Shown piece by piece: positions 1 to 64,000 of a DNA stretch of 64,000 nucleotides. The notes under the pieces are model-generated. The model saw only the letters and a list, made by a program, of their open reading frames with translations, had not been told where the DNA came from and did not search any database. This stretch comes from Labilithrix sp. (GTDB lineage Bacteria; Myxococcota_A; Polyangia; Polyangiales; Polyangiaceae). Every line of letters starts with the position of its first letter. The first letter of the stretch is position 1. The translations under genes and the position numbers were made by a program. The stretch lies in contig JAHCIY010000002.1 of assembly GCA_026128965.1 (NCBI GenBank), positions 1,384,108 to 1,448,107 of the forward strand, given 5' to 3'.

Positions 1-1253
1 AAGGCTCCGAGCGCGGCAGGAACGCGCGCCACGTCGTCCGCCTCCTCGACGACCTCCGCGATCAGGGCGGCTCCCTCTCGAAGGGCGTCCCGATCAAGTC
101 GGGCGGGTCGCTCACCGTCTTCGTGCCGGCGCGCTTCCCGGAGCTGCCGACCGCGATCGACAAGCAGGCGATGGACGCCGCGATCCTGCAGACCGCCTTC
201 GAGGTCCGCGAGCAGAACGCGGGGTCGCCGACCATCTTCGTCACGATGGACACGAACCTCCGCATCCGGGCCGACGCGCTCGGCATGCCGGCGGAGACCT
301 ACGAGAACCAGCGCGTCACGCCCGAGCGCGTCGACACCGGCGTCACCGACGTCGAGGTGTCCGCCGACGAGATCGACGCCTTCTTCCAGGACGGCAAGAT
401 CCCGGTCCCGCCGCACCTCCTCGAGCCGCCGAAGGACGACAAGTCCGTCCGCGACCTCTCCCGCGCCGGAAAAGAAGGGCCCGCGCCGCTCATCGCGAAC
501 ATGTGCATCCTCCTCCGCGATCGGGCGAACGCGTCCCACACCGCGCTCGGCCGCTACGACGCGGGGAAGAAGGAGATCGTCGCGCTCCGCACCCCGCGCG
601 AGGGCGTCATCGGCGTGCGCCCGCGCAACAAGGAGCAGAGCCACGCGCTCGACATCCTCCTCGACGAGAACGTCCGCCTCGTCACGCTGATCGGGAAGGC
701 CGGCACCGGCAAGACGCTCCTCGCGCTCGCGGCTGGCCTCAAGCGCACGATCGAGGACGGCGTCTACACGCGCATGCTCGTCTCGCGCCCGGTCATGCCG
801 CTCGGCCGCGACATCGGCTTCTTGCCCGGCGACGTCGACGAGAAGCTGAACCCCTGGATGCAGCCGATCTTCGACAACCTCGAGTTCCTGTTCTCGAGCG
901 GCACGCGCAAGGGCCCCCGCGCCTACGCCGAGCTCCTCGACAGCGGCCAGCTCCAGGTCGAGCCGCTCACGTACATCCGCGGCCGCTCGCTCCCGCAGCA
1001 GTACATCATCGTCGACGAGGCGCAGAACCTCACCCCGCACGAGGTGAAGACGATCATCACGCGATCCGGAGATGGCACAAAAATCGTCCTTACCGGCGAT
1101 CCTGGGCAAATCGACAATCCGTACGTCGACAGCGCCTCGAACGGCCTCTCCGTCGCGGCGGACCGCTTCCGCGGCGAGAAGGTCGCCGCCCACATCACGC
1201 TGACGCGCGGCGAACGCAGCGAGCTCGCCGAGCTCGCCGCCAACCTGCTCTGA
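1..1253 (+). CDS. PhoH-like ATPase with N-terminal PIN domain (PhoH2/YlaK-type), 5'-partial
   Basis: The frame is open from the window edge. There is a Walker A GKAGTGKT and a PhoH C-terminal region (IIVDEAQNLTPHEVKTIITR...GDPGQID). The N-terminal part resembles a PIN domain. The in-window ATG at 123 is internal. Confidence 0.85.
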   Translation, partial: GSERGRNARHVVRLLDDLRDQGGSLSKGVPIKSGGSLTVFVPARFPELPTAIDKQAMDAAILQTAFEVREQNAGSPTIFVTMDTNLRIRADALGMPAETYENQRVTPERVDTGVTDVEVSADEIDAFFQDGKIPVPPHLLEPPKDDKSVRDLSRAGKEGPAPLIANMCILLRDRANASHTALGRYDAGKKEIVALRTPREGVIGVRPRNKEQSHALDILLDENVRLVTLIGKAGTGKTLLALAAGLKRTIEDGVYTRMLVSRPVMPLGRDIGFLPGDVDEKLNPWMQPIFDNLEFLFSSGTRKGPRAYAELLDSGQLQVEPLTYIRGRSLPQQYIIVDEAQNLTPHEVKTIITRSGDGTKIVLTGDPGQIDNPYVDSASNGLSVAADRFRGEKVAAHITLTRGERSELAELAANLL

Positions 1254-1259
1254 CCACGC

Positions 1260-2426
1260 TCACGGGTGGGCGAGGCGCATGAGGCGCTTGTTCGACGTCC
1301 AGTAGATGCCGGTCGACTCCACCCTCATGTCATGGAGGAGGGGATCCGAGTCGACCTCGAGGATCGGCGGCGCCCCCGCGTCGGCGCCGAGCGGCCATCG
1401 GCGCACGTCGCCGGTGTAGTAGTTGCCGAACCAGAAGGAGCCGTTCCACGGCTCGAGCTGGAACGCCATGACGTGGAGGTTCGAGTGGAGGCGAGGCGGC
1501 GTGCCGTCGGTGAGGTGCACGCTGGAGAGCTCGCTGCGGAGCACGAAGTAGGCGCGCGGGCCGATCACGGTGAGCGCGCTGATGCCGATGCCGCCGCCGA
1601 ACATGTTTTCGAAGAGCGTCCGCGGCGTCGGGTCGGTCGTCTGGGCGGTGCGGACCATCGCCGTTCCATCGGCCATGTACACCGCCCAGACGAGCGTCTG
1701 ACCGCTCACGACGAGCTGGTTGATCCCGTCCTCGTCCGCGGTAAAGACGGTGGGGCTCGCGCAGGTATCGCCGTCGCAGCGGTAGATATGGGTCGAGCGC
1801 ACGCCGTTCGTGACGTAGAGGCCGCTGTCGCCGGACGCGATCAGGTTCGGTTGCGGGAGGTTCGGGATCACCACCTCGGGCGTGCACGCTCCCGCCAGCG
1901 GACAGCGGACGACGCGCTTGCCCGGGTGGTCGCCGAAGTAGACGTGCTCGCCGCGCACGACGAGGTTCGTGCCCAGGCCCGCCGCGCCCGCGCTGTAGAG
2001 GGTCGCGACGGGGCCGCCGTAGATGGGGACGCGTTGCACGTCGCCTCCGCCGGTCTGGTAGTAGACGTGGCTCGAGGTGACGACGAAGGCCTCGGGGGTG
2101 TTCACGTCGATCGCGAGCACGCCCGGCTGGCAGACTCCTGCTTTGCACGCGCCCGGCCCGCAGTCGTGATCGCAGCGCCCGCAGTGACGGGGGTTGTTCG
2201 GGAGATCGACGCACAGTCCAGGCTCCGGCGGTCCCGGATCGGGCGTCGCGGCGTCGACGAGCGGCGTCGGCGGATCGTCGGGGTGGGAAGGCGCGCCCGT
2301 CTCCTCCGGCTCCGGCTCCGGCTCCGGCGATCGCGCGTCCGGCGCGTCGTGGACCGCGGGCTCGATCCCGAGGAGCGCGTTGCACCCCGCGAGGACGGCG
2401 AGCGTCGCGATCGCTGCGCGGCGCAT
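1260..2426 (-). CDS. Lipoprotein with Cys-rich EGF-like module and YWTD-type beta-propeller repeats
   Basis: ATG at 2424-2426 (MRRAAIATLAVLAGC lipobox). Cys cluster CVDLPNNPRHCGRCDHDCGPGACKAGVCQPG. Repeated HVYYQT, LYVTNG, LVWAVY and IYWTSN motifs. The N-terminal 250 aa of the 647-aa track ORF is an R-rich read-through artefact. The ATGA overlap with the upstream gene indicates an operon. Confidence 0.7.
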   Translation of the reverse strand: MRRAAIATLAVLAGCNALLGIEPAVHDAPDARSPEPEPEPEETGAPSHPDDPPTPLVDAATPDPGPPEPGLCVDLPNNPRHCGRCDHDCGPGACKAGVCQPGVLAIDVNTPEAFVVTSSHVYYQTGGGDVQRVPIYGGPVATLYSAGAAGLGTNLVVRGEHVYFGDHPGKRVVRCPLAGACTPEVVIPNLPQPNLIASGDSGLYVTNGVRSTHIYRCDGDTCASPTVFTADEDGINQLVVSGQTLVWAVYMADGTAMVRTAQTTDPTPRTLFENMFGGGIGISALTVIGPRAYFVLRSELSSVHLTDGTPPRLHSNLHVMAFQLEPWNGSFWFGNYYTGDVRRWPLGADAGAPPILEVDSDPLLHDMRVESTGIYWTSNKRLMRLAHP

Positions 2427-3337
2427 CAAAAGCTCGAGCTCCAGGTCGGGAGCCGCGCGCTCGGCGTCGCGCTCGGGGCCGTGAGCCAGATCGCGATCGC
2501 GGCCACGAGCATCGCGCCGCCGGCGATGAACCCGATCGTCGCGACGTTCCCGGCGGTGTTGGCGGAGCGCCACTCGTCGGCGCCCTCCTCGGTCGGGCAG
2601 CGGAAGCGGAAGGTCGTCTGCGGACAGAGGTCTTCGGCGCGGCTCCTCGACGAGAGGGCGAGCGCGCCCGCGATGCTGCCGACGACGAGCCCGGCGACGC
2701 CGCCGCCGCCGAGCGCGAGGGCGAGGGTGCGCCGCCCGGAGCCGGCGGGCGCGTCCGGCGCGGTGGGGGGTGCTTCGCGTCGCGGCGCCGCGAGCTCGGG
2801 CACGGCGACGACCGTGACGGCGCCCTCCTTCGCGGTCGCGGCGAGGCGGAGCGGCGCGCGCCCCGCGGCCGTCGCGGTCAGCGCGTGGGGGCCGGGATCG
2901 AGGACGTGCTCGTCGCGCCACGTCGCGCGCGGGACGACCGCGTCGTCGATCCGGATCTCGAGCCCGTTCGCCACCGACCTCACGTCGAGCTTCACCTTCG
3001 CGAGCCGCGGCGCGAGCGCGGCGGCGCGCTCCTTCGCGAGGCGCTCGCGCTCGAACTTGCCCGCCGCGTGCGCCAGTCGCGCGACGTCGAGGAACGTCGC
3101 GTGCGCCGACGCCGTGCGTCCGAGGTGCTCGTAACAGTCGGCGAGGTTGAAGCGCGTGCCGATCGCGGGCTCGAGCCGCTCGCTCTCCGCGAGCTTTGGA
3201 CATGCCTCTGCGTACTTGCCCTGCGCGACGAGCGCGTTGCCCTGGACGAAGAGCGCCTCGGCGTCGCCCCCGTCGGCGCTGGCGACCGCGGGTGTGCTCA
3301 CCAGGCCCAGGACGACGAGGAGCGTCGCGCGTCTCAT
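2426..3337 (-). CDS. Periplasmic TPR-like protein with C-terminal transmembrane anchor
   Basis: ATG at 3335-3337. Signal peptide MRRATLLVVLGLVSTPAVASA. TPR-like helices (ALFVQGNALVAQGKYAEAC...NLADCYEHLG). C-terminal hydrophobic segment. The stop overlaps the next gene's start (ATGA). Confidence 0.65.
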   Translation of the reverse strand: MRRATLLVVLGLVSTPAVASADGGDAEALFVQGNALVAQGKYAEACPKLAESERLEPAIGTRFNLADCYEHLGRTASAHATFLDVARLAHAAGKFERERLAKERAAALAPRLAKVKLDVRSVANGLEIRIDDAVVPRATWRDEHVLDPGPHALTATAAGRAPLRLAATAKEGAVTVVAVPELAAPRREAPPTAPDAPAGSGRRTLALALGGGGVAGLVVGSIAGALALSSRSRAEDLCPQTTFRFRCPTEEGADEWRSANTAGNVATIGFIAGGAMLVAAIAIWLTAPSATPSARLPTWSSSF

Positions 3338-3342
3338 CCCGG

Positions 3343-4410
3343 CTATTGTCTCACGAGCCGGACGAGCCGACTGCCGGCGTCGTCGGTGACGGCCCAGTAC
3401 AGCGTGCGGTCGGGGCCGATCGCGAGCGCGTGGGCGTTCGGTTGCTCCGCCGCGAGGACCGACGCGGGACTGGACGGCGTCTCGAGCGGGCGCACCAGCA
3501 CGGCACCGTGGGTCGTGTCGGTGTAGTAGATCTGTCCGCCGCGCACGACGAAGCTGCGGATGTCGCCGTCGGCGAGCCGGTGGTTGGGGCCGGCTCCGCC
3601 GAGCTGCGTTTGGTAGAGCCCGTCCGTGGTGGAGAACACGAGCCACGCGTCGGCGACCGACAGCGCGAAGACGCCGAGCGTACCGGCGTCTTGCGGGGGC
3701 GAGACGACGCGCTCGGGGCTTGCGCGCGAGAGGTCACGCGCGAAGATGGTGAGCGGTCCGTCGGCGACCGAGCTCGCCCATACCGCCTCGTCGCTGGTGC
3801 TCGTGATGCTCCAGATGATGCGAGCTCCGCCCTCGGCGATCTGCACGTCGCTGCCCGCGCACGGGAGCACGGGGCAGTGATAGAGGCCGCTGCCCCTCGC
3901 GTACGTGGCGCCAGGGCCTGCGACCGTGAAGATGGATGCGGGCGGCGGGACCACGCGCTCGGGGCCGGTCGCCGCGCACGCGCTCTCCGGGCAGCGGTGG
4001 ACGCCGGCTCTCAGGAAGTACACGGCGCCGTCTTTCGCGACGATCGTCGCGCCGAGTGAGTTCTCCGTGCTCTCGACGAAGGCCTCCGTCTCGCCACCCC
4101 CGATCGGTGCGCGTGAGATGGTGCGGCTCCTGCGGTTCGTCCAGAACACGTGCGTCGCGCCGACCGTGATGGCGTCGATGGCCATGTCCGTTGCGAGCAC
4201 GGCCACGCCGCCGTCCATTACCTCGGGGCGAACGACGCCCGCGCCGGCGTCGTTCGGCGTGACGTCGTCGTCGTCGTCGCCGCTCGGGGCGTCGCGCGGC
4301 ACATCGCGCTGGACGTCTCGTGGAGGATCGTACTCGCCCGCCTCGATGCCGAGGAGGGCGTTGCAGCCGCTCGCCGCGACGAGGAGCGCGAGGAGGGAGC
4401 GTCGCTTCAT
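3343..4410 (-). CDS. Lipoprotein with YWTD-type beta-propeller repeats (paralog of 1260..2426)
   Basis: MKRRSLLALLVAASGCNALLGIE has the same post-lipobox motif (CNALLGIE) as 1260..2426. Motifs HVFWTNR, AVYFLRAG, QIYYTDT and TLYWAVTDD. The start overlaps the kinase stop (ATGA at 4407-4410). Confidence 0.7.
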   Translation of the reverse strand: MKRRSLLALLVAASGCNALLGIEAGEYDPPRDVQRDVPRDAPSGDDDDDVTPNDAGAGVVRPEVMDGGVAVLATDMAIDAITVGATHVFWTNRRSRTISRAPIGGGETEAFVESTENSLGATIVAKDGAVYFLRAGVHRCPESACAATGPERVVPPPASIFTVAGPGATYARGSGLYHCPVLPCAGSDVQIAEGGARIIWSITSTSDEAVWASSVADGPLTIFARDLSRASPERVVSPPQDAGTLGVFALSVADAWLVFSTTDGLYQTQLGGAGPNHRLADGDIRSFVVRGGQIYYTDTTHGAVLVRPLETPSSPASVLAAEQPNAHALAIGPDRTLYWAVTDDAGSRLVRLVRQ

Positions 4411-5768
4411 TCGAAGCGCGACGTCGCGACGCCGCGGGGTGAGGACGCCGCGGGGGCGGACGGCTCGGGGTCGACCTCGGGCTTCGGCTCGAGCTTGGCC
4501 TCGGGTTGCTTGCGTGACTTCGTCTGCCGCTGCTTCGCGCTCGCGGGGGTCGTCGCGCGCGCTTGCAGCTCGGTGACCACGGCGGCCGGCGCGGCCGTCT
4601 CCGGCGTCGGCGCGGGCTCGGAGGCGACCTCGGCCACAGTCGCGTCAGGGGCCGCCGTTGGGGCTGGGGCCGGCGCCGGCCGCGACGCTGCGCCGACGCG
4701 CGCGCGTGGATATACCGCGATCGCCGCGCCGACGACGGCAGCCAGCGCGAGGAGGGCGAGGAGCGCGCCGCGCCGCGTTCTCGCGCGAGGCGCGGTCGCG
4801 ATCGGGCTGAGCGCCAGCGTGTGACGCTGCGCGAGCACGGTCTGCGGCAGGGTCGTGACCGGGAGGCTCGCGGGCGGGAGGCTCCCGGCCGTCATCGCGC
4901 CGACGGTGGGCGCGCCGACGCGGCCGGTCCCGAACGGCGCGATCGCCGCGGCGAACGAGGTGACGTCCGGGAAGCGGCGCTCGGCGGTCTTCTCGAGGCA
5001 ACACGCGATCGCGGCGGCGACCGGTGCGGGTACGGACACATCGAGCGGTGCCGGCGATTCGGTGAGCACCATCGCGTAGATGTCCGAGACGGTCGCGCCG
5101 TCGAAGGCGGGCTTGCCGGCGAGCAGCTCGTAGAGCGTCGCCCCGAGGGCCCAGACGTCCGTGCGACGATCGACGACCTTCGCCGAGCGCATCTGCTCGG
5201 GGGCCATGTAGAGCGGGGTGCCGACCACGTCTTGTGTGCGCGTGAAGCTCGGCGCCGCGTCGGACGTGGGCGCGGCCTTCGCGATTCCGAAGTCGAGCAC
5301 CTTGAGCGACGGCGTGCCGTCGGGTCGCGTCGTGAGGAAGAGGTTCGATGGCTTGACGTCGCGATGGACGATGCCGAGCGCGTGCGCCTCCGCGAGCGCG
5401 GTGCACGCCTGGAGGATGTGATCGATCGCGGTCGCGACCGGGAGCGCGCCGCGCGTCGCCACGAGCTTTCCGAGGTCGTTGCCCACCAGGTGCTCCATCA
5501 CGATATACGGCGGCTCCCCCGGAGACGATCCCACGTCGAGGACGCGCGCGACGTGCTCGCCGCGTATGCGCGCGGCCGCACGAGCCTCGCGGAGGAAGCG
5601 AGCGACGACGACCTCGTCGCGCGCGAGCTCTGCCTTCAGGACCTTGATCGCGACGCGCTCCCCGAGGACGAGGTGGGTGGCCTCGAGCACGATGCCGAAG
5701 CCGCCCTCGCCGAGCGTGCGCTCGACGAGGTACTTTCCGGCCAGGATCTGCCCGCGGTCTAGCGTCAC
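4407..5768 (-). CDS. Ser/Thr protein kinase, membrane-anchored, with Pro/Ala-rich extracytoplasmic tail
   Basis: Kinase motifs VAIKVLK, HRDVKPSNLF, DFG and APE. A TM segment (LLALLALAAVVGAAIAV) follows the kinase domain. GTG start at 5768. Confidence 0.85.
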   Translation of the reverse strand: MTLDRGQILAGKYLVERTLGEGGFGIVLEATHLVLGERVAIKVLKAELARDEVVVARFLREARAAARIRGEHVARVLDVGSSPGEPPYIVMEHLVGNDLGKLVATRGALPVATAIDHILQACTALAEAHALGIVHRDVKPSNLFLTTRPDGTPSLKVLDFGIAKAAPTSDAAPSFTRTQDVVGTPLYMAPEQMRSAKVVDRRTDVWALGATLYELLAGKPAFDGATVSDIYAMVLTESPAPLDVSVPAPVAAAIACCLEKTAERRFPDVTSFAAAIAPFGTGRVGAPTVGAMTAGSLPPASLPVTTLPQTVLAQRHTLALSPIATAPRARTRRGALLALLALAAVVGAAIAVYPRARVGAASRPAPAPAPTAAPDATVAEVASEPAPTPETAAPAAVVTELQARATTPASAKQRQTKSRKQPEAKLEPKPEVDPEPSAPAASSPRGVATSRFE

Positions 5769-5905
5769 CCTCGCGGTATAGCAGCGACCAACGTGTTTTC
5801 ACGTCGCGGGCGATGCAATTCGGAAGACAATGGTTCCGAAGGGTTGCGGTATCGTCGCGCCAGCCCAGCTCCGGCGGCGCCCGGCGCTCGGGGTCCGACC
5901 GCTGT

Positions 5906-6442
5906 ATGCTTCCGCCGATGGTGTATCGTGACGCCGAAGCGGTGACGCGGCTCGCCGTGCTCGTCGTCGCGCTCGCGCTCGGCGGTTGCTCGTCGATCGG
6001 CGGGAGCGCGGTGCGGACGGGGCCGGTGCAGCTCGGCGCGTACTCCGGTCCGGTCGCGATCTACGCGACGGGCCGCCCGCCGCCGGACGCGGTCGATCTC
6101 GGCGTCGTCGAGGTGCACGCGATGCAGCAGGAGGCGACGGTCGAGACGCTCCTCCCGCAGTTCCTCGCGCGCGTCGCGGCGATCGGCGGCAACGTCGCCG
6201 TCATCGAGGGCACGCGCGCGCGCTTCGAGCTCGCGGGGCGCATGCACGTCGAGCAGTACTACTACACGTGCAGCCTCGGCGCGACGTGCTCCGGTACTCG
6301 TGTGTATTCTACAAATGACGAGCTGATGACGCTCTCGATGTTCGGGCGCGCGATGACGACGCAGCTCCCCCCCTCGAAGGACGGGCCGCTCCTCCCGCCG
6401 GCGCCTTCGCCTCCCCTCGAGCCAGAGGACAGCGAGCTGTGA
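5906..6442 (+). CDS. Lipoprotein, YbjQ/DUF74-like domain
   Basis: Signal peptide with lipobox LALGGC. The segment ...ARVAAIGGNVAVIEG resembles the YbjQ/UPF0145 LGA(N/D)AVV(G) motif. The start is uncertain (5906 or 5918). Confidence 0.55.
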   Translation: MLPPMVYRDAEAVTRLAVLVVALALGGCSSIGGSAVRTGPVQLGAYSGPVAIYATGRPPPDAVDLGVVEVHAMQQEATVETLLPQFLARVAAIGGNVAVIEGTRARFELAGRMHVEQYYYTCSLGATCSGTRVYSTNDELMTLSMFGRAMTTQLPPSKDGPLLPPAPSPPLEPEDSEL

Positions 6443-6909
6443 CCCGCCTCTCCGTGCTCCTCCCGCTCTCCGTGCTCCTCGTCGCGTGCGGCCACACCGA
6501 GACGCACCAGGCGATGTTCCGCGCGCCGGAGCCCCCGACCGGCCGCCCGGTGGAGCTCTACCTCGCCGATCAGCCGCTCCCGACCCGCCCCTACTACGAG
6601 ATCGCGCTCGTGCAGGCGATCGGCTTCGGGAGCGAGGCGCATCCGGACGACGTCGCGCAGGCGCTGACGGAGAAGGCGGCCAAGCTCGGGTGCGACGCGG
6701 TCGTGCGCACGTTCCTCGATCAAGGTTATTCGCGCGCCAACGCCGCCGGCGTCTGCGTGAAATGGGTCGGTCCCCCGCAGGCGGCCGGCGCGGCCCCGGC
6801 CGGCGCGCTCCCCCGAGACAACACCGCGCCGCGGCCTTCGACCCCGCTCGTTCCCGCGCCTTCGCCGCGGATCGAGCCGCTCCCGTCCAACCCGTCGCAA
6901 GGGCGGTAG
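6439..6909 (+). CDS. Lipoprotein, YbjQ/DUF74-like domain (paralog)
   Basis: MTRLSVLLPLSVLLVAC lipobox. The ...EKAAKLGCDAVV motif. ATGA overlap with the preceding gene. Pro-rich C-terminus. Confidence 0.55.
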   Translation: MTRLSVLLPLSVLLVACGHTETHQAMFRAPEPPTGRPVELYLADQPLPTRPYYEIALVQAIGFGSEAHPDDVAQALTEKAAKLGCDAVVRTFLDQGYSRANAAGVCVKWVGPPQAAGAAPAGALPRDNTAPRPSTPLVPAPSPRIEPLPSNPSQGR

Positions 6910-6989
6910 CTCGGTCGGCGGGGCGCGCGACGCATCGTGGCAAGGCGCCTCTTGCGCGCGAGAAGGGGTTCGCGCATCGTTCGCCCATC

Positions 6990-8687
6990 ATGGACGAGCT
7001 CGAACGAACCGCGGAGACACCGGCGGTGCAGTCAGTGCGCGGGGCGGCGGTGAAGCTCGAGATGCTCGACGCCGTCGCGGCGTTCACGCTCGCCGAGAAG
7101 ATGACGGGCAGCCAGCTCCTCGCGCACGGCGACCTCGCGACCGCGCTCGCGGCGGCGGACAAGGGCGAGCGCGCCGCGCTCTTCGGGCCGATCGCCGCCT
7201 TCGCGACGATGCGTGACGGCCTCCGCAAGGCCGCCGCCGCGCGCGCCGGCGTCGTCGCGCACGCGATCGCGGGGCACGGCGCGGAGGACCTCGCCGCGCT
7301 GGCCGACCTCGGCTGGGGCGTGCTCTCCGCGTCGGGACCGGAGGACTCGTTCGACCTCACGCTCGTCGCGCATCGCGCGGCGGAGGACTCGGGGGTCCCC
7401 TTCGTCGTCGTGCACGGCCTCGCGAGCTCCGCGCACGCGGCCGGCCGCGGCGTCGCGATGGTCGGCCTCCCGCACGAGCGCGCGATCCAGGCCTTCGTCG
7501 GCGCCGCCGGCGCGCCGCGCGCGCGCGCCACGGCGGGCAGCGATCGCGCCTTCGCCGAGCGCGTGCCCTTCGCGCTCGGGGCCGCGCTGCGCGAGTACGG
7601 CTCCGTGTCGGGCCGGCGTCACGACGTGTTCGACAAGATCCCGCTCGGCGAGTCGCCGCTCGTGCTCGTCGGCACCGGCCCCGTCGGCGACGCGCTCTTC
7701 TGCGCGACGGCGGAGCTCCGCGCGCGCGGCTACGACGTCGGCGCGGTGCACCTCACGTCGCTCCGTCCGTTCCCGGGGCCGCGCCTCGTGAAGGCGCTCG
7801 GTCGCGCGCTCGCGGTCACGGTCCTCGAGCCCGCCGACGAGCCGCTCACGCACGGCGCGCTCCTCGCGCGCGACGTGAAGTCCGCCTTCACCGACGCGCT
7901 CACGTGGATGCCGGGCTTCCCCGGCATCGGCCGCATCCCGAAGCTGTTCGTCGGCGCGGCGGGCTCCGCGTTCGACGTCTCGGACCTCGCCGCCGTCTGC
8001 GAGAACATGCTCGCGGACGAGCACGGCAAGCGCATCTTCTCGTTCGTCGACGTCGAGCACGCGTTGCCGCGCGCGCCCGAGCCGCACGGAGAAGAGGGCG
8101 TCGACGGGCGAGACATCGCGCTCCGCTTCGTCGTCGACGAGATCGGGACCGCCGACGCGGTGCTCGGCGTCCTCGGCCCCGCGCTCGCGAACGGGGTCGG
8201 CCTGCGGGTGCACGGCATCGTCGCCGCGAACGCGCACGGCCCCGGCGCGGTGCTCGACGTCCTCGCGTCGCGCGGGCACGCCCGCGGCGGAATGGCGCGC
8301 CGCCCGCCGCGGCTCGTCGTCGCGACGGAGCGTGGCGTGTCGAGCGCGGGCGCCGTCGTCGCGCTCTCCGACGGCGCGGTCCTCGCGGTCCTCGGGATGG
8401 ATCCCACCGGCGTGCTGCCGGAGGCCGCGCGGACGGTGGTGCGCGAGAAGCGCGCGCGTGTCCTCCCGATCGCGCTCGGCGAGGCGGCGCTCTCGGTCAC
8501 GATCGCGGCGGCTTGCGCCGGCGTCGCGCTCGCGGCGGCGGCGCGGGTGCTCAAGACCCCGCTCGACGGCGCGAGCGTGGCCCGCATCGTCGGCGAGTCG
8601 CTCGGCGGCGACGGCGTGGAGTCGGCGGCGGATCGCGCGCGGCGCGCCTTCGAGGCGACGCGCGACGTCCTCGCCGCCGGCGCGTGA
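6990..8687 (+). CDS. Pyruvate/2-oxoacid:ferredoxin oxidoreductase-like protein (fused alpha-domain II and gamma-like domains, likely non-catalytic)
   Basis: ATG at 6990. The segment LVLVGTGPVGDALFCATAELRARGYDVGAVHLTSLRPFPGPRLVKAL resembles PFOR domain II (transketolase_C-like). A later GxGG-type gamma-like segment is present. No TPP or Fe-S motifs were seen. The upstream part of track ORF 6486 is an artefact. Confidence 0.5.
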   Translation: MDELERTAETPAVQSVRGAAVKLEMLDAVAAFTLAEKMTGSQLLAHGDLATALAAADKGERAALFGPIAAFATMRDGLRKAAAARAGVVAHAIAGHGAEDLAALADLGWGVLSASGPEDSFDLTLVAHRAAEDSGVPFVVVHGLASSAHAAGRGVAMVGLPHERAIQAFVGAAGAPRARATAGSDRAFAERVPFALGAALREYGSVSGRRHDVFDKIPLGESPLVLVGTGPVGDALFCATAELRARGYDVGAVHLTSLRPFPGPRLVKALGRALAVTVLEPADEPLTHGALLARDVKSAFTDALTWMPGFPGIGRIPKLFVGAAGSAFDVSDLAAVCENMLADEHGKRIFSFVDVEHALPRAPEPHGEEGVDGRDIALRFVVDEIGTADAVLGVLGPALANGVGLRVHGIVAANAHGPGAVLDVLASRGHARGGMARRPPRLVVATERGVSSAGAVVALSDGAVLAVLGMDPTGVLPEAARTVVREKRARVLPIALGEAALSVTIAAACAGVALAAAARVLKTPLDGASVARIVGESLGGDGVESAADRARRAFEATRDVLAAGA

Positions 8688-8715
8688 GCTGGGGTAAAAT
8701 CGTGGGCCGGGTCGG

Positions 8716-9687
8716 ATGAGAGCGCCGCTCGTCAGAACGCGTCTCGTCGTCTTCGCGCTCGTCTGCGCGCTGCCGATCCCGTTTGCGCTCGCGGACGACG
8801 GCGGCGCGCCGGCGGCGCCTGCGAGCGCGCCGTCGACCCCGCCGGCGAGCTCGGGCGGTCCTGGGCCGGCGACCGTCCCGATGCCGTCGAGCAGCGTCCC
8901 GCACGTGGTCGAGGGCGAGGAGGCGGACGAGCATCCGGCGCCGAAGCAACCGCCGCAGCAGGTCGTCCTCGTCCGGCAGAGCGTGGTCGTGAAGGACGGC
9001 ATGGCCCGCATCCCGGGCGGCAAGTTCACGATGGGTACCGACGACAAGAAGGCGCCGCCGAACGAGCGGCCCTCGCGCGTCGTCGTCGTGCCGCCGTTCT
9101 GGCTCGACAAGACGGAGGTAACGGTCGGCGCGTACCGCGCGTGCGTCGACAAGGGCGCGTGCCCGCGTCCGGTGCGCTCGAGCCTCGAGTGCACGTGGGA
9201 CAAGGGCGAGCCGCAGCTCCCGATCTCGTGCGTGTCGTGGACGAACGCGTCGACGTACTGCGCGTCGGTCGGCAAGCGCCTCCCGCGCGAGGTCGAGTGG
9301 GAGATGGCGGCGCGGGGGACGACGCCGATCCGTTATCCGTGGGGCGGCCAGAGCGCGGCCGGCTGCGGCGCGGCGGTCACGCTCGCGAGCGAGGCGACGC
9401 AGCGGAGCTGCGGCGGCCGGCGGCCGTCGAAGGTCGGGACCCACATGGCCGGCGCGAGCCCATTCGGAATCCACGATATGAGCGGAAACGTCGAAGAATG
9501 GGTCGCCGACTGGTACGCGGAGACGAGCTCGGACCTCTCCCCGCGCGCGGGCGCGAGCCACGTGCTGCGCGGCGGCGGCTGGCTCTCGACGCCGTCCGCG
9601 TCGAGGACGACGAGCCGCAACTGGGGCTCGGCGCGCGAGGCAGGCCCGAACGTCGGCTTCCGCTGCGCCAAAGACGCAACCGACTGA
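8716..9687 (+). CDS. FGE-sulfatase (SUMF1/formylglycine-generating enzyme) family protein, secreted
   Basis: Signal peptide. FGE-domain motifs RIPGGKFTMG, VSWTNASTYC, RLPREVEWE, DMSGNVEEWVADWY and GFRCA. Confidence 0.8.
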   Translation: MRAPLVRTRLVVFALVCALPIPFALADDGGAPAAPASAPSTPPASSGGPGPATVPMPSSSVPHVVEGEEADEHPAPKQPPQQVVLVRQSVVVKDGMARIPGGKFTMGTDDKKAPPNERPSRVVVVPPFWLDKTEVTVGAYRACVDKGACPRPVRSSLECTWDKGEPQLPISCVSWTNASTYCASVGKRLPREVEWEMAARGTTPIRYPWGGQSAAGCGAAVTLASEATQRSCGGRRPSKVGTHMAGASPFGIHDMSGNVEEWVADWYAETSSDLSPRAGASHVLRGGGWLSTPSASRTTSRNWGSAREAGPNVGFRCAKDATD

Positions 9688-9837
9688 CCCCCCGGTCGCT
9701 CCGCCGCCAGGCGCAGGTGGATCTTCTCCCTGGTCCCCGTCCGCCCCACCTGCAATTACACAGTGACGCTGGAATAACCTCCAACCCATCGAGAACGCGA
9801 CGCTCGCGCTCACGCTTGCGCGCCCACCTGCGCACTC

Positions 9838-9853
9838 GCCGCGTGGCACCCGT
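9838..9853 (+). promoter_or_regulatory. Candidate sigma-54 (-24/-12) promoter
   Basis: gcgTGGCACccgtccTGCgt has a perfect -24 TGGCAC, a 5-nt spacer, and CTGC (consensus TTGC). Confidence 0.2.
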
Positions 9854-9871
9854 CCTGCGTCGTGCCCCGAC

Positions 9872-10192
9872 ATGAGCGAAGCGACCGCGACGTTCCCGAT
9901 GTTCGAGCCCGCCCCCCGCCGCAAGTCCGCGGCCCCGGCCTGCCTCGTCGTCCTGCTCGCGATCCTCGCGGTGGAGCTCTGCCGCCTCCTCGCCGCGACC
10001 CCAGAGCTCCACCGCGCGACGCCCGAGACCCCCGACGTCGAAGCGATCCCGATCGCCCCCATCGACGCCCCCGCCCACGCCTTCGTGCCCCTCGAGCCCG
10101 ACACGCCCCTCAAGCGCGCCCCCACCCGCCGCATCGCAAAGAAACAACCCCCGCGCCCCGACGACGTCCCCTCGACCCGCGACATCTTCTAA
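9872..10192 (+). CDS. Hypothetical small membrane protein
   Basis: ATG ORF with one hydrophobic segment (ACLVVLLAILAVEL). No recognisable domain. Directly precedes the repeat element. Confidence 0.3.
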   Translation: MSEATATFPMFEPAPRRKSAAPACLVVLLAILAVELCRLLAATPELHRATPETPDVEAIPIAPIDAPAHAFVPLEPDTPLKRAPTRRIAKKQPPRPDDVPSTRDIF

Positions 10193-10204
10193 CCCCCACC
10201 CCCA

Positions 10205-10455
10205 CCCGCGATCGCACCCCCTCCCACGCAGCCAGCACCGGCTAAAGCTCGAAGCGGCCGCGATCGCAGCCCCCTCCCACGCAGCCAGCACCGGCTGAAG
10301 CTCGAAGCGGCCACCGCGAGCGCAGCCCCCTCCCACGCAGCCAGCACCGGGGCCCCAGAAGCGGCCGCGCAAGCGGTTGCGAAGCAACCCGAGCGCGCAG
10401 CGCGAGGGCCGTGTCTGGGGTGGGGGTGTCGGGGGCGAAGCCCCCGACGTTGAGT
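10205..10455 (+). repeat. REP/MITE-like palindromic element (copy 1) with three ~57-nt direct sub-repeats
   Basis: Three copies of gcagccccctcccacgcagccagcaccgg.taaagctcgaagcggcc. This is followed by the core ggggccccagaagcggccgc...cgcgagggccgtgtctggggtgggggtgtcgggggcgaagcccccgacgttgag, which contains the perfect hairpin gtcggggg-cgaag-cccccgac. The same core occurs at ~29794, ~44208 (inverted) and ~60480. Confidence 0.8.
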
Positions 10456-10634
10456 TGAGTACGGGAATGGGAGCCGCCGGCGAGGGTTCTCTCCCCGGCG
10501 CGCGGCCTGGGCTTTGGGGCTCGCTGCCCCTGCGGTTGACCCCCCATGGGGATTCGACTAACTCCCCCCGACCTCCCCCGGATCGGCTCGGTTTTGGGCT
10601 CTTTTTTCGGGGAATTGCGGAGTATCGCGATCCG

Positions 10635-11051
10635 ATGTCCTTCTCCTTCCAGAACGTCCCGCCCAAGCAGGGCACGCCCGGCGTCGAGGCCCCCGCCCCC
10701 GCGGGCGGGCAGCAGGCCGCCCAGCCCCCCGGCGGGAGCATGCTCACCATGCTCCTGCCGATCCTCATCCTCGTTCCGTTCCTCTTCATGAGCTTCCGGC
10801 GGAACAAGAAGGAGGCGGAGGCGCGCAAGAACCTGAAGAAGGGCGACAAGATCGTCACCCAGGCCGGCCTCATCGGCGAGCTCGTCGAGCTCGACGAGCG
10901 CGTCGCGAAGGTGAAGATCGCGCCGGGCACCACCGTGTCCGTCCTCGCGAGCTCGGTCTCGTCCTACGACGCCGCGCCGGCGTCCGCGAGCAAGACCGAC
11001 AAGGAGCTCGCCGATCTCAAAGAGGCGAAGGCGACCGCCGACAAGAAATGA
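10635..11051 (+). CDS. yajC: Preprotein translocase subunit YajC
   Basis: ATG at 10635. TM segment followed by the YajC signature KKGDKIVTQAGLIGELVELDERVAKVKIAPG. Lies upstream of secD/secF. Confidence 0.85.
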   Translation: MSFSFQNVPPKQGTPGVEAPAPAGGQQAAQPPGGSMLTMLLPILILVPFLFMSFRRNKKEAEARKNLKKGDKIVTQAGLIGELVELDERVAKVKIAPGTTVSVLASSVSSYDAAPASASKTDKELADLKEAKATADKK

Positions 11052-11072
11052 ACCCAGGCCGAGCCCACATCG

Positions 11073-13151
11073 ATGACCAGCTCTCAGCGTAACTCCTTCA
11101 TCGTGATGGCCGTGGCCGGCGCCGCGGGCTACGCGTTCTATCGCGCCGACAACTTCTGGGGCCTCGTCCTCATGGGCCTCACCGTGATCTGGGCCATCAT
11201 CACGGCGCTGCCGATCATGGACAGCACGTGGCGCTTCAAGGTCGGCTTCGTCGCCGCGACCTTCTTCGGCTCGATCGTCTGCCTCTTGCCGACGTTCGAA
11301 GACCTCTCGCGCGCCAAGGACGGCACCGCGAGGTTCAAGTGCCCGACCTACGTGCGCGATCGCATCGAGTTCGGCGTCGTGAAGGGGCTCGACCTCCAAG
11401 GCGGCCTCCGCCTCGTCTACACGGTCGAGGTCGAAGAGGCGCTCCGCGACAAGCGCGACAAGTTCGCCGACGACATGCGCCAGGACCTGGCGACCTCGTA
11501 CAAGATCCACACCGGCGAAGGCCTCCTCAAGCTCCCCGAGCTCAAGCAGCTCGAGGAGAAGGTGCACATCTTCACGCCCGAGAGCGCGCTCCTCCGCATC
11601 AAGTTCGTCAACCCGGCGGACCTGTCGATGATCGACCAGCGCTTCAAGGAGAAGTTCGCGAAGGAGCTCGCCGAGGTCCGCACGAGCGAGCCGGGCGAGG
11701 TCGTGTTCAAGCTCCGCGCCGAGCTCGAGACGCAGACGCGCGAGCGCGCCGTCACGCAGGCGAAGGACACCGTCAACCGCCGCGTCGACGAGCTCGGCCT
11801 CCGCGAGGCGAGCGTCACCACGCGCGACGAGGACATCATCGTCGAGGTGCCGGGCTCGAACCGCGCGCAGTTCGAAGAGATCAAGGAGATCATCCGCAAG
11901 ACGGCGCGCCTCGAGTTCAAGATGCTCGACGACGAGGCCGACTTCTTCTCCAAGGTCGACGAGAAGCTGGTGCCGGAGGGCATCGAGACGCGGATCGAGA
12001 ACGCGCCGCTCGGCGAGGTGAACGGGCAGAAGCAGAACGCACGCCGCACCTTCTTCTCGACCAAGATCCCGAACGAGTTCGAGGGCAAGAACGTCAAGGA
12101 GGACGAGGTCGCGCGCACGAAGGCGATGCAGGCCGCGCTCGACAAGCTCAAGGCGTTCGTGAAGACGATGGACGTCCCCGACGATCACGTCGTCGGCTAC
12201 GAGAAGACCGAGGACTACGACCCGGACACCGGCAAGGCGACGGAGGACGGCTGGCGTACGTTCTACCTCCGCGCGCGCGCGGACGTGACCGGCGAGTACA
12301 TCACCGACGCGCAGCGCCAGATCGATCAGCGCAGCGGCGTCCCCGAGGTCTACGTCGCGATCACGTTCAGCCCCGCCGGCGCCGACCGCTTCGAGCAGGT
12401 CACCGGCGACAACATCAACCGTCGCTTCGCGATCATCCTCGACGACGTCATCAACTCGGCGCCGGTCATCCGCTCCAAGATCGGCGGCGGCCGCGCGAGC
12501 ATCACGATGGGCTCGGGCGATCAGGACCAGCAGCTCAAGAACGCGGAGAAGCTCGAGATGGTCCTCCGCTCCGGCGCGCTCCCCGCTCCGATCCAGCTCT
12601 CCAACGAGTCGATCATCGGCCCCACCCTCGGCGAGGACGCGATCGCGAAGGGCGCCATCGGCGCGGTCGCGAGCGGCATGCTCGTCCTCGTGTTCATGTT
12701 CATCTACTACCGCAAGTCCGGCCTCGTCGCCGACGCGGCGGTGCTCTTCAACCTGCTGTTCCAGCTCGCGATCCTCGCGTCGTTCAGCGGCACGCTCACG
12801 CTCCCCGGCATCGCCGGCCTCGCGCTCACGATCGGCGTCGCGATCGACGCGAACGTGCTCATCAACGAGCGCATCCGCGAGGAGCTGCGCCAGGGCAAGA
12901 GCGTCCGCGCCGCGGTCGACGCCGGCTACGACAAGGCGTTCACCGCCATCGTCGACGGCCACGTCACCATGTTCATCTCCGGCCTCATCCTCGCCCAGTA
13001 CGGGACGGGTCCGGTCAAGGGCTTCGCCGTGACGCTCATCATCGGCATCATCGCGAGCCTCTTCACCGGCGTGTTCTGCACGCGCCTCGTCTTCGACTGG
13101 TGGGTCCGCGGCGCGAAGGTCAAGCGGCTCAGCGTCGGCGCGGAGTTCTGA
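11073..13151 (+). CDS. secD: Protein translocase subunit SecD
   Basis: 692 aa. N-terminal TM, large periplasmic domain, C-terminal 6-TM SecD/SecF region. Typical yajC-secD-secF order. Confidence 0.9.
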   Translation: MTSSQRNSFIVMAVAGAAGYAFYRADNFWGLVLMGLTVIWAIITALPIMDSTWRFKVGFVAATFFGSIVCLLPTFEDLSRAKDGTARFKCPTYVRDRIEFGVVKGLDLQGGLRLVYTVEVEEALRDKRDKFADDMRQDLATSYKIHTGEGLLKLPELKQLEEKVHIFTPESALLRIKFVNPADLSMIDQRFKEKFAKELAEVRTSEPGEVVFKLRAELETQTRERAVTQAKDTVNRRVDELGLREASVTTRDEDIIVEVPGSNRAQFEEIKEIIRKTARLEFKMLDDEADFFSKVDEKLVPEGIETRIENAPLGEVNGQKQNARRTFFSTKIPNEFEGKNVKEDEVARTKAMQAALDKLKAFVKTMDVPDDHVVGYEKTEDYDPDTGKATEDGWRTFYLRARADVTGEYITDAQRQIDQRSGVPEVYVAITFSPAGADRFEQVTGDNINRRFAIILDDVINSAPVIRSKIGGGRASITMGSGDQDQQLKNAEKLEMVLRSGALPAPIQLSNESIIGPTLGEDAIAKGAIGAVASGMLVLVFMFIYYRKSGLVADAAVLFNLLFQLAILASFSGTLTLPGIAGLALTIGVAIDANVLINERIREELRQGKSVRAAVDAGYDKAFTAIVDGHVTMFISGLILAQYGTGPVKGFAVTLIIGIIASLFTGVFCTRLVFDWWVRGAKVKRLSVGAEF

Positions 13152-13160
13152 GAGGGAGTC

Positions 13161-14378
13161 ATGGAGTTCTTCAAGTCCCACAAAACCTATGACTTCATGT
13201 CCCAGCGCAAATGGTGGATTGCGCTGTCGATCTTCCTCACCATCGCCTCGATCGTCTCGCTCTACGTCCCCGGTCCGAACTACGGCACCGACTTCCGCGG
13301 CGGCACCGAGATCGAGGTCGCGTTCACGAAGACGACCGACGGCGGGCAGATCCGCGAGGCGGTCGTGCACTCGGGGCAGTTCTCCGAGCCGGACGTGGTG
13401 CAGGTCCAGAGCCCGACGTCGGACAGCCAGTTCTTGATCCGCGTCCAGGAGATCAGCACCGTCGACGACACGACGAAGGAGGCGCTCAAGAAGGCGCTCT
13501 GCTTCGGCGTCGAGGGCGACGGGGACGCCGCCTGCCCGAAGAACGCGCAGGCGACGGAGGTGAAGTTCAGCGCCGGCGGCGACAAGCTCGGCGTCCGCTA
13601 CGACACCGAGCCCGACCTCGAGAAGATCAAGCAGCAGGTCCAGACCGTCGCGAACGTGAAGCTCCGCGTATCCGACAAGAACCCGCAGGTCGTGAACAAG
13701 CGCGACCACCGCGTCGAGATCCAGCTCCAGTCGAAGGGCGACCAGCTGATGGACGTCCTCCGCGCGCAGCTCGGCGACGCGGTGCCCGACCACGCCCTCC
13801 GCGTCGAGTGGGTCGGTCCGAAGGCGGGCAAGCAGCTCCGCGACAGCGCGCGCAACGCGGTCGCGCTCTCGATCGTGTTCATCATGATCTACCTCGCGTT
13901 CCGCTTCGACCTGCGGTTCGCGCCCGGCGTCGTCCTCGCGTGCGTCCACGACGCGGTCGTCGTCCTCGGCGCCTTCGTCGTGACGAGACGCGAGGTCACG
14001 CTGTCGACGATCGCGGTCGTGCTCACGATCGTCGGCTACTCGATGAACGACACCGTCGTCGTCTACGACCGCATCCGCGAGAACCTCGGCAAGCATCGCG
14101 GCAAGAGCTTCGGCGAGATCATCAACATGAGCGTCTCCGAGACCCTCTCGCGCACGATCCTCACGTCGGGCGCGACGATGCTCTCCGTCCTCGCGTTCTT
14201 CATCTGGGGCACCGGCGTCCTCAAGGACTTCGCCTTCGGCATGGTCGTCGGCATCGTCGCCGGCACGTACTCCAGCATCTACGTCGCCGCGCCGCTCACG
14301 GAGTGGATCGACAAGCGCATCTCCAAGCGCTCGCAGACCGCGAGCATGAAGAAGCGCCTCCGCGCGAAGCCGGCCTAG
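13161..14378 (+). CDS. secF: Protein translocase subunit SecF
   Basis: RBS gagggag before the ATG. SecF-like TM core (…LSIVFIMIYLAFRF…ILTSGATMLSV…). Confidence 0.9.
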   Translation: MEFFKSHKTYDFMSQRKWWIALSIFLTIASIVSLYVPGPNYGTDFRGGTEIEVAFTKTTDGGQIREAVVHSGQFSEPDVVQVQSPTSDSQFLIRVQEISTVDDTTKEALKKALCFGVEGDGDAACPKNAQATEVKFSAGGDKLGVRYDTEPDLEKIKQQVQTVANVKLRVSDKNPQVVNKRDHRVEIQLQSKGDQLMDVLRAQLGDAVPDHALRVEWVGPKAGKQLRDSARNAVALSIVFIMIYLAFRFDLRFAPGVVLACVHDAVVVLGAFVVTRREVTLSTIAVVLTIVGYSMNDTVVVYDRIRENLGKHRGKSFGEIINMSVSETLSRTILTSGATMLSVLAFFIWGTGVLKDFAFGMVVGIVAGTYSSIYVAAPLTEWIDKRISKRSQTASMKKRLRAKPA

Positions 14379-14627
14379 GCTCCGGCCGTCGGTGAGCTAG
14401 CCTAGCGCCAGGTTTCCCGAATGATCTCGACGTCACCGGGAAGCCGCGGATCGGGTGCGCGCGGCGCCTCGCTCGCTGATGCACGCATATCCAGCGACAA
14501 TCGCTCGGTTTTTTCGAGCGAAATGAGCTCGACTATTTGTTGATGCGAGCGGATGGTCGAGATGGTATGAGCGCGACGCGTCTCGACCGGGGGTGGTCGA
14601 GTTCCGCAGCCCCGAGGGGAATTCGCC

Positions 14628-14909
14628 ATGATGAAGCAGCTCGGTCTCGTCGCGATTGCGGTCTCTCTCCTCGGCGCCGCCGAGCCTCTGTCGACGGACC
14701 GCAGGGTCCACGGCGTCATCACGGCCATCGCGCCGGACACGCTGACGATCGCGAGCGAGAAGCGCGCGGTCACGGGCCGGATCGATCCCGCGCGGACGAA
14801 GGTGACGATCAACGGTCGGCCCGCGAAGGTGAGCGACCTCAAGATCACCGAGCACGCGAAGGGCGAGCTCTGCCTCGACGACGTCTGGCTCGTCATCGAC
14901 GAGCACTGA
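14628..14909 (+). CDS. Hypothetical small secreted protein
   Basis: 93 aa with signal peptide MMKQLGLVAIAVSLLGAA. No recognisable domain. Confidence 0.45.
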   Translation: MMKQLGLVAIAVSLLGAAEPLSTDRRVHGVITAIAPDTLTIASEKRAVTGRIDPARTKVTINGRPAKVSDLKITEHAKGELCLDDVWLVIDEH

Positions 14910-14955
14910 GTCGCGGTCGCCACCCGCAGAAGAAAGAGCGGTTCACCTGGAGCCG

Positions 14956-15726
14956 TTGATCCACTTCCGTGCCCTGCACAAGGCGTTCGGGACGAAGGTC
15001 ATCTACCGCGGCCTCGAGTTCGCGATCGCGCGCGGCGAGACCGTCACCATCCTCGGCGCGTCCGGCAGCGGCAAGAGCGTGATGCTGAAGATGCTGATCG
15101 GGCTCCTCAGGCCCGATCGCGGCGAGATCGTCTTCGACGGCAAGGACGTCGCGGCGATGGACGACGCCGACCTCTATCGCGTGCGCCGGCGCATCGCGTA
15201 CCTCTTCCAGGGCGCCGCGCTGTTCGACTCGCTGAGCGTCGGCGACAACGTCGCCTACGGGCTGCGGGAGCAGAACTGGAAGACGATGACCGAGCCCGAG
15301 ATCGCGCAGCGTGTCGCGGACGCGCTCGCGAGCGTCGGCCTGCCGGGGATCGAGGAGATGCGTCCGAGCGATCTCTCCGGCGGCATGAAGAAGCGCGTCG
15401 GCCTCGCGCGCACGCTGGCGCTCCAGCCCGAGGTGCTCCTCTACGACGAGCCCACCACCGGCCTCGACCCGATCAACACCGCGCGCATCAACAACCTGAT
15501 CCGCTCGATCAAGAAGCGCCTCGGCCTCACCAGCATCGTCGTCACCCACGACATGGGGACCGCGTTCTCGGTGTCGGACCGCATCGTGATGATCGGGAAG
15601 GGGAGGCTGCTCCTCGAAGGCACGCCGGAGGATTTCCGCCGGAGCGAAGACCCGTACGTCCGCGATTTCATCGACGGGAAGGCGCCCGAGATCGAGGACG
15701 TGTCGGTGCTACTCTCGACCTCGTGA
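14956..15726 (+). CDS. ABC transporter ATP-binding protein, MlaF/Mce-associated type
   Basis: TTG start. Walker A GASGSGKS. ABC signature LSGGMKKRV. Walker B LLYDEPT. Followed directly by an MCE-domain gene. Confidence 0.85.
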   Translation: MIHFRALHKAFGTKVIYRGLEFAIARGETVTILGASGSGKSVMLKMLIGLLRPDRGEIVFDGKDVAAMDDADLYRVRRRIAYLFQGAALFDSLSVGDNVAYGLREQNWKTMTEPEIAQRVADALASVGLPGIEEMRPSDLSGGMKKRVGLARTLALQPEVLLYDEPTTGLDPINTARINNLIRSIKKRLGLTSIVVTHDMGTAFSVSDRIVMIGKGRLLLEGTPEDFRRSEDPYVRDFIDGKAPEIEDVSVLLSTS

Positions 15727-16859
15727 AGCGCGAGAAGGCACGAACGTTCCGGGTCGGGCTCTTCGTTTTCTTCGGCATCGTCCTCTCGGCGATCGCGGTG
15801 TTCACCATCGGTGAGAACCGCAAGGCGTGGGACCGCAAGGTCACGTACCACGCGGCGTACGACGACGTCGTCGGCCTTCGGACAGGGTCGGTCGTGCGCA
15901 TGGGCGGCATCGACATCGGCTCCGTCGGCGAGGTCGAGCACGGGAAGGATCCGAACGACAACAAGGTCTACGTCACGCTCTCGATCGCGAAGGCGGAGAT
16001 GGGGCGCATCCGCGCGGGGACGGTGGCGACGATCGAGGCGAAGGGCCTCCTCGGCGACAAGATGGTCGTCATCGCCTGGGATCAGCCGCGCGCGGAGAAG
16101 ATGCGCGCGGAGGGCAAGGACCCCAACGCGGCCGTCGCACCGGACGGGTGGCTCGACACCGCGCCGCCGGGCGATCTCTTCGGCGACGCGCAGAAGGCGG
16201 CGCAGGAGGCGAAGGCCGCGCTCTCGGACATCAAGCGCGTCACGGAGGGGATCGCGGACGATCGGTTCAAGGAAGACCTCCACGGGACGATGTCCTCGCT
16301 CCGCCTCATCCTCGACGGCGTCGCGCTCCGGGACGGTGTCGCGCACAAGATGATCTTCGATCCGGAGGAGGCGAAGAAGGTCGAGCGGATCCTCGGCAAC
16401 CTCGAGGCGACCAGCGCGAACCTCGCGCGCGTGAGCCGGGACGCGAACGAGCTGACGACGCAGATCAAGAACGGCAACGGGCTCGCGCACGCGGCGATCT
16501 ACGACGACAAGCTCGCCCAGGCGACGACCGGCTCGATGATCGAGCTCAACAAGTCGCTCGAGGCGGTGCGGACCGGCAATGGCCTCGCCCACGCGATCGT
16601 GTACGGCGACGATCAGACGCAGCACCTGATGGGCAACGTCAACGCGATGAGCGACGACCTCCGCGAGATCGTGGCGGGGATGAAGGCGGGGCGCGGCACC
16701 GTCGGCGCGCTCCTCGTCGACCCGAGCGTGTACGAGGACATCAAGCTGCTCGTCGGCAACGTCGAACGCAACCAGGTGCTGCGCGCGCTCGTGCGCTACT
16801 CGATCAAGCAGAACGAGGAGCGGAGCCCCGAGCCGCCCCCGCCGGCGAAGGCGAAGTGA
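15723..16859 (+). CDS. MCE-family (MlaD-like) substrate-binding protein
   Basis: GTG start overlapping the MlaF-like stop (GTGA). N-terminal TM, then an MCE domain (…VVGLRTGSVVRMGGIDIGSVGEV…), then a long helical C-terminus. Confidence 0.8.
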   Translation: MKREKARTFRVGLFVFFGIVLSAIAVFTIGENRKAWDRKVTYHAAYDDVVGLRTGSVVRMGGIDIGSVGEVEHGKDPNDNKVYVTLSIAKAEMGRIRAGTVATIEAKGLLGDKMVVIAWDQPRAEKMRAEGKDPNAAVAPDGWLDTAPPGDLFGDAQKAAQEAKAALSDIKRVTEGIADDRFKEDLHGTMSSLRLILDGVALRDGVAHKMIFDPEEAKKVERILGNLEATSANLARVSRDANELTTQIKNGNGLAHAAIYDDKLAQATTGSMIELNKSLEAVRTGNGLAHAIVYGDDQTQHLMGNVNAMSDDLREIVAGMKAGRGTVGALLVDPSVYEDIKLLVGNVERNQVLRALVRYSIKQNEERSPEPPPPAKAK

Positions 16860-16865
16860 CGAACG

Positions 16866-17804
16866 TCAGAGCGTCTTGAACCAGGCCACGGAGAGCTCGG
16901 CCGACTTCTCGTAGATCGGGTAGTGCGGCACGCCCGGGGCCTCGCAGAAGAGGAGGGGCTTTCCCGCGTCGCACCCGTTGAACTTCTCGCAGATGTCGGG
17001 GCTCGCCTTGGTGCGCGCGCCGAAGGGGTTGTCGCAGCCGTGGATGCCGGCGAAGAACTGCGCGTAGTACTCGCTGCCGATGTCCTTGTCGTTCCCGCCG
17101 CCGAGGACGAACATCGGGACCTTCACCGGATTCCAGCAGTCGCCGTTCCCGTCGCCGTCCTTGTCTTGCGGCGCGCCGCCCTGGTGGACCGCGACGGCGG
17201 TGAAGATGTCCTTCCCGCTGCAGAGGAGCTCGCCGATCTGGAACGCGCCCTTGCTGTAGCCGAAGCCCCAGATCTTCCCGGCGTCGATGTTCCGCTTGCC
17301 CTTCACCGCGGCGATGATCGCGGGGACCATCTTCTGGTCCTTGTTGTTGTCGTAGTAGGTCGTGAGGTCGAGCGACTGATCGGTGAACGCCATCACCGCT
17401 TCGGTGCCGGCGACGTTGGTGAGCCCGCTGAAGCCGATGAAGCCACCGGCGTCCTGGCCGTCACCGTGCATCGCGACGATGAGCGGGTACGCCCTCGCCT
17501 CGTCGTAGTCCTTCGGCGCGACCAGCTTGTAGGCGCGCGGCGTGCCGTCGACGTCGACGCTCTCGTCCGAGATGACGACGTCGTTCGAGGGCGGCGGGTT
17601 CCCGCTCGACCCGCTGCTGGTCGTGCTCGTGCTGCCGTTCCCGTTGCTCCCGTTCGAGCTGCCGCCGGACGAGGCGGGCTCGCCGCCGCTGCTCGACGAC
17701 GTGGAGGTCGCGTCGGGCTCGGTCGAGCCTTTGCACGCGATGAGGGCAAGAACGAAGACGGCCACGCCGGAGAGAAGCGAGTTGCGAAGCATGGCCCACA
17801 GCAT
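16866..17804 (-). CDS. Lipoprotein esterase, PHB-depolymerase/feruloyl-esterase-like alpha/beta hydrolase
   Basis: Lipobox LALIAC. Ser/Gly-rich linker. YPLIVAMHGDGQDAGGF and nucleophile elbow GFGYSKGAF. Confidence 0.75.
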   Translation of the reverse strand: MLWAMLRNSLLSGVAVFVLALIACKGSTEPDATSTSSSSGGEPASSGGSSNGSNGNGSTSTTSSGSSGNPPPSNDVVISDESVDVDGTPRAYKLVAPKDYDEARAYPLIVAMHGDGQDAGGFIGFSGLTNVAGTEAVMAFTDQSLDLTTYYDNNKDQKMVPAIIAAVKGKRNIDAGKIWGFGYSKGAFQIGELLCSGKDIFTAVAVHQGGAPQDKDGDGNGDCWNPVKVPMFVLGGGNDKDIGSEYYAQFFAGIHGCDNPFGARTKASPDICEKFNGCDAGKPLLFCEAPGVPHYPIYEKSAELSVAWFKTL

Positions 17805-17817
17805 AGCGTCTCCGCCT

Positions 17818-18900
17818 TCAGCGGCGGAACACGCGAGCGGTTCGCCGCGCGAGCTCGCGGATCGTGAGCGGGGAGCACCCTTCCGCCGTGTTGCTCACGA
17901 GGACGAAGGCTTCCCCACATCCTGCCTCCGACGCGGCGTGCAGGATCGCGACGACGTCCTCGCGCATCTCTTCCTGCGGCTCGACGACGCGATCGAACGG
18001 GGCGAGCTCCGCCTTCCGCTGCGCGTAGCGCGTGTACGGCGGCAGCATCAGGCGCACGACGACGAACGACGCGGTCGGGCTGCCGGCGCGGAGCTGAAGG
18101 CGCAACGACGGCATCGCCGTCCAGTAGTTGAAGACGTGGGCGACGCCGTTCGCGCGCAGCATGTCGAGCCAGCGCGTCCCGAAGAGCTCGGGGTTGCGCA
18201 GCTCGAACGCGAAGCGATGCCCGGCCGGGAGCGTGGCGATGAACGCGTCGACGCGCGCGACGAAGGCGCGCTCGTCGAAGGTGCCGCTCGGCATCGGCGT
18301 GAGCTCGAACACGAACGGCCCCGTCGCCCCCGCGCGCCGGTAGGGCGCGAGCACGTCGCGCCGGAACGTCTCCGCGTCGAGGAAGGCGGGGTTTCGCGCA
18401 CCGGCGCGCGCGCCGTACCGCGGATGGGAGGGGAACACCGCGGTCGTGACCTCGTCCCAGATCTTCGAGACGACGCGGAAGGGCGGGAGCCCCGGCGCGA
18501 GCGTCTTCGCTTCGTCGACCTGCGCTTTGTACTCCGCGAGGTCCTCGTCGCGGAGCGGCCGGTAGTGCGTGCGGTCCATGCCGACGGTGCGGAGGAGCGG
18601 GTGCTGCGCGTACGCGGCGAGCCCGCGCTGCGCGAGGTCGGTCTCGGAGGGGGTGCCTTTCCAGACGATGCCGGCCCAGCCGGGGAACGACCAGCTGCTC
18701 GATCCGAAGCGGATGAACGACGGGACGCGCGCCGCGAGCGCGCGGTCTTCTTCTTCGACGTGAGGCTCGATGAGGGGCGACGTGTCCCCTGCGAAGAGGC
18801 CGAGCTGGTCGTCGTCCTTCACCACAACAGGCCGGCGAGCGGCCCGTTCTTCGCGGTCTCCTGCACGCGGCCGCCGGCGGGGGCCGGGTTCGGCCACCAT
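17818..18900 (-). CDS. DUF72 (YecE-like) family protein
   Basis: The IRFGSSSWSFPGWAGIVW motif is typical of DUF72. The true start may be a downstream GTG. The upstream part of the 736-aa track ORF is an artefact. Confidence 0.7.
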   Translation of the reverse strand: MVAEPGPRRRPRAGDREERAARRPVVVKDDDQLGLFAGDTSPLIEPHVEEEDRALAARVPSFIRFGSSSWSFPGWAGIVWKGTPSETDLAQRGLAAYAQHPLLRTVGMDRTHYRPLRDEDLAEYKAQVDEAKTLAPGLPPFRVVSKIWDEVTTAVFPSHPRYGARAGARNPAFLDAETFRRDVLAPYRRAGATGPFVFELTPMPSGTFDERAFVARVDAFIATLPAGHRFAFELRNPELFGTRWLDMLRANGVAHVFNYWTAMPSLRLQLRAGSPTASFVVVRLMLPPYTRYAQRKAELAPFDRVVEPQEEMREDVVAILHAASEAGCGEAFVLVSNTAEGCSPLTIRELARRTARVFRR

Positions 18901-19436
18901 TTCTCGCTCGATCCTTGGCGCATCACGGTGAGGCGGAGGAGATCGAGCTCCAGCACCGCGACGACGCCGCGCGCCTGCGCGTCGTTCCCGGCGACCTTGA
19001 GCACGTCGCCGGCGACGGCGAGCTGGAGGCCCCACGGTCCGCCGCCGGTGATGCGCGCGGTGATCGGCCAGCGCCCGTATTCGCCGCGGCCGAACGATCG
19101 CCACGCTGCGCCGGCGTCGAACGCGAGCCCCCAGTCGCCGCGCGCGAAGCCGCCGGTGGCGATGCGGATGGAGAGCCCGAGGTCGGTTCCGAGGCCGAAG
19201 AAGGTGGTGCTCCGGAGCATGCCGCCGAGCACGGCGCGCCGGAGCGGATCGGTCCCCACGCCGAGCCCGAAGCTCGCCGCGCCGGTCTGCCGGAAGCGAT
19301 TCGTCGCGTCGTTGTACTGCGCGCCGTACCCCCCGCCGCCGGAGAGGAACGAGCTCACGTCGGCGCGCGCCGGCGCCGCGTGTAGGATACACGCACCCCC
19401 AAGGATCCCGGCAAAAACACGCGCACGGACGCCCAT
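18819..19436 (-). CDS. Gly-rich secreted protein (possible outer-membrane protein)
   Basis: ATG at 19434-19436. Signal peptide MGVRARVFAGILGGACILHAAPARA. Gly/aromatic-rich. The 3' end overlaps the annotated DUF72 start in another frame. Confidence 0.45.
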   Translation of the reverse strand: MGVRARVFAGILGGACILHAAPARADVSSFLSGGGGYGAQYNDATNRFRQTGAASFGLGVGTDPLRRAVLGGMLRSTTFFGLGTDLGLSIRIATGGFARGDWGLAFDAGAAWRSFGRGEYGRWPITARITGGGPWGLQLAVAGDVLKVAGNDAQARGVVAVLELDLLRLTVMRQGSSEKWWPNPAPAGGRVQETAKNGPLAGLLW

Positions 19437-19739
19437 GACGACGAAGACTCGTACTTCGCCAAAGCACCGACCGCAAGCTGCTACGCTCCCACGATGCCCC
19501 GACCCCAAGGCAACCGCAGCCGCGCAGGGGCAGCGTCGCGCGCAGGGGCGTCGCCGCGCGTTGGGGCGGCGTCGCCGCTGGAGTCGAAGCCGCGGGTTGG
19601 GGCGGTGTTGTCGTTGGAGCTTGGGTTGGTTGCGGGGGCGTTGACGTCGGTGCGCGGTGGGGCGGAGCGGGCTTCGGCGGAGGCGCTGGCGTGTGGTGGG
19701 CGCGCCGTCGTCTCGCTTGCGGATGCAGCCGTTGCGGGG

Positions 19740-20645
19740 GTGCGCGAGCGGCGCAGGCTCTTGCTGCGCGGCGCTGGTGTCGCGCTCGCGGTGGTGCTCT
19801 TCGCAGGAATGGGCGACGCCGCGCCCGCGCGCGACGCCGCGTCCGCGCGCGATGACGCGTCCGCGCGCGATGACGCGTCCGCGCGCGATGACGCGCCGTC
19901 GTCGTCTGCCTCGATCGACGCGCCGACTTCCACCAATGCGCCCGCGAGCGAGGCGGTCGCCGAAGTCCCGGCGCCGTCACTGCCCGCGAGCGAGCGTGCC
20001 GACGTCGACGTCGCAGCGGAGCCGCCACCTGTCGACGTCGCGGAGGAGGTGCCCACGACCGCGGAGCCCGCCGAGCCGAGGCCGTGGGGTGAGGCGCTCT
20101 CGACGGTGAGCGTCACGAACCAGAACACGGAGGCCCACGCCGATCTCCGGCTCTACAGCGATCACGGCTCGCTGGAGCTCACGGCGTTGAAGGAGCTCAT
20201 GCGCGTGGCCGCCAGCGTCGCCGACGCGCCGGATCAGGAGAATGGCGAGGTCGCCGAGCCGCTCGACGCGCGGCTCGTGCAGCTCGTGTTCCGCGCCTCG
20301 TATCACTTCGGCGGCGCGCCGATCGTCGTCGTGAGCGCGCGGCGCAGGGGCGCGCACGGCAAACACGGATCCGGCGAGGCGCTCGACTTCAAGCTCGAAG
20401 GCGTCACCGCGTCCGCGCTCGCGAGGTACGTGCGGACGTACCCGCGCGCGGGCATTGGAATCTACACGCATCCGAAGACGCAATACGTGCACGTCGACGT
20501 CCGCGAGCGGAGCTACCACTGGGTCGACGGCTCGCCGCCGGGCGTCACATGGCGCGAGCGGCTGCTCGCCGACCCGACGCAAGAGGCACGCGACGCCTCA
20601 TACGTCGGCACGATGGACCTGCCGGAGACAGCGAGCGAACGCTGA
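19740..20645 (+). CDS. DUF882 / peptidase M15A-like (YcbK-family) protein
   Basis: HGKHGSGEALDFKLEGV…YVHVDVR is characteristic of DUF882. GTG start chosen before the hydrophobic segment. Contains an (ASARDD)x3 repeat. The track ORF starts at 19494. Confidence 0.65.
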   Translation: MRERRRLLLRGAGVALAVVLFAGMGDAAPARDAASARDDASARDDASARDDAPSSSASIDAPTSTNAPASEAVAEVPAPSLPASERADVDVAAEPPPVDVAEEVPTTAEPAEPRPWGEALSTVSVTNQNTEAHADLRLYSDHGSLELTALKELMRVAASVADAPDQENGEVAEPLDARLVQLVFRASYHFGGAPIVVVSARRRGAHGKHGSGEALDFKLEGVTASALARYVRTYPRAGIGIYTHPKTQYVHVDVRERSYHWVDGSPPGVTWRERLLADPTQEARDASYVGTMDLPETASER

Positions 20646-20728
20646 TCGTTCGCCGTCCGCACCGACGCGGCCGAGCGCGGGGTGATCGGCTCGAGCACGC
20701 GCGGCGCGCGCCGGCGACGGCTCGAGCG

Positions 20729-21442
20729 TCAGCCTTCGCGGAGGCGGCGGGCCTGCTCTTGCACCGCGCGCACGCGGTCGACGACCTGCGCGATCGACTC
20801 GCGATGGAAGAGGAGCGTGTTGTGCCCGCACTTGGGGAGCACGACGACGTCGCCGCGCGGGAAGACCGCGCTCTCGGCGGGGACGACCATGATGTCGCCG
20901 TCGCCGACGAAGGACGTGTGCGGGACGTCGTGCACGTGCGCGCGCTCGCGGAGGCGCGCGAGCAGCGGCGAGCGATGCGAGAGATCGCGGCCGACGAGGA
21001 AGGGGAAGGGATGGGCCCGCGTGGTGCCGCCGAACGGCGAGCCGAGCGAGATCGTCTGCGCGACGCGCGTGTGGCCGCCGAGCTCCTGCACGTAGTGGCG
21101 CGCGACGAGGCCGCCGAGGCTGTGCCCGATGAGATGCACGCGGCACCCCGCCGGCACGCGCTCGACGAGGCGCGCGAGGCTCCGCGCGATGCGGTCGACG
21201 CCGACGCCGGGCGCGTGCGAGAAGCTCGCGACCTGCGCGCCGGTGCCGTACGCGAGCGCGCGCTTCATCGGACGCCACACGCCCGCGCTCGCGAAGAAGC
21301 CGTGCACCATCACGATGACGTCGTCCTCGTGCTTGAGACCCGCCGGCACCGACGGCGCGATGTCGCGCGGCATGAGGACCACTTCGCGGAACGTCGAGAT
21401 GGTCTCCGTCACGTGCTGGCGCAGGGTGGCGGGTGTCATCAT
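20729..21442 (-). CDS. Alpha/beta hydrolase (lipase/esterase-like, GHSLGG motif)
   Basis: VIVMVHGFFASAGVW and GHSLGGLVARHY. Confidence 0.75.
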   Translation of the reverse strand: MMTPATLRQHVTETISTFREVVLMPRDIAPSVPAGLKHEDDVIVMVHGFFASAGVWRPMKRALAYGTGAQVASFSHAPGVGVDRIARSLARLVERVPAGCRVHLIGHSLGGLVARHYVQELGGHTRVAQTISLGSPFGGTTRAHPFPFLVGRDLSHRSPLLARLRERAHVHDVPHTSFVGDGDIMVVPAESAVFPRGDVVVLPKCGHNTLLFHRESIAQVVDRVRAVQEQARRLREG

Positions 21443-21504
21443 GCGGCAGTCCCTCAAGAAGAAGCATGATCCGTGCGGACGGTGCAACTATAGGGTGCGT
21501 CTCG

Positions 21505-21987
21505 ATGCCGCTTACGCCCACCCACACGATCGCGGTGACCGTCGCCGACGGCGACATCGACGAGCTCGAGCACGCGAACAACGTGGCCTACGTGCGCTGG
21601 CTGCAAGACGTCGCCGTCGCGCACTCCGCCGCGGTGGGCCTCGACTTCGAGGCGTACCGGCGCATCGGCGGCGTGTTCGTCGTGCGGCGCCAGGAGATCG
21701 ACTACCTGCGTCCCGTCGTTCGCGGCGCGCGTCTCGAGGTGCGCACCTGGATCGACAGCGCGATGGCGGCGAAGTGCGTCCGCGCGACCGAGATCGTCGA
21801 CGAGCACGGCACGACCGTCCTTCGCGCCAAGACGACGTGGGGCTACGTCGACCTCGCGACCGCACGTCCCGCCCGCATCCCGCAAGCGATCCGCGACGCC
21901 TTCATGTTCGGACGCGGCCCCGAATCACGCGACGCCGAACCGCGCGACGCCGAAGCGCGCGCCGCCGAAGCGTGCGACGACGCGTGA
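21505..21987 (+). CDS. Acyl-CoA thioesterase, hotdog fold (YbgC/4HBT-like)
   Basis: ELEHANNVAYVRWLQD…VFVVRRQEIDYLRP is a typical 4HBT pattern. Divergent from the hydrolase gene. Confidence 0.75.
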   Translation: MPLTPTHTIAVTVADGDIDELEHANNVAYVRWLQDVAVAHSAAVGLDFEAYRRIGGVFVVRRQEIDYLRPVVRGARLEVRTWIDSAMAAKCVRATEIVDEHGTTVLRAKTTWGYVDLATARPARIPQAIRDAFMFGRGPESRDAEPRDAEARAAEACDDA

Positions 21988-21990
21988 CCG

Positions 21991-22584
21991 TCAGGAGCCG
22001 CAGTTCTCGAAGCGGAAGCGCGCCGAGAGGGTGCATGTCTGCGCGGGATCGCCTGCGTCGAGCTCGCCGCGCAGCGCGAGCGGGCACGTCACCGTCGCCC
22101 ACGCGCGGCCGCCGGCGGCGCCCTCGAGGTCGCTGAGGTACGCGAGCCGGCAGCCGCCGTTCTGCGCGTACGTCGCGGCGCCGGGCGGACCGGCGCCGAA
22201 GAGCGCGACGCGGAGGTCCGGGAGCGCGACCCCGTCCGGGTTCGCCTGCTTGTCGTACGCCGCGGGGAACCTGCCGTCGACGAGGAACCAGCGCTCGCCG
22301 TTCACGTACGTCTCGCCGTGGATCGTGAACGTCGCGTCGCCGTTGTCGCGCACCGTGCAGACGACGCCCGTGCCCCCCGTTCCGTCGGTGACCGGCGCCG
22401 GCGCGTCGCCGTCCACGCCGAAGCTCCCGACGTTGCGGAGCGAGCCGGGCAGCGCGCACGTGTTGTCCGGCCCCTGGTCGAGCCGCGCGTCGAGGATCGC
22501 CTGCGCGTCCGCCTTGCCCGTCACGCCGCCCGCCGAGCACGCGATCGCCGCGACGCTCACGAACAGGACGCTCGATCGACTCAT
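21991..22584 (-). CDS. Lipoprotein with C-terminal FRFENC motif
   Basis: Lipobox AAIACS. C-terminus …CTLSARFRFENCGS is shared with 26036..26623. Confidence 0.65.
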   Translation of the reverse strand: MSRSSVLFVSVAAIACSAGGVTGKADAQAILDARLDQGPDNTCALPGSLRNVGSFGVDGDAPAPVTDGTGGTGVVCTVRDNGDATFTIHGETYVNGERWFLVDGRFPAAYDKQANPDGVALPDLRVALFGAGPPGAATYAQNGGCRLAYLSDLEGAAGGRAWATVTCPLALRGELDAGDPAQTCTLSARFRFENCGS

Positions 22585-24593
22585 CGCGCGAGCTTATCGC
22601 GCTCGATCGTCGCCGGCGATGCGGCGCGGGGCCGTTCGAGCCAGACATGGTAGTCGCGGTACTCGCCGTCGTGCGCCTCGAGCGTGATGCGCTCGCCCGC
22701 GGTCACGCCGTCGAGCGTCGCGGTCGCGCTGCGCCACGCGCCGTCCGCCGGCGGCTCGAGCTCGAGCTCCTTCGTCGCGCGCGCCGACCGCAGCGTGATG
22801 CCGCGCGCGGCGGCGTCGATCCGCACGCGGAGCAGGAGCGCACCGGGTTCGCTCGCCCGAACGACGAACGACTCGCGCGCGCCGTTCGGGATCGTGCGCC
22901 CGCCGTCGAAGCGGCCCGCGCGGACGTCGAGCGTCGTCCATCCTCCGTGCGGGAGCGGCGGCGTGTAGTCGTGCGCGGCCTCGTCGACGACGTCGGCCAC
23001 GTCGAGCTCGTCGACGACGTCCGCCGCGCGCGGCCCCGGCACGTCGAGCGCGCTCCAGTCCGCGCGGTAGATGCCCTTCGTCGTGCCCCCGCAGATGACG
23101 TTGTCGTCGATCGTGACGCGATCGATCTCCACCCCGAACCGCGAGGTGAGGTTCGAGAACCAGTTCGGGTAGAGCGCGAGGTGGGTGGGGCGCGCGGAGG
23201 GATCGAGCCGCTCGATCAGCTCGATCACCGCCGCCTCGCCGTGGACCGCCGCGCGCACGAACGGCACGCCGCGGTAGCCGCCGAGCCCGAGCGCGTCGAT
23301 CGCCCCGCGCTCCGACACGTACGGGATCGCGCCAGCGTCGCCGAGGAGCACGCGCGCGCCGGCGGGGAACGCCGCGACGCGCGCCCCGACCTCGACGTGT
23401 TGATCGCGGATGTTCGCGCTCGCGGAGCGGAAGTGCTTCACCTGCCCCGGCACCTTCGGCGCCGCGACGCCGATCGCGGCGAGCGCGATCGCGGCGGCGA
23501 GGGCGCGCCTTCGCACGCTCGCGATCGCGAACGACGCGGCGATCCCCACGAGGAGCAGCGCCGGCGCGTAGTAGCGGAAGTTGTGGTACGGCGCGTTGCC
23601 GTTCCAGGTCACGAGCGCCGTCCACGCGATCGCCGACGTCACGCACGCCGCCGCGAGCGCGCGCCGCTCGCGACGGACGAGCGCGAGCACGGCGAGGAGC
23701 GGCAGCACGAAGAGGAGCTTCGGCGTGACCGCGAGCTCGCCGCGCACGACCTTGACCCAGAACGTGATCAGGTTCTCGACGAAGGCGCGCGCGCGCTCCT
23801 CGTCGGAGAGGAACGGGTTCGACGAGAGCAGCTTCAACGCCGCGCCGGCCGAGCGCGCGTCGCCGGTCGCGAGCCGGTTCGCGGCGAGCACGCCGCCGAT
23901 CGCGATCGCCCCCGGCGCGGCCGCGCGCGCGAGCGCGACGAGACCGCTCCGCGCGCCCGCCCCTCGCGCGGCGATCACGGCGAAGACCGCGACAAGGACG
24001 ACCGCCTCCGGACGGAGCAGCACGAGCGCCGCGCCCCAGAGCCCGAGCGTCCATTGCCGCCGTTCGCGCGTCGGTCCGCCGCGCGTGCTCGCGCGCGTCG
24101 CGGCGAGCGCCTCGAGCGCGCGGCCGATCGCCGCCGCGAAGAGCGCGACCTCCATCCCGCTGAAGAGCGCCCAGTCGACGACGCCGATCGAGAGCGGCAC
24201 GAGCGCGAGGAGCCAGGCGAGCCACGGCGGGCACGGACGCACGAGCCGCCGCACCGATCCGAGGAGCGAGGCGACCGACGCCACCGCGACGATCGCCGCC
24301 CACACCCCGAGCGCGCGCCCGCGGAAGCCGGCCAGCCATCCGAGCGCGAGCGCGAGCGCGTAGAGCGGCGACGTCTCGCCCGACGAGTACCCTTGTCCCG
24401 CGATCCACTCGAACGGATGCCCCTGCCCGAGCGAGCGCGCGTAGTCGAAGTGGATGTACACGTCGTCGAGCGGGGCAGGGAACCAGCCGCGACCGGCGGG
24501 GAGCGCGGGCACCCAGAAGGCGGCGCCGAGCGCGAGCGCGAGGACGACGCCCCACGGCTCGATTCGTGTGGTCTGCCCGCGGCCGGCCGCCAT
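22581..24593 (-). CDS. Polytopic membrane protein, putative GT-C-type glycosyltransferase (ArnT/PMT-like) with C-terminal periplasmic domain
   Basis: At least ten hydrophobic helices in the first ~400 aa, followed by a soluble ~250-aa domain. The function is inferred only from topology. Confidence 0.6.
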   Translation of the reverse strand: MAAGRGQTTRIEPWGVVLALALGAAFWVPALPAGRGWFPAPLDDVYIHFDYARSLGQGHPFEWIAGQGYSSGETSPLYALALALGWLAGFRGRALGVWAAIVAVASVASLLGSVRRLVRPCPPWLAWLLALVPLSIGVVDWALFSGMEVALFAAAIGRALEALAATRASTRGGPTRERRQWTLGLWGAALVLLRPEAVVLVAVFAVIAARGAGARSGLVALARAAAPGAIAIGGVLAANRLATGDARSAGAALKLLSSNPFLSDEERARAFVENLITFWVKVVRGELAVTPKLLFVLPLLAVLALVRRERRALAAACVTSAIAWTALVTWNGNAPYHNFRYYAPALLLVGIAASFAIASVRRRALAAAIALAAIGVAAPKVPGQVKHFRSASANIRDQHVEVGARVAAFPAGARVLLGDAGAIPYVSERGAIDALGLGGYRGVPFVRAAVHGEAAVIELIERLDPSARPTHLALYPNWFSNLTSRFGVEIDRVTIDDNVICGGTTKGIYRADWSALDVPGPRAADVVDELDVADVVDEAAHDYTPPLPHGGWTTLDVRAGRFDGGRTIPNGARESFVVRASEPGALLLRVRIDAAARGITLRSARATKELELEPPADGAWRSATATLDGVTAGERITLEAHDGEYRDYHVWLERPRAASPATIERDKLAR

Positions 24594-24619
24594 CTCGCGC
24601 TACACTAGTCGCCTACGTC

Positions 24620-25114
24620 ATGGAGCGCGACGCCGCGAAGTGGGCCGCAGTCGAAGAAGCCACCGAGCTCCTCCACGAGGAGCGTTACAAGGAGGCGCTC
24701 GAGGAGCTCCGCGCCGTCCTCGCGAAGGATCCGGAGAACCACTACGCGTATTTCTACCTCGGCCAGACCTTCTACGAGATCGGCGAGATGCCGCCGGCGC
24801 GCGACGCGTACCAAGCGGCGCTCAAGCTCGCGCCGCAGCACCTCGGCGCGCGCGTCGCGCTCACGCACGTGCTGCGGAAGCTCGGCGAGTCGCGCGGGGC
24901 GGTCGCGGAGGGCCTCGTCGCGCTCGAGCAAGCGCCGACCGACGGCGAGGTGCTCTACGCGCTCGGCCTCGCGTACCTCGCGCGCGGCGACGACGTCTCC
25001 GCGCGTCGCCACCTCGAGGCGTTCCTCCGATCGAAGCCGGAGCTCGAGACGCGGATGGAGGTCGAGGGCCTCCTGATGAGCATGGACGGCGGGCCGGGGC
25101 GGCAGCCGAATTGA
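24620..25114 (+). CDS. TPR-repeat protein
   Basis: TPR consensus (YKEALEELRAVLAKDPENHYAYFYLGQTFYEIGEMPPARDAYQAALKLAP…). ATG at 24620. Confidence 0.7.
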   Translation: MERDAAKWAAVEEATELLHEERYKEALEELRAVLAKDPENHYAYFYLGQTFYEIGEMPPARDAYQAALKLAPQHLGARVALTHVLRKLGESRGAVAEGLVALEQAPTDGEVLYALGLAYLARGDDVSARRHLEAFLRSKPELETRMEVEGLLMSMDGGPGRQPN

Positions 25115-26073
25115 CGCTCCGTCCGGCGATCGTCGGCGGAGCTCCGTCGGACGCGTCGCAGGACGCCGTCGTCTTCCTCTTCCACTACGACGCCGCCGCC
25201 GATCGCGCGACCCCGTGCACCGGCACGCTCGTCGCGCCGCGGCTCGTGCTCACCGCGCGTCACTGCGTCTCGGCCGGCGGCGGCGGCGCGATCGCGTGCA
25301 CGAGCGACGGCACGCAGCTCGGGGGCGGCGCGATCGGCGCCGACTTCGCCGCGCCCGACATCCACGTCTACGCTGGCCGCGAGCGCCCGCCCTTCACGCG
25401 CCAGGCGCCGCGCGACATCGATCCGGCGCGCTGGACGCCGGCGGCGCGGGGCGCGGCGCTGTTCCACGACGGCGCGCGCACGCTCTGCGATCACGACCTC
25501 GCGCTCGTCCTCCTCGACGCGCCGATCGCGGACGTCCCGCTCGCGCCGCTCCGCCTCGATCGCGACGCGCGCGCCGGCGAGCTCGTCGTCGCGATCGGGT
25601 ACGGCAAGGCGTCCGCCGAGTACGAGCCCGCGCGGCAAGAGCGGCGCGACGTGCCGGTGAAGAAGGTCGGACCCGACGACGCGCACCCGGTCCTCGGCCG
25701 GAGCGAGCTCGCGTTCCCGGAGTCGATCTGCGAGGGCGACAGCGGCGGTCCGCTCCTCGCGCAGGACTCCGGCGCGATCGTCGGGATCGTGTCGCGCGGC
25801 GTCACCGGCGATCCGGTCCCCGATCGCCCGGGCGATCACTGCCTCGACGTCGACAACATCGCGACGAAGCTCCCGCCCTTCCGCGGCGTGATCGATCGCG
25901 CGTTCCAGGCCGCGGGCGCGACCCCGCTCGAGGAGCCGGAGCCGCCGGGAGGGTGCTTCGAATGTGCGGCCGCGCGCGGGCACGCCGCGCCGGATCTCGC
26001 GCTCGTGCTCGCGACGGTGATCGTCCTCTACGTCGTTACTGCGCGCAGTTCTCGAAGCGGAACTGCGCGGTGA
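25111..26073 (+). CDS. Trypsin-like (S1 family) serine protease with C-terminal hydrophobic anchor
   Basis: IVGG mature-like N-terminus. Catalytic motifs TARHC, DLALVLLD and GDSGGPL. Putative TTG start overlapping the TPR stop (TTGA). No signal peptide. C-terminal LALVLATVIVLYVV. Confidence 0.65.
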   Translation: MTLRPAIVGGAPSDASQDAVVFLFHYDAAADRATPCTGTLVAPRLVLTARHCVSAGGGGAIACTSDGTQLGGGAIGADFAAPDIHVYAGRERPPFTRQAPRDIDPARWTPAARGAALFHDGARTLCDHDLALVLLDAPIADVPLAPLRLDRDARAGELVVAIGYGKASAEYEPARQERRDVPVKKVGPDDAHPVLGRSELAFPESICEGDSGGPLLAQDSGAIVGIVSRGVTGDPVPDRPGDHCLDVDNIATKLPPFRGVIDRAFQAAGATPLEEPEPPGGCFECAAARGHAAPDLALVLATVIVLYVVTARSSRSGTAR

Positions 26074-26623
26074 CGCGGCACGCGCGGTTGTCGTCCGACG
26101 TGTTGATCGCGTTCGGGCAGTCGATCTCCGCCCAGACGCGCCCCGCCGCGACGCCCATGCCGTCCGTGTAGCGCGCGATGCAGCCGCGATCGCGCTGGTC
26201 GTAGCCGTTGGCGGAGCGCTTGGCGCTCGCGATGACGCGGAGGTCCGTCTGCTCGCCCGTCGTCTTGAACTTGCCTTCGAGCTTGAAGAGGCCGCCCGTC
26301 GCGCCGGAGAGGTTCACCGTGGCGTCGACCGCGAACTCGTCGGTGCCGGACGGGACGACGGAGCACGCGATGCTGACGGTGCCCTGCCCCGCGGCCTCGC
26401 CGTCCTTGACCGGCTTCGAGGGCAGGTTCGCGCCCGGGTTTCCGAACTCGCCGACCTCGAAGAGCGGCCCGCTGTCGCGACAGTCCTTGCCGGTGGCCTG
26501 CTGAACGTCGCCCGAGAACACGACCTGCGGCGTCGCCTTCTCGTCTTCGCCACACCCGGCGCCGAGGATGACGATGGCGGAGCAACAGAGGAAGCTGACA
26601 ATCGCGTGGGTGGCACGGAACAT
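26036..26623 (-). CDS. Lipoprotein with C-terminal FRFENC motif (paralog)
   Basis: MFRATHAIVSFLCCSAIVILGAGC lipobox. C-terminus …CRVTAQFRFENCAQ. Confidence 0.65.
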   Translation of the reverse strand: MFRATHAIVSFLCCSAIVILGAGCGEDEKATPQVVFSGDVQQATGKDCRDSGPLFEVGEFGNPGANLPSKPVKDGEAAGQGTVSIACSVVPSGTDEFAVDATVNLSGATGGLFKLEGKFKTTGEQTDLRVIASAKRSANGYDQRDRGCIARYTDGMGVAAGRVWAEIDCPNAINTSDDNRACRVTAQFRFENCAQ

Positions 26624-26671
26624 CGGAGACTCCGGAAGTAAGAGAGGATCGAACGTTAGCACGAAGCCGTC

Positions 26672-27856
26672 TCAGAGGGCCGCTTCCATGGCGCGGAATC
26701 CCCGGTCGAGGTCCTCCTTCAGGTCCTCCACGTCCTCGAGGCCGACGCTCAGCCGGATGAGCCCGTCCCCGATTCCCAGGTCTTTCCGGGCCTCCGGCGT
26801 CAGGCTCGCGTGGGTCATGATGGCGGGGAGCTCGGCGAGGGACTCGACCCCACCGAGGCTCTCGGCGCACGTGAAGACCTGGAGCGCCTTCAGGAACGCG
26901 GCCGAGGGGGCGGTGCCTTTGCTCCCGACGCGGAGGTCGAACGTGATCATCCCGCCGGGGCCCTTCATCTGCTTCGCCGCGACGGCGTGGCCGCCGTGCT
27001 CCTTCAGGCCGGGGTAGAACACCTTCGCGACGAGCTTCTGCTTGCCGAGGTGCTCCACCAGCGTCTGCGCGCTCTGGACGTGCTGGCGCATGCGCACGCC
27101 GAGCGTCTTCAGCCCGCGGAGGACCATGTAGCAATCGAACGGGGAGGGGACGCCGCCGGTCGACTTTTGGAGGAAGCGGACCTTGTCCGCGAGCGCGTCG
27201 TCGCTCGTGAGGACGGCGCCGCCGACGACGTCGGAGTGGCCGTTCAGGTACTTCGTGGTGGAGTGGACCGCTACCGCCGCGCCGAGGTCGAGCGGGCGCT
27301 GCAGCATCGGCGTCGCGAACGTGTTGTCGACGACGAGCACGGCGCCCGCCTTCTTCGCGACGTCGGCGACGGCGGCGATGTCGATGATCTTCAGCATCGG
27401 GTTCGAGGGCGTCTCGAGCCAGATCATCTTCGTGTTGGGGCGCACCGCCTCGCGGACCTTCGCCGGATCGCTCATGTCGATGAACGACGCGTCGAGGCCC
27501 CACTGCTTCATGACCTTGTCGAAGATGCGGAACGTGCCGCCGTAGACGTCGTCGCTGCACAGCACGTGGTCGCCGGTCTTCAGCGTCATCAGGAGCGCGG
27601 TCGTCGCGGCGCACCCGCTCCCGAACGCGAGCCCGTGCTTCGCGCCTTCGAGGCCGGCGAGGCAGCCCTCGAGCGCGGTGCGGGTCGGGTTACCCGCGCG
27701 CGAGTAGTCGTACGGTCCGCGGAACACGGCGGGCCCGTCCTGCGCGAACGTGCTCGCGAGGACGATCGGCGTCATCACCGCGCCGTGGTTCGGATCGGGC
27801 TCCTGCCCGGCGTGGATGCAAAGCGTGTCGGGCCTCAGCGTGCTACCGGCGGACAT
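26672..27856 (-). CDS. Cystathionine gamma-synthase/lyase (Cys/Met-metabolism PLP-dependent enzyme)
   Basis: 394 aa. …NPTRTALEGCLAGLEGAKHGLAFGSG…VVHSTTKYLNGHSDVVGGAV… The PLP-lysine context TKY is typical of the MetB/MetC/CGL family. Confidence 0.9.
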   Translation of the reverse strand: MSAGSTLRPDTLCIHAGQEPDPNHGAVMTPIVLASTFAQDGPAVFRGPYDYSRAGNPTRTALEGCLAGLEGAKHGLAFGSGCAATTALLMTLKTGDHVLCSDDVYGGTFRIFDKVMKQWGLDASFIDMSDPAKVREAVRPNTKMIWLETPSNPMLKIIDIAAVADVAKKAGAVLVVDNTFATPMLQRPLDLGAAVAVHSTTKYLNGHSDVVGGAVLTSDDALADKVRFLQKSTGGVPSPFDCYMVLRGLKTLGVRMRQHVQSAQTLVEHLGKQKLVAKVFYPGLKEHGGHAVAAKQMKGPGGMITFDLRVGSKGTAPSAAFLKALQVFTCAESLGGVESLAELPAIMTHASLTPEARKDLGIGDGLIRLSVGLEDVEDLKEDLDRGFRAMEAAL

Positions 27857-27865
27857 GCCGCCTCA

Positions 27866-28576
27866 TTAGCACAGGAGCATCCGCGCGGATGCGGGACGCG
27901 CGGCCGGATCGAAGGCCAAGAGACGCGCGATCTGTGCCGGTGCGCCGGCGGGGACGACGAGCGGCTCCTCCGCCGCGACGGCGAGCAGCGCGGGAAAAGA
28001 GTCGCCCGCGCGCGGCCGCTCGCCCGTCAGCGCGTGGAGCAACGACGCGCCCAAGGAGTACAGATCGCTCTCTACGGTGGGCCGCTCTCCGCGCGCGACC
28101 TCGGGCGCCGCGTACTGCACGGTCCCGCGGAACGCGCCGTCGTTCGGCGGGTGGCTGTCCCGCCACCACGCGAGGTCGAAGTCGAGGAGCACCGCGCGAT
28201 CGCCGGCGTCGTCGATCGCGAGGTTCGCGGGGCTCGGGTCGGCGTGGACGACGAGGAGGGGCCCCGCATCGTCGGCGGCTTCGTGGAGCGCGGCGAAGGC
28301 GCGGAGGAGCGCGTCGGTCGCGCGCTCGACCCAGGCGCGCGGGAGGGCTCCGTCGCGCGCGATGCGCTGGGCGAGCGTCGGCATCGCGATCCGCTCGACG
28401 CGGTGCCAGGGCCCGCGCGCGTCTCTTCCGCGGGCGAGGAGGCGGGGCGCGACGCCGAGCGGCCCGAGGCGCTCGAGCAGCGAAGCCTCCGAAATCAGGC
28501 GGTTTGCTGCCTCCGGGACGTCCCGTTCGCGGGGCGAGAGTCTCTTTTCGAAGAAGGACGCCGATTCCTCGATCAT
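27866..28576 (-). CDS. Atypical protein-kinase-like protein (possible pseudokinase / phosphotransferase)
   Basis: HADPSPANLAIDD (HxDxxxxN-like) and DFD instead of DFG. No Gly-rich loop. ATG at 28574-28576. The remainder of the 578-aa track ORF is an artefact. Confidence 0.55.
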   Translation of the reverse strand: MIEESASFFEKRLSPRERDVPEAANRLISEASLLERLGPLGVAPRLLARGRDARGPWHRVERIAMPTLAQRIARDGALPRAWVERATDALLRAFAALHEAADDAGPLLVVHADPSPANLAIDDAGDRAVLLDFDLAWWRDSHPPNDGAFRGTVQYAAPEVARGERPTVESDLYSLGASLLHALTGERPRAGDSFPALLAVAAEEPLVVPAGAPAQIARLLAFDPAARPASARMLLC

Positions 28577-28615
28577 CGGGGTTGCCGATCCGGCCTGCTG
28601 CGCCAAGGTAGGGCC

Positions 28616-29773
28616 GTGCCGAAGCTCGCATCGTACTCCTTCGCGCTGGCGTTGCTCCTCGCCGCGTGCAGCGCAGCCGAGCTGAGCACGCCGCGCGGCG
28701 GCGGCGGCGCGCCGACGGGCACGTCGACGAACCCGGCCGAGGACGAGGATCCCGACGCGCCGGCGTCCGGCAAGGACAAGAAGAAGACGCCGTCCGCGGG
28801 CGACGACGACGACGACGACACGGGCGAGGCGCCGCCCGATCCGCAGCCGGTCACGCTGCGCATGACGAGCGCGGTCACGATCCAGGTGCAGCCGGTCGAC
28901 TCCGGCGCCGCGATCCTCGCCGCGATCAAGGGCGCGAAGAAGAGCGTCCACATGACGATGTACCTCCTCACCGACACCAAGGTCATCGCGGCGCTCGGCG
29001 ACGCGAAGGACGGGGGCCGCGACGTGAAGGTCGTCCTCAACAAGTCGTTCCCGACCAACGGCGGGAGCAACACCGCCGCGTTCGACGCGCTGACGGCGCG
29101 CGGCGTCGACGTCGTGTGGTCCTCCGCGACGTACCGCTACACGCACGCGAAGACGATCCTCATCGACGGCGAGAAGGCGATCGTCATGACGATGAACCTC
29201 ACGCCCTCGAGCCCGAAGACGAACCGCGAGTACATCGCGACCGACGTGGACCCCGCCGACGTCGCCGATCTCGAGAAGGTCTTCGCCGCCGATCGCGCGG
29301 GCGAGGCGGTCTCGCTCGGGTCGAAGCTCGTGCTCTCTCCCGACGGCACGAACACGAACGGCGCGCCGCGGGACTTCCTTCGTGCGTTCATCGACTCGGC
29401 GCAGACGTCGCTCGACGTCGAGGTCCAGACGCTGAGCGATCGCTCGCTCGTCGACGGCATCCTCGCCGCGCACAAGGCGGGCAAGGACGTGCACGTGGTC
29501 ATCGACGGCGACGTGAGCACGACGAACGCGCAGCTCACGGTCATCTCGAAGCTCAAGCAGGCAGGGGTGCCGCTCAAGTCGCTCAAGACGCCGGACCTCC
29601 ACGCGAAGGTCATCGTCGTCGACGGCGCGAAGCTCTTCGTCGGCTCCCAGAACTTCACCGCCACCGCCCTCGACGACAACCGCGAGGTCGGCATCTTCAC
29701 CGACGCCGCAGCCGAGGCCGCGAAGGTAAAGACCCAGATCGCCTCCGACTTCACGAAGGGCGTTGAGCTCTGA
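28616..29773 (+). CDS. Phospholipase D-family (HKD) lipoprotein
   Basis: GTG start. Lipobox LLLAAC. Two HKD motifs (HAKTILIDGEKA… and HAKVIVVDGAKLFVGSQN). Acidic, Lys-rich linker. Confidence 0.8.
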   Translation: MPKLASYSFALALLLAACSAAELSTPRGGGGAPTGTSTNPAEDEDPDAPASGKDKKKTPSAGDDDDDDTGEAPPDPQPVTLRMTSAVTIQVQPVDSGAAILAAIKGAKKSVHMTMYLLTDTKVIAALGDAKDGGRDVKVVLNKSFPTNGGSNTAAFDALTARGVDVVWSSATYRYTHAKTILIDGEKAIVMTMNLTPSSPKTNREYIATDVDPADVADLEKVFAADRAGEAVSLGSKLVLSPDGTNTNGAPRDFLRAFIDSAQTSLDVEVQTLSDRSLVDGILAAHKAGKDVHVVIDGDVSTTNAQLTVISKLKQAGVPLKSLKTPDLHAKVIVVDGAKLFVGSQNFTATALDDNREVGIFTDAAAEAAKVKTQIASDFTKGVEL

Positions 29774-29793
29774 GTTTCACGATGGGTCCGCAC

Positions 29794-29898
29794 GGGGCCC
29801 CAGAAGCGGCCGCCCCAGCGGGCGCGAAGCGCCCCGAGCGCGAAGCGCGAGGGCCGTGTCTGGGGTGGGGGTGTCGGGGGCGAAGCCCCCGACGTTGA
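29794..29898 (+). repeat. REP/MITE-like palindromic element (copy 2)
   Basis: ggggccccagaagcggccgc…cgcgagggccgtgtctggggtgggggtgtcgggggcgaagcccccgacgttgag is near-identical to the core at 10346-10455. Confidence 0.8.
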
Positions 29899-29951
29899 GA
29901 GACCTCTTTCCGAATGGCGCGGAGAAGGGTATGGTCCCCGGTCGACACCAC

Positions 29952-30025
29952 GGTGGGTGTAGCTCAGTCGGTAGAGCGCTGGATTGTGGTTCCGGTTGTC
30001 GCGGGTTCGATCCCCGTCACTCACC
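29952..30025 (+). tRNA. tRNA-His (anticodon GTG) with genomically encoded G-1
   Basis: Manual fold. Acceptor GTGGGTG/CACTCAC. D-arm GCTC/GAGC. Anticodon stem CTGGA/TCCGG with loop TTGTGGT (GTG). T-arm GCGGG-TTCGATC-CCCGT. Extra 5' G pairs with discriminator C73. CCA is not encoded. Confidence 0.85.
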
Positions 30026-30032
30026 CCGCAAC

Positions 30033-30062
30033 GAAAGCCTCGCGAGAAATCGCGGGGCTTTC
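30033..30062 (+). terminator. 13-bp stem / GAAA tetraloop hairpin immediately 3' of tRNA-His
   Basis: gaaagcctcgcga-gaaa-tcgcggggctttc with one U·G pair. No U-tract follows, so it is a processing or termination hairpin. Confidence 0.4.
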
Positions 30063-30161
30063 GCGCACTTGACGATCGCGGTGGAGCGGCTCCGTGCGCG
30101 TTAGCGATTGTGTAGGCAGGAATCTCCGGGGTGGCTCCTGTGCTGAGCAGGCGAAGGAGAC

Positions 30162-30353
30162 GTGATGAGAGCAGCGGAGAACGTGACCCTGATGGTGCCG
30201 GTGATCGACGAGGTGTTCGAGGTGGAGGAGCCGTCCCCCGACTCGGCGCTCCCGCGCGCGCTTCGCGAGTCGATCCGCCGCGCGCCGGCGCGGGCGCGGC
30301 GCGGCTGGGTTCACCGCGAGATCCGCCGCTCGATCCGGCGCGTCGCCGAGTAG
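30162..30353 (+). CDS. Hypothetical small protein
   Basis: 63 aa. Strong RBS aggagac before GTGATG. No domain recognised. Confidence 0.3.
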   Translation: MMRAAENVTLMVPVIDEVFEVEEPSPDSALPRALRESIRRAPARARRGWVHREIRRSIRRVAE

Positions 30354-30409
30354 CTCGCCGCGATCTACGCCGCCGTGGCGCGGCGCCGCCGGAGTCGTAA
30401 GCTGGAGGC

Positions 30410-30859
30410 GTGAGACTCGCCGTCACCGCCCTCGCGTTCCTCGCGCTCGCGCTCGCGAGCGACACCGCGCGCGCGGACGCGCCGAAGGCGAAGGCGGACG
30501 CGATCGTGGGCGAGTGGCTCACCGCGAACGGCGAGGCGCGCATCCGCTTCGCCTTCGAGAACGGCGCCTACGTCGGGCGCATCTCGTGGCTCAAGACCGC
30601 GACGAAAGACGGCAAGCCCATCGTCGACGAGAACAACCCCGACCCCGCGCTCCGCTCACGCACGATGATGGGCGCCGCGATCGTCTGGAACCTGCACTTC
30701 GACGGCTCGGGCTACGTCGACGGCTACCTCTACGATCCCGAGCACGGCAAGACGTACAAGGGCAAGGCGACGGTCGAGAGCCCGACCCGCCTCGCGCTCC
30801 GCGGCTACGTCGGCATCCCGCTCTTCGGCCGCTCCGAGACGTGGACGCGCGTGAGCTGA
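30410..30859 (+). CDS. DUF2147-family secreted protein
   Basis: Signal peptide. IVGEWLTANGEARIRFAFENGAYVGRISWLK… and GKTYKGKATVESPTRLALRGYVGIPLFGRSETWTRV match the DUF2147 pattern. Confidence 0.7.
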   Translation: MRLAVTALAFLALALASDTARADAPKAKADAIVGEWLTANGEARIRFAFENGAYVGRISWLKTATKDGKPIVDENNPDPALRSRTMMGAAIVWNLHFDGSGYVDGYLYDPEHGKTYKGKATVESPTRLALRGYVGIPLFGRSETWTRVS

Positions 30860-30875
30860 CGCGCCACCTCCAAGC

Positions 30876-31898
30876 TCAATCCACCTTCCAGGCCTGCTTC
30901 GCCGTCTTCGCCGCGCGCTCGATGTCCTCGTGATCGACCTCGCGCGCGATCTCCATCGCGACGCCCTCGGTGATCCCGCGCGTCGCGGCGAGGAGGCCCG
31001 ACTCGAGCGCGACGAGGTCGTAGCCGCCCTCGAGCGCGAGCAAGAGTCGACCGTCCGCCGACGTGTCGGCGACGCGACGCAGCGCGCGCGCCATCCAGCC
31101 GAACGCGTCGGCCGAGAGCGCCATCTCCGCGAGCGGATCGCGCGCGGACGCGTCGAAGCCCGCGCTGATGATCACGAGCTCCGGCGCGTACTGCTCGAGC
31201 GCGGGGAGGATCACGCGCTCGAAGACGCCGCGGTAGACGCCGTCGCCGCCGCCGGCGGTGAGCGGCACGTTCACGGTGAAGCCCTCGCCTTCGCCCTCGC
31301 CGGTCTCGCGCACCGCGCCGGTGCCCGGGTAAAACGGGAACTGGTGCGTCGACACGTAGAGGACGTTCGGATCGCGGTAGAACATCTCCTGCGTCCCGTT
31401 GCCGTGATGGACGTCCCAGTCGATCACGGCGACGCGTGAGAGCCCGCGCGCGCGGGCGTGCGCCGCCGCGACGGCGACGTTGTTGAAGAGGCAGAAGCCC
31501 ATCGCCTGATCGGGCCGCGCGTGGTGGCCGGGCGGCCGCACGAGCGCGATCCCGCGCTTCACCGGTCCGTCGAGGAGCGCGTCGACCAGCGCGACCGTGC
31601 CGCCGGCCGCGAGCTCTGCGACCGCGATGCTCTCGGGTCCGAGGTACGTATCCGCGTCGATATAGCCTTCCTCGCCGCGGAGGCCGCCGAGCCACTCGAC
31701 GAACTTCGGGGTGTGCACGCGCGCGAGCTCGGCGGGGGTCGCCGGTCGCGGCGCCACCGGCGCGAACACGAGGCCGCCGTCGCGCGCGCGCTCGATCGCG
31801 GCCTGGGCGGCGTCGAGCCGCTCGGGGCGTTCGGGGTGGTAGGCAGCGGAGCGGTGCTGGAAAAACCGCGGATCCGAAAGGAGAAGCGCGTCAGTCAT
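30876..31898 (-). CDS. Histone deacetylase-family (AcuC/HDAC-like) amidohydrolase
   Basis: ATG at 31896-31898. HDAC motifs RPPGHHA, GFCLFNNVAVAA, IDWDVHHGNGTQ and ISAGFDA. The rest of the 817-aa track ORF is an artefact. Confidence 0.85.
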   Translation of the reverse strand: MTDALLLSDPRFFQHRSAAYHPERPERLDAAQAAIERARDGGLVFAPVAPRPATPAELARVHTPKFVEWLGGLRGEEGYIDADTYLGPESIAVAELAAGGTVALVDALLDGPVKRGIALVRPPGHHARPDQAMGFCLFNNVAVAAAHARARGLSRVAVIDWDVHHGNGTQEMFYRDPNVLYVSTHQFPFYPGTGAVRETGEGEGEGFTVNVPLTAGGGDGVYRGVFERVILPALEQYAPELVIISAGFDASARDPLAEMALSADAFGWMARALRRVADTSADGRLLLALEGGYDLVALESGLLAATRGITEGVAMEIAREVDHEDIERAAKTAKQAWKVD

Positions 31899-31991
31899 GG
31901 GTTGCCGCAGAAGGACGCCGAATGATAGCGTCGAGTCGCTTCGAAGCCTCGCGTCTGCGTGGGGTGGACGGAGAAAACAGGCCGGTACCGA

Positions 31992-33398
31992 ATGCGGAAC
32001 AAGATCATTGCAGTCAACGCCGTGATCGTCCTCATCGTAGGGCTGCTCGCCTTCGCGATCGTGAAGACGCAGCTCTCGCTCGCGACGGGCAGCACGGACG
32101 CGCTGAAGAAGAGCGCGCAGCAGGACGCGGTCGGCGTCGCGGCGAAGCTCCAGCTCGACGGGCTGCGCGCCGAGCGCTGGCTCGCGGCGAAGAGCGCCGA
32201 AAAAGCGACGGGCCAGTCGCTCAGCAAGGCGACGCAGGACGCGCGCGCCGGCGCGGCGCGGCAGCTCTCCGATCAGATCGCGAACGCGGCCACCGCCGCC
32301 CTCGGCGCGAAGCCGTCGTTCGCGGCGGTCGTCGACACGAACGGCAAGATCCTCGGCCGCAACGGCTCCGACCTCACCTCCGGCGACGACGTCGCCGCGA
32401 ACTACCCCGCCTTCAAGGAGGCGCTCGCGAAGACGTCGCCGGGCTCGGACATCTGGGTCGACGCGAAGCGCGCCGACCAGTACCTCGCCTCCTACGTCCC
32501 CGTTCGCGACGACAACGGACGCACGATGATGCTCGTCATCGGCGTCGGCCTGAACGACGCGCTCGCGCGATCGATCGCGGGCACGAGCGGCCGCGGCGTG
32601 CTCCTCGTCAACGACAAGGGCGAGATCATCTCGAGCACGCAGACGACCGACGAGGTGAAGGCGGCGGTCAAGGACGGCGCCGGCGACGTGAAGAACGCGC
32701 TGACGACCGGCACGGTCGTGGGCGGCGGCAACGGCAACGTCTACTTCGCGGCCGCGCCGCTCGACGGCCTCGGCCTCAAGCAGACCGCGGTCGTCGCGGT
32801 CGCGCCGACGACGCTGCTCGAGGGCACCGGCGCGGTGCCGTATTCGATCCTCGGCGCGATGGCGCTCGGCCTCGTCCTCGTCGTCGCGGGCGGCTGGTTC
32901 CTCGGCAACTACATCTCGCAGCCGCTCGCGAAGCTCGAAGAGGGCCTCCTCGCGATCCTCAACGGTCAGAGCGACAAGCGGTTCGACATGGACCACGCCG
33001 AGCTCGGCGGCCTCGCGTTCCGGATCGATCAGCTCCTCAACCAGCTCATGGGCGTCGAGGAGGACAACACCGACGAAGAGGGTCGCGTCTCGAAGGCGCC
33101 GGTCCCGGCCGGCGCGGCGCAGAACGCGTACGGCATCGACCCGAGCTTCGCCGGCGTCGTCCCGAGCTCGAACCCGGGCGTCGGCGAGCCGGCGGACCAG
33201 TACTACGCGCGACTCTACAACGAGTACATCACGGCGAAGCGCGGCCTCGGTGAGGCGGTCGACCAGATCACGCCGGACGTGTTCAAGAACCGCATTCAGA
33301 GCATGGAGCAGGAGGCGCTCGCGAAGCACGGCAAGCCCGTCCGCTACCAGGTCCAGGTGAACGGCCGCGAGGTGCAGCTCCTCGCCGTCGCGATCTGA
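31992..33398 (+). CDS. Membrane sensor-like protein (periplasmic Cache-like domain, HAMP-like linker, uncharacterised C-terminal domain)
   Basis: TM1 IIAVNAVIVLIVGLLAFAIV. ~260-aa periplasmic region. TM2 ILGAMALGLVLVVAGGWFLG. An amphipathic HAMP-like segment. No kinase, MCP or GGDEF output domain was seen. Confidence 0.6.
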   Translation: MRNKIIAVNAVIVLIVGLLAFAIVKTQLSLATGSTDALKKSAQQDAVGVAAKLQLDGLRAERWLAAKSAEKATGQSLSKATQDARAGAARQLSDQIANAATAALGAKPSFAAVVDTNGKILGRNGSDLTSGDDVAANYPAFKEALAKTSPGSDIWVDAKRADQYLASYVPVRDDNGRTMMLVIGVGLNDALARSIAGTSGRGVLLVNDKGEIISSTQTTDEVKAAVKDGAGDVKNALTTGTVVGGGNGNVYFAAAPLDGLGLKQTAVVAVAPTTLLEGTGAVPYSILGAMALGLVLVVAGGWFLGNYISQPLAKLEEGLLAILNGQSDKRFDMDHAELGGLAFRIDQLLNQLMGVEEDNTDEEGRVSKAPVPAGAAQNAYGIDPSFAGVVPSSNPGVGEPADQYYARLYNEYITAKRGLGEAVDQITPDVFKNRIQSMEQEALAKHGKPVRYQVQVNGREVQLLAVAI

Positions 33399-33438
33399 GA
33401 CCGAAACATTCGGCGCCGGCTCGGGGTTTCAGGACGAA

Positions 33439-34185
33439 ATGGGTCTCTTCGATATCTTCAAAAAGAACAGCGGCAAGGGCGACGGCGAGAAGAAGAAGCC
33501 GAGTTCGATCGCGAAATGGGCCGAGTACGCGGGCAGCAAGCGAGCGCAGGCATACGATCGCCAGGAGGCGATCCAGGAGCTCTCGAAGCAGGGGACCGCC
33601 GAGGCGGTGGAGGCGCTGCTCAAGCGCTTCACCTTCCAGATCGATCCGTCGATCACCGACCAGGAAGAGAAGGAGGCCGCGTTCGAGGGGATCCTGAAGG
33701 CGGGGCGCGAGGCGATCGAGCCGGTCCGCGCGTTCGCGATGAAGGCGGAGAGCATCAACTCGCCGCTCCGCGTGATGAAGTCGATCCTGGAGGAGGAGGA
33801 GCTCGTCGACGAGCTGCTCGTCTGGCTCTCGCGCTGGGACACCGAGTACGCGAAGTTCATCGATCCGAAGCTCCAGCTCCTCGAGGAGCTCGGCGAGCGC
33901 AAGCACCCGAAGATCCGCGAGGCGGTGGAGCCCTTCCTCGAGGACGCGAGCGATCCGGCGCGCTTCAACGCCGTCGTCGCGGTGCTCGCGCAGCAAGACG
34001 AGCGCTCGCTCGAGCCGATCCTCAAGCTGCTCCTCGACGAAGAGAGCACCCGCATCCGCGCGAAGATCGCGAACGGCCTCGCCGAGCTGGGCTGGGAGAT
34101 CCCGGACGACCAGCGCGATCCGGTGCGCAAGGTCCTCCCGCCCGAGTTCGGCATCGACGGCGAAGGCAAGATCAAGAAGCGCTAG
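33439..34185 (+). CDS. HEAT/PBS-lyase-like repeat protein
   Basis: Repeated …AIEPL/…ALG…D helical repeats. Acidic. Confidence 0.65.
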   Translation: MGLFDIFKKNSGKGDGEKKKPSSIAKWAEYAGSKRAQAYDRQEAIQELSKQGTAEAVEALLKRFTFQIDPSITDQEEKEAAFEGILKAGREAIEPVRAFAMKAESINSPLRVMKSILEEEELVDELLVWLSRWDTEYAKFIDPKLQLLEELGERKHPKIREAVEPFLEDASDPARFNAVVAVLAQQDERSLEPILKLLLDEESTRIRAKIANGLAELGWEIPDDQRDPVRKVLPPEFGIDGEGKIKKR

Positions 34186-34188
34186 CCG

Positions 34189-34872
34189 TCAGCGCACGAC
34201 CTTCATCCCGAAGAGCGGCGTCTTCAGCGCGCCGTAGAGGCGGACCCAGAGCGGCAGCCACATCTCGGTGCCGCGCGCGTTCGTGATGTCGCCGAGGTCG
34301 ATGACGTCCTTCCAGCCGAACCACTCCTTCAGGATGCGGGTGACCTCCGCCTTCGCGGCGGCGTCGTCCCCGCAGACGATCATCGTGTGCTCGCCGCCGG
34401 CGAGCTGCCGCGGATCGACCATCAGCGGCGCGGCCACGGTGTTGAGCGCCTTCACGACCTTCGTCTTCGGGAGCGCCTTCTGGATCCGTTCGCCGAGCGA
34501 GTCGGTGTTCGACACCGTGAGCGACGGCGGGAAGCCCTTCGAGAAATCGAGCGGGTTCGAGATGTCGATCAGGATCTTGTCGGCGAGGGCGTCGGCGCCG
34601 GCGCTCTCCAGCCCTTCGAGCGCGCCCGTGCCCGACAGCGCGTTGACGACGAGCGCGCCGTGTTTCGCCGCCTCCGCGTGCGTGCCGACCGAGACGCGCG
34701 TGTTCGTCTCGAGCCACGTGCGCAGCGGCGGGAGGCCCGCCATGTCCGGCTCGTTGCGCGCGAGCGTCGCCTTCACATCGCGGGTCCCGATCTTCACGTC
34801 GTGACCGTCTGCGCCGAGCTTGCCGGCGACGATCTTCGCGACGCTGCCCGTGCCGAGGACTCCAATCTTCAT
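34189..34872 (-). CDS. NAD(P)-binding oxidoreductase, NADPH-dependent F420 reductase (NpdG)-like
   Basis: MKIGVLGTGSVAKIVAGKL Rossmann motif. Resembles F420-dependent NADP reductase / pyrroline-5-carboxylate-reductase-like proteins. Confidence 0.7.
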   Translation of the reverse strand: MKIGVLGTGSVAKIVAGKLGADGHDVKIGTRDVKATLARNEPDMAGLPPLRTWLETNTRVSVGTHAEAAKHGALVVNALSGTGALEGLESAGADALADKILIDISNPLDFSKGFPPSLTVSNTDSLGERIQKALPKTKVVKALNTVAAPLMVDPRQLAGGEHTMIVCGDDAAAKAEVTRILKEWFGWKDVIDLGDITNARGTEMWLPLWVRLYGALKTPLFGMKVVR

Positions 34873-34958
34873 GTTCGTCTCTCCTTCCGGACGAAGAAGC
34901 TACGACCGCGACCCACGGTTGACCATGGCGACATCGTCAACATATCGTCAACTATAGG

Positions 34959-35858
34959 TTGACGATCCGGGCCGATCTCTTCGCGGGCATCCTCCCTTTC
35001 GTCCGCACGGCGGAGGAGAAGAGCTTCGGCCGCGCCGCGGTCAGCCTCGGCGTCACCACCGCCGCGGTGAGCAAGGCGGTCCGGAAGCTCGAAGAGGACC
35101 TCGGCGTGAAGCTCCTCGATCGCACCTCACGCGCGGTCACGCTCACGAAGGACGGCGCGGTCTTCCTCGAGCGCTGCCGCGAGGCGGTCCTCGGCGTCCA
35201 GGGCGCGCGCGACGCGATGAGCAGCGCCCGCCGCGAGCCGCACGGCGAGCTCGGCGTCACGTTGCCCTTCATCCTCGCCCCATTCGTGATCCCGAACCTG
35301 CCGCGGCTCGCCGCGCAGTACCCGCGCCTCTCCTTCCGGCTCCAGATCACGGACCGCGTCGCGCGGCTCCCCGATCCGCACCACGACGTCGCGATCCGGA
35401 TGGGCGCGCTCGCCTCCTCGAGCCTCGTCGCGCGCCTCCTTCGCAAGACGCGCTGGACCACGGTCGGCGCCCCGGCGTACCTCACGCGCCGCCCCGCGCC
35501 GCGATCGCTCGCCGATCTCGCGGCGCACAACTGCCTGCGCTTCGTGAGCCCGGACGGGAAGCCGCGCGACTGGTCGTTCGTCGACGGCGCCGCGCCGCGC
35601 ACCGTCCCCGTCCGCGGCAACGTCCTCGTCGACCACGGCGCCCACCTCCTCGCCGCGGCGGAGGCGGGGATGGGGCTCTGCCAGGTCCTCGACTTCATGA
35701 CCGAGCGTTCGCTGAAGGAGGGCGCGCTCGTCGAGGTGCTCGCGCCGTTCGCGGCGGAGGGGCCGAGCATCCACGCCGTCGCGACGCCGGCGCGCGCGAG
35801 CTCCGTGAACGTCCGCGCGTTCCTGCGTTTCCTCGTCGACGTCTTCCGGAAGACGTAG
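34959..35858 (+). CDS. LysR-family transcriptional regulator
   Basis: N-terminal HTH (FVRTAEEKSFGRAAVSLGVTTAAVSKAVRKLEEDLGVKLLDRTSR). Divergent from the oxidoreductase gene. Confidence 0.85.
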   Translation: MTIRADLFAGILPFVRTAEEKSFGRAAVSLGVTTAAVSKAVRKLEEDLGVKLLDRTSRAVTLTKDGAVFLERCREAVLGVQGARDAMSSARREPHGELGVTLPFILAPFVIPNLPRLAAQYPRLSFRLQITDRVARLPDPHHDVAIRMGALASSSLVARLLRKTRWTTVGAPAYLTRRPAPRSLADLAAHNCLRFVSPDGKPRDWSFVDGAAPRTVPVRGNVLVDHGAHLLAAAEAGMGLCQVLDFMTERSLKEGALVEVLAPFAAEGPSIHAVATPARASSVNVRAFLRFLVDVFRKT

Positions 35859-35869
35859 GCGCGCGCGCG

Positions 35870-37333
35870 TCAGCCGCCGCGGAACGACTCGGGGTCGAGG
35901 CCGAAGCGCTTCATCCAGCGGTGGATCTGCATCCGGGTCTTGCCCATCGTGCGGGAGATCTCGCTGATGTTGCCCTTCGTCTTCGTCAGCGCGGCGACGA
36001 GGTCGTCCTTCAGCTTCAGGTCGTCCTCGGAGAGCTCCTTCGGGACCGCCGAGCGCGCGTGTTTGCCGGTGTCCTTGAGGCTCGTCCCGCCGCTGCGCGA
36101 CGAGGGGCGGTCGCGCTCCGGCTCCTCCGGCGCGCGCGACTTCTTCATCGCCTCGCCGACGCTCTCGAGGCGGAGCAGGTCCTCCGTCGACGTGACGAGG
36201 CCGACCGAGAGGATGTGCTCGAGCTCGCGGAAGTTGAGCGGGAAGTGGTGCTGCACGAGGGCGGTCCCGAGATCGGGCGCGAGGCGGATCTTCTCCGCGC
36301 GCTCGCCGGCGATGCGGGGGAGGATGTCCGCGGTGACGAGCCCGATGTCGGCCTTGCGCTCGCGGAGCGGCACGAGGCGATGCACGAACGCGGCGATGCG
36401 GGCGTAGAGATCGGCGCGGAAGCCGGGGTGCGTGTCGATCGGCTTGAGCGTCGCGGCGACGACGCGGAGATCGACCGGCACCGGCTTCGTCCCCCCGACG
36501 GGGAGGACCTCCTTCTCCTGCAACACGCGGAGGAGCGTGGCCTGCGCGCTCGCGGGGAGCTCGCCGATCTCGTCGAGGAACAACGTGCCGCCGGACGACG
36601 CGCGGACGAGGCCGGGCTCGTCCTTCAGCGCGCCGGAGAAGGCGCCCTTCAGGTGACCGAAGAGCTGGCTCTCCACCAGCGTCGGCGCGAGCGCGCCGCA
36701 GTTGATCGCGACGAACGGCCCGCTCCGCCCCGACAGCTTGTGGATCGTCTGCGCGAGGACCTCCTTCCCGGAGCCGCTCTCGCCGAGGAGGAGGATGGAG
36801 AGCTTCGACATCGCGACGCGCACGAGGCGCGGCATCGCCTGCTCCACCGCCGGGACGAGCGTGGCGGTGCCGCGCGGTCGCGACTTCAACGAAGGCGCGT
36901 CGACGGCCGCGGTCTTGATGTTGTCCGGCACCCGCTCCGCCGGATCGAAGAGCACGACCGTCGCGCCGAACGTGATGACGGTGACCTCCTCGAGCAGCGC
37001 CGACGGCGCGCGTTTGCCCTCGACGAACGTGCCGTTGGTGGAGCCCGAGTCCTCGAGCAGCCACGCGCCGTCCTCGCGGAAGATGCGCGCGTGTTTGCCG
37101 GACATGCGCGGGTCCGGGATCTCGAGCACCGCCTTCTTGCCGTCCTCGGCGCGCAGCGAGCGCGTCGCGCCGCGGCCGATGCGCAGCTCGTCGACGTTCG
37201 CGAGCGGGACGCGCATGCCGCTGGAGAGGACGCGCTCGCCCTCCAGAACGACGTAGAGGGCGGGCTCCTCGATGAAGCCGCCCTCGTTCGTCGAGAGATC
37301 CTCGCGCCGGGTCTGCGAGAGCGTATCGGACAT
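35870..37333 (-). CDS. Sigma-54-dependent transcriptional activator with N-terminal FHA domain
   Basis: FHA (ELRIGRG…DPRMSGKHARIF…GSTNGTFV). AAA+ Walker A GESGSGKE. GAFSGA motif. C-terminal Fis-type HTH (ISRTMGKTRMQIHRWMKRFGL). Confidence 0.9.
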   Translation of the reverse strand: MSDTLSQTRREDLSTNEGGFIEEPALYVVLEGERVLSSGMRVPLANVDELRIGRGATRSLRAEDGKKAVLEIPDPRMSGKHARIFREDGAWLLEDSGSTNGTFVEGKRAPSALLEEVTVITFGATVVLFDPAERVPDNIKTAAVDAPSLKSRPRGTATLVPAVEQAMPRLVRVAMSKLSILLLGESGSGKEVLAQTIHKLSGRSGPFVAINCGALAPTLVESQLFGHLKGAFSGALKDEPGLVRASSGGTLFLDEIGELPASAQATLLRVLQEKEVLPVGGTKPVPVDLRVVAATLKPIDTHPGFRADLYARIAAFVHRLVPLRERKADIGLVTADILPRIAGERAEKIRLAPDLGTALVQHHFPLNFRELEHILSVGLVTSTEDLLRLESVGEAMKKSRAPEEPERDRPSSRSGGTSLKDTGKHARSAVPKELSEDDLKLKDDLVAALTKTKGNISEISRTMGKTRMQIHRWMKRFGLDPESFRGG

Positions 37334-37368
37334 CTCGCTCGGCCGACCTCCTCGGAGGAGAGACTAGC

Positions 37369-38259
37369 CTATTCGCTGACCTTCGGGCTCGTCGGCAGAT
37401 GGATGCCGACGCCGACGAAGATCATCTGGTTGAACTTGAAGGTCTGATCCTCGGAGTCGATCTTCAAGTCCGGGAACGACGCGTCCGGGCCCGCGCCACG
37501 CGAGTCGAAGCCGCCGCGGTTGTACGAGAACGGGAACGCGCGGTACTCGACGTTGATGCTGAGGAAGCCCGACGGGTAGAGCGTGAGGCCGAGGCCGAAC
37601 GACGGCGCGATCGCGACGCGGTCGTTCGTGGCGAAGCTCGCCTGCGCGGTGCACGCCGTCTGGCCCGTACCGCCGCAGTTCGCGCGCTCCTTCACGCCGA
37701 CGAACGCGACGCCGCCGTGGAGGTAGAGGTCGGTGTCGACGAACAGCTTCTGGAAGAGGGCGAGCTTGCCGCGGAACGGGCTGAACGAGATCTGGGGCGT
37801 CGCCATCCAGCTCATCTTCCCGGCCTGGTCGCCGAACGCGGGGCTGCCGGCGTTGGCGGGGAGGTTCACCGCCGTGCGCGAGTTACGCGGCGCCGGCGTG
37901 TCGTCGATCCTGTCGGCGAGGTCGGTGTTGAGGCTGAGCGCGTCGGGCGAGAAACCGCCGAAGACGCCGATACCGAGCCAGTCGAAGAGGTTGTACTGGA
38001 GCCGCCCCGAGAGGAAGATCGTGCGCTTGTACTCGTCGAGGAGCGTGAAGCCGCCGCCGAGCGCGATCTCCGCGCGACCTTCGCGGTAGAGACGGAGCTT
38101 GCGGACGGCGGGGGCACCGGCGAGCGGACCGGTGAGCTGGATCTCCTGCGCTTGCGCCTCGGAGGGAGCGGCCGCGACGCCGAGCGCGACGGCGAGCGCG
38201 CCGACGACGCAACGTGCGGTGAAGCTGCGCTTCCGGCTGTTCATCTTGCGCGCTTTCAT
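37369..38259 (-). CDS. Outer-membrane beta-barrel protein (GltA/GltB/NfsA/NfsB-like candidate)
   Basis: Signal peptide …VALGVAAAPSEAQA. Alternating amphipathic beta-strands. Paralog of the upstream gene. ATGA overlap (38256-38259). Confidence 0.6.
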   Translation of the reverse strand: MKARKMNSRKRSFTARCVVGALAVALGVAAAPSEAQAQEIQLTGPLAGAPAVRKLRLYREGRAEIALGGGFTLLDEYKRTIFLSGRLQYNLFDWLGIGVFGGFSPDALSLNTDLADRIDDTPAPRNSRTAVNLPANAGSPAFGDQAGKMSWMATPQISFSPFRGKLALFQKLFVDTDLYLHGGVAFVGVKERANCGGTGQTACTAQASFATNDRVAIAPSFGLGLTLYPSGFLSINVEYRAFPFSYNRGGFDSRGAGPDASFPDLKIDSEDQTFKFNQMIFVGVGIHLPTSPKVSE

Positions 38260-39254
38260 TTCGGCAACCTGTATTCCCAGCTGAACGGCAAGAAGACGCT
38301 GATGCCAACCTGAGCCTGGACGTTCACCGTCAGCGGCTTCTCACCCAACCACGTGCCGGGGTCGGTCTGCTGCGCCTGCGTCGTCCCGACGTTCACGTTC
38401 TCGAGCTGCTCGATGTAGACGTAGTTGCGGACTTCGCCGATGACCGAGAACCAGCGGTTCAAGAAGACGCGGAGACCGAAGCCGAGGTTGAAGGCGATGC
38501 GGTGCTCGTAGTCGAACTTGCGGTTGTCGGGATCGATGACCGCGATCGGACGGGTGAAGAGGCCGCCGACGCCTCCGACGAGGTAGCCGTCGTAGTGGAA
38601 GATGAAGTTCCCGAAGCCGCTGAATTTCCCGTACATCGGGACGTACGTGAAGTTCACCGCGTAGCCCGCGAGGTACTCGTTCAGCGGGACCGCGAGGCGC
38701 GTCGCGCGGCGGTTCTCGAAGTTGAAGTCGGCGTCCCCGTTGAAGGGTTGGTAGTACGTGCCGTTGATGCCGACCGCGAGCACGTTCGTCAGGTAGTAGT
38801 TCACCGCGAGGCCGGGGCCCGGGTGGGTGACGAACTGGTCGTTGAGGCTGAAGCTCCAGTACGGGTTCACCTCGAAGCGACCGCGGCGGAGCGCGTAGAT
38901 CTGCTGCACCGCGTAGACGTCGGCCTTGACGTCACGACCCGCGAGCTTCGCCACGTCCGCCTGCTTGGGGCAGGCGGTGGGGTCGATCTCGCAGATGCCG
39001 CCGCCGGTGTTCGTGTCGCCACCGGTGGTGGGGGGCGGCTCGGGCGGTGGTACGGCGGGCTGGTCGGGCGGCGGCGTGTTCGGATCGTCGATCTCGATGT
39101 CACCGCCCGCCGGCTGCGTGGGCTGGGTGGGCTTTGCTGCCGGTTTCGTCGTTCCCGGTTTGGCGCCGGGCTTCTTCTGCTGCGCGAACGCAGCCGAGGG
39201 CAGCAGCAACAACGCCACCACCAGAAGGAGCCAGCTTCGAGCGTGCTTCATCAA
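38256..39254 (-). CDS. Outer-membrane beta-barrel protein (paralog; Pro-rich N-terminal linker)
   Basis: Signal peptide MMKHARSWLLLVVALLLLPSAAFA. Pro/Thr-rich linker. Beta-strand-rich C-terminal 230 aa ending in an aromatic-rich terminus (…FSWEYRLPK). Confidence 0.6.
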   Translation of the reverse strand: MMKHARSWLLLVVALLLLPSAAFAQQKKPGAKPGTTKPAAKPTQPTQPAGGDIEIDDPNTPPPDQPAVPPPEPPPTTGGDTNTGGGICEIDPTACPKQADVAKLAGRDVKADVYAVQQIYALRRGRFEVNPYWSFSLNDQFVTHPGPGLAVNYYLTNVLAVGINGTYYQPFNGDADFNFENRRATRLAVPLNEYLAGYAVNFTYVPMYGKFSGFGNFIFHYDGYLVGGVGGLFTRPIAVIDPDNRKFDYEHRIAFNLGFGLRVFLNRWFSVIGEVRNYVYIEQLENVNVGTTQAQQTDPGTWLGEKPLTVNVQAQVGISVFLPFSWEYRLPK

Positions 39255-39371
39255 GAACCCCTTCTACGGAACGGCTTGCAAAGCTTCAAAAACATTGAGA
39301 AAATCAGGGGTACTGCAGAGTTGCAGGCCACGATAACACGGATGTTTTTGGCCGAGCAATCCAATTCTCTT

Positions 39372-40613
39372 TCACGCCGCAGCCGCGTCGTCGTCATCCT
39401 TGCCAAACAAGGCCTCGACGAAGTCCGCCGCGACGAATTCCCTGAGATCCTCGGCGCGTTCGCCCAGGCCGATGTAGCGGACGGGGACCTTCAGCTCGTC
39501 GCAGACCCCCAGGACGACCCCGCCTTTGGCGGTTCCATCGAGCTTCGTGAGGATGATGCCGGTGAGCTCGAGGGCCTCCTTGAAGAGCGCCGCCTGCGTG
39601 AGCGCGTTCTGTCCCGTGGTCGCGTCGATGACCAGGAGCGTCTCGTGGGGCGCCCCTTCCATCGCCTTCGCGATGGTGCGCTTCACCTTCTTGATCTCGT
39701 CCATCAGGTTCACCTTCGTGTGAAGACGACCTGCAGTGTCCACGAGAAGAATTTCGGCTCCACTTTCTGTGGCCTTCTTCGTCGCCTCGAAGGCGACCGC
39801 GCCCGGATCGGCGCCTTCCTTGCCCTTCACGACGTCGGCGCCGACGCGTTTGCCCCAGACCTCGAGCTGCTGCACCGCCGCGGCGCGGAACGTGTCGCCG
39901 GCGCCGAGGATCACCTTCTTGCCCTCGGCGTTCCACTTCGTCGCGAGCTTCCCGATCGACGTGGTCTTGCCGACGCCGTTGACGCCGACCATCAAGACGA
40001 CGAGCGGCTTCGCGCCCTTCGGGGGCGCCTGCACCGGGAGCGAGAGGATGCGCGTCGCCTCGGCGCGCAACGCGGCCCACACCGCGTCGCTGTCCGCGAG
40101 CTCGTTCTTCTTCAGCTGATCGCGGAGCCGCTCGAGGATCGCCTGCGTGGTCTTCACGCCGACGTCGCTCGTGATCATCACCTCCTCGATCTGGTCGAGG
40201 ATCGCGGGGTCGATCTCCTTCTTCCCCGTGATGAGCGCCTTCAGCTTCGCCATGAAGCCGCCGCGCGTCGCGGCGAGGCCCTTCCGCAGGCCGGCGACGT
40301 CCTTCTTCGAGACGACGGGCGGGGCCTCCGCGGTCGGCGCGGCCGAGGGCGGCGGCGCGGGCGCTTCTTCTTCCGCTGGGACCTTCGCCGACGGGGCCTT
40401 CGTGGACGGGGCCTTCGTCGACTCCGGCACCTCCGTCTTCGTCGACGGCACCTTCGTGGACGGGACGCTCTCCGCCTTCTTGGCGGGCGGCGGCGCCGCC
40501 TCGGGGCGCTTCGCGGCCGGTTCGGGGAGCGCCGGCTTCTTCCGGAAGAAGAGGAGGTACGCCAGGACCGCCGCCACGATGACGACGCCGATGATGAGGG
40601 GCAGCTTGTCCAT
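39372..40613 (-). CDS. ftsY: Signal recognition particle receptor FtsY
   Basis: N-terminal TM and acidic/Pro-rich region. NG domain motifs [20 protein letters not shown] and [10 protein letters not shown]. Confidence 0.9.
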
Positions 40614-40651
40614 CGAGGTGTGCTCCTTATATGGAGAGCGGCCTTACCCCG

Positions 40652-42442
40652 TCAACGTTGCGTCGGATCGGCGGGTTTGTCGGGCTCGAGCCGCGCGACC
40701 TCGGCCTCGGTCCGGGCGTCGACGTCCCCCGGGCCGAACACCGCATTCTCCATCGCGGCCGCCCATTTGGCGGCGCCGGCCTCGCGCGGATCGCCCTGCG
40801 CGGCGCGGCGGACGTGGCCGGGGGTCGGCTCGGGGCGGACGTCGAAGGGGGCGCCGCGCTTCTTCGCGAACGCGACGAGCTGCGCGAGGAGCGCGCGCCG
40901 TCGCGCCGCGAGCGCGATCGTGAGCTCGCCGGGGGCGGGGAGGGTCTGCGAGAGCCGCGCGTGGAGGTGGCCCTCCGCGATGATGCTCTCGTCGCCGGCG
41001 ATGGGCCCGATGCCCTTCAGCGTGAAGCGGCCGTCCGGTCCGGTCTCGAAGCCGACGAGGCTCGCGCGGCCGTCGAAGGTGCCACGCTCGATCCACACGC
41101 GCGCGCCGGCGATCGGCGTGCCTTCGTGGGCGTCGACGATCTTGCCGGTCCATCCTTCCTGACCGCGCTCGGCGGGGCGCACGACCTCGATGCGCGGCGT
41201 CGGATCGGGGAGCGGATCCGGTTTCCCCGGCGCGGGCTCCGGCTTGATCTTCGGTCCCGACACGCGGCCGACGAGGAAGAACGCGATCACGGCGAGCCCG
41301 GCGAGGAGGAGCGGCGCCTTCGAGAGCAGCGACGGCCCGCGGATCGGCACCCGGATCACCGGCTCGCCGATCGGCTCGTACCAAGGCGCGGACGGGACGT
41401 AGCGGAGGCGCACGAACGCTTCGCTCGACGTCGTCGCGAACGTGAGCGTGAGCCGCGCGATGCCTCGCTCGACCGGCGCCGCGCCGACGACGACCTCGCC
41501 GACGCGCGCCTCGATCGATCCTTCGCCGACGGGGCCGAGGCTCGACGTGACGTCGGCGACGATCGGGATCCCTTCCTCCGGGACCTTCGGCTCGAGCTCG
41601 CCGCGCTCGGCGGCGGGCACCTTCACGTTGACCTTCACGTGACGCTCGATCTCGTGCGTCGTCGTCGTCGCCGCGATGTCGGTGTTGCCGGCGAACGACG
41701 CGCGCAGCTCGCCGACGCCGGGCGGCCCCGCCTTCGCGCCGGAGAACGCGAAGCGCGCGCGTCCGGAGCCGTCCGACGTCGCGCGCGCGATCTCCTCCTT
41801 CTCGTTCGACAGCACGACGACGAGGCCGGGCGCGACGTGCGGCGAGTCCTCGTCGTCGTGCAGCGCGACGGCCTCGACCGTCACGCGCGGCGTGTCGAGC
41901 TCGAGCACCTTCGGCTCGGGATCGAATTTCAAGGCGAGCCCGCGGCGCGAGAGGTCGAAGCCGATCTCGCGCTCGGCGCCGTCGACGAGGCCGCGGCCCC
42001 CGGGCGGCGCGAACACGACCGTCGCTTTGTAGCGATCGGGCTCGAGCGGCGCGCGGAAGCAGAAGCGGCCGGCCTCGTCGGTGGTGATCGCCACCTCCGG
42101 CGCCTCGCGCGGCCCCTGCACCTTCACGACCTGCGCGTGGCCTCTGTCGCACGATCTCGCAGCTCGGATCCCCTCCGCCACCATGGCGTCGTGCGGGTCC
42201 GTCTCGCGCGCGACGCGGACGATCACCGGCTGCCCCGGCATCGCGAGCGAGGCGTCGTCGGTCAATGTGCCGCTGAGGACGAGCTCGGTACGCGCCGCGT
42301 CACCGCCGACCTGCTCCCGCCACCCACGCGCGGAGATCTTCGCCGCTCCACGCACCCGCACTTTCAGCGGCGCGGCGTGCGCGGCCTCGATCATCGCGAA
42401 GAACGCGATGATGAAGAGGCACGCTTGCGAGAGTCTCCACAT
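40652..42442 (-). CDS. Membrane-anchored protein with carboxypeptidase-regulatory-like (CarboxypepD_reg/Ig-like) domains
   Basis: ATG at 42440-42442. Signal peptide. Repeated DEAGRF and GPDGRF beta-sandwich motifs. Internal TM LLLAGLAVIAFFLV. Confidence 0.6.
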   Translation of the reverse strand: MWRLSQACLFIIAFFAMIEAAHAAPLKVRVRGAAKISARGWREQVGGDAARTELVLSGTLTDDASLAMPGQPVIVRVARETDPHDAMVAEGIRAARSCDRGHAQVVKVQGPREAPEVAITTDEAGRFCFRAPLEPDRYKATVVFAPPGGRGLVDGAEREIGFDLSRRGLALKFDPEPKVLELDTPRVTVEAVALHDDEDSPHVAPGLVVVLSNEKEEIARATSDGSGRARFAFSGAKAGPPGVGELRASFAGNTDIAATTTTHEIERHVKVNVKVPAAERGELEPKVPEEGIPIVADVTSSLGPVGEGSIEARVGEVVVGAAPVERGIARLTLTFATTSSEAFVRLRYVPSAPWYEPIGEPVIRVPIRGPSLLSKAPLLLAGLAVIAFFLVGRVSGPKIKPEPAPGKPDPLPDPTPRIEVVRPAERGQEGWTGKIVDAHEGTPIAGARVWIERGTFDGRASLVGFETGPDGRFTLKGIGPIAGDESIIAEGHLHARLSQTLPAPGELTIALAARRRALLAQLVAFAKKRGAPFDVRPEPTPGHVRRAAQGDPREAGAAKWAAAMENAVFGPGDVDARTEAEVARLEPDKPADPTQR

Positions 42443-42580
42443 GGGTGACATCATCGTTGATCGCCCGGAGGTCCAAGCCAATGGACTGCATCGTCGCGTT
42501 GAAGTTTTGGCCGGCGCGGCCGTCGATCTTCCCGCTGAACTATGTGGAGCCAGCGAAAAGCTGTTCCGGAGGCGTGGCGG

Positions 42581-43432
42581 ATGCGTAGACTTGGCTTCGT
42601 GAGACGGCTGCGGGGAAGCGTCATGGCTGCGTCGCTATGTGCGGGCGCGTTGTTCGCGTTCACGCCCGGCGACGCGCATGCGGACAGCGAGCGGATCAGA
42701 TACCTCTCCGAGAAGATGAGGGACAGCGACGCGCGTGTTCGCACGTCCGCCGCGCTCTCGCTCGGCGGAACCAACGACGAAGGCGCGGTCGATCCGCTCT
42801 GCGGCGGGCTCGGCGATCGAGAAGAAGGCGTACGCCAGGCGGCGACGGCGGGCTTGAAGCTCCTCAACAAGCGCAGCGCCTTGCCTTGCCTCGAGGCGCA
42901 CCTGCGCACGGAGTCGAGCGCGGCGGTGAGGGACGCGATCTCGCTCGCGATCAACACGATCAACAAGTCGGGCGGCGGCGGGGACGTGATCAAGGACAAC
43001 CCCAACGCCAAGTACTACATCTCTCTCTCGTCGGTCGCGAACGCGACGAGCCGCGCGAACGCGGAGGTCGAGAAGATCGTCCTCAATTCGGTGAAGGCGA
43101 AGCTCGACGCTGCGGGCACGGTGCAGCTCGCGCCGTCGGCGGGGGAGACGCCGGAGAAGGCGCGGCAGGTGATCAAGGACAAGAAGCTGAAGGGCGGCTT
43201 CTACCTCGCGATCGCGATCGACAACTTCCAGTACGACGGCGGCAACCTTCGCGTGAAGGTGAAGATCGGCGTCTTCAATTACCCGAACAAGTCACTGCTC
43301 GGTAACGTCGACAAGTCGCTCACGGCCCAAGGCGTGTCGAGCGGCGACAAGGCGTCCGAGGACCGTCTCTTGGAGCTCGCGGCGGGTCTCGCCAGCGAGC
43401 AGTTCGCGAACAACGCGTCGCAGTTCTTGTGA
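42581..43432 (+). CDS. Secreted HEAT-repeat protein with C-terminal beta-rich domain
   Basis: Signal peptide. HEAT-like repeats (DARVRTSAALSLG…EEGVRQAATAGLKLL…AAVRDAISLAI). Confidence 0.55.
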   Translation: MRRLGFVRRLRGSVMAASLCAGALFAFTPGDAHADSERIRYLSEKMRDSDARVRTSAALSLGGTNDEGAVDPLCGGLGDREEGVRQAATAGLKLLNKRSALPCLEAHLRTESSAAVRDAISLAINTINKSGGGGDVIKDNPNAKYYISLSSVANATSRANAEVEKIVLNSVKAKLDAAGTVQLAPSAGETPEKARQVIKDKKLKGGFYLAIAIDNFQYDGGNLRVKVKIGVFNYPNKSLLGNVDKSLTAQGVSSGDKASEDRLLELAAGLASEQFANNASQFL

Positions 43433-43448
43433 TCTTGAGAGGAACGTC

Positions 43449-44195
43449 ATGACCACGTCCGCCGAGCCCCGGCCCGCAGCTCCCGTCAAATACAAGCGGA
43501 GCATCAAGAACTACCTGCTAGACGCGAGGTTCCAGCTCAAATGGACCGGGCGCATCATCTTCGTCGCGCTCTTCATCAGCGCGCTGATGGGGTTCCTCCT
43601 CTTCCGCACGAGCGACAAGCTGACGGAGCAGAGCCAGCAGGTCATCGCGCAGGGTGAGAAGCAGATCGCCGAGAGCGAGACGAGCGCGAAGATCGTCGCG
43701 ATGCAGATGGCGGAGAAGTACGCGGACGAGCCGGCGCTCGCCAAGAACTTCAAGGACGAGGAGGACAAGCGCATGGCGGCGCTGCAGCAGCAGCGTGACG
43801 ACCTCAAGGCGCAGGCGCTCAAGACGGCGGAGCAGCAGACGACGATGAAGGTCACGCTCGTCGCAGGCCTCCTTCTCCTCGTCGTGCTCATCGGCATCCT
43901 CGGCATCTTCTTCACGCACAAGGTCGTCGGCCCGATTCACATGATGAAGATCCTCCTTCGTCAGGTCGGCGACGGAAAGCTCAACTTCCACCGCAAGCCC
44001 CGCAAGGGCGACGAGCTCCAGGACTTCTTCCAGGTATTCGCCGAAATGGTCGAAAAGCTGAAGGCCCGCCAAGCCGAAGAGGTAAAGACCCTCGAAGCCG
44101 CGATGGCCGAAGCCAAGGCAACCGGCGCCAGCGACGCCGCAATCGCGAAGATCGCCCTCGTCCGCGACGAGATGCAAGCCGCCCTCGGCAAGTAG
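43449..44195 (+). CDS. Two-TM membrane protein with HAMP domain
   Basis: TM1 IIFVALFISALMGFLLF. Coiled-coil periplasmic segment. TM2 LVAGLLLLVVLIGILGIFF. HAMP segment THKVVGPIHMMKILLRQVGDGKLNF. No output domain. Confidence 0.6.
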   Translation: MTTSAEPRPAAPVKYKRSIKNYLLDARFQLKWTGRIIFVALFISALMGFLLFRTSDKLTEQSQQVIAQGEKQIAESETSAKIVAMQMAEKYADEPALAKNFKDEEDKRMAALQQQRDDLKAQALKTAEQQTTMKVTLVAGLLLLVVLIGILGIFFTHKVVGPIHMMKILLRQVGDGKLNFHRKPRKGDELQDFFQVFAEMVEKLKARQAEEVKTLEAAMAEAKATGASDAAIAKIALVRDEMQAALGK

Positions 44196-44207
44196 TCTTT
44201 CACGGTC

Positions 44208-45235
44208 AGGGGCTTCGCCCCCGACACCCCCACCCCGCGAACACGGCCCTCGCGCTGCGCGCTCGGGTTGCTTCGCAACCGCTGTCGCGGCCGCTTTCGC
44301 GGGGCCCCGGTCCCGCTCGCAAAGCCGCTCGCGCACGGCCCTCGCGCTGCGCGCTCGCGCACGGCCCTCGCGCTTCGCTCGGGTTGCTTCGCACCCGCTT
44401 TCGCGGGCCCGGTCGCAAGCCGCTCGCGCAGCGCGCTCGCGCACGGTCCTCGCGCAGCGCGCTCGTGTTGCTTCGCGCCCGCTGTCGCGGCCGCTTCGCG
44501 GGGCCCCGCTCGCAAGCCGCTAGCGCTCGGCGTGCACGCCGTGCGCGCTCGGTGGTGGGCGCAAGCCGCTCGCGCACGGTCCTCGCGCAGCGCGCTCGTG
44601 TTGCTTCGCGGCCGCTTTCGCGGGGCCCCGGTCGCAGGCCGGCCGCGCTCGGCGTGCACGCCGCGCGCGTTCGGTGGTGGGCGCAAGCCGTTCGCGCTCG
44701 GTGGCGGCTGCGACCGGTCGTGGGGCGCAAAGCCGCTCGCGCTCGGTGGTGGGCTCGGCGCGCCCGCTGTTCGCGCTCCGTAGCGCTCGGGCGTCCGCCG
44801 TTCGTGCTCGGTCGTGGTCGTCGGTCGCCAGCCGTTCTCGCTCGGTGGGGGCTCCGGCACAGCCGGTCGCCTCGGTCATGGGCGCGTTCGCGTTCGCGCT
44901 CGTGGGGTCGCCCAGCCGTTCGCCTCGGTCGTGGGGTCCGCCGGCGGTCGTGAGCCGTTCGCGCTCGGTCGTGGGGGCGCCGGTCGCCAGCCGTTCGCCT
45001 CGGTCGTGGGTGCGCCGGCGGTCGTGAGCCGTTCGCGCTCGGTCGTGGGGGCGCCACCGATCGCCAGCCGTTCGCGCTCGGTCGTGGGGGCGCCACCGAT
45101 CGCCAGCCGTTCGCGCTCGGTCGTAGGGTCGCCACCGATCGCCAGCCGTTCGCCTTGGTCATGGGGGCCGCCGGTCGTGAGCCGTTCGCCTCGGTCGTGG
45201 GGTCGCTGCTGGTCGTGAGCCGTTCGCGCTCGGTC
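44208..45235. repeat. ~1-kb noncoding tandem-repeat array seeded by an inverted REP/MITE-like element
   Basis: Begins with the inverted core (ggggcttcgcccccgacacccccacccc…gggttgcttcgcaacc). Followed by about five decaying partial copies. Then ~10 tandem 39-nt units (ccgttcgcgctcggtcgtgggggcgccaccgatcgccag) with point variants. Units lack unique spacers, so it is not a CRISPR. Confidence 0.8.
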
Positions 45236-45648
45236 GTGGGGCGCGCGGCACGGACAGGCGGGCCACGGGCGCAGACGCGGCGCCGCGGGAGGGACGCCGC
45301 ATCTACGTGCGCTTTCTTTAGGCGCGCACGACTCTCCAGTTCGCTGCGACGCCTTCGGTATGCGGCGTCGCGAGGATCTGCCTTTCGCTCCGCATCGCGC
45401 CTGCATCCCAGCCACCGATCCATTCCCGAGTCCACCACCCAGCCCCCAGCATCCGAGTCGCCGCACGCTCCACCGCAAAGCACCCGCACGACGGCCGCTC
45501 GGCCCTCTTCGCGGGCGTCCGACTTCCGCGTTCGGTCGCGAGCGCAGATGCGGAGCGCGCCGCTGGAGCGGGCCTCTGCACGTCGGGTGTCGGGTTCGTG
45601 CGTGTGGGTTTCACGCAACTTCGCGGTGCGGCGACCGAGCAGCGCGCG

Positions 45649-46128
45649 ATGACGCATGCATCGAAGCCGTCCGGCGACGCAGCGGCCTATGAGCGCGCCG
45701 AACATCCCGCGGCGCGCGAACCTCCCGTTGCGCGTGGCGAACGCTCCGCTGCGCGTGGCGAACGGTCTGCGGTGAGGAGCACCGTGTCGGTTGGGCGTGA
45801 GTACGAGGATGCTGCGGTCGAGGTCCTGCGGGGGGCGGGCTTCGAGGTTCTCTGGCGGAACCTGCGTATCGGGCACCTCGAGGTCGACCTCGTCGCGCGG
45901 CGCGATGACCTCGTGGTCATCGTGGAGGTCCGCTACCGCGGCGGAAGTGCGCTCGACACGGCGCTCGCGAGCGTCACACGACAAAAGCGCGCGCGGCTAC
46001 TCCGCGCCGCTCGCGGCCTCTGGCGCGGGCGCCTGAGCAAGATGCAAGGCATCTCCCGAGTCCGCCTCGACGTGATCGCGATCAACCCCTCCGGCACGAA
46101 GTGGATTGAAGGCGCCTTCACGGAGTAG
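45649..46128 (+). CDS. YraN-family (UPF0102) endonuclease
   Basis: GREYEDAAVEVLRGAGFEVLWRNLRIGHLEVDLVARRDDLVVIVEVRYR matches the YraN core. Start uncertain (ATG 45649 or GTG 45772). Confidence 0.7.
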   Translation: MTHASKPSGDAAAYERAEHPAAREPPVARGERSAARGERSAVRSTVSVGREYEDAAVEVLRGAGFEVLWRNLRIGHLEVDLVARRDDLVVIVEVRYRGGSALDTALASVTRQKRARLLRAARGLWRGRLSKMQGISRVRLDVIAINPSGTKWIEGAFTE

Positions 46129-46139
46129 CGCGCGGGCTC

Positions 46140-46859
46140 CTAGTTGCAGGGGCGCTGCTTGTTGTTCGGGTCGCAGTCGCCCTGGGTGCAGGCCGTCGTC
46201 GGGTCGTAGCCCGTGTTCGTCTTGATGCAGTAGGAGCCCGTGAGGCCCTCGTTGCCTTGGCCGATCGACGTGACGAGGCGCTGGCACTGGAAGCCGTCGG
46301 GGCAGTCGCAGAAGGTCTGGTCGCTCGGCTTCTGGCCGTTGATGTCGGCGCAGCGGCACGAGCAGTAGACCGCCTTGTCGGACGCGCGATCGACGCACTG
46401 CGCGGGGACCGCGTTCTGCTTGCGCGGGTCGACGAACTCGCCCGTCGTCGGGTCCTTCGCGCCCTCGATCTTCGTGTCCGTGCCAGGGATCGTGCACGAC
46501 CGGTCGCCGCCGACCGGCGCCTCGCCGCTCGGCTGCTGGCCGTACGGGCAGGACACGCGGCCGCGGAAGTGGTTCACGAGACAGAGGCGCGTGCGGCACT
46601 GGAAGGACTTCGACTCGACGTTGACTTCCTTCTCGTCGAAGCCGAGGAAGTCCTTGTTGTACTCCTGCTCGGGAGTGCAGGGATCGCCGATGCCCTCCTC
46701 GCAGCTCGCGCCCGCGATGAGCGTGATGCCCGCGACCAAACCGCCCAGCTTGGCCAGCGCCTTCGCCGCGCGCCCCAGGCGCGAGGAAATCCGCGAGGTT
46801 TGCGCCACCGCGGGTGCGGCTGCCGACACGGTGGGACGGGGCAAGGCCTCGAGCGTCAT
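46140..46859 (-). CDS. Cys-rich lipoprotein
   Basis: Lipobox LIAGASC. About 30 Cys residues in the mature part (…CSCRCADINGQKPSDQTFCDCPDGFQCQ…). Confidence 0.6.
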   Translation of the reverse strand: MTLEALPRPTVSAAAPAVAQTSRISSRLGRAAKALAKLGGLVAGITLIAGASCEEGIGDPCTPEQEYNKDFLGFDEKEVNVESKSFQCRTRLCLVNHFRGRVSCPYGQQPSGEAPVGGDRSCTIPGTDTKIEGAKDPTTGEFVDPRKQNAVPAQCVDRASDKAVYCSCRCADINGQKPSDQTFCDCPDGFQCQRLVTSIGQGNEGLTGSYCIKTNTGYDPTTACTQGDCDPNNKQRPCN

Positions 46860-47179
46860 CGACGCGAACGGTACTGGTTTGCGGCAAGGAGCGTCAATCT
46901 CATTCAACATCATCGCGGCACCCCATCGTCCTGAAGGAGTGGCGGAGGCCCACACCGACGGCTCACCCAAGACGACACGCAGGGGGCGGGTCTGTGAGCC
47001 GTCGGCCGACCTTCGGACGACTCGTGAGAGAAGAACCGGCAGCCCCGGTTCCGTGCTTGACAACCTCGCTGCGGCCTCCGTACCATCACGCCGCCCGCGG
47101 GGATTATCTTGTCAAAAACGTTCGGGAATTCCCCGGACGAGCTAGGCTCCGCACCTCACGACCCAGAGGAACCACCAGG

Positions 47180-48925
47180 ATGCGTCTCTCTACACTCCGC
47201 AAGCTCATGATGGCGTCTGCAACCGCGCTGCTGACGCTCTCGCTCGCGACGAATTCGATGGCGCAAGGCAAGAAGCCGAAGGGTGGGAAGCCCGCGCCTG
47301 GTGGCTCGAACACCGTGGAGCTCGACGAGCCGGGTGCGGGCGCGCCCGCGCCGGGCCCCGCGCCGAGGGCGGCCGCCGAGAGCGGACCGCCGCCCGTCGC
47401 GGGTCAGATGACGGAGCAGGCCGCGCAGGCGAAGCGCCTCTTCGACGGCGAGAAATGGGGCGACGCCGCCGCCGCGCTCTACCGCGTCTACAAGGGCGAG
47501 ACCGGCGACGACGAGGGCAACAAGCAGCTCGCGCAGTACCACCTCGCGATCGCGCTCTACCGCCTCAAGTTCTATCAAGGCGCCTACGCGTACTTCTCCG
47601 AGATCGCGGACAAGCCGAACCACCTCAAGTTCAACGAGACGCTCCTCTGGCTCGCCAAGCTCGCGACCGACCTCCCCGAGCCCGCCGACATCGTCGAGCG
47701 CGTCGGCAAGTACAACGACTCGCAGATCGACAAGTTCAACAACTCGAACCAGCGCGAGCTGTACTGGCAGCTGAACTACCTGCTCGGCCGCTACAAGTAC
47801 CGCAACCGCCAGTACGACGACGCGCTGCGCCTGTTCTCGAAGGTGTCGCGCGAGTCGAAGTACTACGTCCGCGGCCAGTTCTTCAGCGGCATCTCGAACG
47901 TCCAGCTCCGCCGCTCCGTCCCCGCGGTCCAGAGCTTCCAGCGCATCGTCGGCGCGATCGACGAGGGCGAGCAGGCGATCGAGGACGAGGACCGCATGCG
48001 CGACCTCGCCTACCTCTCGATGGCGCGCACGTACTACTCGGCGTCGGTCCGCCTCGACGAGTCGAACTCGCCGACGATCGACAGCGCGAAGCTGTCCGCC
48101 GCGGTGAAGTACTGGAACAAGGTCGACGTCGCGAGCGAGTACTGGCTCGACGCCCTCTTCGAGGAGTCGTGGGCGTACTTCATGGCCGGCGACTACGCGC
48201 ACGCGCTCGGCAACATCCACACGATCCAGTCGCCGTACTTCCCGAACTCGTACTACCCGGAGGCGGACATCCTCCGCGCCGTCATCTACTTCGCGAACTG
48301 CCAGTACGACGACGCCGAGACGATCGTCGCCAAGTTTCAGCAGAAGTACCAGCCGCTCTACGACGACCTCGCCAAGGTCCTGAAGCGCTTCCAGGGCGAG
48401 GAGCAGGACGAGCCGTTCTACAAGTTTCTCCGCGAGGTCCGCGACGGCAAGGCGGACCTCCCGCCGCGCATCAAGACCGTCGTCACCAACGCGCTCGGCG
48501 ATCGCCAGCTCCTCCGCCACCTCCAGTACGTGCAGGTGCTCGACGACGAGCAGAAGCGCTACGGCAAGGCGCCGGCGGCGTTCCGCGACTCCGCCCTCGG
48601 CATGGACGTCAAGGACGCGATGCAGCTCGCGCGCGACATCGCCGTTCGTAACGCCGGCCAGCTCGCCCGCGAGCGCTACCAGCGCAACCTCGACGAGCTC
48701 AACGAGCACCTGCGCGACGCGGCGAAGATCCTCATCGACATCACGTCCGCGAAGAGGAACCAGCTCGACGCGGCGCTCGCCGGCTCCCAGGTCACGGTCC
48801 AGGAGTCGGAGCGAAACATCGTGAAGCCGGACGAGGAGCACGTCATCTGGCCGTTCGACGGCGAGTACTGGCGCGACGAGCTCGGGTTCTACCGGCAGAC
48901 CATCACCTCGAAGTGCGGGAGGTAG
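47180..48925 (+). CDS. Secreted TPR-repeat protein (GltC/NfsC-like candidate)
   Basis: ATG at 47180. Signal peptide MRLSTLRKLMMASATALLTLSLATNSMA. Multiple TPR-like helices. Preceded by an AT-rich promoter-like stretch (47100-47135). Confidence 0.75.
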   Translation: MRLSTLRKLMMASATALLTLSLATNSMAQGKKPKGGKPAPGGSNTVELDEPGAGAPAPGPAPRAAAESGPPPVAGQMTEQAAQAKRLFDGEKWGDAAAALYRVYKGETGDDEGNKQLAQYHLAIALYRLKFYQGAYAYFSEIADKPNHLKFNETLLWLAKLATDLPEPADIVERVGKYNDSQIDKFNNSNQRELYWQLNYLLGRYKYRNRQYDDALRLFSKVSRESKYYVRGQFFSGISNVQLRRSVPAVQSFQRIVGAIDEGEQAIEDEDRMRDLAYLSMARTYYSASVRLDESNSPTIDSAKLSAAVKYWNKVDVASEYWLDALFEESWAYFMAGDYAHALGNIHTIQSPYFPNSYYPEADILRAVIYFANCQYDDAETIVAKFQQKYQPLYDDLAKVLKRFQGEEQDEPFYKFLREVRDGKADLPPRIKTVVTNALGDRQLLRHLQYVQVLDDEQKRYGKAPAAFRDSALGMDVKDAMQLARDIAVRNAGQLARERYQRNLDELNEHLRDAAKILIDITSAKRNQLDAALAGSQVTVQESERNIVKPDEEHVIWPFDGEYWRDELGFYRQTITSKCGR

Positions 48926-48933
48926 TTGTTCCC

Positions 48934-51900
48934 ATGAAGCGTGTCTTTCAATCTCTCGCGTTCGGCGGCGTGTTTGCGCTCGCGGCGCACGCGGCGGCGG
49001 CGGAAGTCTGTATCGACGAGAAGGCGAAGAGCACCCTCTCCGCGTGCGGAGGTGGCATCGCGCCGAAGGAGTTCAAAGGGTCGAAGACTCCGACCACGAA
49101 CTTCCACTCCGCGCCGCAGCCCGCCGACCTGAAGAAGAAGGGCGACATCAAGCCCGGCAAGCCGAACATCGAGGAGGCCCCGCGCGACGAGCGCAAAAGC
49201 CGCCTCCAGGCTCGCCAGCGCGCGCTCCTCGTCACGGAGATCCAGGGCCTCGAGCGCCTCTTCGAGACGACGGCGAAGAACAAGCCCGATCGCCCGCAGC
49301 TCGCGCGGCGCCTCGCCGAGGCGTACGTCGAGCTCGAGTCGGCCGCCTTCCGCGACAAGACGCAGGCCGAGATCAAGCGCGACGACATGAAGAAGTCGAA
49401 CCCCGCCGGCGCGGGCCAGCAGCAGACCCAGGCCAACCAGGCCGATCAGGTCATGAAGGCGGCGCGCAAGAAGGCGATCGACAACTACACGATCATCGTC
49501 AACGAGTACCCGACCTACGGCCAGCTCGACGAGGTCCTCTACTACCTCGCCTACGAGTACGAGCAGGCGAACGACCTCGCCAACGCGCGCCGCGTCTACT
49601 TCGATCTCATCAAGAAGGCGCCGCAGTCGAAGTACATCCCGAACGCCTACCTCGCGTTCGGCGAGCTCTTCTTCAACGAGGCGCAGGGCGATCCCTCCAA
49701 GTGGGACCTCGCCGCGCAGGCGTACCAGGAGGTGACGAAGTACCCGGCGCCGGCGAACAAGGTCTACGGCTACGCCTGGTACAAGCTCGGCTACGTCTTC
49801 TGGAACAAGGGCGAGCTCGAGAAGTCGCTCAACGCCTTCAAGAAGACGATCGAGTTCGGCGTCGTCAACTCGCAGCTCCCGGGCGCGAGCAAGCTCGCCG
49901 ACTCCGCGCGCCGCGACGTCATCCCGGTCTACGCGCTGAAGGGCGACCCCGCGCAGGCGTACAACTTCTTCCACAACATCTCGGGCGACTCCTCGGGCAA
50001 CGAGAAGACGTTCAAGATGATGGACGACCTCGGCGTCAACTACCTCGACACCGGCCACTACCAGGAGGCGATCGTCCTCTACAAGGACCTCCTCACCCGC
50101 GATCGCGGCGGTCGTCAGTGCGTGTACCAGGCGCACATCACCGAAGCGACGATGGCGATGAAGTCGTCGAACAAGGACGCGATCGTCAAAGAGATCGATC
50201 AGCAGGTAAAGCTGCACAACGAGGTCCGCGCCGGCAGCTTCACCGCCGAGCAGAAGACGGAGTGCGCGAACAAGACCGCGGCCCTCACGACCGAGACCGC
50301 GATGGCGTGGCACCTCGAGGCGGTCGGCTCGCAGGGCCAGCGCGGCACCGGCGACACCAAGTCGATGGCGCTCGCGGCGCAGCTCTACAAGAAGGTCGTC
50401 GATACCTGGAAGACCGACGAATACGCGAAATTCGAGTTTCCGCGCATCGTCAAGGAAGACTGGCCGACGATCTACAAGATCAAGTACGCGATGGCGGACT
50501 TGCTCTACTTCCAGAAGGACTGGGCGAAGTGCGGCCCCGCCTTCGACGCGGTCGTCGAGGAGAACCCGCAGGCGCCGGAGGCGGCCGAGTCCGCGTACGC
50601 GGCGGTGCTCTGCTACCAGAACATCTACGAAGAGACGCACAAGGGCGACGCCGCGAAGAAGGGCTCGGGCAACCTCCCGGGTCAGGGCGACACGAAGAAG
50701 GGCGACAAGAAGGCCCAGGCCGCGGCCGAGGCGGCGGCGCTCAAGCCGAAGGAGATGACCGACAGCCAGAAGGGCATGGTCTCCGCCTTCAACAAGTACA
50801 TCTGCTACATCAAGCCGGCCGCGGGCGACGCGCAGGGGCAGGAGCAGCTCGTCGAGGTCAAGTACGCGCGCTCGCGTACGTACTTCGAGGCGCAGCACTG
50901 GGACGAGGCCGCGGTCGGGTTCCGCGACATCGCGATGAACCACGCCGACCGTGACGTCGGCATCTACGCCGCGCAGCTCTACCTCGAGAGCGTCAACGTC
51001 CTCGGCTCCCACTTCTCGAAGACGTCGTGCTTCGACGACATGGAGAACGACGTGCCGAAGTTCATCGAGCTCTACTGCTCGGCGGACAAGCTCGCGAAGA
51101 ACCAGGAGCAGTGCACGACGCTCAACAAGATCCAGGTCGACATCCTCCGCCTCAAGAGCCAGAAGCTCGTCGAGCGCGCGGACAAGGAAGGCGGCAAGGA
51201 GGCGATCAGCCTCTACGAGAAGGGCGGCACCGCCTACTTCGAGATGTTCCGGCGCTACTGCCAGGACCCGGTCAACAACAACCAGCCGCCGCAAGCCGAG
51301 AAATGCGACGAAATCGCGTACAACGCGGCGCGCTCGTTCCAGGCCGCGCGCCTCGTCGCGAAGGCGATCACGGTCCGCCGCGCGCTGCTCGCCTACGACG
51401 AGAAGACGAAGGGCAACTCGCCGCTCGCCAAGAAGGCGACCTACGAGATCGGCGGTAACTACCAGGCGATCGCGGTCTACGACCTCGCCGCCGAGTGGTA
51501 CGAGAAGTACGCGAAGACCGACCCGAACGCGCCCGACGCCGACAAGGCGCTCGCCGACGCCGTCGTCCTCCGCCTCGGCCTCGGCCAGGAGGACCTCGCG
51601 ATCCAGGACGCGCAGCTCTTCACGAAGAACTACGGCGGCAAGAAGCCGGCGCAGACGGCCTCGATCGCGTTCGCGGTCGGCGCGCACTACGCCGACAACG
51701 AGCAGTGGGACAAGGCGAAGGGCGCGCTGACGGGCTCGATGAGCACGATCGACAAGGCCGCCCCCGACATCCAGGTCCAGGCGCACGCGACGCTCGCGCG
51801 CGCGTACGAGAAGCTGAAGCAGAACGCCTCGGCGAAGACCGAATACGCGAAGGTCCGCGGCTACTGGTCGAACCCCGGCGCGGCCGAGGAGAAGATCAAG

Positions 51901-52671
51901 GCGGCGTACCCGGACGAGGACGCCAACCAGAAGGAGCGCCGCCTCGCGAAGGCGCTCAACGCCGTCGGCGAAGCGTTCTTCTACGCCGCCGAGGAGAAGC
52001 GCAAGGCCGACGTCGAGCCGGTGAAGTTCCCGGCGTACACCGGGCCCGGCGACAAGGCGACGGTGCTCAAGCACATCAACACGAAGGTCAAGGACTGGTA
52101 CCTGAAGAAGCAGGCCGCCATCGTCAAGACCGAGCCCGAGTACGTGAAGATCCTCGAGCTCAAGCCGGTGCCGCCGCCGAAGTGGGTCATCGCGGCCGGT
52201 TCGCGCGCCGGCCTCATGTGGGGCGACCTCGTCGACGACTTCCGCCGCGCGCCGATCCCGGCGGCGTGGAAGACGGACGCGGAGCTCCGCGGCGCGTACT
52301 TCGACGCGCTCGACAACGCGAGCGAGCCCTACAAGGTCCAGCACGCGAAGCCGGCGCTCAAGAAGTGCCTCGACCTCTCCGTGAAGTACCAGTACTTCGA
52401 CGAGTACAGCCGCGCGTGCGAGGTCTGGCTCGCGAAGAACTACAAGGCCGAGTACCACGTCGTCGACGAGCTCCGCGGCGCCCCGACGCTCGCGAACTCG
52501 GGCCTCGACGAGAAGGCGCCGCCGGTCCTCCCCGACGGCACGTTCTGGCACCCGCAGGCCCCGGCCCCCGAGAAGAACGCGGCGGGCACGGCGTCGAGCG
52601 ACGACGACAACAAGGGCGGCAAGCCCGCGGCGAAGCCCACGAAGCCGGCCGCGAAGCCGAAGAAGAAGTGA
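48934..52671 (+). CDS. Large secreted Lys-rich TPR-repeat protein, 1245 aa (GltD/NfsD-like candidate)
   Basis: ATG 8 nt after the upstream stop. Signal peptide MKRVFQSLAFGGVFALAAHAAAA. TPR-like helical repeats throughout. Lys-rich C-terminal tail. Confidence 0.8.
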   Translation: MKRVFQSLAFGGVFALAAHAAAAEVCIDEKAKSTLSACGGGIAPKEFKGSKTPTTNFHSAPQPADLKKKGDIKPGKPNIEEAPRDERKSRLQARQRALLVTEIQGLERLFETTAKNKPDRPQLARRLAEAYVELESAAFRDKTQAEIKRDDMKKSNPAGAGQQQTQANQADQVMKAARKKAIDNYTIIVNEYPTYGQLDEVLYYLAYEYEQANDLANARRVYFDLIKKAPQSKYIPNAYLAFGELFFNEAQGDPSKWDLAAQAYQEVTKYPAPANKVYGYAWYKLGYVFWNKGELEKSLNAFKKTIEFGVVNSQLPGASKLADSARRDVIPVYALKGDPAQAYNFFHNISGDSSGNEKTFKMMDDLGVNYLDTGHYQEAIVLYKDLLTRDRGGRQCVYQAHITEATMAMKSSNKDAIVKEIDQQVKLHNEVRAGSFTAEQKTECANKTAALTTETAMAWHLEAVGSQGQRGTGDTKSMALAAQLYKKVVDTWKTDEYAKFEFPRIVKEDWPTIYKIKYAMADLLYFQKDWAKCGPAFDAVVEENPQAPEAAESAYAAVLCYQNIYEETHKGDAAKKGSGNLPGQGDTKKGDKKAQAAAEAAALKPKEMTDSQKGMVSAFNKYICYIKPAAGDAQGQEQLVEVKYARSRTYFEAQHWDEAAVGFRDIAMNHADRDVGIYAAQLYLESVNVLGSHFSKTSCFDDMENDVPKFIELYCSADKLAKNQEQCTTLNKIQVDILRLKSQKLVERADKEGGKEAISLYEKGGTAYFEMFRRYCQDPVNNNQPPQAEKCDEIAYNAARSFQAARLVAKAITVRRALLAYDEKTKGNSPLAKKATYEIGGNYQAIAVYDLAAEWYEKYAKTDPNAPDADKALADAVVLRLGLGQEDLAIQDAQLFTKNYGGKKPAQTASIAFAVGAHYADNEQWDKAKGALTGSMSTIDKAAPDIQVQAHATLARAYEKLKQNASAKTEYAKVRGYWSNPGAAEEKIKAAYPDEDANQKERRLAKALNAVGEAFFYAAEEKRKADVEPVKFPAYTGPGDKATVLKHINTKVKDWYLKKQAAIVKTEPEYVKILELKPVPPPKWVIAAGSRAGLMWGDLVDDFRRAPIPAAWKTDAELRGAYFDALDNASEPYKVQHAKPALKKCLDLSVKYQYFDEYSRACEVWLAKNYKAEYHVVDELRGAPTLANSGLDEKAPPVLPDGTFWHPQAPAPEKNAAGTASSDDDNKGGKPAAKPTKPAAKPKKK

Positions 52672-52679
52672 GGGATCCC

Positions 52680-54104
52680 ATGAAGCGCATCACCACGATC
52701 CTCGGAGCCTCCCTCCTCCTCCTCTCCGCCGCGTGCGGAGGGGGAGACAAACAGGACGCGAAGTCGCCGGGCGCCGGCGGCGGCAAGGGAGGCGGCGGCG
52801 GCGCGGCCACCGTGCTCTCGAAGGACGAGCAGGCGAGGTTCAACGCCGCGGTCGACCTCATGGTCGAGCACGACAAGAAGAACGACTGGAACAACGAGAC
52901 CTGCGCCGAGGTCGCGAAGGCGTTCGACGCCGTCGGCCGCAGCGCGCCGGCGCTCTTCAACTCCGGCCTCGCGTACCAGCGCTGCAACGACGACAAGAAC
53001 GCGAAGGCGAAGTTCGAGGCCGCCCTCCAGGCGGACGCGAAGTTCCACCACGCGCGCGCGCAGCTCGCGCTCTACCAGTACAAGGCGGACTCGAACGAGA
53101 ACGCGGCGATCGACGCGCTCCAGCAGGCCGTCACCGACGCGCAGTTCCAGAACGTCCCCGCGCTCGTCAACCTCGCGATGGTCCAGATGGCCCGCGACAG
53201 CGCGCAGGGCGGCCAGGGCTGCAAGGACGACATGGACTGCGCGAAGCTGAACCTGCAGCGCGCGCTCGCGATCGACGACGCGTTCATGCCGGCGTTCAAC
53301 CAGCTCGCGCTCTACTACTTCCAGCTCGCGAAGAAGCGCGCCGGCGCGGTGAAGGGCTCGAGCAAGTCGGCGAAGGGCCGTCAGGTCGTCACCAACGCGT
53401 CGGTCGCGAAGAAGGCGGACGTGCAGCAGCTCGAGCTCGCGGCGCTGGTCTGCTCGCAGGCGATCCGCAAGAACGCGAACTACGCCCCGATCCACAACAC
53501 GGCCGGCCTCATCCAGAACGAGCTCGGTCAGATCAACGGCGCGGTCGCGGAGTTCAAGCAGGCGGCCCAGCTCGATCCGAAGTTCTTCGAGGCGCAGATG
53601 AACTACGCCGCGGTCAACCTCGGCTTCCGCGGCTTCGAGCAGGCCGCGGGCGCGTACAAGCGCGCGCTCGAGATGCGCCCGAACGACTACGACGCGCACC
53701 TCGGCCTCGCCCTCGCGATCCGCGGTCCGATCACCGGCAGCGAAGCCGACTACGACCAGCGCCTCGCCGCGGTGCAGGCGGAGCTCGACGCGGCGAAGAA
53801 GATCGATCCGAACCGGCCCGACGCCTACTACAACGAGGGCATCTTCACCCAGGAGTTCAAGGCGAAGTCCGGCGGCGCGCCGGCGAAGACGATCGCGACG
53901 CTCGAGGAGGCGAAGAAGATCTTCCAGACCTTCCTCGAGAAGGCGAGCGGCAAGCCGGAGTACGACGGCGCGGTCAAGCGCGTGAAGGGCGACGGGACGC
54001 CGAAGGACGCCGGCCGCATCGGCGACATCGACGACACGATCGCCTTCCTCAAGCTCGACGCGAACGCGCAGAAGGACGCCGCGAACCAGGGCGACACGAA
54101 GTAG
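52680..54104 (+). CDS. TPR-repeat lipoprotein, 474 aa (GltE/NfsE-like candidate)
   Basis: ATG 8 nt after the upstream stop. Lipobox LLSAAC. Gly-rich linker. TPR repeats. Confidence 0.75.
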   Translation: MKRITTILGASLLLLSAACGGGDKQDAKSPGAGGGKGGGGGAATVLSKDEQARFNAAVDLMVEHDKKNDWNNETCAEVAKAFDAVGRSAPALFNSGLAYQRCNDDKNAKAKFEAALQADAKFHHARAQLALYQYKADSNENAAIDALQQAVTDAQFQNVPALVNLAMVQMARDSAQGGQGCKDDMDCAKLNLQRALAIDDAFMPAFNQLALYYFQLAKKRAGAVKGSSKSAKGRQVVTNASVAKKADVQQLELAALVCSQAIRKNANYAPIHNTAGLIQNELGQINGAVAEFKQAAQLDPKFFEAQMNYAAVNLGFRGFEQAAGAYKRALEMRPNDYDAHLGLALAIRGPITGSEADYDQRLAAVQAELDAAKKIDPNRPDAYYNEGIFTQEFKAKSGGAPAKTIATLEEAKKIFQTFLEKASGKPEYDGAVKRVKGDGTPKDAGRIGDIDDTIAFLKLDANAQKDAANQGDTK

Positions 54105-54105
54105 T

Positions 54106-54125
54106 CCCTGATCCGTCAGGGCTTG
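54106..54125. terminator. Short hairpin between convergent genes
   Basis: ccctga-tccg-tcaggg lies between the stop of 52680..54104 and the stop of 54116..55884. Confidence 0.3.
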
Positions 54126-55884
54126 ACGAACTCGGCGTCGCGGAAGCGCATGCAGCGCGCGCCCATGCTCGCGGTCTTCATCCGCGGCGTGGACTGCTGG
54201 GTGCGGTGCGCCTGCGTGCTCGCGTAGCCGATGCCGAGACCGCGGAAGTGGTAGCGGCCGTCGGCGCGGAAGACGCCCTCGCTGAGGTTGCCCTTCAGGT
54301 CCATCCACGGCTCTCCGCCGGCGAGCGAGATCGCGTCCGCGGCGACGCGGCCGGGCGCGGCGATGCGGCTCGAGCCGTCGAAGGTGCCGCCGAGGCCGGG
54401 GTTCGGGAACCCGTAGACGCCGAAGCAGGTCTGCGTGCTGTCGGGCGTGATGTTGAGGCCCTGCGGGCAGAGCCCGGCGTTGAGGCCGGCGAGCTGCGGC
54501 GGCATCTGCGGGTTCAGCCCCGTGTCCTGGTGCGGGACCGGGTTCAGCGGCCACGGCCCGCCGGCGACGAAGTCGAACACCTCGTCGGTCATGAGCTGGC
54601 CGCCGTCCCACGCGCAGAACGCGGCGAAGAGGCCCATCGGCGCGCAGTTGAGCGCCTTCTCGTCCATCTGCTCCTTCGTGTACGCCTTGCCGCGCTGCCC
54701 CGCGCCGGCCATCGCCTGGAAGGTCGCGGCGTCGAACCAGAACGTCGAGAAGCCGAAGCTGTTGTCCTCGGTCGTGCAGTTCAGGTTGTGGCTTCCGCCG
54801 TAGTCGGGGTCTGCGCCTTGCGCGATGTATTCGGGGAAGAAATGGAAGGGCCCGAGCTCGAAATTCGCGCCGGTCGAGATCGTCCAGCTGCCGTCGCGGA
54901 TCGTGAACTGCGGCGTCCGCGGGAGCTGCTGGGCCATCTGGTCCTGCGCCGGGTAGGCCTGGTTCTGCGTCGGCGTCGTCGTCGTGTACGTGAGCTGACC
55001 TTGCTGCCAGCCCTCCGGGAGCATCTCCGTCCAGCTCGCGCTCCAGCGCGCGGGGGTGTTCTTCGTGATCCACGCCTTCACGTTCGGGACGCCGTCGGGG
55101 TCCTTCTTCGCGAGCTCTTCGAGGAACACGCGCATGCGTCCGGCGGTGATCTCGTACTTGTCGAGGTAGACCTTCTTGTTCGGCTGGCGCGCGTCGGTGA
55201 ACCCCGGGACGAGCAGCGTCTTGCAGCAGCTCTCGTGCTTCTTGGTCGCGTCGTCGAGCTCGCCGGTCCCGCAGGTCGTGCCGCCGTGCGCGGTCGCGCA
55301 GCTCGGGCCGACGAGGCATTTTTGGTCCGGCCCGCAGACGCCGCCCGCGCAGTCGCGATCGAACTGGCAGCTCCGCTCCCAGTCGCACGGCGGGGAGTGG
55401 ACGCCGCCGCAGTCGACGTCGGTCTGATCGCCGTCCTTCACTCCCGGCTTGTCGCCGCTGCACTTGCCGCCGTCGCACGAGCCCCAGAGGCAGTCTTCGG
55501 CGGCCTTGCACGCCTTGTCGGCGAGGCACTTCGGCGCGTTCGTCGGCACGCCGCCGCCGCAGTCCACGTCCGTCTCGCTCCCGTTCTTCACCCCGTCGAG
55601 GCTCGTTGCCTCCGTGCACGTGCCGTTCGGCTCGCAGATCGTGCTCGCGCAGTCCGCGCCCGTCGTGCACTCTGCACCTTTTCCGCCCCCGAGCTGCTCG
55701 CCGTTCGGTCCGACGACGCAGGGAGGGTTCTTGCACGTGCCGTTGCCGCCGCTGCTCGTGCCGTTGCCTTCCCCGATGAGCTGGGGATCGGCGTGCAGAT
55801 CGTCGAACGTCGTGCAGCTCGCGGCCGCGCCGACGACGGCGGCGAACGAGACCCCCAGGAGCACGCGCGACCGCATCGTCCTCA
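54116..55884 (-). CDS. FGE-sulfatase-domain lipoprotein with Myxococcus-type cysteine-rich repeats
   Basis: Lipobox GAAASC. Two DVDCGG…C.C.C repeats. C-terminal FGE-like domain (…YHFRGLGIGYASTQAHRT…RCMRF). Confidence 0.7.
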
Positions 55885-55938
55885 TCGTACGGAATCCAAG
55901 GAGAGCGGCAATCGCCACCCGCACGCGATACGCTATCG

Positions 55939-56807
55939 AGATGCGCCGCCTGGCAGCGCTCTTCTTCGCAGCTTCGACCTGGATCGTCGTCGCACCGGCC
56001 GCGGCGGCAGGGCAGGGAGATCCCGTCGCGCTCGAAGAGGAATACAAGAAGACGAAGAACGCGAAGCTGCTCCTCAACGCGGCGCGAGCGCATCAGAAGA
56101 GGAAGGCGCCGGCGAAGGCCGCGAACGACTACGCGGCGTACCTCTCCGTCGCACCGGAGAAGGAGCGGAAGGACCGCGCCGCGGCGCAGAAGGCGCTCAA
56201 CGCGCTCGGCGCGAAGCTCGGTCGGTTCGCGATCCGCGCGACGGGATCGAGCAAGCTCGCGGTCGACGGCGAGACGGTCGATCCCGCGTTCGCGGAGTCC
56301 TGGTACGTGACGCCGGGCGCGCACAAGGTCGAGGCCACGTTCGGCGCGCGCGTCGCGACGGAGCAGGCGACCGCGGTGAAGGGGGAGCTCGTCGCGGTGG
56401 TGCTCGCGGAGCCGCCGGAGGAGGCGGCCCCGCTGCCCGTGCCGCCGCCGTCGTCGTCGTCGTCGTCGCGAGGCTCGCCTCCGACCGTAAAGAAATCGAC
56501 CGACAAGTTTTCGCTGCCGCCGCTCGCGGCGTACATCGGCGGCGGCGTCACGGTGCTCTTCGGCGGGCTCACCGTCCTCTCGGCGATCGACGTGCAGAAC
56601 CAGAAGGCGAAGTTCGACGAGGATCGGTCGCAGCAGAACCTCGACGACGGCAAGAGCAAGCAGCTCCGCACGAACGTCCTCCTCGGGTTCACGGCCGGGT
56701 TCGCGGTCCTCACCGGCGTGGTGGCGGTCGTGCTCGTCGACTGGAAGCGCACCGACACGAAGCTCGGCCTTGGCCCGGGCACGGTCTTCCTGGAAGGCAG
56801 GTTCTGA
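55939..56807 (+). CDS. Hypothetical secreted protein with C-terminal TM anchor
   Basis: ATG at 55939. Signal peptide MRRLAALFFAASTWIVVAPAAAA. Ser/Pro-rich linker. C-terminal TM pair. Confidence 0.5.
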
Positions 56808-57014
56808 GAGTCTCCTACCCAAGATCGTGAGCCGGCGAGGTTTCGGGGAACTACGGTCCCAGGGCGCTGTCAGTCTTCGAGCGAACCCGGTCCCGTCTGA
56901 CCGTTCCCACTGGAATTGGCGCACCAATCCTCAAAAGCATTGAGGTTTGGAGAATTTACCCAGGTGCGACCGAAACCGGCTATCGTGATCGAAGCGCACG
57001 AATAGGAGTCGAAG

Positions 57015-57302
57015 ATGAAGAAGCGGGTTCTGATCGGTCTTGTCGCTGCATTCGTTCTCTCGACCGCGTCCGCGGCCTTCGCCCAACAGCCGGGCGGCGG
57101 TGCGGCGGCGGCGAAGGCGACCGGCGGTGGCGGCAAAGACGAGGGCTACGGCTACGAGTTCTCCGACGATCCCCTCGCGGCAGGCGGCTTCGGCCCGAAT
57201 GACGCGACGATCCGTGTGCGCCCCGGCCCGGTGCGCACGACCCTGATTCGTCCGCGCACGTCTTTCGTGCCCGAGATGTTGAAGAGCGTCGAGAACCTCT
57301 GA
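57015..57302 (+). CDS. Small secreted Gly-rich protein, 95 aa (GltF/NfsF-like candidate)
   Basis: Strong RBS aggagtcgaag before the ATG. Signal peptide MKKRVLIGLVAAFVLSTASAAFA. Confidence 0.5.
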   Translation: MKKRVLIGLVAAFVLSTASAAFAQQPGGGAAAAKATGGGGKDEGYGYEFSDDPLAAGGFGPNDATIRVRPGPVRTTLIRPRTSFVPEMLKSVENL

Positions 57303-57399
57303 TCTCATAGGCACCAGACACCCGATCCAGCATCACCGCACCCGCGACCCCCTGGGCGCGGGGCAAAACCGAACCCGCGACCCCCTGACCGAGGGCGCG

Positions 57400-57425
57400 G
57401 GGCAAAAGACCGAAGGTCTTTTGCT
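57400..57425 (+). promoter_or_regulatory. Perfect 10-bp inverted repeat (hairpin) in the leader of the FHA/TonB_C gene
   Basis: gcaaaagacc-gaa-ggtcttttgc. Preceded by two direct repeats of cccgcgaccccctg..gcgcggggcaaaa. No downstream U-tract. Confidence 0.4.
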
Positions 57426-57450
57426 AACCGCCCGAGAAAGACCAGGAAAG

Positions 57451-59712
57451 ATGGAAGGCAAGGCGAAGGTTGCTCTGACGTTCGCGCTCTACCAGGGCGA
57501 TCAGCTCGTGCGCCGCGACACGATCGCCCAGGACATCGTGAAGGTCGGCAAGGACCCGCGCAGTCACCTGCGCGTCGATGACGATCTCGCGTCGCGCATG
57601 CACGCGGTCATCGAGGTCGCGGGCCCGAACGACATCACCCTGATCGATCTCGGCAACGAGCCGGGCACGATGGTGAACGGCCAGCGCGTCAACAAGTGCA
57701 AGGTGCGTCCGGGCGACCAGATCCAGATCGGGTCGACGATGATTCACCTCGAGAGCGCCGAGCTCGCCGCCGGCGCGCCCGCGCCTGCGCCCACCGCGGG
57801 CGGCACCGCCGCGATGCCGGCGCAGTCGGGGATCTCGGCGCCGCCGCCGCCGCCCACCCCGCAGATGGGCCTCGGCGCTCCGCCGCGCAACACGCCGACG
57901 GAGGCGATCCAGCAGCAGCAGCACTCGACGCAGCTCGGCGGTCACGGCGCTCCGCCGCCCCCGCCGGCCGTCGCCGCCGCGGCCGCGAACCCGTTCGGCG
58001 CGCCCTCGGCCTCGCAGCCGCCGCCGAACCCGTTCGCCGCGCCGGCGGGACATGCCAGCGCGCCGCCTCCGCCGCCGCCGCCGAACCCGTTCGCGCAGGC
58101 GAACCCGTTCGCCGCGGTCGCGAGCCCGTTCGCCGCGGTCGCGAACCCGTTCGTCGCGTCCGCCGCGGAGCAGGGCAACTACGGCATCAACGCGCCGGGC
58201 GGTTCGGACTTCGATCCGAACCAGCCGTACACGTTCTCGCTCGTGAAGAGCGGCCCCGAGGTCCATCCCGACGAGGTCGAGACGCACGCGGCGGCGATCG
58301 AAGTCCTCGTGAAGTGGGACCAGAACACGCTCCACGTCCAGCACAGCTCGCCGCCGAAGAGCTTCTTCGTCGGTGAGGAAGCGAGCGACTACTTCATCCC
58401 GAGCGAGACGCTCGGCACGACGCGCGCGCCGGTCGTCGTCGCGCGCGGCGTCAGCGCGACGCTCATCATGCTCCCGCGCTCGAGCGGCACGGTGGAGATC
58501 CCGGGGCAGGGGACGTTCTCGTTCCAGGACCTCATCGCGTCCGGCCGCGCGCGCTCCTCCTCCGAGATGAGCGGCGCGCACGAGCTCGATCTCCCGAACA
58601 ACGCGAAGGCGAGGATGGAGCTCGAGGGCTCGGGTCTCGTCTTCGAGGTCAGCGCCGTCAACGCGGGCAAGTCGCCGCCGGTCGGCGTGTTCTCGAGCCT
58701 CGAGCCGGCCGCGTACATGTTCATCGGCCTCTCGTTCCTCCTCCACATCGGCATCGTCGCCTCGATGGCGTTCTTCATGCCGAAGATGGGCGGCGACGAC
58801 GCCGAGGCGATCGACCGCGATCAGCTCCTGCTCATGCAGAAGATGCTGAACGCCGCGGCCGAGCGCGAGCAGGAGGAGAAGGAGACCGAGCAGCAGCCGG
58901 ACGCGAACGCCGATCAGAAGGAAGGCGGCACCGGCACGCGCGCGAAGGGGGAAGAGGGGTCGATGGGCAACCCCAACACCCAGGACACGAACAAACGCTA
59001 CGGCGTGCAAGGACCCGCCGACAACGCGGACCCGCACATCGCGCGTCAGGCTGCGCTCAAGGAGGCGCAGGAGTTCGGCATGATCGGCCTCATCAACGTC
59101 GGCGCGGGCGGCGATCCCAACGCCCCGACCGCGCCGTGGGGTCGCGACGACTCGCTCGGCAACGACCCGCTCTCCGCGCGCGGCAACATGTGGGGTGACG
59201 CGATCGGCGACGCGTTCGGCGCCGGCGGTCTCGGCCTCTCCGGCGTCGGCGAAGGCGGCGGCGGTCGCGGCGAGGGCATCGGCCTCGGCAACGTCGGTAC
59301 GCTCGGCCACGGCGCGGGCACCGGCACCGGCCAGGGCTTCGGCAACGGCCACGGCCGCCTCGGCGGCTCGCACGCGACCAAGGCCCCGTCGCTCCGTCAG
59401 GGCACGACGCAGGTCAACGGTCGTCTCCCGCCGGAGGTCATCCAGCGCATCGTCCGCCAGAACTTCGGTCGCTTCCGTCTCTGTTACGAGAACGGCCTCC
59501 GCAACAACCCGACCCTCTCCGGTCGTGTCAGCGTGAAGTTCGTCATCGACCGCTCCGGCGCCGTCTCGACCGCGCAGGACGGCGGCTCGGAGCTCCCGGA
59601 CCAGGGCGTCATCAGCTGCGTCGTCCGCGGCTTCGGCAACCTCTCCTTCCCGCAACCGGAAGGCGGCATCGTCACCGTCGTCTACCCGATCATCTTCAAC
59701 CCCGGCGACTGA
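57451..59712 (+). CDS. FHA-domain inner-membrane protein with Pro-rich linker and TonB_C/AgmX-PglI-type C-terminal domain (GltG/NfsG-like candidate)
   Basis: N-terminal FHA (VKVGKDPRSHLRVDDDLASRMHAVIEV…ITLIDLGNEPGTMVNGQRV). PPPP/NPF-rich region. TM AAYMFIGLSFLLHIGIVASMAFF. Gly-rich segment. C-terminal …VIQRIVRQNFGRFRLCYENGL…GRVSVKFVIDRSGAVS… TonB-C-like fold. Confidence 0.75.
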   Translation: MEGKAKVALTFALYQGDQLVRRDTIAQDIVKVGKDPRSHLRVDDDLASRMHAVIEVAGPNDITLIDLGNEPGTMVNGQRVNKCKVRPGDQIQIGSTMIHLESAELAAGAPAPAPTAGGTAAMPAQSGISAPPPPPTPQMGLGAPPRNTPTEAIQQQQHSTQLGGHGAPPPPPAVAAAAANPFGAPSASQPPPNPFAAPAGHASAPPPPPPPNPFAQANPFAAVASPFAAVANPFVASAAEQGNYGINAPGGSDFDPNQPYTFSLVKSGPEVHPDEVETHAAAIEVLVKWDQNTLHVQHSSPPKSFFVGEEASDYFIPSETLGTTRAPVVVARGVSATLIMLPRSSGTVEIPGQGTFSFQDLIASGRARSSSEMSGAHELDLPNNAKARMELEGSGLVFEVSAVNAGKSPPVGVFSSLEPAAYMFIGLSFLLHIGIVASMAFFMPKMGGDDAEAIDRDQLLLMQKMLNAAAEREQEEKETEQQPDANADQKEGGTGTRAKGEEGSMGNPNTQDTNKRYGVQGPADNADPHIARQAALKEAQEFGMIGLINVGAGGDPNAPTAPWGRDDSLGNDPLSARGNMWGDAIGDAFGAGGLGLSGVGEGGGGRGEGIGLGNVGTLGHGAGTGTGQGFGNGHGRLGGSHATKAPSLRQGTTQVNGRLPPEVIQRIVRQNFGRFRLCYENGLRNNPTLSGRVSVKFVIDRSGAVSTAQDGGSELPDQGVISCVVRGFGNLSFPQPEGGIVTVVYPIIFNPGD

Positions 59713-59744
59713 CGCACAGGGCCTCGCGCCCGCCGCCACGGACG

Positions 59745-59784
59745 GAAGCCGCGCTCGCAAGAGTCGCGGCTTTCTCGTTTTTGT
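59745..59784 (+). terminator. Rho-independent terminator
   Basis: gaagccgcg-ctcgcaagagt-cgcggcttt followed by tctcgtttttgt. Lies 33 nt after the stop of 57451..59712. Confidence 0.55.
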
Positions 59785-59836
59785 AACTTTTGCCGTTCGA
59801 GGCGCACCGCCTGCTTCGTGCTACGGTCGAGACGAG

Positions 59837-60445
59837 ATGTCCGCGAACCCGTCGTCCTCCCAGGTCGCTCCGCCGCGGCGCCTCTCCGACGAGGAGTGGG
59901 CCGCGCTGCCGGAGGACGTCGACGGCGAGCTCGTGGACGGCGTCTTGGTGGAGGAAGAGGCGCCGGATTATGCGCACGAGGCCGTCGTCGTTTGGCTGAT
60001 CTACGTGCTCGCCGGCTGGACGCGCTCCCACGGTGGGATCGTCGGTGGCTCCGAAGCGAAGTTCGTCTTGCAGCGCGGTCGTGGGCGGAAGCCGGACCTC
60101 TCGATGTTTCTTCCCGGGGGAGCGAAGCCGCCGCGTCGCGGCGCGGTTCGAGCTGCACCCGACCTGATGGTGGAGGTCATCAGCCGCGCCTCGCGTGACG
60201 TTCGACGCGACCGCATCGAGAAGATGGACGAGTACGCCGCCTTCGGTGTGCGCTGGTACTGGCTCGTCGACCCGGAGGCGCGGACGTTCGAGATCTACGA
60301 GCGGACCGAGGCCGGCATCTACGCGCGCGTCGTCGGCGCCGCGGAAGGCCGCATCGATACCGTCCCCGGACTCGCCGGCCTCACCCTCGACCTCGACGAC
60401 CTCTGGTCCAAGGTCGACGAGCTCCCGGAAGAAGCCCCACCCTAG
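59837..60445 (+). CDS. Uma2-family (DUF820) endonuclease
   Basis: PDYAHEAVVVWLIYVL…RKPDLSMF…PDLMVEVISRAS…DRIEKMDEYAAFGVRWYWLVDPEARTFEIYER matches the Uma2 pattern. Confidence 0.8.
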   Translation: MSANPSSSQVAPPRRLSDEEWAALPEDVDGELVDGVLVEEEAPDYAHEAVVVWLIYVLAGWTRSHGGIVGGSEAKFVLQRGRGRKPDLSMFLPGGAKPPRRGAVRAAPDLMVEVISRASRDVRRDRIEKMDEYAAFGVRWYWLVDPEARTFEIYERTEAGIYARVVGAAEGRIDTVPGLAGLTLDLDDLWSKVDELPEEAPP

Positions 60446-60479
60446 ACCCGCTCGCGCGAGCTCATGTCAGAGATGGCCC

Positions 60480-60638
60480 ACGCGAACGGGGCTGGGGTGT
60501 CGGGCCGAAGCCCCGACGTTGAGAACGGGGCCCCAGAAGCGGCCGCGAAAGCGGGCGCGAAGCGCCCCGAGCGCAAAGCGCGAGGGCCGTGTCTGGGGTG
60601 GGGGTGTCGGGGGCGAAGCCCCCGACCATGAAGAGACT
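60480..60638 (+). repeat. REP/MITE-like palindromic element (copy 4; two hairpin cores)
   Basis: A degenerate core gtcgggccgaagccccgac is followed by a full core …cgcgagggccgtgtctggggtgggggtgtcgggggcgaagcccccgac. Confidence 0.8.
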
Positions 60639-60676
60639 TGGTAGAACGCGCGCGAGTTTCGTATGCTCGCGTCGCG

Positions 60677-61591
60677 ATGAAGAGGCTTCTGGCAGCGGGT
60701 CTGGCGATTGCGGCGCTCTCGGTCACGGGGTGCAGCCGTAACAACATCGAAGCCGTCAACCTCGCGAACGAGGGGGACCAGGACCGGAAGGCGAACAACA
60801 TCGACGGCGCGATCTCGAAGTACGAGCAGGCCGCGAACCTCGACCCCACCAACCACAAGATCCTCGGGAAGCTCGCGAACGCGTACCAGAAGAAAGAGGC
60901 GTGGGACAAAGTCGTCTCCACGTGCGTCCGCGCGGAGAAGGCGGCGCCGAAGTTCGCCAACTACTACGCGCAGCATGGGCACGCGCTGATCAAGCAGGCC
61001 GAGAAGGGCCCCACCGGCTGGGGCGACGCGAAGCAGCCGCTCGAAGAGGCGATCAAGCTCGACCCCAACATCGCCGACGCGCACTTCGACCTCGCCGAGG
61101 TCTTCTTCCACCTCGACGACGAGGCGAGCGCCATTCAGTCGTACTCGAAGGCGATCATGACGAAGCCCGACGAGCTCTCGTTCTACGGGTACCTCGCGGA
61201 CCTCTACAAGAACCTGAACTACATCGACCTCGCCGAGCAGGTCCTCGTCCAGGGCCTCCCGTTCGCGAAGGAAGGCGACAAGGCCCTCTTCAACATCCAC
61301 TCCCTCCTCGGCGACATCTACGATCGCAAGAAGGACCCGCAGAAGGCGCTCACCGAGTACGAGGCGGCGAAGAAGGCATGCGGCCAATGCAACGAGCCGG
61401 GGCAGCCGATCGCGTATTTCAACCTCGGCGCGGCGTACGCCACGCTCCCGACACCTCGCAAGAGCGAGGCGATGTCGAACCTCCAGAGCTTCCAGAAGGT
61501 CGTGTGCAAGGGGGCGGCGGCGCAGCGGTACGCCGACCAGTGCACGCAGGCCCAGCAGCTCGCGACGAAGCTCGGCGGCACACTTCAGTAA
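60677..61591 (+). CDS. TPR-repeat lipoprotein
   Basis: ATG at 60677. Lipobox LSVTGC. TPR repeats (AISKYEQAANLDPTNHKILGKLANAYQKKEAWDKV…). Confidence 0.7.
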   Translation: MKRLLAAGLAIAALSVTGCSRNNIEAVNLANEGDQDRKANNIDGAISKYEQAANLDPTNHKILGKLANAYQKKEAWDKVVSTCVRAEKAAPKFANYYAQHGHALIKQAEKGPTGWGDAKQPLEEAIKLDPNIADAHFDLAEVFFHLDDEASAIQSYSKAIMTKPDELSFYGYLADLYKNLNYIDLAEQVLVQGLPFAKEGDKALFNIHSLLGDIYDRKKDPQKALTEYEAAKKACGQCNEPGQPIAYFNLGAAYATLPTPRKSEAMSNLQSFQKVVCKGAAAQRYADQCTQAQQLATKLGGTLQ

Positions 61592-61770
61592 GCTGCGCGA
61601 CCGAAGCGCTCACAAGCGACGACATCTCGCAATACAAAAGCTCGAGGGCGCCGAACGTGCCGGAAGCCAAAAGAACCGTTCCCAAATCTCGGACGGTTCT
61701 TGTTAGCCTTCCTCACCGGCCGGCGCGCCTTGCGTCCTGCCTTTTTCGGTTTGGATAACCGAGGGAATCC

Positions 61771-64000
61771 ATGGAACTTCAGGAACGTCTGAAGCAGCTC
61801 GAAACCGTTCGTGACTGGCAGGGGCTCGTCGAGGAGCTCGAAAAAGGCATCCAGTCGACGACTGCGAACGAGTCGAAGGCGAGCTTCCATCTGCGTCTCG
61901 GCAAGGTGCTGGAGTCGAAGTTTCTCTCCGGCGTCAAAGCGCTGAAGCACTTCCAGGACGCGTACAAGCTCAATCCGGCGCTCGGCGAGAGCCTCGAAGC
62001 CGCGCGCGCGGTGTACTGGAGCCTCGGCAAGCTGAACATGGTGCAGAAGCTCCTCGAGCTGGAGCTGCGCACGCACAAAGAAGGGGAGGTCGCGAGCGCG
62101 CTCCTCCTCGAGCTCGCCGACGTCCTTTGCGACATGGGCGACTACGACAAGGCGACGAGCACGTACGCGCGCTCGCTCGCGACGAGCGGCGGCAGCAACG
62201 CCGACGCGCGCGCGTGCCTCGAGGACGTGCAGGCCGAGAGCGGCTCCTGGGAGCAGCACGTCGCTGCGCTCCAGAGCGCCGCCGCCTCCGCGGAGCCCGC
62301 TGCGCGCTGCCGCCTCTACCTGCGCGCCGCGCGCATCACGCGCCGCTTCCAGCCGGACGGCGTGCTCGCGCTGCTGCAGGAGGCCTACGCCGCGGACCCG
62401 AGCGACAAGCAGGCCGCCGCGCTCTTCGAGGGCGCGCTCGCGGAGGCGGGGCAGCTCGATCAACTCGATCAGTTCCAGACGCGCCTCCTCCAGGCGGAGC
62501 CGGATCGCGTCCGCCGCGCGCACCTCGCGCTCGTCTTCGGCACGCGCTGGGTCTCGCGTCATCAGAACGTCGACAGCGGCTCGAAGTACCTCGAGGAGTC
62601 GATCAAGCTCGATCCCGAGAACGAGGGCGCCTTCCACTACCTCCGCGACGCGTACGGCCGGAAGGGCGGCGACTGGGATCGCGTGCTCACGCTCGCCGAA
62701 GAGGCCGTCACCGGCGCCGGCGAGAACGGCAACGCGACCTTCCTCCTCGCGCAGGCGGGCACGATCGCGTGGCGTCAGCTCGGCAACTTGATCCGCGCGC
62801 GCACGGTGTTCGAGCGGCTCAACCAGATCTCGCCCGAGCACCCGATCCTCCGTGCCTTCGAGGCGCAGATCGGCGAGCCGCTCGGGCAGCAGCAGAAGAC
62901 ACCGTCGATCCCGCCGCCGGTCCGCCAGAGCGTGCCGCCGCCCGCGCCGACGCCCTCCCCGCGCGACACGGTTCCCCCGGTTCGCCAGAGCGTGCCGCCG
63001 CCCGCGGCGGTGGTCAGCGAGCCGCCGAAGCCGCTCGTCTCCGAGCCGCCGCCCGCGCCCGTCGTCGTCAGCGAGCAGCCCCCGCAGCAAGTGAGCGCGC
63101 CGCCCGCGCAGGTGAGCGCGCCGCCCGCGCAGGTGAGCGCACCGCCCGCCGCCAGCGTCCCCCCCGCCGGCGATCCCGGCAAGATCGCGGAGCTCCGCGC
63201 GCTCGCCGACAAGCAAGAGGCGAACAAGCGCTACAACGAGTACGTCAAGACGCTCCTCCAGCTCGCGCAGCTCGTGCCCGAGCCCGACGAGAAGGTCGCC
63301 CTCTACACGAAGGCAGCCGAGCTCTACACCGGCAAGTTCGCCAACCAGGCGGAGGCGGTGAAGGCCTACGAGGCGGTCATCGCGATCGATCCGGAGAACC
63401 GGAGCGCGATCGACTACCTCCGTGGAATGTACGAAAAGCGTCGAGACTGGGAGAAGCTCCTCGGTCTCGAGCGGAGGGAGGCGGAGCGCCTCTACGGCGA
63501 CGAGCGCGCGCGGAAGTTCCTCGAGATCGCGAAGCTCGCGACCGAGCGCGTCAAGAAGCCGGACGTCTGCATCGAGCTCTGGGGCCAGGTCCTCGAGAGC
63601 GATCCGTCGAACGCCGAGGCGCTCGGCGCGCTCGCCGGCCTTTACGAGCGCAACAAGGACTACGACACGCTCGCGCAGGTCCTCGAGAAGCAGGCCGAGG
63701 TCACCTTCGACAACGCGGCGAAGGTCCAGATCCTCACGAAGCTCGGCACGATCTACGGCGATCGCCTGAGCAACGACGAGGGCGCGGTCAGCGCCTGGCG
63801 CGCGCTCCTCGCGATCGAGCCGAACGACCGCAAGGCGCAGGAGGCCCTCAAGAAGAAGTACCTCGCGCTCGGTCGCTGGGACGACCTCGAGGTCTTCTAC
63901 GCCGAGAGCGGCAAGTGGGACGAGTTCATCCGCGTCCTCGAGCAGCAAGAAGGCAAGGAGACCAACCCCGAAGCCAAGATCGGGATGCTCTTCAAGATCG
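61771..64000 (+). CDS. Large cytoplasmic TPR-repeat protein, 3'-partial (continues beyond window)
   Basis: RBS gagggaa before ATG 61771. The frame is open to the window end, so it is absent from the complete-ORF track. TPR repeats. Central Pro-rich repeat (PPVRQSVPPPA x2, QVSAPPA x3). No signal peptide. The antisense ORF 61585..63948 is an artefact. Confidence 0.7.
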   Translation, partial: MELQERLKQLETVRDWQGLVEELEKGIQSTTANESKASFHLRLGKVLESKFLSGVKALKHFQDAYKLNPALGESLEAARAVYWSLGKLNMVQKLLELELRTHKEGEVASALLLELADVLCDMGDYDKATSTYARSLATSGGSNADARACLEDVQAESGSWEQHVAALQSAAASAEPAARCRLYLRAARITRRFQPDGVLALLQEAYAADPSDKQAAALFEGALAEAGQLDQLDQFQTRLLQAEPDRVRRAHLALVFGTRWVSRHQNVDSGSKYLEESIKLDPENEGAFHYLRDAYGRKGGDWDRVLTLAEEAVTGAGENGNATFLLAQAGTIAWRQLGNLIRARTVFERLNQISPEHPILRAFEAQIGEPLGQQQKTPSIPPPVRQSVPPPAPTPSPRDTVPPVRQSVPPPAAVVSEPPKPLVSEPPPAPVVVSEQPPQQVSAPPAQVSAPPAQVSAPPAASVPPAGDPGKIAELRALADKQEANKRYNEYVKTLLQLAQLVPEPDEKVALYTKAAELYTGKFANQAEAVKAYEAVIAIDPENRSAIDYLRGMYEKRRDWEKLLGLERREAERLYGDERARKFLEIAKLATERVKKPDVCIELWGQVLESDPSNAEALGALAGLYERNKDYDTLAQVLEKQAEVTFDNAAKVQILTKLGTIYGDRLSNDEGAVSAWRALLAIEPNDRKAQEALKKKYLALGRWDDLEVFYAESGKWDEFIRVLEQQEGKETNPEAKIGMLFKI

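Follow-up and report, generated by a model that had tools for sequence, protein, structure and literature searches.

Several bacterial signaling systems rely on a lipoprotein with a flexible linker to pass signals from the envelope or from outside on to a kinase in the inner membrane that by itself lacks an adequate sensor (NlpE-CpxA, RcsF-IgaA-Rcs, QseG-QseE, and LpqB-MtrB). TPR domains may act as peptide readers, such as the TPR clamps of Hop or CHIP, which bind the C-terminal EEVD of Hsp70/Hsp90. A propeller sensor has been described for the kinase PknD of Mycobacterium tuberculosis (PMC6213207, PMC1847690). Here we analyzed a window (the whole stretch of 64,000 nucleotides examined) from the soil myxobacterium Labilithrix, in which a chromosomal four-gene operon encodes a Hanks-type Ser/Thr kinase, two lipoproteins (A and B), and a TPR-like membrane protein (g3).

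The four ORFs run in the same direction on the minus strand, on which all features given below are located: the kinase (4407-5768), lipoprotein A (3343-4410), g3 (2426-3337), and lipoprotein B (1260-2426). An ATGA overlap joins the kinase and lipoprotein A genes at 4407-4410, a 5-nt gap (3338-3342) separates lipoprotein A from g3, and a 1-nt TGATG overlap at 2426 joins g3 and lipoprotein B. Because these junctions are overlapping or nearly so, and a search inside the block detected no terminator-like or promoter-like signals above chance, the four genes are read as an operon. An earlier reading made from the DNA alone (the sequence-only reading) had described the same four co-directional genes, and its coordinates hold, as do the ATGA overlap at 4407-4410 and the 5-nt gap; however, the overlap at 2426, which it had taken for a second ATGA, is the 1-nt TGATG. 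Its membrane Ser/Thr kinase with a Pro/Ala-rich tail and its two paralogous lipoproteins were also borne out by the following results.

The kinase (453 aa) is composed of a kinase domain in the cytoplasm, a single TM helix, and a disordered Ala/Pro-rich tail in the periplasm. Its catalytic domain (residues 14-265; 4974-5729) was assigned by a match to Pkinase (PF00069; E = 1.2e-43, 149.8 bits vs a cut-off of 31.7 bits), and the translation contains the catalytic motifs GxGxxG (GEGGFG), VAIK (VAIKVLK), HRD (HRDVKPSN), DFG, and APE. The TM helix GALLALLALAAVVGAAIAV (residues 334-352; 4713-4769; Kyte-Doolittle mean of 2.62 over 19 residues) is followed by a low-complexity tail of ~100 aa (106 aa, with 28 Ala and 18 Pro residues), and the tails of 47 cassette kinases (see below) range from 78 to 137 aa (median 108). 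The kinase is not a member of NCBIfam PknB_PASTA_kin, a family marked by extracellular PASTA repeats, which gave 246 bits (cut-off 450) in a match confined to the kinase domain. With a single TM helix and only this low-complexity stretch beyond it, the kinase lacks its own sensor domain.

Lipoprotein A (355 aa) consists of a lipobox, a conserved tether, a short acidic linker, and a propeller of seven repeats, with no Cys knot, and lipoprotein B (388 aa) of a lipobox, the conserved tether, a ~55-aa Pro/Asp/Glu linker, a Stig1-type 6-Cys knot, and a 7-bladed β-propeller. Both carry a signal peptide and a lipobox (searched for as a signal peptide with [LVI][ASTVI][GAS]C), which is canonical in lipoprotein B (LAG-C) and has a non-canonical Ala at position -3 in lipoprotein A (ASG-C), and both are predicted to be lipidated bacterial lipoproteins. 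They are distant paralogues over their full length (25% identity, BLASTP E = 1e-15). The HMM of the propeller lipoprotein family matches lipoprotein A over its full length (288 bits), and no relatives of this protein with >27% identity were found among 5.8 billion proteins.

Conservation of the locus was examined in 80 Polyangia loci anchored on g3. A co-directional kinase gene is located directly upstream of g3 in 54 of them (52 of the 71 loci with enough upstream DNA), a propeller lipoprotein gene directly downstream in 27, and both in 23; for the closest g3 homologues, the lipoprotein is present in 14/14 loci. The trio of kinase, g3, and lipoprotein was also observed in four metagenomic loci. 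None of the 80 loci, including four syntenic orthologous ones, contains a lipoprotein gene between kinase and g3, and lipoprotein A is therefore lineage-specific. The conserved unit is the trio kinase→g3→lipoprotein, amplified to many paralogous copies in Polyangia, with at least three cassettes in L. luteola. Co-occurrence of all four genes, which the sequence-only reading had proposed to check, is thus borne out for the linkage to the kinase but not for the position of lipoprotein A. The window shows the gene order, the kinase C-terminal peptide, and the lipoprotein C-N-x-L-L-G-[IN] that define the cassette, together with one inserted lipoprotein.

The cassette goes together with two short motifs at protein termini. 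At the C-terminus of its kinases, the peptide A[TS]SR[YF][DE] is conserved, and the kinase of the window ends in the variant ATSRFE-COOH (4410-4427). In an alignment of 16 class-1 cassette kinases, the top residue reaches a frequency of 0.85 over the final 8 columns, compared with 0.38 over the 90 tail columns before them. The Ser and Arg codons of this motif vary synonymously. The overlapping ATG of g3 falls within the two final codons of the kinase (TAT GAT TGA); therefore, part of the C-terminal conservation may be a constraint at the nucleotide level. The class of kinase motif co-varies with lipoprotein type, a correlation confounded by shared ancestry. Lipoproteins linked to g3 share the mature N-terminus C-N-x-L-L-G-[IN]-E irrespective of their globular domain, and this motif was detected in 21 of 29 lipoproteins encoded directly after g3 vs 3 of 101 encoded at other sites (Fisher p = 8e-15). 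Both lipoproteins of the window begin with CNALLGIE (Cys16-Glu23 of lipoprotein A, 4342-4365, recognized by the same motif enrichment; Cys15-Glu22 of lipoprotein B, 2361-2384). Where no propeller is encoded downstream of g3, another lipoprotein is usually found, which keeps the N-terminal motif and has a different body, such as Big_5 (1e-18), weak lectin-like matches, or sequences with no Pfam match.

The g3 protein (303 aa), predicted to be exported and anchored in the membrane, contains a signal peptide, a putative TPR pair with two invariant Cys residues, a putative PEGA/CarboxypepD_reg-like β-domain (DPGxH), a Pro-rich linker, and two hydrophobic helices around a loop with two further invariant Cys residues. 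Its TPR-like region (residues 20-90; 3068-3280) was assigned from Pfam and the family profile: TPR_2 scores 24.4 bits in the window protein, below the 27-bit cut-off, and matches 44 of 45 g3 homologues (best E = 1e-8), and the family profile matches consensus TPR proteins and the TPR region of LapB (E ~1e-3). The β-domain (approximately residues 113-182; 2792-3001) was inferred from homologues, among which CarboxypepD_reg matches 15 and PEGA 8 of 45, all weakly (best E = 1.6e-4). No Pfam match covers this middle region in the window protein, and β-strands appear at residues 117-179 in a low-confidence single-sequence model (pLDDT 52), from which the TPR groove and the membrane topology are likewise predicted. 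The C-terminal helical hairpin (residues 205-223 and 265-283; 2489-2725) encloses a conserved inter-helix loop of ~40 aa with the motif CxxxxxxxxC. Residues C46, C68, D147, G149, C238, and C247 are invariant in g3 homologues; the Cys pair of the loop would be odd if the loop is cytoplasmic. A signal-peptide TPR protein with one C-terminal TM segment had been proposed previously; the signal peptide and the TPR-like N-terminus were retained, whereas the C-terminus has two hydrophobic segments and a PEGA-like domain probably lies in the middle.

With slightly better than even confidence, we consider the cassette a split receptor Ser/Thr kinase system composed of the kinase, a g3 scaffold, and a propeller lipoprotein sensor. 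By analogy with TPR clamps for C-terminal EEVD peptides, the TPR groove of g3 would bind the C-terminal peptide of the kinase, and g3 may bind the N-terminal tether of the lipoprotein as well, so that it would act as a scaffold between the kinase and a sensor lipoprotein of variable type. The propeller lipoprotein, as a putative ligand binder, would thereby be brought beside the kinase, and a ligand on the propeller might alter kinase clustering or dimerisation and thus change autophosphorylation. Lipoprotein A, gained in this lineage, could then provide an additional input, as a second or alternative receptor or as a co-receptor. Some observations speak against this reading: about a quarter of g3 genes have no adjacent kinase, a recognisable lipoprotein is missing at many, and the homologue nearest to lipoprotein B (42% identity, locus L009) has no g3 upstream. 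An extracytoplasmic sensing module feeding the kinase, as the sequence-only reading had suggested, remains the best reading, with a linkage conserved in many genomes, but its LDLR-type fold, EGF/PSI module, rarity, and four-gene unit do not stand. More tentatively, Polyangia may possess modular 'plug-and-play' trans-envelope receptors, in which an adaptor reads a class-specific kinase peptide and a lipoprotein tether, the globular domain (propeller, Ig-like, lectin-like, or others) is swapped for new inputs, and the motif classes insulate paralogous cassettes in one cell. If this proposal is true, it would explain how signals reach a good part of the kinases in the huge kinome of myxobacteria. 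The cassette may show how 'sensor-less' kinases get their signals.

We regard it as unlikely that g3 and the propeller lipoproteins form an envelope machine, i.e., a factor for assembly or remodelling in the periplasm or at the outer membrane (cf. BamD/BamB, LpoA/LpoB) that the kinase regulates or is regulated by, for example through phosphorylation of the g3 inter-helix loop. Pairs of a TPR protein and a propeller lipoprotein are known from envelope assembly (BamD/BamB), Foldseek places BamB structures among its top matches, the g3 profile reaches the TPR region of LapB as mentioned above, and the conserved loop could be a kinase substrate if cytoplasmic. Furthermore, some g3 and lipoprotein genes are found without a kinase. 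However, a housekeeping role is at odds with the many divergent paralogous cassettes per genome, as in L. luteola, with the replacement of the lipoprotein body by unrelated domains, and with the divergence of the lipoproteins. At the syntenic orthologous loci (L013, L017, L020, and L025), identity to the window is 64-88% for flanking genes, 49-62% for the kinase, and 49-57% for g3, but only 25-37% for the lipoprotein, and syntenic lipoprotein orthologues are ~30% identical while their neighbors are 86% identical.

The lipoprotein body is the part of the cassette that evolves fastest and is exchanged most. Such divergence, much faster than that of the kinase, g3, or flanking genes, might also point to a polymorphic surface-recognition receptor, in which surface-exposed lipoproteins under diversifying selection would recognize kin, prey, phage, or matrix and signal binding to the kinase; this is one particular form of the sensor model, its ligand being biotic, and we consider it rather improbable. 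Tandem lipoprotein duplicates at four loci and in the window are in line with it, as are the Cys-rich modules and giant multi-propeller relatives, which are typical of secreted or surface proteins, but a β-propeller scaffold under relaxed constraint may diverge quickly for that reason alone.

The nature of the propeller bears on the remaining alternative. The predicted structure of lipoprotein B contains a confident β-propeller (residues 100-388; 1263-2129) whose seven repeats form seven blades, where the sequence-only reading had expected six. The family profile matches the propellers of LRP4, LRP2, LRP6, and LDLR (E = 1e-54 to 1e-15), aligns over 200-residue stretches to the YWTD propellers of LRP4/LRP6 (per-domain E down to 8e-17), and places its 'hVYWTn' strand on the YWTD strand. 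The propellers of NHL/PknD (1rwi, E = 6e-17), virginiamycin B lyase (2e-11), and DUF5050 (3s25, 4e-13) give matches comparable to those of YWTD propellers. Pfam Ldl_recept_b has no match at E≤1 in either lipoprotein and only weak matches in 2 of 16 family members (best E = 5e-4), the best sub-threshold Pfam neighbors of the family being DUF5050 (6/16) and Vgb_lyase (4/16). These are also the closest named neighbors of lipoprotein A, which by score belongs to neither (13.9 bits vs a cut-off of 27, and 17.9 bits vs a cut-off of 50, respectively). The propeller is thus placed in a DUF5050/Vgb-lyase/NHL/YWTD repeat continuum rather than with the LDLR-type 6-bladed YWTD fold, and the blades of lipoprotein B resemble YWTD/NHL repeats at the profile level only, the level at which the YWTD-like repeats previously noticed in both lipoproteins hold. 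No kinase fused to the propeller was detected among the top 150 family representatives.

The Cys module of lipoprotein B (residues 71-99; 2130-2216; C-x10-C-x2-C-x3-C-x4-C-x4-C) was assigned with Pfam Stig1 and NCBIfam. Stig1 (PF04885) matches the isolated 40-aa module with 26.1 bits (cut-off 24.1) at profile positions 52-83 of 85, a match that is partial and borderline because the whole-protein scan gave only 20.6 bits; it also matches 9 of 16 family members, and the NCBIfam MXAN_6577-like Cys-rich family matches the module with E = 2e-5. The EGF/PSI-like cluster suggested before was not recovered: Pfam gave no EGF or PSI match in the isolated module at E≤10, and the C-x-C spacing of EGF is absent. 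The 'LDLR-ectodomain-like combination' is therefore an analogy and not homology, since the module is Stig1-like. Nor is the architecture rare in bacteria, as had been thought: cluster representatives matching at E≤1e-3 number 66,545, of which 5,551 remain when the limit is set to E≤1e-30, and 82 of the 85 short top matches have the same Cys knot. Homology to the LDL-receptor ectodomain (a YWTD propeller with six blades and an EGF/PSI module, a combination rare in bacteria) is thus very improbable despite the profile alignment and the small disulfide-rich module before the propeller, LDL-receptor class B membership being largely refuted by blade number, Pfam, Cys module, and abundance.

Compared with known systems, the pairing of a propeller lipoprotein with a TPR protein in the envelope recalls BamB/BamD; however, BamB has 8 blades, is single-copy and conserved, and has no kinase link, and these proteins have no relationship at the sequence level to those of Labilithrix. 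DUF5050 (3s25) and virginiamycin B lyase share the blade number of lipoprotein B but have no lipobox, tether, Cys knot, or kinase or TPR partner, and nothing in the sequences of the Labilithrix lipoproteins suggests lyase chemistry. LDLR/LRP4/LRP6 are similar in that the blade motifs align at the profile level and a small disulfide-rich module adjoins the propeller, whereas they combine six blades with EGF modules and Labilithrix seven with a Stig1-type knot. As with TPR clamps, a conserved peptide is located at the very C-terminus, here of a disordered kinase tail, with a gene for a TPR protein adjoining, although the kinase peptide would lie in the periplasm and differs in sequence from EEVD, g3 offers no more than about two TPR units, and binding is hypothetical. 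PknD likewise couples a Hanks-type membrane kinase to a β-propeller outside the cytoplasm, and both propellers fall into one repeat superclass, but that of PknD is 6-bladed NHL and fused to the kinase, whereas that of Labilithrix is 7-bladed and a separate lipoprotein, genetically linked via a putative TPR-PEGA membrane protein. To our knowledge, none of the NlpE, RcsF, QseG, and LpqB systems has a TPR-PEGA adaptor or occurs as a cassette in many copies whose lipoprotein bodies can be exchanged. Although these systems serve histidine kinases and use unrelated lipoprotein folds, their logic is the same as that proposed here for the Labilithrix cassette.

The four-gene operon is present in the window with the domain content described for it, in high-GC DNA (68-77% GC over the first 12 kb). 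All on the minus strand, it comprises genes for a membrane Ser/Thr kinase (4407-5768, 453 aa), lipoprotein A (3343-4410, 355 aa), the TPR membrane protein g3 (2426-3337, 303 aa), and lipoprotein B (1260-2426, 388 aa). Proteins identical to lipoproteins A and B are annotated in a Labilithrix sp. MAG as KIT84_18000 and KIT84_17990, respectively. The kinase and lipoprotein A genes overlap by ATGA, lipoprotein A and g3 are separated by 5 nt, and g3 and lipoprotein B share 1 nt within TGATG; the sequence-only reading had the first of these overlaps right and took the last for a second ATGA, a small error. Promoter and terminator scans of the four-gene block were uninformative (no promoter-like site, and one terminator-like site at chance level). 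A PhoH/PIN gene (123-1253, plus strand) is convergent with lipoprotein B, and their stop codons are 6 nt apart (1253-1260), so that there is no space for a terminator between the two genes. This convergent PhoH/PIN-lipoprotein arrangement is kept in five related loci (L013, L017, L018, L020, and L025). Divergent genes upstream of the kinase encode two small predicted lipoproteins (5813-6909, plus strand), a PFOR-like protein, and a protein with an FGE-sulfatase domain. The small lipoproteins, neither of which has a Pfam match, show lipobox regions …LALGG/CSSIGGS at ~5987 and …LLVA/CGHTETHQ at ~6487 and are found with 66-81% identity and in unchanged position in the syntenic loci L013, L017, L020, and L025. 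Searching the 64-kb window for further paralogues of g3, the kinase, or the lipoproteins revealed none.

Among contigs with lipoprotein homologues, the order kinase, g3, lipoprotein was observed in four independent metagenomic loci (L002, L006, L007, and L010), whose products are 38-54% (kinase), 35-53% (g3), and 28-30% (lipoprotein) identical to those of the window. A scan of the genome collection with a g3 alignment as query detected 276 relatives, the best 80 of which all come from Polyangia (Labilithrix, Polyangiaceae, Minicystis, and Byssovorax). Several genomes have multiple g3 copies, three in the case of L. luteola DSM 27648, a cultivable organism with at least three cassettes (L019, at ~11.118-11.122 Mb of NZ_CP012333.1, L067, and L076). 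HMM annotation of these best 80 g3 loci placed a co-directional kinase directly upstream of g3 in 54 loci (52 of the 71 whose upstream DNA is long enough) and a propeller lipoprotein directly downstream in 27 co-directionally and in three more convergently. The full trio occurs in 23 of the 80 and two tandem downstream lipoproteins in four, and in none does a lipoprotein lie between kinase and g3. The 14 loci whose g3 homologues are closest all have the lipoprotein. L013, L017, L020, and L025 are syntenic with the window and orthologous to it, with 85-88% identity for PhoH and 64-81% for the four genes upstream (L018 matches the window on the PhoH side), and each of these four loci contains the trio only. 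Here the kinase is 49-62% and g3 49-57% identical to the window proteins and the lipoprotein only 25-37%; the lipoprotein is the fastest-changing part of the cassette. The gene-order counts and the trio-only syntenic loci indicate that the conserved unit is the trio and not, as had been proposed, the set of four. The trio is a conserved and amplified cassette, and the four-gene form of the window is a lineage-specific elaboration of it. In L013 (12107-12796) and L017 (12178-12864), another gene for a Ser/Thr kinase is located past PhoH, ~4 kb downstream of the cassette; its counterpart position in the window lies before coordinate 1.

The kinase is of the canonical Hanks type (Pkinase E 1e-43), with every catalytic motif seen in translation, and has a single TM helix (residues 334-352) followed by 106 residues that include 28 Ala and 18 Pro; domain-model scans detected no PASTA or other sensor domain. 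Cassette kinases are built in the same way, with a low-complexity tail of 78-137 aa after the TM helix. Sixteen of them, including that of the window, have the C-terminus A[TS]SR[YF][DE]-COOH, and in their alignment the frequency of the top residue is 0.85 over the last eight columns versus 0.38 over the preceding 90. More distant cassette kinases end in …LF[DE]xRK, …DRHG, or …IGRR. At the kinase/g3 junctions of L002, L006, L007, and L013-L025, the kinase end TAT GAT TGA is near-invariant (e.g., L007:1040-1050), a run of AT-rich codons amid ~72% GC genomes, and contains the overlapping ATG of g3 (ATGATTGA). This overlap is a conserved translational-coupling junction, and because the g3 start lies within it, a DNA-level constraint may act on the last two kinase residues. 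The counterpart in the window is TTC GAA TGA, where the overlap is with the lipoprotein A start. That the C-terminal motif reflects a nucleotide constraint or ribosome-binding site only is partly rejected, since its Ser and Arg are encoded by differing synonymous codons, a pattern in favour of protein-level selection. The motif classes also go with lipoprotein types (SSRYD with a strong propeller, DRHG with a propeller that is often tandem, and LFxxRK mostly with other bodies), a match that could stem from shared ancestry.

In g3, a signal peptide is followed by a TPR-like pair, a β-domain, a Pro-rich linker, and two hydrophobic helices (residues 205-223 and 265-283) enclosing a ~40-aa loop. 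The window protein itself falls below the TPR threshold; TPR_2 is matched by 44 of 45 homologues, and the g3 profile matches consensus TPR proteins and LapB. The β-domain carries an invariant DPGxH-type motif and gives weak matches among the homologues to CarboxypepD_reg (15/45) and PEGA (8/45). Four Cys positions are invariant across the 45 homologues, one pair being in the TPR region and the other in the loop. AF2 run on the single sequence gave a poor model (pLDDT 52), which agrees in secondary structure only. In two loci (L077:7056-8276 and L089:4133-5326), g3 is followed by a secreted protein of ~400 aa instead of a lipoprotein. This protein, which may be another kind of g3 partner, starts with …HPWMIRH[HG]Y[TS]AC..CHYDPSGAG, and the CxxCH-like motif therein suggests a haem or metal site.

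Where no propeller match accompanies g3, a lipoprotein is still usually the next gene, often start-overlapping, and has C-N-x-[LIV]-L-[GD]-[IN] as the N-terminus of its mature form. The bodies of these proteins have Big_5 (1e-18), weak Laminin_G_3, GH12-like or SBBP matches, or no Pfam match; the lipoprotein body is variable between cassettes. Among 130 predicted lipoproteins in ~1.0 Mb of Polyangia DNA (87 loci and the window), the N-terminal motif was present in 21 of the 29 directly after g3 versus 3 of the 101 elsewhere (Fisher p 8e-15). A looser motif scan yielded 57 occurrences, 46 of them just after g3 and the rest mostly second tandem copies or lipoprotein A. Such counts imply that the motif does not serve these organisms as a general sorting signal for lipoproteins, and CNALLGIE, the mature N-terminus (tether) of lipoproteins A and B, was rejected as a general Polyangia signal of this kind, being absent from 98 of the 101 other predicted lipoproteins of the same ~1 Mb. 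Both short motifs, at the lipoprotein N-terminus and the kinase C-terminus, are associated with the cassette. Two further loci present other arrangements. In L009, a contig of only 2.2 kb, the closest lipoprotein B homologue (P0002, 803-1948, 42% identity) has no g3 upstream, and the next lipoprotein, from ~1987, has a CNALLGIES tether; this tandem pair is apparently detached from kinase and g3. In L011 (1235-4382; GCA_964601195.1, contig CAZRMU010000476.1), the lipoprotein P0012 (355 aa) overlaps a preceding gene for an FHA and sigma-54 activator protein, and a g3-like fragment is convergent with it. As FHA domains read phospho-threonine, this locus may represent a variant that lacks the kinase and is connected to transcription.

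Lipoproteins A and B can be aligned over their entire length (25% identity, E 1e-15), and each matches the full family HMM (288 and 401 bits, respectively). A model of lipoprotein B based on a 16-sequence alignment (pLDDT 80.9, pTM 0.77) is disordered over residues 1-60 and all-β over residues 100-388 (~27 strands), and the protein contains seven ~42-aa repeats, each anchored on a Φ-[YW]-[YWF] strand. Lipoprotein B is thus predicted with confidence to be a seven-bladed propeller, and its paralogy to lipoprotein A suggests a propeller there as well. The family profile matched LRP4, LRP2, and LRP6 (E 1e-54 to 1e-25), PknD-derived Pizza designs (E 1e-21), the M. tuberculosis PknD sensor domain (1rwi, E 6e-17), LDLR (E 8e-15), the seven-bladed DUF5050 structure 3s25 (E 4e-13), and Vgb lyase (E 2e-11). 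At the sequence-profile level, the blades are clearly of the YWTD/NHL repeat class. In a scan of both window lipoproteins, neither reached a Pfam propeller threshold, and weak Pfam matches of family members are scattered over DUF5050, Vgb_lyase, and Ldl_recept_b. A Rosetta-stone search of the best 150 family representatives found no kinase or g3 fused to a propeller, and a collection of 5.8 billion proteins contained no relative of lipoprotein A above 27% identity.

The sequence-only reading had compared lipoprotein B with an LDLR ectodomain, that is, a six-bladed YWTD propeller combined with an EGF/PSI-like Cys cluster, and had considered this rare in bacteria. The profile matches bear out the YWTD-like blades; with seven repeats, the propeller is not a six-bladed LDLR-type domain. 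The Cys cluster (C-x10-C-x2-C-x3-C-x4-C-x4-C), a module absent from lipoprotein A, exceeded the Pfam Stig1 cut-off when scanned in isolation (26.1 versus 24.1 bits), and EGF and PSI models gave no match up to E 10; its nearest NCBIfam family is the MXAN_6577-like Cys-rich family. As for rarity, word-indexed searches returned few relatives, but running the family profile exhaustively through HMMER recovered 66,545 cluster representatives at E≤1e-3; tightening the threshold to 1e-10 and to 1e-30 left 31,072 and 5,551, respectively. With these numbers, the claim of an LDLR-like combination that is rare in bacteria is not supported. The 6-Cys knot is present in 82 of the 85 top matches of 330-460 aa, most of which start with '…LGCNA[IL]LGNESAVF'. 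The combination of lipobox-tether, Stig1 knot, and seven-bladed propeller is an unannotated architecture, yet not a rare one, and it defines a large protein family whose members are 'hypothetical' in Pfam/NCBIfam. The matches also include P0023 (3322 aa), P0024 (4911 aa), P0103 (6267 aa), and ~50 other long proteins, with up to 27 propeller-profile stretches per protein, showing that the blade type also occurs in very large multi-propeller proteins, which are presumably secreted or surface-located.

To our knowledge, neither signal nor sensor is known for most myxobacterial eukaryotic-like kinases. Many of them, as that of the window, have no extracytoplasmic domain. Myxobacteria have among the largest bacterial sets of such kinases known (PMC2887360). 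We found no description of the kinase-g3-lipoprotein cassette in the searchable literature. A multi-copy cassette of kinase, adaptor, and exchangeable lipoprotein provides a concrete, testable route to the inputs of sensor-less kinases, with defined peptides for mutation and defined partners for pull-down, and is moderately interesting because it offers this handle.

We infer that g3 could serve as a scaffold whose TPR unit docks one or both of two peptides, the C-terminus of the kinase and the tether of the lipoprotein. The globular domain of the lipoprotein would be the ligand-binding input, and ligand binding would change how the kinase clusters and how active it is; the long disordered segments (~100-aa kinase tail and ~55-aa lipoprotein linker) would fit a connection across the periplasm. 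Biotic recognition by polymorphic surface receptors is plausible as a special case of this sensor reading. The main rival is a BamB/BamD-like envelope-assembly or effector complex under kinase control, against which stand the amplification of the cassette, the swapping of lipoprotein domains, and the rapid divergence of the lipoprotein.

A sensor role for the lipoprotein would also be natural by analogy with M. tuberculosis PknD, in which a propeller sensor is fused directly to its kinase (PMC6213207; PMC1847690). Both systems share a propeller of the YWTD/NHL repeat class, as the profile match to 1rwi indicates, whereas the sensor, fused to the kinase in PknD, would here be 'split' from it. 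The known kinds behind the cassette are receptor Ser/Thr kinases and accessory-lipoprotein sensors, of which it is a variant and not a new category.

Follow-up and report, generated by a model that had tools for sequence, protein, structure and literature searches.

REP-type repeats have been described chiefly in Proteobacteria and are associated with RAYT transposases, which are IS200-like, and REP/BIME sequences reach more than ~100 copies per genome. Definitions of REPs and a table of their consensus sequences, including the GT[AG]G leader, are available (PMC2817692). Relaxase-less oriT mimics and oriT-only islands are known (PMC4652767, PMC8136818 and a bioRxiv 2026 iOriT preprint), and for plasmid CloDF13 PMC5935869, citing Nunez & de la Cruz 2001, places the nick at GGGTG/GTCGGG. 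In this study, we report a myxobacterial repeat that has the lifestyle of a REP, but whose conserved core is the hairpin recognised by conjugative relaxosomes. We interpret it, with moderate confidence, as a non-autonomous REP/BIME-like mosaic repeat in which a Labilithrix-specific structured module is joined to a relaxase-type hairpin core. No description of such repeats was found in the literature searched, which contained no paper on the hairpin sequence itself and nothing matching on dispersed oriT-like repeats.

The window, i.e. the whole 64-kb stretch of Labilithrix DNA that was analysed, has a G+C content of ~70% and carries four full copies of the repeat, each made of a 100-nt core and a ~10-nt tail (~110 nt in total). 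There are also three partial modules, a single degenerate copy and two arrays of tandem repeats. Folding of the core yields a four-way junction, after which come a G-rich leader and a 9-bp hairpin. The features mapped in the window were as follows.

10205-10350, plus strand: 53-nt tandem repeat, 2.7 copies (TRF period 53, 92% matches, score 246)
10349-10458, plus strand: copy 1, full element (covariance match 10349-10448, 111.8 bits)
10352-10359/10414-10421, plus strand: outer stem of copy 1 (from the fold)
10361-10366/10407-10412, plus strand: inner stem of copy 1 (from the fold)
10367-10374 (P1), 10375-10389 (P2) and 10390-10406 (P3), plus strand: mini-hairpins of copy 1 (from the fold)
10417-10427, plus strand: G-rich leader of copy 1 (from the fold)
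10428-10448, plus strand: oriT-type hairpin of copy 1 (from the fold)
10449-10458, plus strand: tail of copy 1, GTTGAGTTGA
29794-29903, plus strand: copy 2, full element with tail GTTGAGAGAC (covariance match 29794-29893, 105.7 bits)
29953-30027: tRNA-His (ARAGORN)
44195-44308, minus strand: copy 3, full element, inverted (covariance match 44205-44306, 94.8 bits)
44205-44225, minus strand: hairpin of copy 3, with a G·T wobble in the stem
44355-44418, 44442-44495 and 44581-44622, minus strand: three partial four-way-junction modules in tandem (covariance matches of 22-30 bits, model positions ~7-70; repeat family D8)
44906-45244, no strand assigned: 39-nt tandem array, 8.9 copies (TRF score 410)
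60442-60522, plus strand: degenerate, 5'-truncated copy (covariance match 60442-60517, 16 bits; leader-plus-hairpin scan; alignment)
60527-60637, plus strand: copy 4, full element with tail CATGAAGAGAC (covariance match 60527-60626, 110.7 bits)

A repeat family at four loci had been proposed in a first-pass annotation of this DNA, and both the probe scans and the covariance model bore it out, far above chance. Within the window, a 25-nt hairpin probe gave four matches at <=3 mismatches against 0.00 expected, a 24-nt core probe gave five against 0.01 expected, and covariance model R1, built on three copies, recovered exactly four full copies at 95-112 bits. The leader-plus-hairpin sites of the window number five. 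The two cores that had been placed at 60480-60638 proved to be one full copy and the degenerate copy at 60442-60522, which begins at the stop codon of the Uma2 gene and in which the leader, a hairpin of 6 bp (60495-60520) and the tail GTTGAGAAC are preserved. Three sub-repeats of ~57 nt had been noted at copy 1; the repeats are present, but their period is 53 nt and they amount to 2.7 copies. This array adjoins the 5' end of copy 1, and its unit consists of ~35 nt of C-rich flank and, at the unit end, a diverged form of the first ~18 nt of the element. The terminal hairpin is missing from all three partial modules at 44355-44622. The 39-nt array shares a 1.4-kb gene-free spacer with copy 3, and its kinship with the element is unproven.

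The GC3 profile and Pfam analysis of the flanking genes confirmed that every window copy is intergenic. Copy 1 is flanked by a hypothetical ORF and yajC-secD, while copy 2 starts 21 nt past the stop of a PLD-like gene and ends 50 nt short of tRNA-His. Copy 3 lies between the gene for a 248-aa protein and yraN (UPF0102), and copy 4 lies between Uma2 and a TPR protein gene, ending 40 nt ahead of the ATG of the latter. The gene beside copy 3 had been called a HAMP gene, and Pfam detects no HAMP domain in the 248-aa protein. The GC3 profile is flat over 44200-45750, with no gene called between the 248-aa gene and UPF0102; a 592-aa ORF at 44206-45984 on the minus strand was rejected as coding because of this flat profile and because its stop is made by the G·T variant of the hairpin. 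A phmmer scan of the window and the fetched loci for Uma2 showed no enrichment, and a Uma2 homologue search yielded no paralogue from the source genome among the matches listed.

The upstream gene has the same orientation as the element at three of the four window copies and, according to rough gene calls, at the majority of copies across loci. Many copies either occupy the spacer between convergent genes or have their end 9-20 nt away from a convergent gene's stop. The copies lie at gene 3' ends as REPs do, which supports the REP-like reading of the first-pass annotation. In copy 3 and in a second locus (L035, which carries the terminal module without the four-way junction in an rpoA-rplQ spacer) the tail ends ...GAGAC|TA, so that its last base falls within the complement of a TAG stop; in copy 3 this is the stop (44193-44195) of the convergent 248-aa gene.

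Labilithrix relatives have kept the order of the genes around copy 3, but the spacer between the 248-aa gene and UPF0102 is highly variable. It measures 1.4 kb in the window, with copy 3 on the minus strand, and 107 nt in L086, where it is filled by one plus-strand copy. The orthologous spacers of L087, L088 and L089 (35-680 nt) lack the element, as do those of the two closest relatives, L095 and L096 (83-85% protein identity). The element has therefore been gained or lost at this site, and its absence in five relatives together with its opposite orientation in one shows that it behaves as mobile DNA. Further full copies occur at unrelated sites in Labilithrix sp. STL-MYX21 (L030, n = 2) and on a metagenome contig (L066), and these homologous copies at non-orthologous sites of Labilithrix-type genomes (L030, L066 and L086), together with the terminal-module variant of L035, uphold the earlier view of a dispersed family over one of local duplication. 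Copy number is uneven among relatives: L086 has one site, three other orthologous loci of 20 kb have none, and STL-MYX21 has only ~3 copies genome-wide. A metagenome scan with the 21-mer of the P3 hairpin returned L066 as the only true homologue, the rest being mostly chance coding matches and unrelated palindromic repeats, and viral contigs scanned with both modules gave no matches.

The first module of the element is a lineage-specific 70-nt four-way junction composed of an outer stem, an inner stem and three mini-hairpins. All copies share one fold. The outer stem has 8-10 bp (CCCCAGA/TCTGGGG) and the inner stem has 6 bp (GCGGCC/GGCCGU). The mini-hairpins are P1 (CCGC-NNNN-GCGG), P2 (GGKYGC-GAA-GCRMCC) and P3 (CGAGCGC-GMA-GCGCGAG, with tandem G·A mismatches), and their loops are GNA or GNNA, of the GCGAAGC / GCGNNAGC type. 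The second module comprises the G-rich leader (GGGGTGGGGGT) and the terminal hairpin, TGGGGGTG-TCGGGGGC-GAA-GCCCC(C/T)GAC, followed by a short conserved tail of ~10 nt with the consensus SNYGARAGAC. The hairpin had been described as a perfect 8-bp stem with a 5-nt loop in each copy; its arms GTCGGGGGC/GCCCCCGAC form a 9-bp stem around a GAA loop, with GCCCC(C/T)GAC as the 3' arm, and the 8 + 5 reading is obtained only if the closing C-G pair is ignored. Nor is the stem perfect throughout, given the G·T wobble of copy 3.

The fold is kept by compensatory changes. Pair counts were made on seven copies from three genomes (four from the window, two from L030 and one from L066), in an alignment fitted to the covariance model, which favours the structure; in these, 99.6% of cells pair, and eight pairs show two-sided compensatory changes against a shuffle mean of 3.7, with none of 500 shuffles reaching eight. 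When the 3' partners were slid by 1-3 columns, pairing fell to ~40%. The outer-stem variants AGA/TCT, GCGAA/TTCGC, GGAG/CTCC, AAG/CTT and AGAG/CTCT were seen in the raw sequences. An eighth copy, that of L086, brings a third variant of P2 and has the tandem G·A mismatches of P3 deleted on both sides. The G·U pair of columns 14/65 is invariant in the seven copies. As RNA, the element folds at -65 to -68 kcal/mol (z = -2.6 to -4.3). The covarying four-way junction and the oriT inverted-repeat match of the terminal hairpin, described below, had both been missed in the first-pass annotation.

The strength of the covariation, and the fact that the invariant G·U would become an A·C mismatch if the other strand were read, raise the question of whether the element is a structured RNA family, i.e. 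a 3'-UTR or cis-regulatory element or a small RNA, which would work at the level of transcripts, for example by blocking exonucleases, by being processed or by binding a protein, with dispersal as DNA being secondary. We consider this unlikely. The tandem G·A mismatches and the GNRA-like loops do lie on the same strand, and this G-rich strand is the better RNA folder by 4-9 kcal/mol (-66 to -68 vs -56 to -63 kcal/mol for the other strand); co-orientation with upstream genes also predominates. The genomic evidence points the other way: the only transcripts near copy 3 and L035 run antisense to them, the copies of L030 and L066 lie in divergent or 5' regions, the genes beside the copies are not related to one another, and the element takes opposite orientations at one orthologous site and is absent from close relatives. 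The loops, moreover, equal the DNA mini-hairpin motifs GCGNAGC and GCGNNAGC, characterised as extraordinarily stable (PMC13037366). Rfam likewise offered no match to the element. At the gathering threshold of Rfam 15 only tRNA-His was found in the window; a permissive search of 10150-10650 gave matches of 16-20 bits against thresholds of 45-62; and at 18 other loci no family covered the hairpin, the matches being tRNAs and a single cobalamin riboswitch, none of them at a hairpin.

Several other identities were rejected. A tRNA-like or SINE origin was set aside, as ARAGORN finds only tRNA-His and the loops have 3-4 nt, and a retron ncRNA was set aside on the Pfam assignments of the genes flanking the four copies, which are not reverse transcriptases. 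The terminator role that had been suggested did not hold: tails such as GTTGAGAGAC supply no U tract after the hairpin, and a terminator scan placed none in the elements. The MITE reading also failed, the 5' end GGGGCCCCAGAAGCGG being unrelated to the reverse complement of the 3' end GTCTCTCAACGTCGGGGGC, and no direct repeat that could represent a target-site duplication being present around any of the four copies.

The terminal module (TGGGGGTGTCGGGGGC-GAA-GCCCC(C/T)GAC) matches the nick-proximal inverted repeat of ColE1-, CloDF13- and MOBQ-type oriTs, the leader and hairpin having the sequence found beside the nick site in ColE1-, CloDF13-, R64/NikA- and MobA/MobL-type mobilisation systems. 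The 23-mer GGGGGTGTCGGGGGCGAAGCCCC was found at 44 loci of ~20 genomes from many phyla in a genome collection of 596 billion bases, in which we estimate at most about one chance match. Its hosts include Polyangiaceae, Labilithrix, Rhodospirillales/Acetobacteraceae, Actinomadura, Frankia, Clostridia, Oscillospiraceae, Defluviitaleaceae, SAR324, Phycisphaerales and beta- and gammaproteobacteria. At all but one of these loci GAC completes the stem (L026 has GAG), and most share the same G·T wobble and have a different hairpin ahead.

At two loci, L045 and L019, the 23-mer immediately precedes an ORF for a MobA_MobL relaxase (Pfam E = 2e-30 and 1e-22, respectively), and L019 has the RSF1010-type motif GTGCGCCCT 50 nt 3' of the hairpin. 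Copy 3 shares 37 identical nt with this relaxase-adjacent site of Tepidiphilus (L019, MobA/MobL), 14 of them outside the search pattern, and the identity takes in the unpaired leader and the G·T wobble. In PLSDB, 396 plasmid records match, of which 344 are typed as 'mobilizable'. The hairpin lies ~50 nt upstream of a NikA-like plus relaxase operon on Azospirillum pAB510e and 74 nt upstream of mobC-relaxase on Acinetobacter pRAY*. On ColE1, on pO26-S1 and the 1.5-kb Col(MG828) plasmids, and on an A. towneri plasmid, it is followed by a second hairpin and GTATnCTGGCTT; this is the bom/nic region of pBR322/ColE1. CloDF13 reads TGTGGGTG|GTCGGGC-GTGA-GCCTGAC, with a G·T wobble at the same position, and its mapped nick falls at the foot of the matching hairpin, in the leader. 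A relaxosome-type feature, i.e. a G-rich leader with an inverted repeat, is thus present in the element: 23-37 nt are identical to sites beside MobA_MobL genes, and the leader and hairpin are near-identical to the sites of pAB510e, pRAY*, ColE1 and CloDF13. Since the unpaired leader and the wobble are held in common as well, relatedness or a common protein partner is indicated rather than convergence on a stable stem.

The match of the terminal hairpin to the oriT inverted repeat points to a relaxase-type partner rather than a RAYT, which bears on a second alternative, that of a classical REP or REPIN whose mobilisation depends on a RAYT (IS200-like Y1 transposase) with a single gene at another place in the genome. 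The short GC-rich imperfect palindrome, the conserved 5' G/T-rich leader, the extragenic location at gene 3' ends and the clusters are all REP-like (PMC2817692), and a RAYT, being typically single-copy, could easily lie outside the searched sequence. The details of the element diverge from this pattern: its leader is GGGTG/GTGT and not GT[AG]G, its clusters run head-to-tail and do not alternate, and its hairpin is identical to relaxase-associated sites. The link to a RAYT or IS200 gene that had been suggested gained no support, as phmmer with E. coli RayT detected no homologue in the window or in 84 loci, and we regard a classical REP as improbable.

Four relaxase queries and two queries for NikA-like/MobC accessory proteins matched only L045 and L019 by phmmer, and neither a relaxase, nor an accessory protein, nor a RAYT was found in the window or in ~0.5 Mb of loci from repeat-rich genomes, so that the enzyme proposed below is hypothetical. 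An all-against-all BLASTP of the ORFs of the 44 hairpin loci revealed no neighbouring gene in common except the two relaxases.

A relaxase acting in trans could also nick and transfer chromosomal DNA at dispersed sites if the copies were orphan or mimic oriTs, for which there are the precedents of relaxase-less mimics and oriT-only islands cited above, and the leader and hairpin do match both the nick region of CloDF13 and the inverted repeats from several types of oriT. An oriT has a second repeat and then its nick site after the hairpin, whereas in the element the hairpin stands at the 3' end, and the element is therefore not a whole oriT. The second repeat is missing from the chromosomal repeats. 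A regex search for the ColE1, RSF1010 and RP4 nick motifs (CTGG|CTTA, GTGCGCCCT and ATCCTG) found none within +/-200 nt of the window or Polyangia hairpins, and only plasmids and L019 had them; a CloDF13-type nick inside the leader itself (GGGTG|) is possible. Conjugation and mobilisation genes are missing nearby, copies sit in both orientations within spacers of housekeeping operons, and a structured 70-nt module, which an oriT does not need, is always attached. On this evidence we hold orphan oriTs to be very improbable.

A purely passive origin, in which GC-rich hairpins prone to slippage were duplicated locally and persisted by chance, with an oriT match that reflects convergence on a very stable simple sequence, is also very improbable, for although the sequence is of low complexity (G runs and a GCGAAGC apex), partial copies in tandem and other tandem arrays surround the element, and the P3 21-mer also occurs in unrelated metagenome repeats, the copies are 14-20 kb apart beside unrelated genes, those of other genomes are at non-orthologous sites, and the compensatory changes, the 37-nt identity across the unpaired leader and wobble, and the 44 loci all speak against it.

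The module of leader and hairpin is not restricted to the Labilithrix element. In other Polyangiaceae, Rhodospirillales, Actinomadura and Clostridia it stands behind different hairpins, at several loci per genome. The JBGANF Polyangiaceae MAG has ~20 loci with the layout of hairpin A, a variable hairpin and then this module, and the same modular arrangement is seen in Rhodospirillales, in Actinomadura and in two Clostridia MAGs. The same core heads different multi-copy repeats in several phyla.

The non-autonomous, REP/BIME-like mosaic repeat remains our preferred interpretation, and the interpretation offered by the first-pass annotation as a whole is partly supported. Copies of either orientation occur in intergenic spacers at gene 3' ends, in most cases occupying the interval immediately past a stop codon. 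The element probably propagates as folded single-stranded DNA by means of a hairpin-specific nicking enzyme acting in trans. This enzyme would be of the relaxase type, or an accessory protein of a relaxase, and not a RAYT, and it would cut the leader at GGGTG|, the position mapped in CloDF13. At its new site the hairpin cluster, which is very stable, probably acts on transcripts by analogy with REPs, as a 3'-end barrier or as a barrier to read-through between convergent genes. Besides the hypothetical status of the enzyme, the missing nick motifs, the 3' position of the hairpin and the low copy numbers in relatives, two observations count against this mosaic-repeat interpretation: the invariant G·U and the co-orientation with upstream genes fit an RNA role equally well, and as single-stranded DNA both strands fold about equally (about -36 vs about -35 kcal/mol).

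A further, more speculative proposal is that the leader and hairpin form a working relaxase nick and recognition site, which would make these repeats a cross-phylum, undescribed class of miniature elements propagated by relaxases or parasitising them; we put this forward tentatively. If it is correct, the repeats would be the conjugation-derived counterpart of the REP-RAYT pair, and their copies might be dispersed chromosomal entry points for transfer. A functional link would mean that a second family of nicking enzymes is able to seed genome-wide miniature repeats, and would connect plasmid mobilisation machinery to chromosome architecture; an oligonucleotide of the element, for which a cut at GGGTG|TC is predicted, would be a concrete substrate. 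Should the link be historical only, a fragment of an oriT would have been domesticated as a stable hairpin element at gene 3' ends.

Compared with known systems, the element resembles MITEs and further small repeats (Correia/NEMIS, RPE, ERIC, MIRU) in being small, non-coding, multi-copy, structured and intergenic, and in copy 3 and L035 its end adjoins or overlaps a stop codon, but it differs from them in lacking terminal inverted repeats, a target-site duplication and any related IS. With the oriT mimics of S. aureus (pWBG749-type) and with iOriT islands it shares a relaxase recognition sequence without a cognate relaxase gene; those are, however, single sites on plasmids or islands with a complete nick region, whereas the element forms ~110-nt miniature repeats without one. 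The likeness to the oriTs of the ColE1 superfamily, CloDF13 and MOBQ is closer at the sequence level, as the leader and hairpin (TGGGGGTGTCGGGGGC-GAA-GCCCCTGAC) are the same and the plasmid hairpin likewise has a variable hairpin ahead, but the element has no second repeat, nick motif or mob genes, is multi-copy in housekeeping spacers, and carries its hairpin at the 3' end.

In its way of life the element is nearest to REP/BIME sequences. It departs from them in its leader, which is GGGGGTG-TC in all copies (GGGTG/GTGT) and not GT[AG]G, in its head-to-tail clusters (44205-44622 and 60442-60626), where REP/BIME clusters alternate, in the 70-nt covarying four-way junction, in that no RAYT was found, and in a hairpin that matches relaxase sites and not IS200-type ends. 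The likenesses are nonetheless extensive: the REP palindrome of 20-40 nt and extragenic location has its equivalent in a 21-nt hairpin with leader, intergenic in all cases; both kinds of repeat consist of a short, GC-rich, imperfect palindrome with a conserved leader on its 5' side that stays unpaired, and both are strictly extragenic, enriched just past stop codons and between convergent genes, present in either orientation, and arranged with other motifs in mosaic clusters; and both are presumed to act as single-stranded hairpins.

In the window, copy 3 of the element lies in a gene-free, repeat-dense spacer, adjoined by yraN:

44196-45600: spacer of 1.4 kb holding copy 3, three partial modules and tandem arrays of 26, 34 and 39 nt
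45598-46128, plus strand: yraN (UPF0102)

The orthologous spacer spans just 35-680 nt in six relatives, compared with 1.4 kb in the window. The plus strand encodes yraN both in the window and at the relatives' loci L088 and L096; at L086, L087 and L089 the minus strand encodes it, a difference between lineages that looks like the inversion of one gene. The simple repeats of Labilithrix-type spacers also differ, with (GTCCTCG)n directly 3' of the orthologous stop codon in L087 (10747-10800), and an array of ~20-nt GCGAAGCGTGTCGCGTGAAC adjoining the element copy on metagenome contig L066 (reverse strand, ~11830-11990).

Two sets of tracts concern the G-rich leader:

10193-10340: C-rich tracts CCCCCACCCCCACCC and CCCCCTCCCAC, near-complementary to the leader GGGGTGGGGGTG
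60527-60600 and 10349-10430: four G runs (GAGGGCC, GGGG, GGGGG, GGGGG)

Tract CCCCCTCCCAC recurs in every 53-nt unit, and both C-rich tracts could pair with the leader across ~200 nt. The G runs extend over the four-way junction's 3' half as well as the leader and hairpin, and a G-quadruplex formed from them could compete with the element fold.

Sequences matching parts of the element also occur elsewhere. Metagenome contigs of the Ga0126336, Ga0126342, Ga0126343, OFHQ01 and OFEP01 sets (L047-L081) carry a multi-copy, AT-rich, near-perfect palindrome of ~110 nt, whose apex is the exact P3 mini-hairpin CCCGAGCGCGAAGCGCGAGGG; this apex is also common to other, GC-rich hairpin arrays (L059/L084 and L064/L083). 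In Labilithrix sp. STL-MYX21 (L035, 6968-7058), the oriT-type hairpin lies antisense in the rpoA-rplQ spacer, and the position of the four-way junction is taken by a canonical terminator that reads GCAGCCCGAAGACCGGGCTGCTTTTT on the mRNA strand. The tail following this hairpin shares a single base with the TAG stop of rpoA, an overlap also seen between the tail of copy 3 and the stop codon of its 248-aa neighbour gene.

Two Clostridia-class MAGs (L024/L032/L041 and L009/L026/L039) contain conserved, multi-copy elements of 200-400 nt with the oriT-type hairpin at their start, followed in the first set by a second hairpin, GGTGTC...TGAC; one element copy among these sets lies upstream of a cobalamin riboswitch. 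The E. coli plasmid pO26-S1 (L090) and ~200 similar Col(MG828) plasmids of 1.5 kb encode a single HTH gene and no relaxase, yet they carry the oriT-type hairpin together with a ColE1-type nick region, and it is presumably because of these two features that they are typed as 'mobilizable'.

Follow-up and report, generated by a model that had tools for sequence, protein, structure and literature searches.

The locus lies in a 64,000-nucleotide stretch of DNA from a Labilithrix sp. MAG (order Polyangiales), called the window here. Two outer-membrane β-barrel genes on the reverse strand are followed by a block of six genes and then by a series of genes for TPR, small secreted and inner-membrane proteins on the forward strand. 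The features are as follows.

35870..37333 (−): FHA-sigma54 enhancer-binding protein (FHA and sigma54 activator domains), adjoining the gltA-like gene
37369..38259 (−): gltA-like outer-membrane β-barrel, 296 aa
38256..39254 (−): gltB-like outer-membrane β-barrel, 332 aa, first gene of the barrel pair
39372..46739 (mixed strands): six-gene block from the barrels to gltC, only putatively associated with the machine:
39372-40613 (−): ftsY
40652-42481 (−): CarboxypepD_reg/Ig secreted protein, 609 aa
42542-43432 (+): HEAT protein
43449-44195 (+): two-TM protein, 248 aa
45604-46128 (+): UPF0102 protein
46140-46739 (−): Cys-rich putative lipoprotein, 199 aa
47057..47086 (+): candidate sigma-70-like promoter upstream of gltC (TTGACA, 18-nt spacer, TACCAT)
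47180..48925 (+): gltC-like periplasmic TPR protein, 581 aa (NF033756, signal peptide)
48934..52671 (+): gltD-like large periplasmic TPR protein, 1245 aa (TPR matches, signal peptide)
52680..54104 (+): gltE-like TPR lipoprotein, 474 aa (lipobox LLLSAAC)
54116..56807 (mixed strands): insertion between gltE and gltF, two genes:
54116-55876 (−): Cys-rich lipoprotein, 586 aa
55941-56807 (+): membrane protein, 288 aa
57015..57302 (+): gltF-like small secreted protein, 95 aa (signal peptide, NF033764)
57451..59712 (+): gltG-like inner-membrane protein, 753 aa (NF033760, NF033768, PF00498)
59837..60445 (+): Uma2-family endonuclease (PF05685, E 2.8e-28)
60677..61591 (+): TPR lipoprotein, 304 aa, between gltG and the gltI-like gene (TPR matches)
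61771..64000 (+): 5′ part of a gltI/agmK-like giant cytoplasmic TPR gene (TPR matches)

Outer-membrane barrels and flanking activator

The barrel genes overlap by 4 bp, and each product has a signal peptide. Against the model TIGR04565 (OMP_myx_plus, cut-off 60), the GltB-like protein scored 87.9 bits, above the cut-off, and the GltA-like protein 52.3 bits, below it. A direct BLASTP comparison of the two gave a weak match (E 0.002), and profile-profile alignment of their orthologue families with hhalign gave 97% probability (E 9e-11, 212 columns). On the strength of this alignment the barrels are paralogues, in agreement with the initial annotation, which had described a tandem paralogous pair at 37369..39254.

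That annotation had also placed the barrels in an operon beside the FHA-sigma54 activator and counted this among the differences from the described operons. The neighborhood is as described in the window, but it fails as a trait of the system, as the activator is not found downstream of the gltA-like gene in four related loci (L010, L048, L049, and L057). In the last three, a homologue of the HEAT gene at 33439-34185 of the window directly adjoins the gltA-like gene, and in L048 and L049 a homologue of the Cache gene at 31959-33398 is also beside it. Because its adjacency to the gltA-like gene is not conserved, the activator is probably unrelated to the machine; its presence beside the barrels is a lineage-specific insertion. 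A search for a sigma54 promoter signal found none. The adjacency of the gltB-like gene to ftsY is conserved in Polyangiales loci.

TPR proteins, GltF, and GltG

The gltC-, gltD-, and gltE-like genes are separated by gaps of 8 bp each, and the gltD-like reading frame is already open from 48913. These are the three linked signal-peptide TPR proteins of 581, 1245, and 474 aa that had been noted earlier, and the lipobox agrees with the reading of the last as a lipoprotein. The promoter-like site upstream of gltC matches the consensus at 10 of 12 positions, a consensus match only, and is the sole such site found in the 46-62 kb region.

We compared the proteins with the NCBIfam gliding (Glt) models, and every match fell below its equivalog cut-off. 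The GltC-like protein aligned to positions 116-619 of the 622 in NF033756 (gliding_GltC) with 294.5 bits (E 1.9e-87; cut-off 450), and the GltG-like protein matched NF033760 (gliding_GltG) with 303.8 bits (E 2.7e-90; cut-off 650). Both were full-length matches, scoring at 47-65% of the cut-off. The matches of the GltE-like protein to NF033758 (gliding_GltE; 53.6 bits, E 1.7e-14, cut-off 225) and of the GltF-like protein to NF033764 (gliding_CglF; 20.3 bits, E 4e-4, cut-off 90, aligned end to end) were partial or weak, at much lower fractions of the cut-off. The small secreted protein of 95 aa had likewise been recognized before.

The start of the gltG-like gene is at 57421 or 57451. Its product runs from an FHA domain (PF00498, 53.7 bits) through a disordered Pro/Ala linker, a second β domain, a TM helix (434-452), and a disordered periplasmic segment to a TonB-CTD-like domain, which matched NF033768 (AgmX/PglI) with 83.6 bits, above the cut-off of 40. 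This bears out the FHA, Pro-rich linker, TM, and TonB_C architecture given in the initial annotation, and the full layout is the same as the one published for M. xanthus GltG (PMC11761067). In the AF2 model the domains are well folded (pLDDT 75-92), and Foldseek searches with the model returned FHA domains and TonB C-terminal domains.

Downstream of gltG, the 304-aa TPR lipoprotein has a lipobox-like signal peptide (LSVTGC) and weak similarity to GltE (E 9e-6). The frame of the gltI-like gene is open up to the end of the window, and the annotation in the source record gives a full product of 3812 aa; no signal peptide was predicted in it. The claim that homologues of H, I, J, and K are all missing from the window was therefore wrong for I. 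Family-model and domain searches recognized none of AglRQS, GltH, GltJ, GltK/CglC, or CglB in the window, so the completeness of the machine cannot be judged from it.

Component by component, the localization signals (signal peptides, lipobox, TM topology) were as expected. Together, the GltC and GltG family matches and the recurrence of the gene order in about 70 genomes go far beyond chance. The family models, domain architectures, and positions relative to the locus of Luciano et al. (2011) uphold the earlier assignment to Glt/Nfs-family machinery with A-G homologues.

Conservation of the locus across Polyangiales

Gene order was examined in the loci of 78 Polyangiales genomes. The arrangement gltB-gltA, six genes, gltC-D-E-F-G, TPR lipoprotein, and giant TPR gene was present in nearly all of the 78, recurring in about 70 species that include members of Sorangium, Chondromyces, and Polyangium as well as L. 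luteola; it is the conserved state of the Polyangiales. The synteny of the six-gene block was conserved in 58-72 of the loci. A gltC-like gene was present in 75, a gltF-like gene in 68, the TPR lipoprotein in 55 (every time between gltG and the gltI-like gene), and the gltI-like gene, at its conserved position, in 54. Proteins in these loci were 50-87% identical to the GltD-like protein. Homologues of gltC-G were also found in L. luteola (L061), in conflict with a comparative study that apparently reports A-motility-specific genes as missing from this species.

A published counterpart is the Sorangium cellulosum So ce56 locus (Luciano et al. 2011, PLoS Genet, Table S3 and Fig. S1), whose genes sce2906/07, sce2914-18, and sce2920/21 were assigned there by homology to gltA/B, C, D, E, F, G, and I. 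By position and size, the gltB-like gene corresponds to sce2907 (308 aa), listed there as the homologue of MXAN_2539 (gltB), and the gltA-like gene to sce2906 (292 aa). The six genes that follow equal sce2908-2913 in number. GltC is 568 aa in So ce56 and GltG 681 aa; the GltD-, GltE-, and GltF-like proteins correspond to sce2915 (1289 aa; a homologue of MXAN_4870 in the same table), sce2916 (497 aa), and sce2917 (90 aa). After G, So ce56 has one gene and then TPR GltI-like genes, an order shared with the window. Where the window has a single gltI-like gene, So ce56 has two (1774 and 2081 aa), sce2920/2921, which match it by position and are homologues of MXAN_4863; AgmK of Stigmatella is 4089 aa (Luciano et al. 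2011). In other Sorangium genomes, best-segment identity to the window proteins was 58-59% for D, 64-71% for C, and ~59-66% for G. The window locus is probably orthologous to sce2906-sce2921.

Several features set the window apart from Sorangium: the pair of genes separating gltE from gltF, the Uma2 gene after gltG, a group of EBP, LysR, and F420-oxidoreductase genes past the barrels, a repeat array of 1 kb, and a UPF0102 gene in inverted orientation. Domain and family-model searches gave no family match for either of the two genes between gltE and gltF. Among the 78 loci their homologues occur only in that of the closest relative (L001); most genomes have a gap of 130-800 bp at this site, and others carry unrelated cargo there. 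The Uma2 gene is missing from related loci, save for a weak match in one (L013). Both the two-gene insert and the Uma2 gene are lineage-specific insertions.

The insertions between E and F and between G and the TPR genes, with the scores below equivalog cut-offs, are what could speak for the suggestion of a rearranged, undescribed variant or a third paralogous system. We regard that reading as scarcely credible. Gene order and protein sizes match those of the catalogued S. cellulosum locus, the arrangement is the common state in the 78 genomes, and the insertions, real as the separation of F and G from E is, are restricted to the window and its closest relative. Contiguity of C-D-E is on record for Haliangium as well (Hoch_2490-2492).

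Relationship to Glt, Nfs, and core complexes

With the Agl-Glt system of M. xanthus (G1, MXAN_4862-4870; G2, MXAN_2538-2541; M1, aglRQS), the window shares A, B, C, D, E, F, G, and I, and the localization signals of the proteins are the same. M. xanthus has two loci, whereas the window has one. The core complex of Gammaproteobacteria, Geobacter, and Fibrobacter consists of gltC-D-E-G and aglRQS in one operon; it has the C, D, E, and G families in common with the window, but its motor genes lie alongside and it lacks A, B, F, and I, the reverse of the window on both points.

The Nfs system of M. xanthus (nfsA-H, MXAN_3371-3378) resembles the window in its families, its contiguous C-D-E-F-G, and the sizes of NfsA-G (294, 442, 512, 1219, 499, 96, and 682 aa), and the initial annotation had taken the C-D-E arrangement as pointing to nfs. 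A machine of this type would wrap spore-coat polysaccharide around a differentiating cell. We consider such a role very improbable here, since the window contains GltI but lacks H, and Labilithrix is reported not to sporulate. Nfs shows the opposite combination, with H and without I, and likewise lacks J and K. It is a single A-H operon, whereas A and B of the window lie 8 kb from C-G on the other strand. Published phylogeny places the glt/nfs duplication in a terminal branch, and L. luteola has been described as showing no aggregation, fruiting, or sporulation and as non-social. Conservation of the locus in Polyangiales is irrespective of life style.

Proposed function

We consider it probable that the region is the Labilithrix copy of Agl-Glt-type trans-envelope machinery, a force transducer for gliding motility. 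By analogy with M. xanthus, the paralogous GltB- and GltA-like barrels would form an outer-membrane platform with GltC docked beneath it, and GltD would serve as a periplasmic pillar, partnered by the lipoprotein GltE and the small GltF. GltG would cross the inner membrane, its TM helix and adjoining β domain binding a proton-driven, TolQR-like AglR5QS motor whose genes we place outside the window. The disordered periplasmic segment and TonB-like C-terminal domain of GltG would grip GltD, while its N-terminal FHA domain would dock on GltI, the giant TPR scaffold in the cytoplasm. Motor movement would thus be relayed by GltG and GltD to the platform in the outer membrane and drive gliding over the surface. 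Binding of AglR by GltG has been reported from a two-hybrid assay, and published predictions join the GltG FHA domain to GltI and GltC to the barrels, with GltF as a bridge among GltC, GltD, and GltG.

A Glt-like surface transporter that moves or organizes surface polymer (polysaccharide, slime, capsule) with no cell movement is an unlikely but conceivable alternative. The same locus is carried by Sorangium and its relatives, which are gliders, and this argues against it. So does the presence of A, B, F, and I, the "Group A" additions associated with the motility form of the machinery. Labilithrix itself is described as gliding. In favor of a transporter, H, J, K, and CglB, essential to gliding in M. 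xanthus, were not seen in the window and are likewise absent from the published S. cellulosum list (Luciano et al. 2011), but gliding without H, I, J, and K is known from the literature for Bdellovibrio. The non-social character reported for L. luteola would fit a transporter. In the literature, Agl-Glt/Nfs machines are portrayed as versatile surface transporters, and several paralogues have no known function; a surface-polymer role of this kind has been proposed for core complexes in bacteria that do not glide and for the additional paralogues in M. xanthus.

Gliding force transduction, powered by an AglRQS motor with its genes beyond the window, thus remains the most likely function by analogy, in line with the proposal of Luciano et al. 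(2011) that possession of AglRQS together with GltA-G marks any bacterium as potentially able to glide. The locus is real but ordinary, since it is the standard Polyangiales-type Glt locus, usual across the Sorangium/Labilithrix branch and already tabulated for S. cellulosum in 2011. Where it stands with respect to Glt, Nfs, and the G4/G5 paralogues is taken from published statements; on the published phylogeny it is most likely co-orthologous to Glt and Nfs alike and older than their duplication, and it most likely keeps as one locus what M. xanthus has as the G1 and G2 clusters.

Gene content of the glt locus

Because the window is approximately 70% G+C, genes were chosen by third-position GC, and these choices were later compared with the annotated gene calls of the contig record.

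Genes of the glt locus and its surroundings (window positions; strand)
35870-37333, minus: FHA-sigma54 activator, from domain matches
37369-38259, minus: gltA-like outer-membrane beta-barrel, 296 aa, signal peptide; TIGR04565, 52.3 bits (cut-off 60)
38256-39254, minus: gltB-like outer-membrane beta-barrel, 332 aa, signal peptide; TIGR04565, 87.9 bits (cut-off 60)
46140-46739, minus: Cys-rich putative lipoprotein, 199 aa, divergent from gltC
47180-48925, plus: gltC-like, 581 aa; NF033756 (GltC)
48934-52671, plus: gltD-like, 1245 aa, TPRs, signal peptide
52680-54104, plus: gltE-like, 474 aa, lipobox LLLSAAC, TPRs; NF033758
54116-55876, minus, and 55941-56807, plus: divergent gene pair between gltE and gltF
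57015-57302, plus: gltF-like secreted protein, 95 aa, signal peptide; NF033764
57451-59712, plus: gltG-like, 753 aa, FHA domain, Pro/Ala-rich linker, one TM helix, AgmX/PglI C-terminal domain
61771 to the window end (open), plus: gltI-like giant TPR gene, 5' part, TPR-rich, without a signal peptide

All ORFs described in the initial annotation (the barrels, the trio of TPR proteins, the 95-aa protein, the FHA/TonB_C protein, and the FHA-sigma54 activator) were present, and its recognition of a Glt/Nfs-like machinery was correct, with NCBIfam matches for the GltC, GltG, GltE, and GltF models. The GltC-like protein aligned nearly full-length with NF033756 (294.5 bits, E 1.9e-87), under the cut-off of 450, and by sequence is a clear homolog beneath the equivalog level. 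The GltG-like protein scored under the cut-off of 650 for NF033760 (303.8 bits, E 2.7e-90) and over the cut-off of 40 for NF033768, the AgmX/PglI C-terminal domain (83.6 bits, E 7.7e-24), and its FHA domain matched PF00498 (53.7 bits). For the GltE-like protein, the match to NF033758 covered part of the model (53.6 bits, E 1.7e-14, cut-off 225), and the GltF-like protein aligned end to end with NF033764, CglF (GltF), at 20.3 bits (E 4e-4, cut-off 90). Judged from these alignments, the 581- and 753-aa proteins are clear homologs and the 474- and 95-aa proteins probable ones, all lying outside the range of the Myxococcus-centered equivalog models. The 1245-aa GltD-like protein matched no NCBIfam Glt model and was assigned via sce2915 of Sorangium cellulosum, a homolog of MXAN_4870; the GltE-like and GltF-like genes occupy the positions of sce2916 and sce2917. 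The gltC-gltD and gltD-gltE gaps are 8 bp each, and the sole sigma-70-like promoter within 46-62 kb (47057-47086) lies just upstream of gltC. An Rfam scan of 33-64 kb gave zero matches.

The AlphaFold2 model of the GltG-like protein contained three confident regions (pLDDT 75-92), namely a beta domain (residues 7-105), another beta domain (270-405) directly before the TM helix (419-442), and an alpha/beta domain (656-750), with disordered stretches between them. Foldseek matched this model to FHA domains and TonB C-terminal domains (6sly, 7zc8, 6fip, 2grx). M. xanthus GltG has the same domain layout: it starts with an FHA domain, has an FHA-like domain in its center ahead of the TM helix, and continues in the periplasm with a disordered segment and a domain resembling the TonB CTD (Cambillau and Mignot 2025, PMC11761067). 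The nearest relatives of the GltG-like protein, at 80-93% identity, came from Labilithrix sp. MAGs, L. luteola, and Polyangiaceae. By exact sequence, the window matched contig JAHBWE010000008.1 of assembly GCA_019637155.1, and a protein with 100% identity to the small 199-aa lipoprotein carries the label Labilithrix sp. KIT84_18215. Sequence searches against solved structures returned nothing but FHA matches for the GltG-like protein, nothing but generic TPR matches for the GltD-like protein, and no match for the GltC-like protein or the barrel.

Gene order across the Polyangiales

A one-genome-per-species scan with the GltD-like protein yielded 78 related loci, against which every window protein was compared using tblastn. 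Named records among them were all Polyangiales/Polyangiaceae (Labilithrix, Sorangium, Chondromyces, Polyangium, and Byssovorax), the rest being MAGs with broader labels. Nearly all sufficiently long loci shared a single order: gltB-like, gltA-like, ftsY, a 609-aa CarboxypepD_reg protein, a HEAT protein, a 248-aa two-TM protein, UPF0102, the small Cys-rich lipoprotein, gltC-D-E-F-G, a TPR lipoprotein, and the giant TPR gene. GltC was found in 75 of the 78 loci, GltE in 74, GltF in 68, and GltG in 65; the corresponding counts for the neighbors were 72 (Cys-rich lipoprotein), 64 (HEAT), 63 (609-aa protein), 58 (FtsY), 55 (TPR lipoprotein), and 54 (giant TPR). Misses fell mostly where the retrieved DNA or contig ends. 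The description of this machinery as rearranged is therefore not borne out, as the same order recurs in nearly every locus long enough to display it.

This type of locus has been tabulated for S. cellulosum So ce56 (Luciano et al. 2011, Table S3, PMC3169522). There, the barrels are sce2906 (292 aa) and sce2907 (308 aa, gltB homolog), followed by sce2914 (568 aa, gltC), sce2915 (1289 aa, gltD), sce2916 (497 aa, gltE), sce2917 (90 aa, gltF), sce2918 (681 aa, gltG), and sce2920 and sce2921 (1774 and 2081 aa), which are homologs of MXAN_4863, gltI/agmK. In the machine-read table, gltA-type barrels including NfsA (MXAN_3371) appear under "MXAN_2541," a label evidently meaning gltA. Between the barrels and gltC there are six locus tags (sce2908-2913) in S. 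cellulosum and likewise six genes in the window. In Haliangium, C-D-E are also contiguous (Hoch_2490-2492), and a later survey covered glt and agl genes in 61 myxobacterial genomes (Islam et al. 2023). As sce2906-2921 were already tabulated, their order recurs in Polyangiales, and contiguous C-D-E genes are found in Haliangium too, the suggestion of an undescribed variant or third paralogous system is unsupported. The window locus is an ordinary Polyangiales glt locus, of the type catalogued for S. cellulosum in 2011.

In the related locus of Labilithrix luteola DSM 27648 (L061; NZ_CP012333.1, 6978442-7002178), homologs of gltC, gltD, gltE, gltF, and gltG are present whose products are 74-97% identical to the window proteins over the best aligned segment. 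The wording of one comparative-genomics preprint suggests that A-motility-specific genes are missing from L. luteola; the search thresholds applied in that study probably explain the disagreement.

The gltI-like gene and the adjoining TPR lipoprotein

The initial annotation found no I homolog in the window, having missed the TPR-rich ORF that starts at 61771 and is annotated in the contig record as a 3812-aa product. This gene occupies the position of sce2920/2921, the MXAN_4863 homologs; for comparison, AgmK of Stigmatella has 4089 aa (Luciano et al. 2011, PMC3169522). A homolog search with the N-terminus of the product returned only fragments, labeled "TPR" or "hypothetical"; neither a full-length nor a named AgmK was among them. 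Its size, position, and predicted location, together with the published table, place a GltI-like gene in the window.

A 304-aa TPR lipoprotein (60677-61591) is encoded between gltG and the gltI-like gene, as it is in every one of the 55 related loci that carry it. Its similarity to GltE (E 9e-6) and to TPR lipoproteins of the Tgl/PilW type is weak. Its position in S. cellulosum is that of sce2919, which is not among the Glt homologs listed for that organism.

Outer-membrane barrels and the neighboring regulator

The gltB-like and gltA-like ORFs overlap by 4 bp and match sce2907 and sce2906 by position. Direct BLASTP between the two proteins was weak (E 0.002), and hhalign of their orthologue profiles aligned 212 columns at 97% probability (E 9e-11). 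Because these profiles align, and with the TIGR04565 matches, the barrels can be called tandem paralogs, as was originally proposed.

Between the gltA-like gene and a HEAT/Cache pair, window positions 34189-37333 hold the FHA-sigma54 activator, a LysR regulator, and an F420-type oxidoreductase. The activator is not beside the barrels in four related loci (L010, L048, L049, and L057). As homologs of the window HEAT gene (33439-34185) directly adjoin the gltA-like gene in L048, L049, and L057, and those of the Cache gene (31959-33398) are also beside it in L048 and L049, the comparison suggests that the trio is a three-gene insertion in the window lineage. A search for sigma54 -24/-12 sites gave 13 matches against 38 expected by chance; neither the stretch preceding the barrel operon (39255-39371) nor the one preceding gltC (47064-47179) contained any. 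With sites below chance and adjacency not conserved, a regulatory link between activator and barrels was rejected, and we treat the activator as unrelated to the machinery.

Lineage-specific insertions and a repeat array

In most genomes, gltE and gltF are 130-800 bp apart; the gap is wider in the window (54105-57014) and in six related loci: L001, the closest relative (15252-19517), L002 (15159-18171), L011 (12783-19698), L044 (13896-16867), L060 (15147-19186), and L067 (15255-17194). Among the 78 loci, the window's gene pair at this site had homologs in L001 only. L002 carries MbnP/MbnH-like genes, and L044, L060, and L067 carry additional incomplete copies of gltD (its C-terminal half), gltE, or both, which is a local tandem duplication of machine parts. 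The site is an insertion hot spot whose cargo is unrelated between genomes. A Uma2 gene (59837-60445) is essentially unique to the window among related loci.

A stretch of approximately 1 kb (44226-45250) has ~77% G+C, no codon-position signal, no annotated gene, and direct repeats. It comprises a 39-nt unit repeated 8.9 times (44906-45244) and further arrays whose periods are 34 and 26 nt. The repeat core AGCCGTTCGCGCTCGGT occurs in 11 copies, all on the plus strand, against 0.12 expected. This repeat is missing from all 78 related loci. The stretch occupies a site at which relatives have only a short spacer, and the adjacent UPF0102 gene is inverted relative to most relatives. The stretch is not CRISPR-like. 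A 592-aa ORF on the minus strand (44206-45984) was rejected as a gene, since it has no codon-position GC signal, overlaps the repeat array, and is antisense to UPF0102.

Relationship to Glt, Nfs, and the motor

No model for GltH, GltJ, GltK/CglC, or CglB matched among the window ORFs scanned, and these are also not listed for S. cellulosum (PMC3169522). The 64-kb window contains no MotA/ExbB/ExbD-type gene that could represent AglRQS. In So ce56, two aglRQS sets (sce2991-2996; PMC3169522) are located ~70 genes downstream of gltI. The core complex (Group B genes), in which aglRQS is linked to gltC-D-E-G without A, B, or F, differs from the window locus, where A, B, and F are present and motor genes are not.

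Nfs is encoded by a single nfsA-H operon with H and without I, J, or K. In the window, by contrast, A/B lie 8 kb off on the opposite strand, and there is an I-like gene but no H was found. In published trees, the glt/nfs duplication falls within a terminal branch, and L. luteola is reported to lack aggregation, fruiting, and sporulation. Because I is present, H is absent, L. luteola reportedly does not sporulate, and the duplication is terminal in those trees, we take the locus to be a co-orthologue that is older than the glt/nfs duplication and most likely serves gliding, its phylogenetic placement being taken from the published trees.

If the proteins act as their M. xanthus counterparts do, the two barrels would form a mutually stabilizing outer-membrane platform, bound from the periplasm by GltC (Jakobczak 2015; PMC11761067). 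GltD would serve as a periplasmic pillar that binds GltE, with GltF bridging GltC, GltD, and GltG. The TM helix and flanking domain of GltG would bind the proton-driven AglR5QS motor, its disordered segment and TonB-like domain would hold GltD, and its N-terminal FHA domain would dock on GltI. Homologs of all these partners except the motor are encoded in the window.

An exhaustive representative search with GltG gave 28,937 matches, the best 150 of which were all uncultured Polyangia-type proteins. FHA domains were present in 33 of these 150, and most were 450-550-aa FHA-less relatives of the sce5940/MXAN_1919-1923 type. Ten FHA-bearing representatives were scanned, and none reached the GltG equivalog cut-off (best 464 of 650 bits). 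These best 150 of 28,937 matches indicate that a second, FHA-less family of Glt-like paralogs is very widespread in uncultured Polyangia.

Conserved neighbors as candidate machine parts

Five envelope genes travel with the locus. They encode a secreted CarboxypepD_reg/Ig protein of 609 aa, a secreted HEAT protein, a 248-aa protein with two TM segments, the Cys-rich lipoprotein of 199 aa whose gene diverges from gltC, and, between gltG and gltI, the 304-aa TPR lipoprotein. The 199-aa protein, with ~18 conserved Cys, held the same position in 72 of 78 loci. It had no family match and 2007 database homologs; among the 120 listed, identities were 64-100% and all were unnamed. Its structure model, made to see whether the fold resembles GltK/CglC, was too low in confidence for use (mean pLDDT 55). 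From their conserved order, the five genes may encode accessory parts or may just be conserved neighbors, and the same block also holds the housekeeping genes ftsY and UPF0102. That some of them are unrecognized lineage-specific machine parts, possibly replacing GltH/GltJ/GltK/CglB (which these genomes seem to lack) in an ancestral single-locus form with a different outer-membrane/adhesin module, we consider improbable.

Taken alone, the finding is of little weight, this being the glt locus expected for a Labilithrix-like genome. Labilithrix genomes including L. luteola carry gltC-G, along with gltA, gltB, and the gltI-like gene where the retrieved DNA extends that far, and this presence of gltC-G runs counter to published wording on A-motility-specific genes. 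The five neighbors provide a short list of candidate accessory parts. Finally, ~70 Polyangiales species strictly conserve a merged G1+G2 arrangement to which gltI is attached, and this conservation supports the split Myxococcus clusters being derived.
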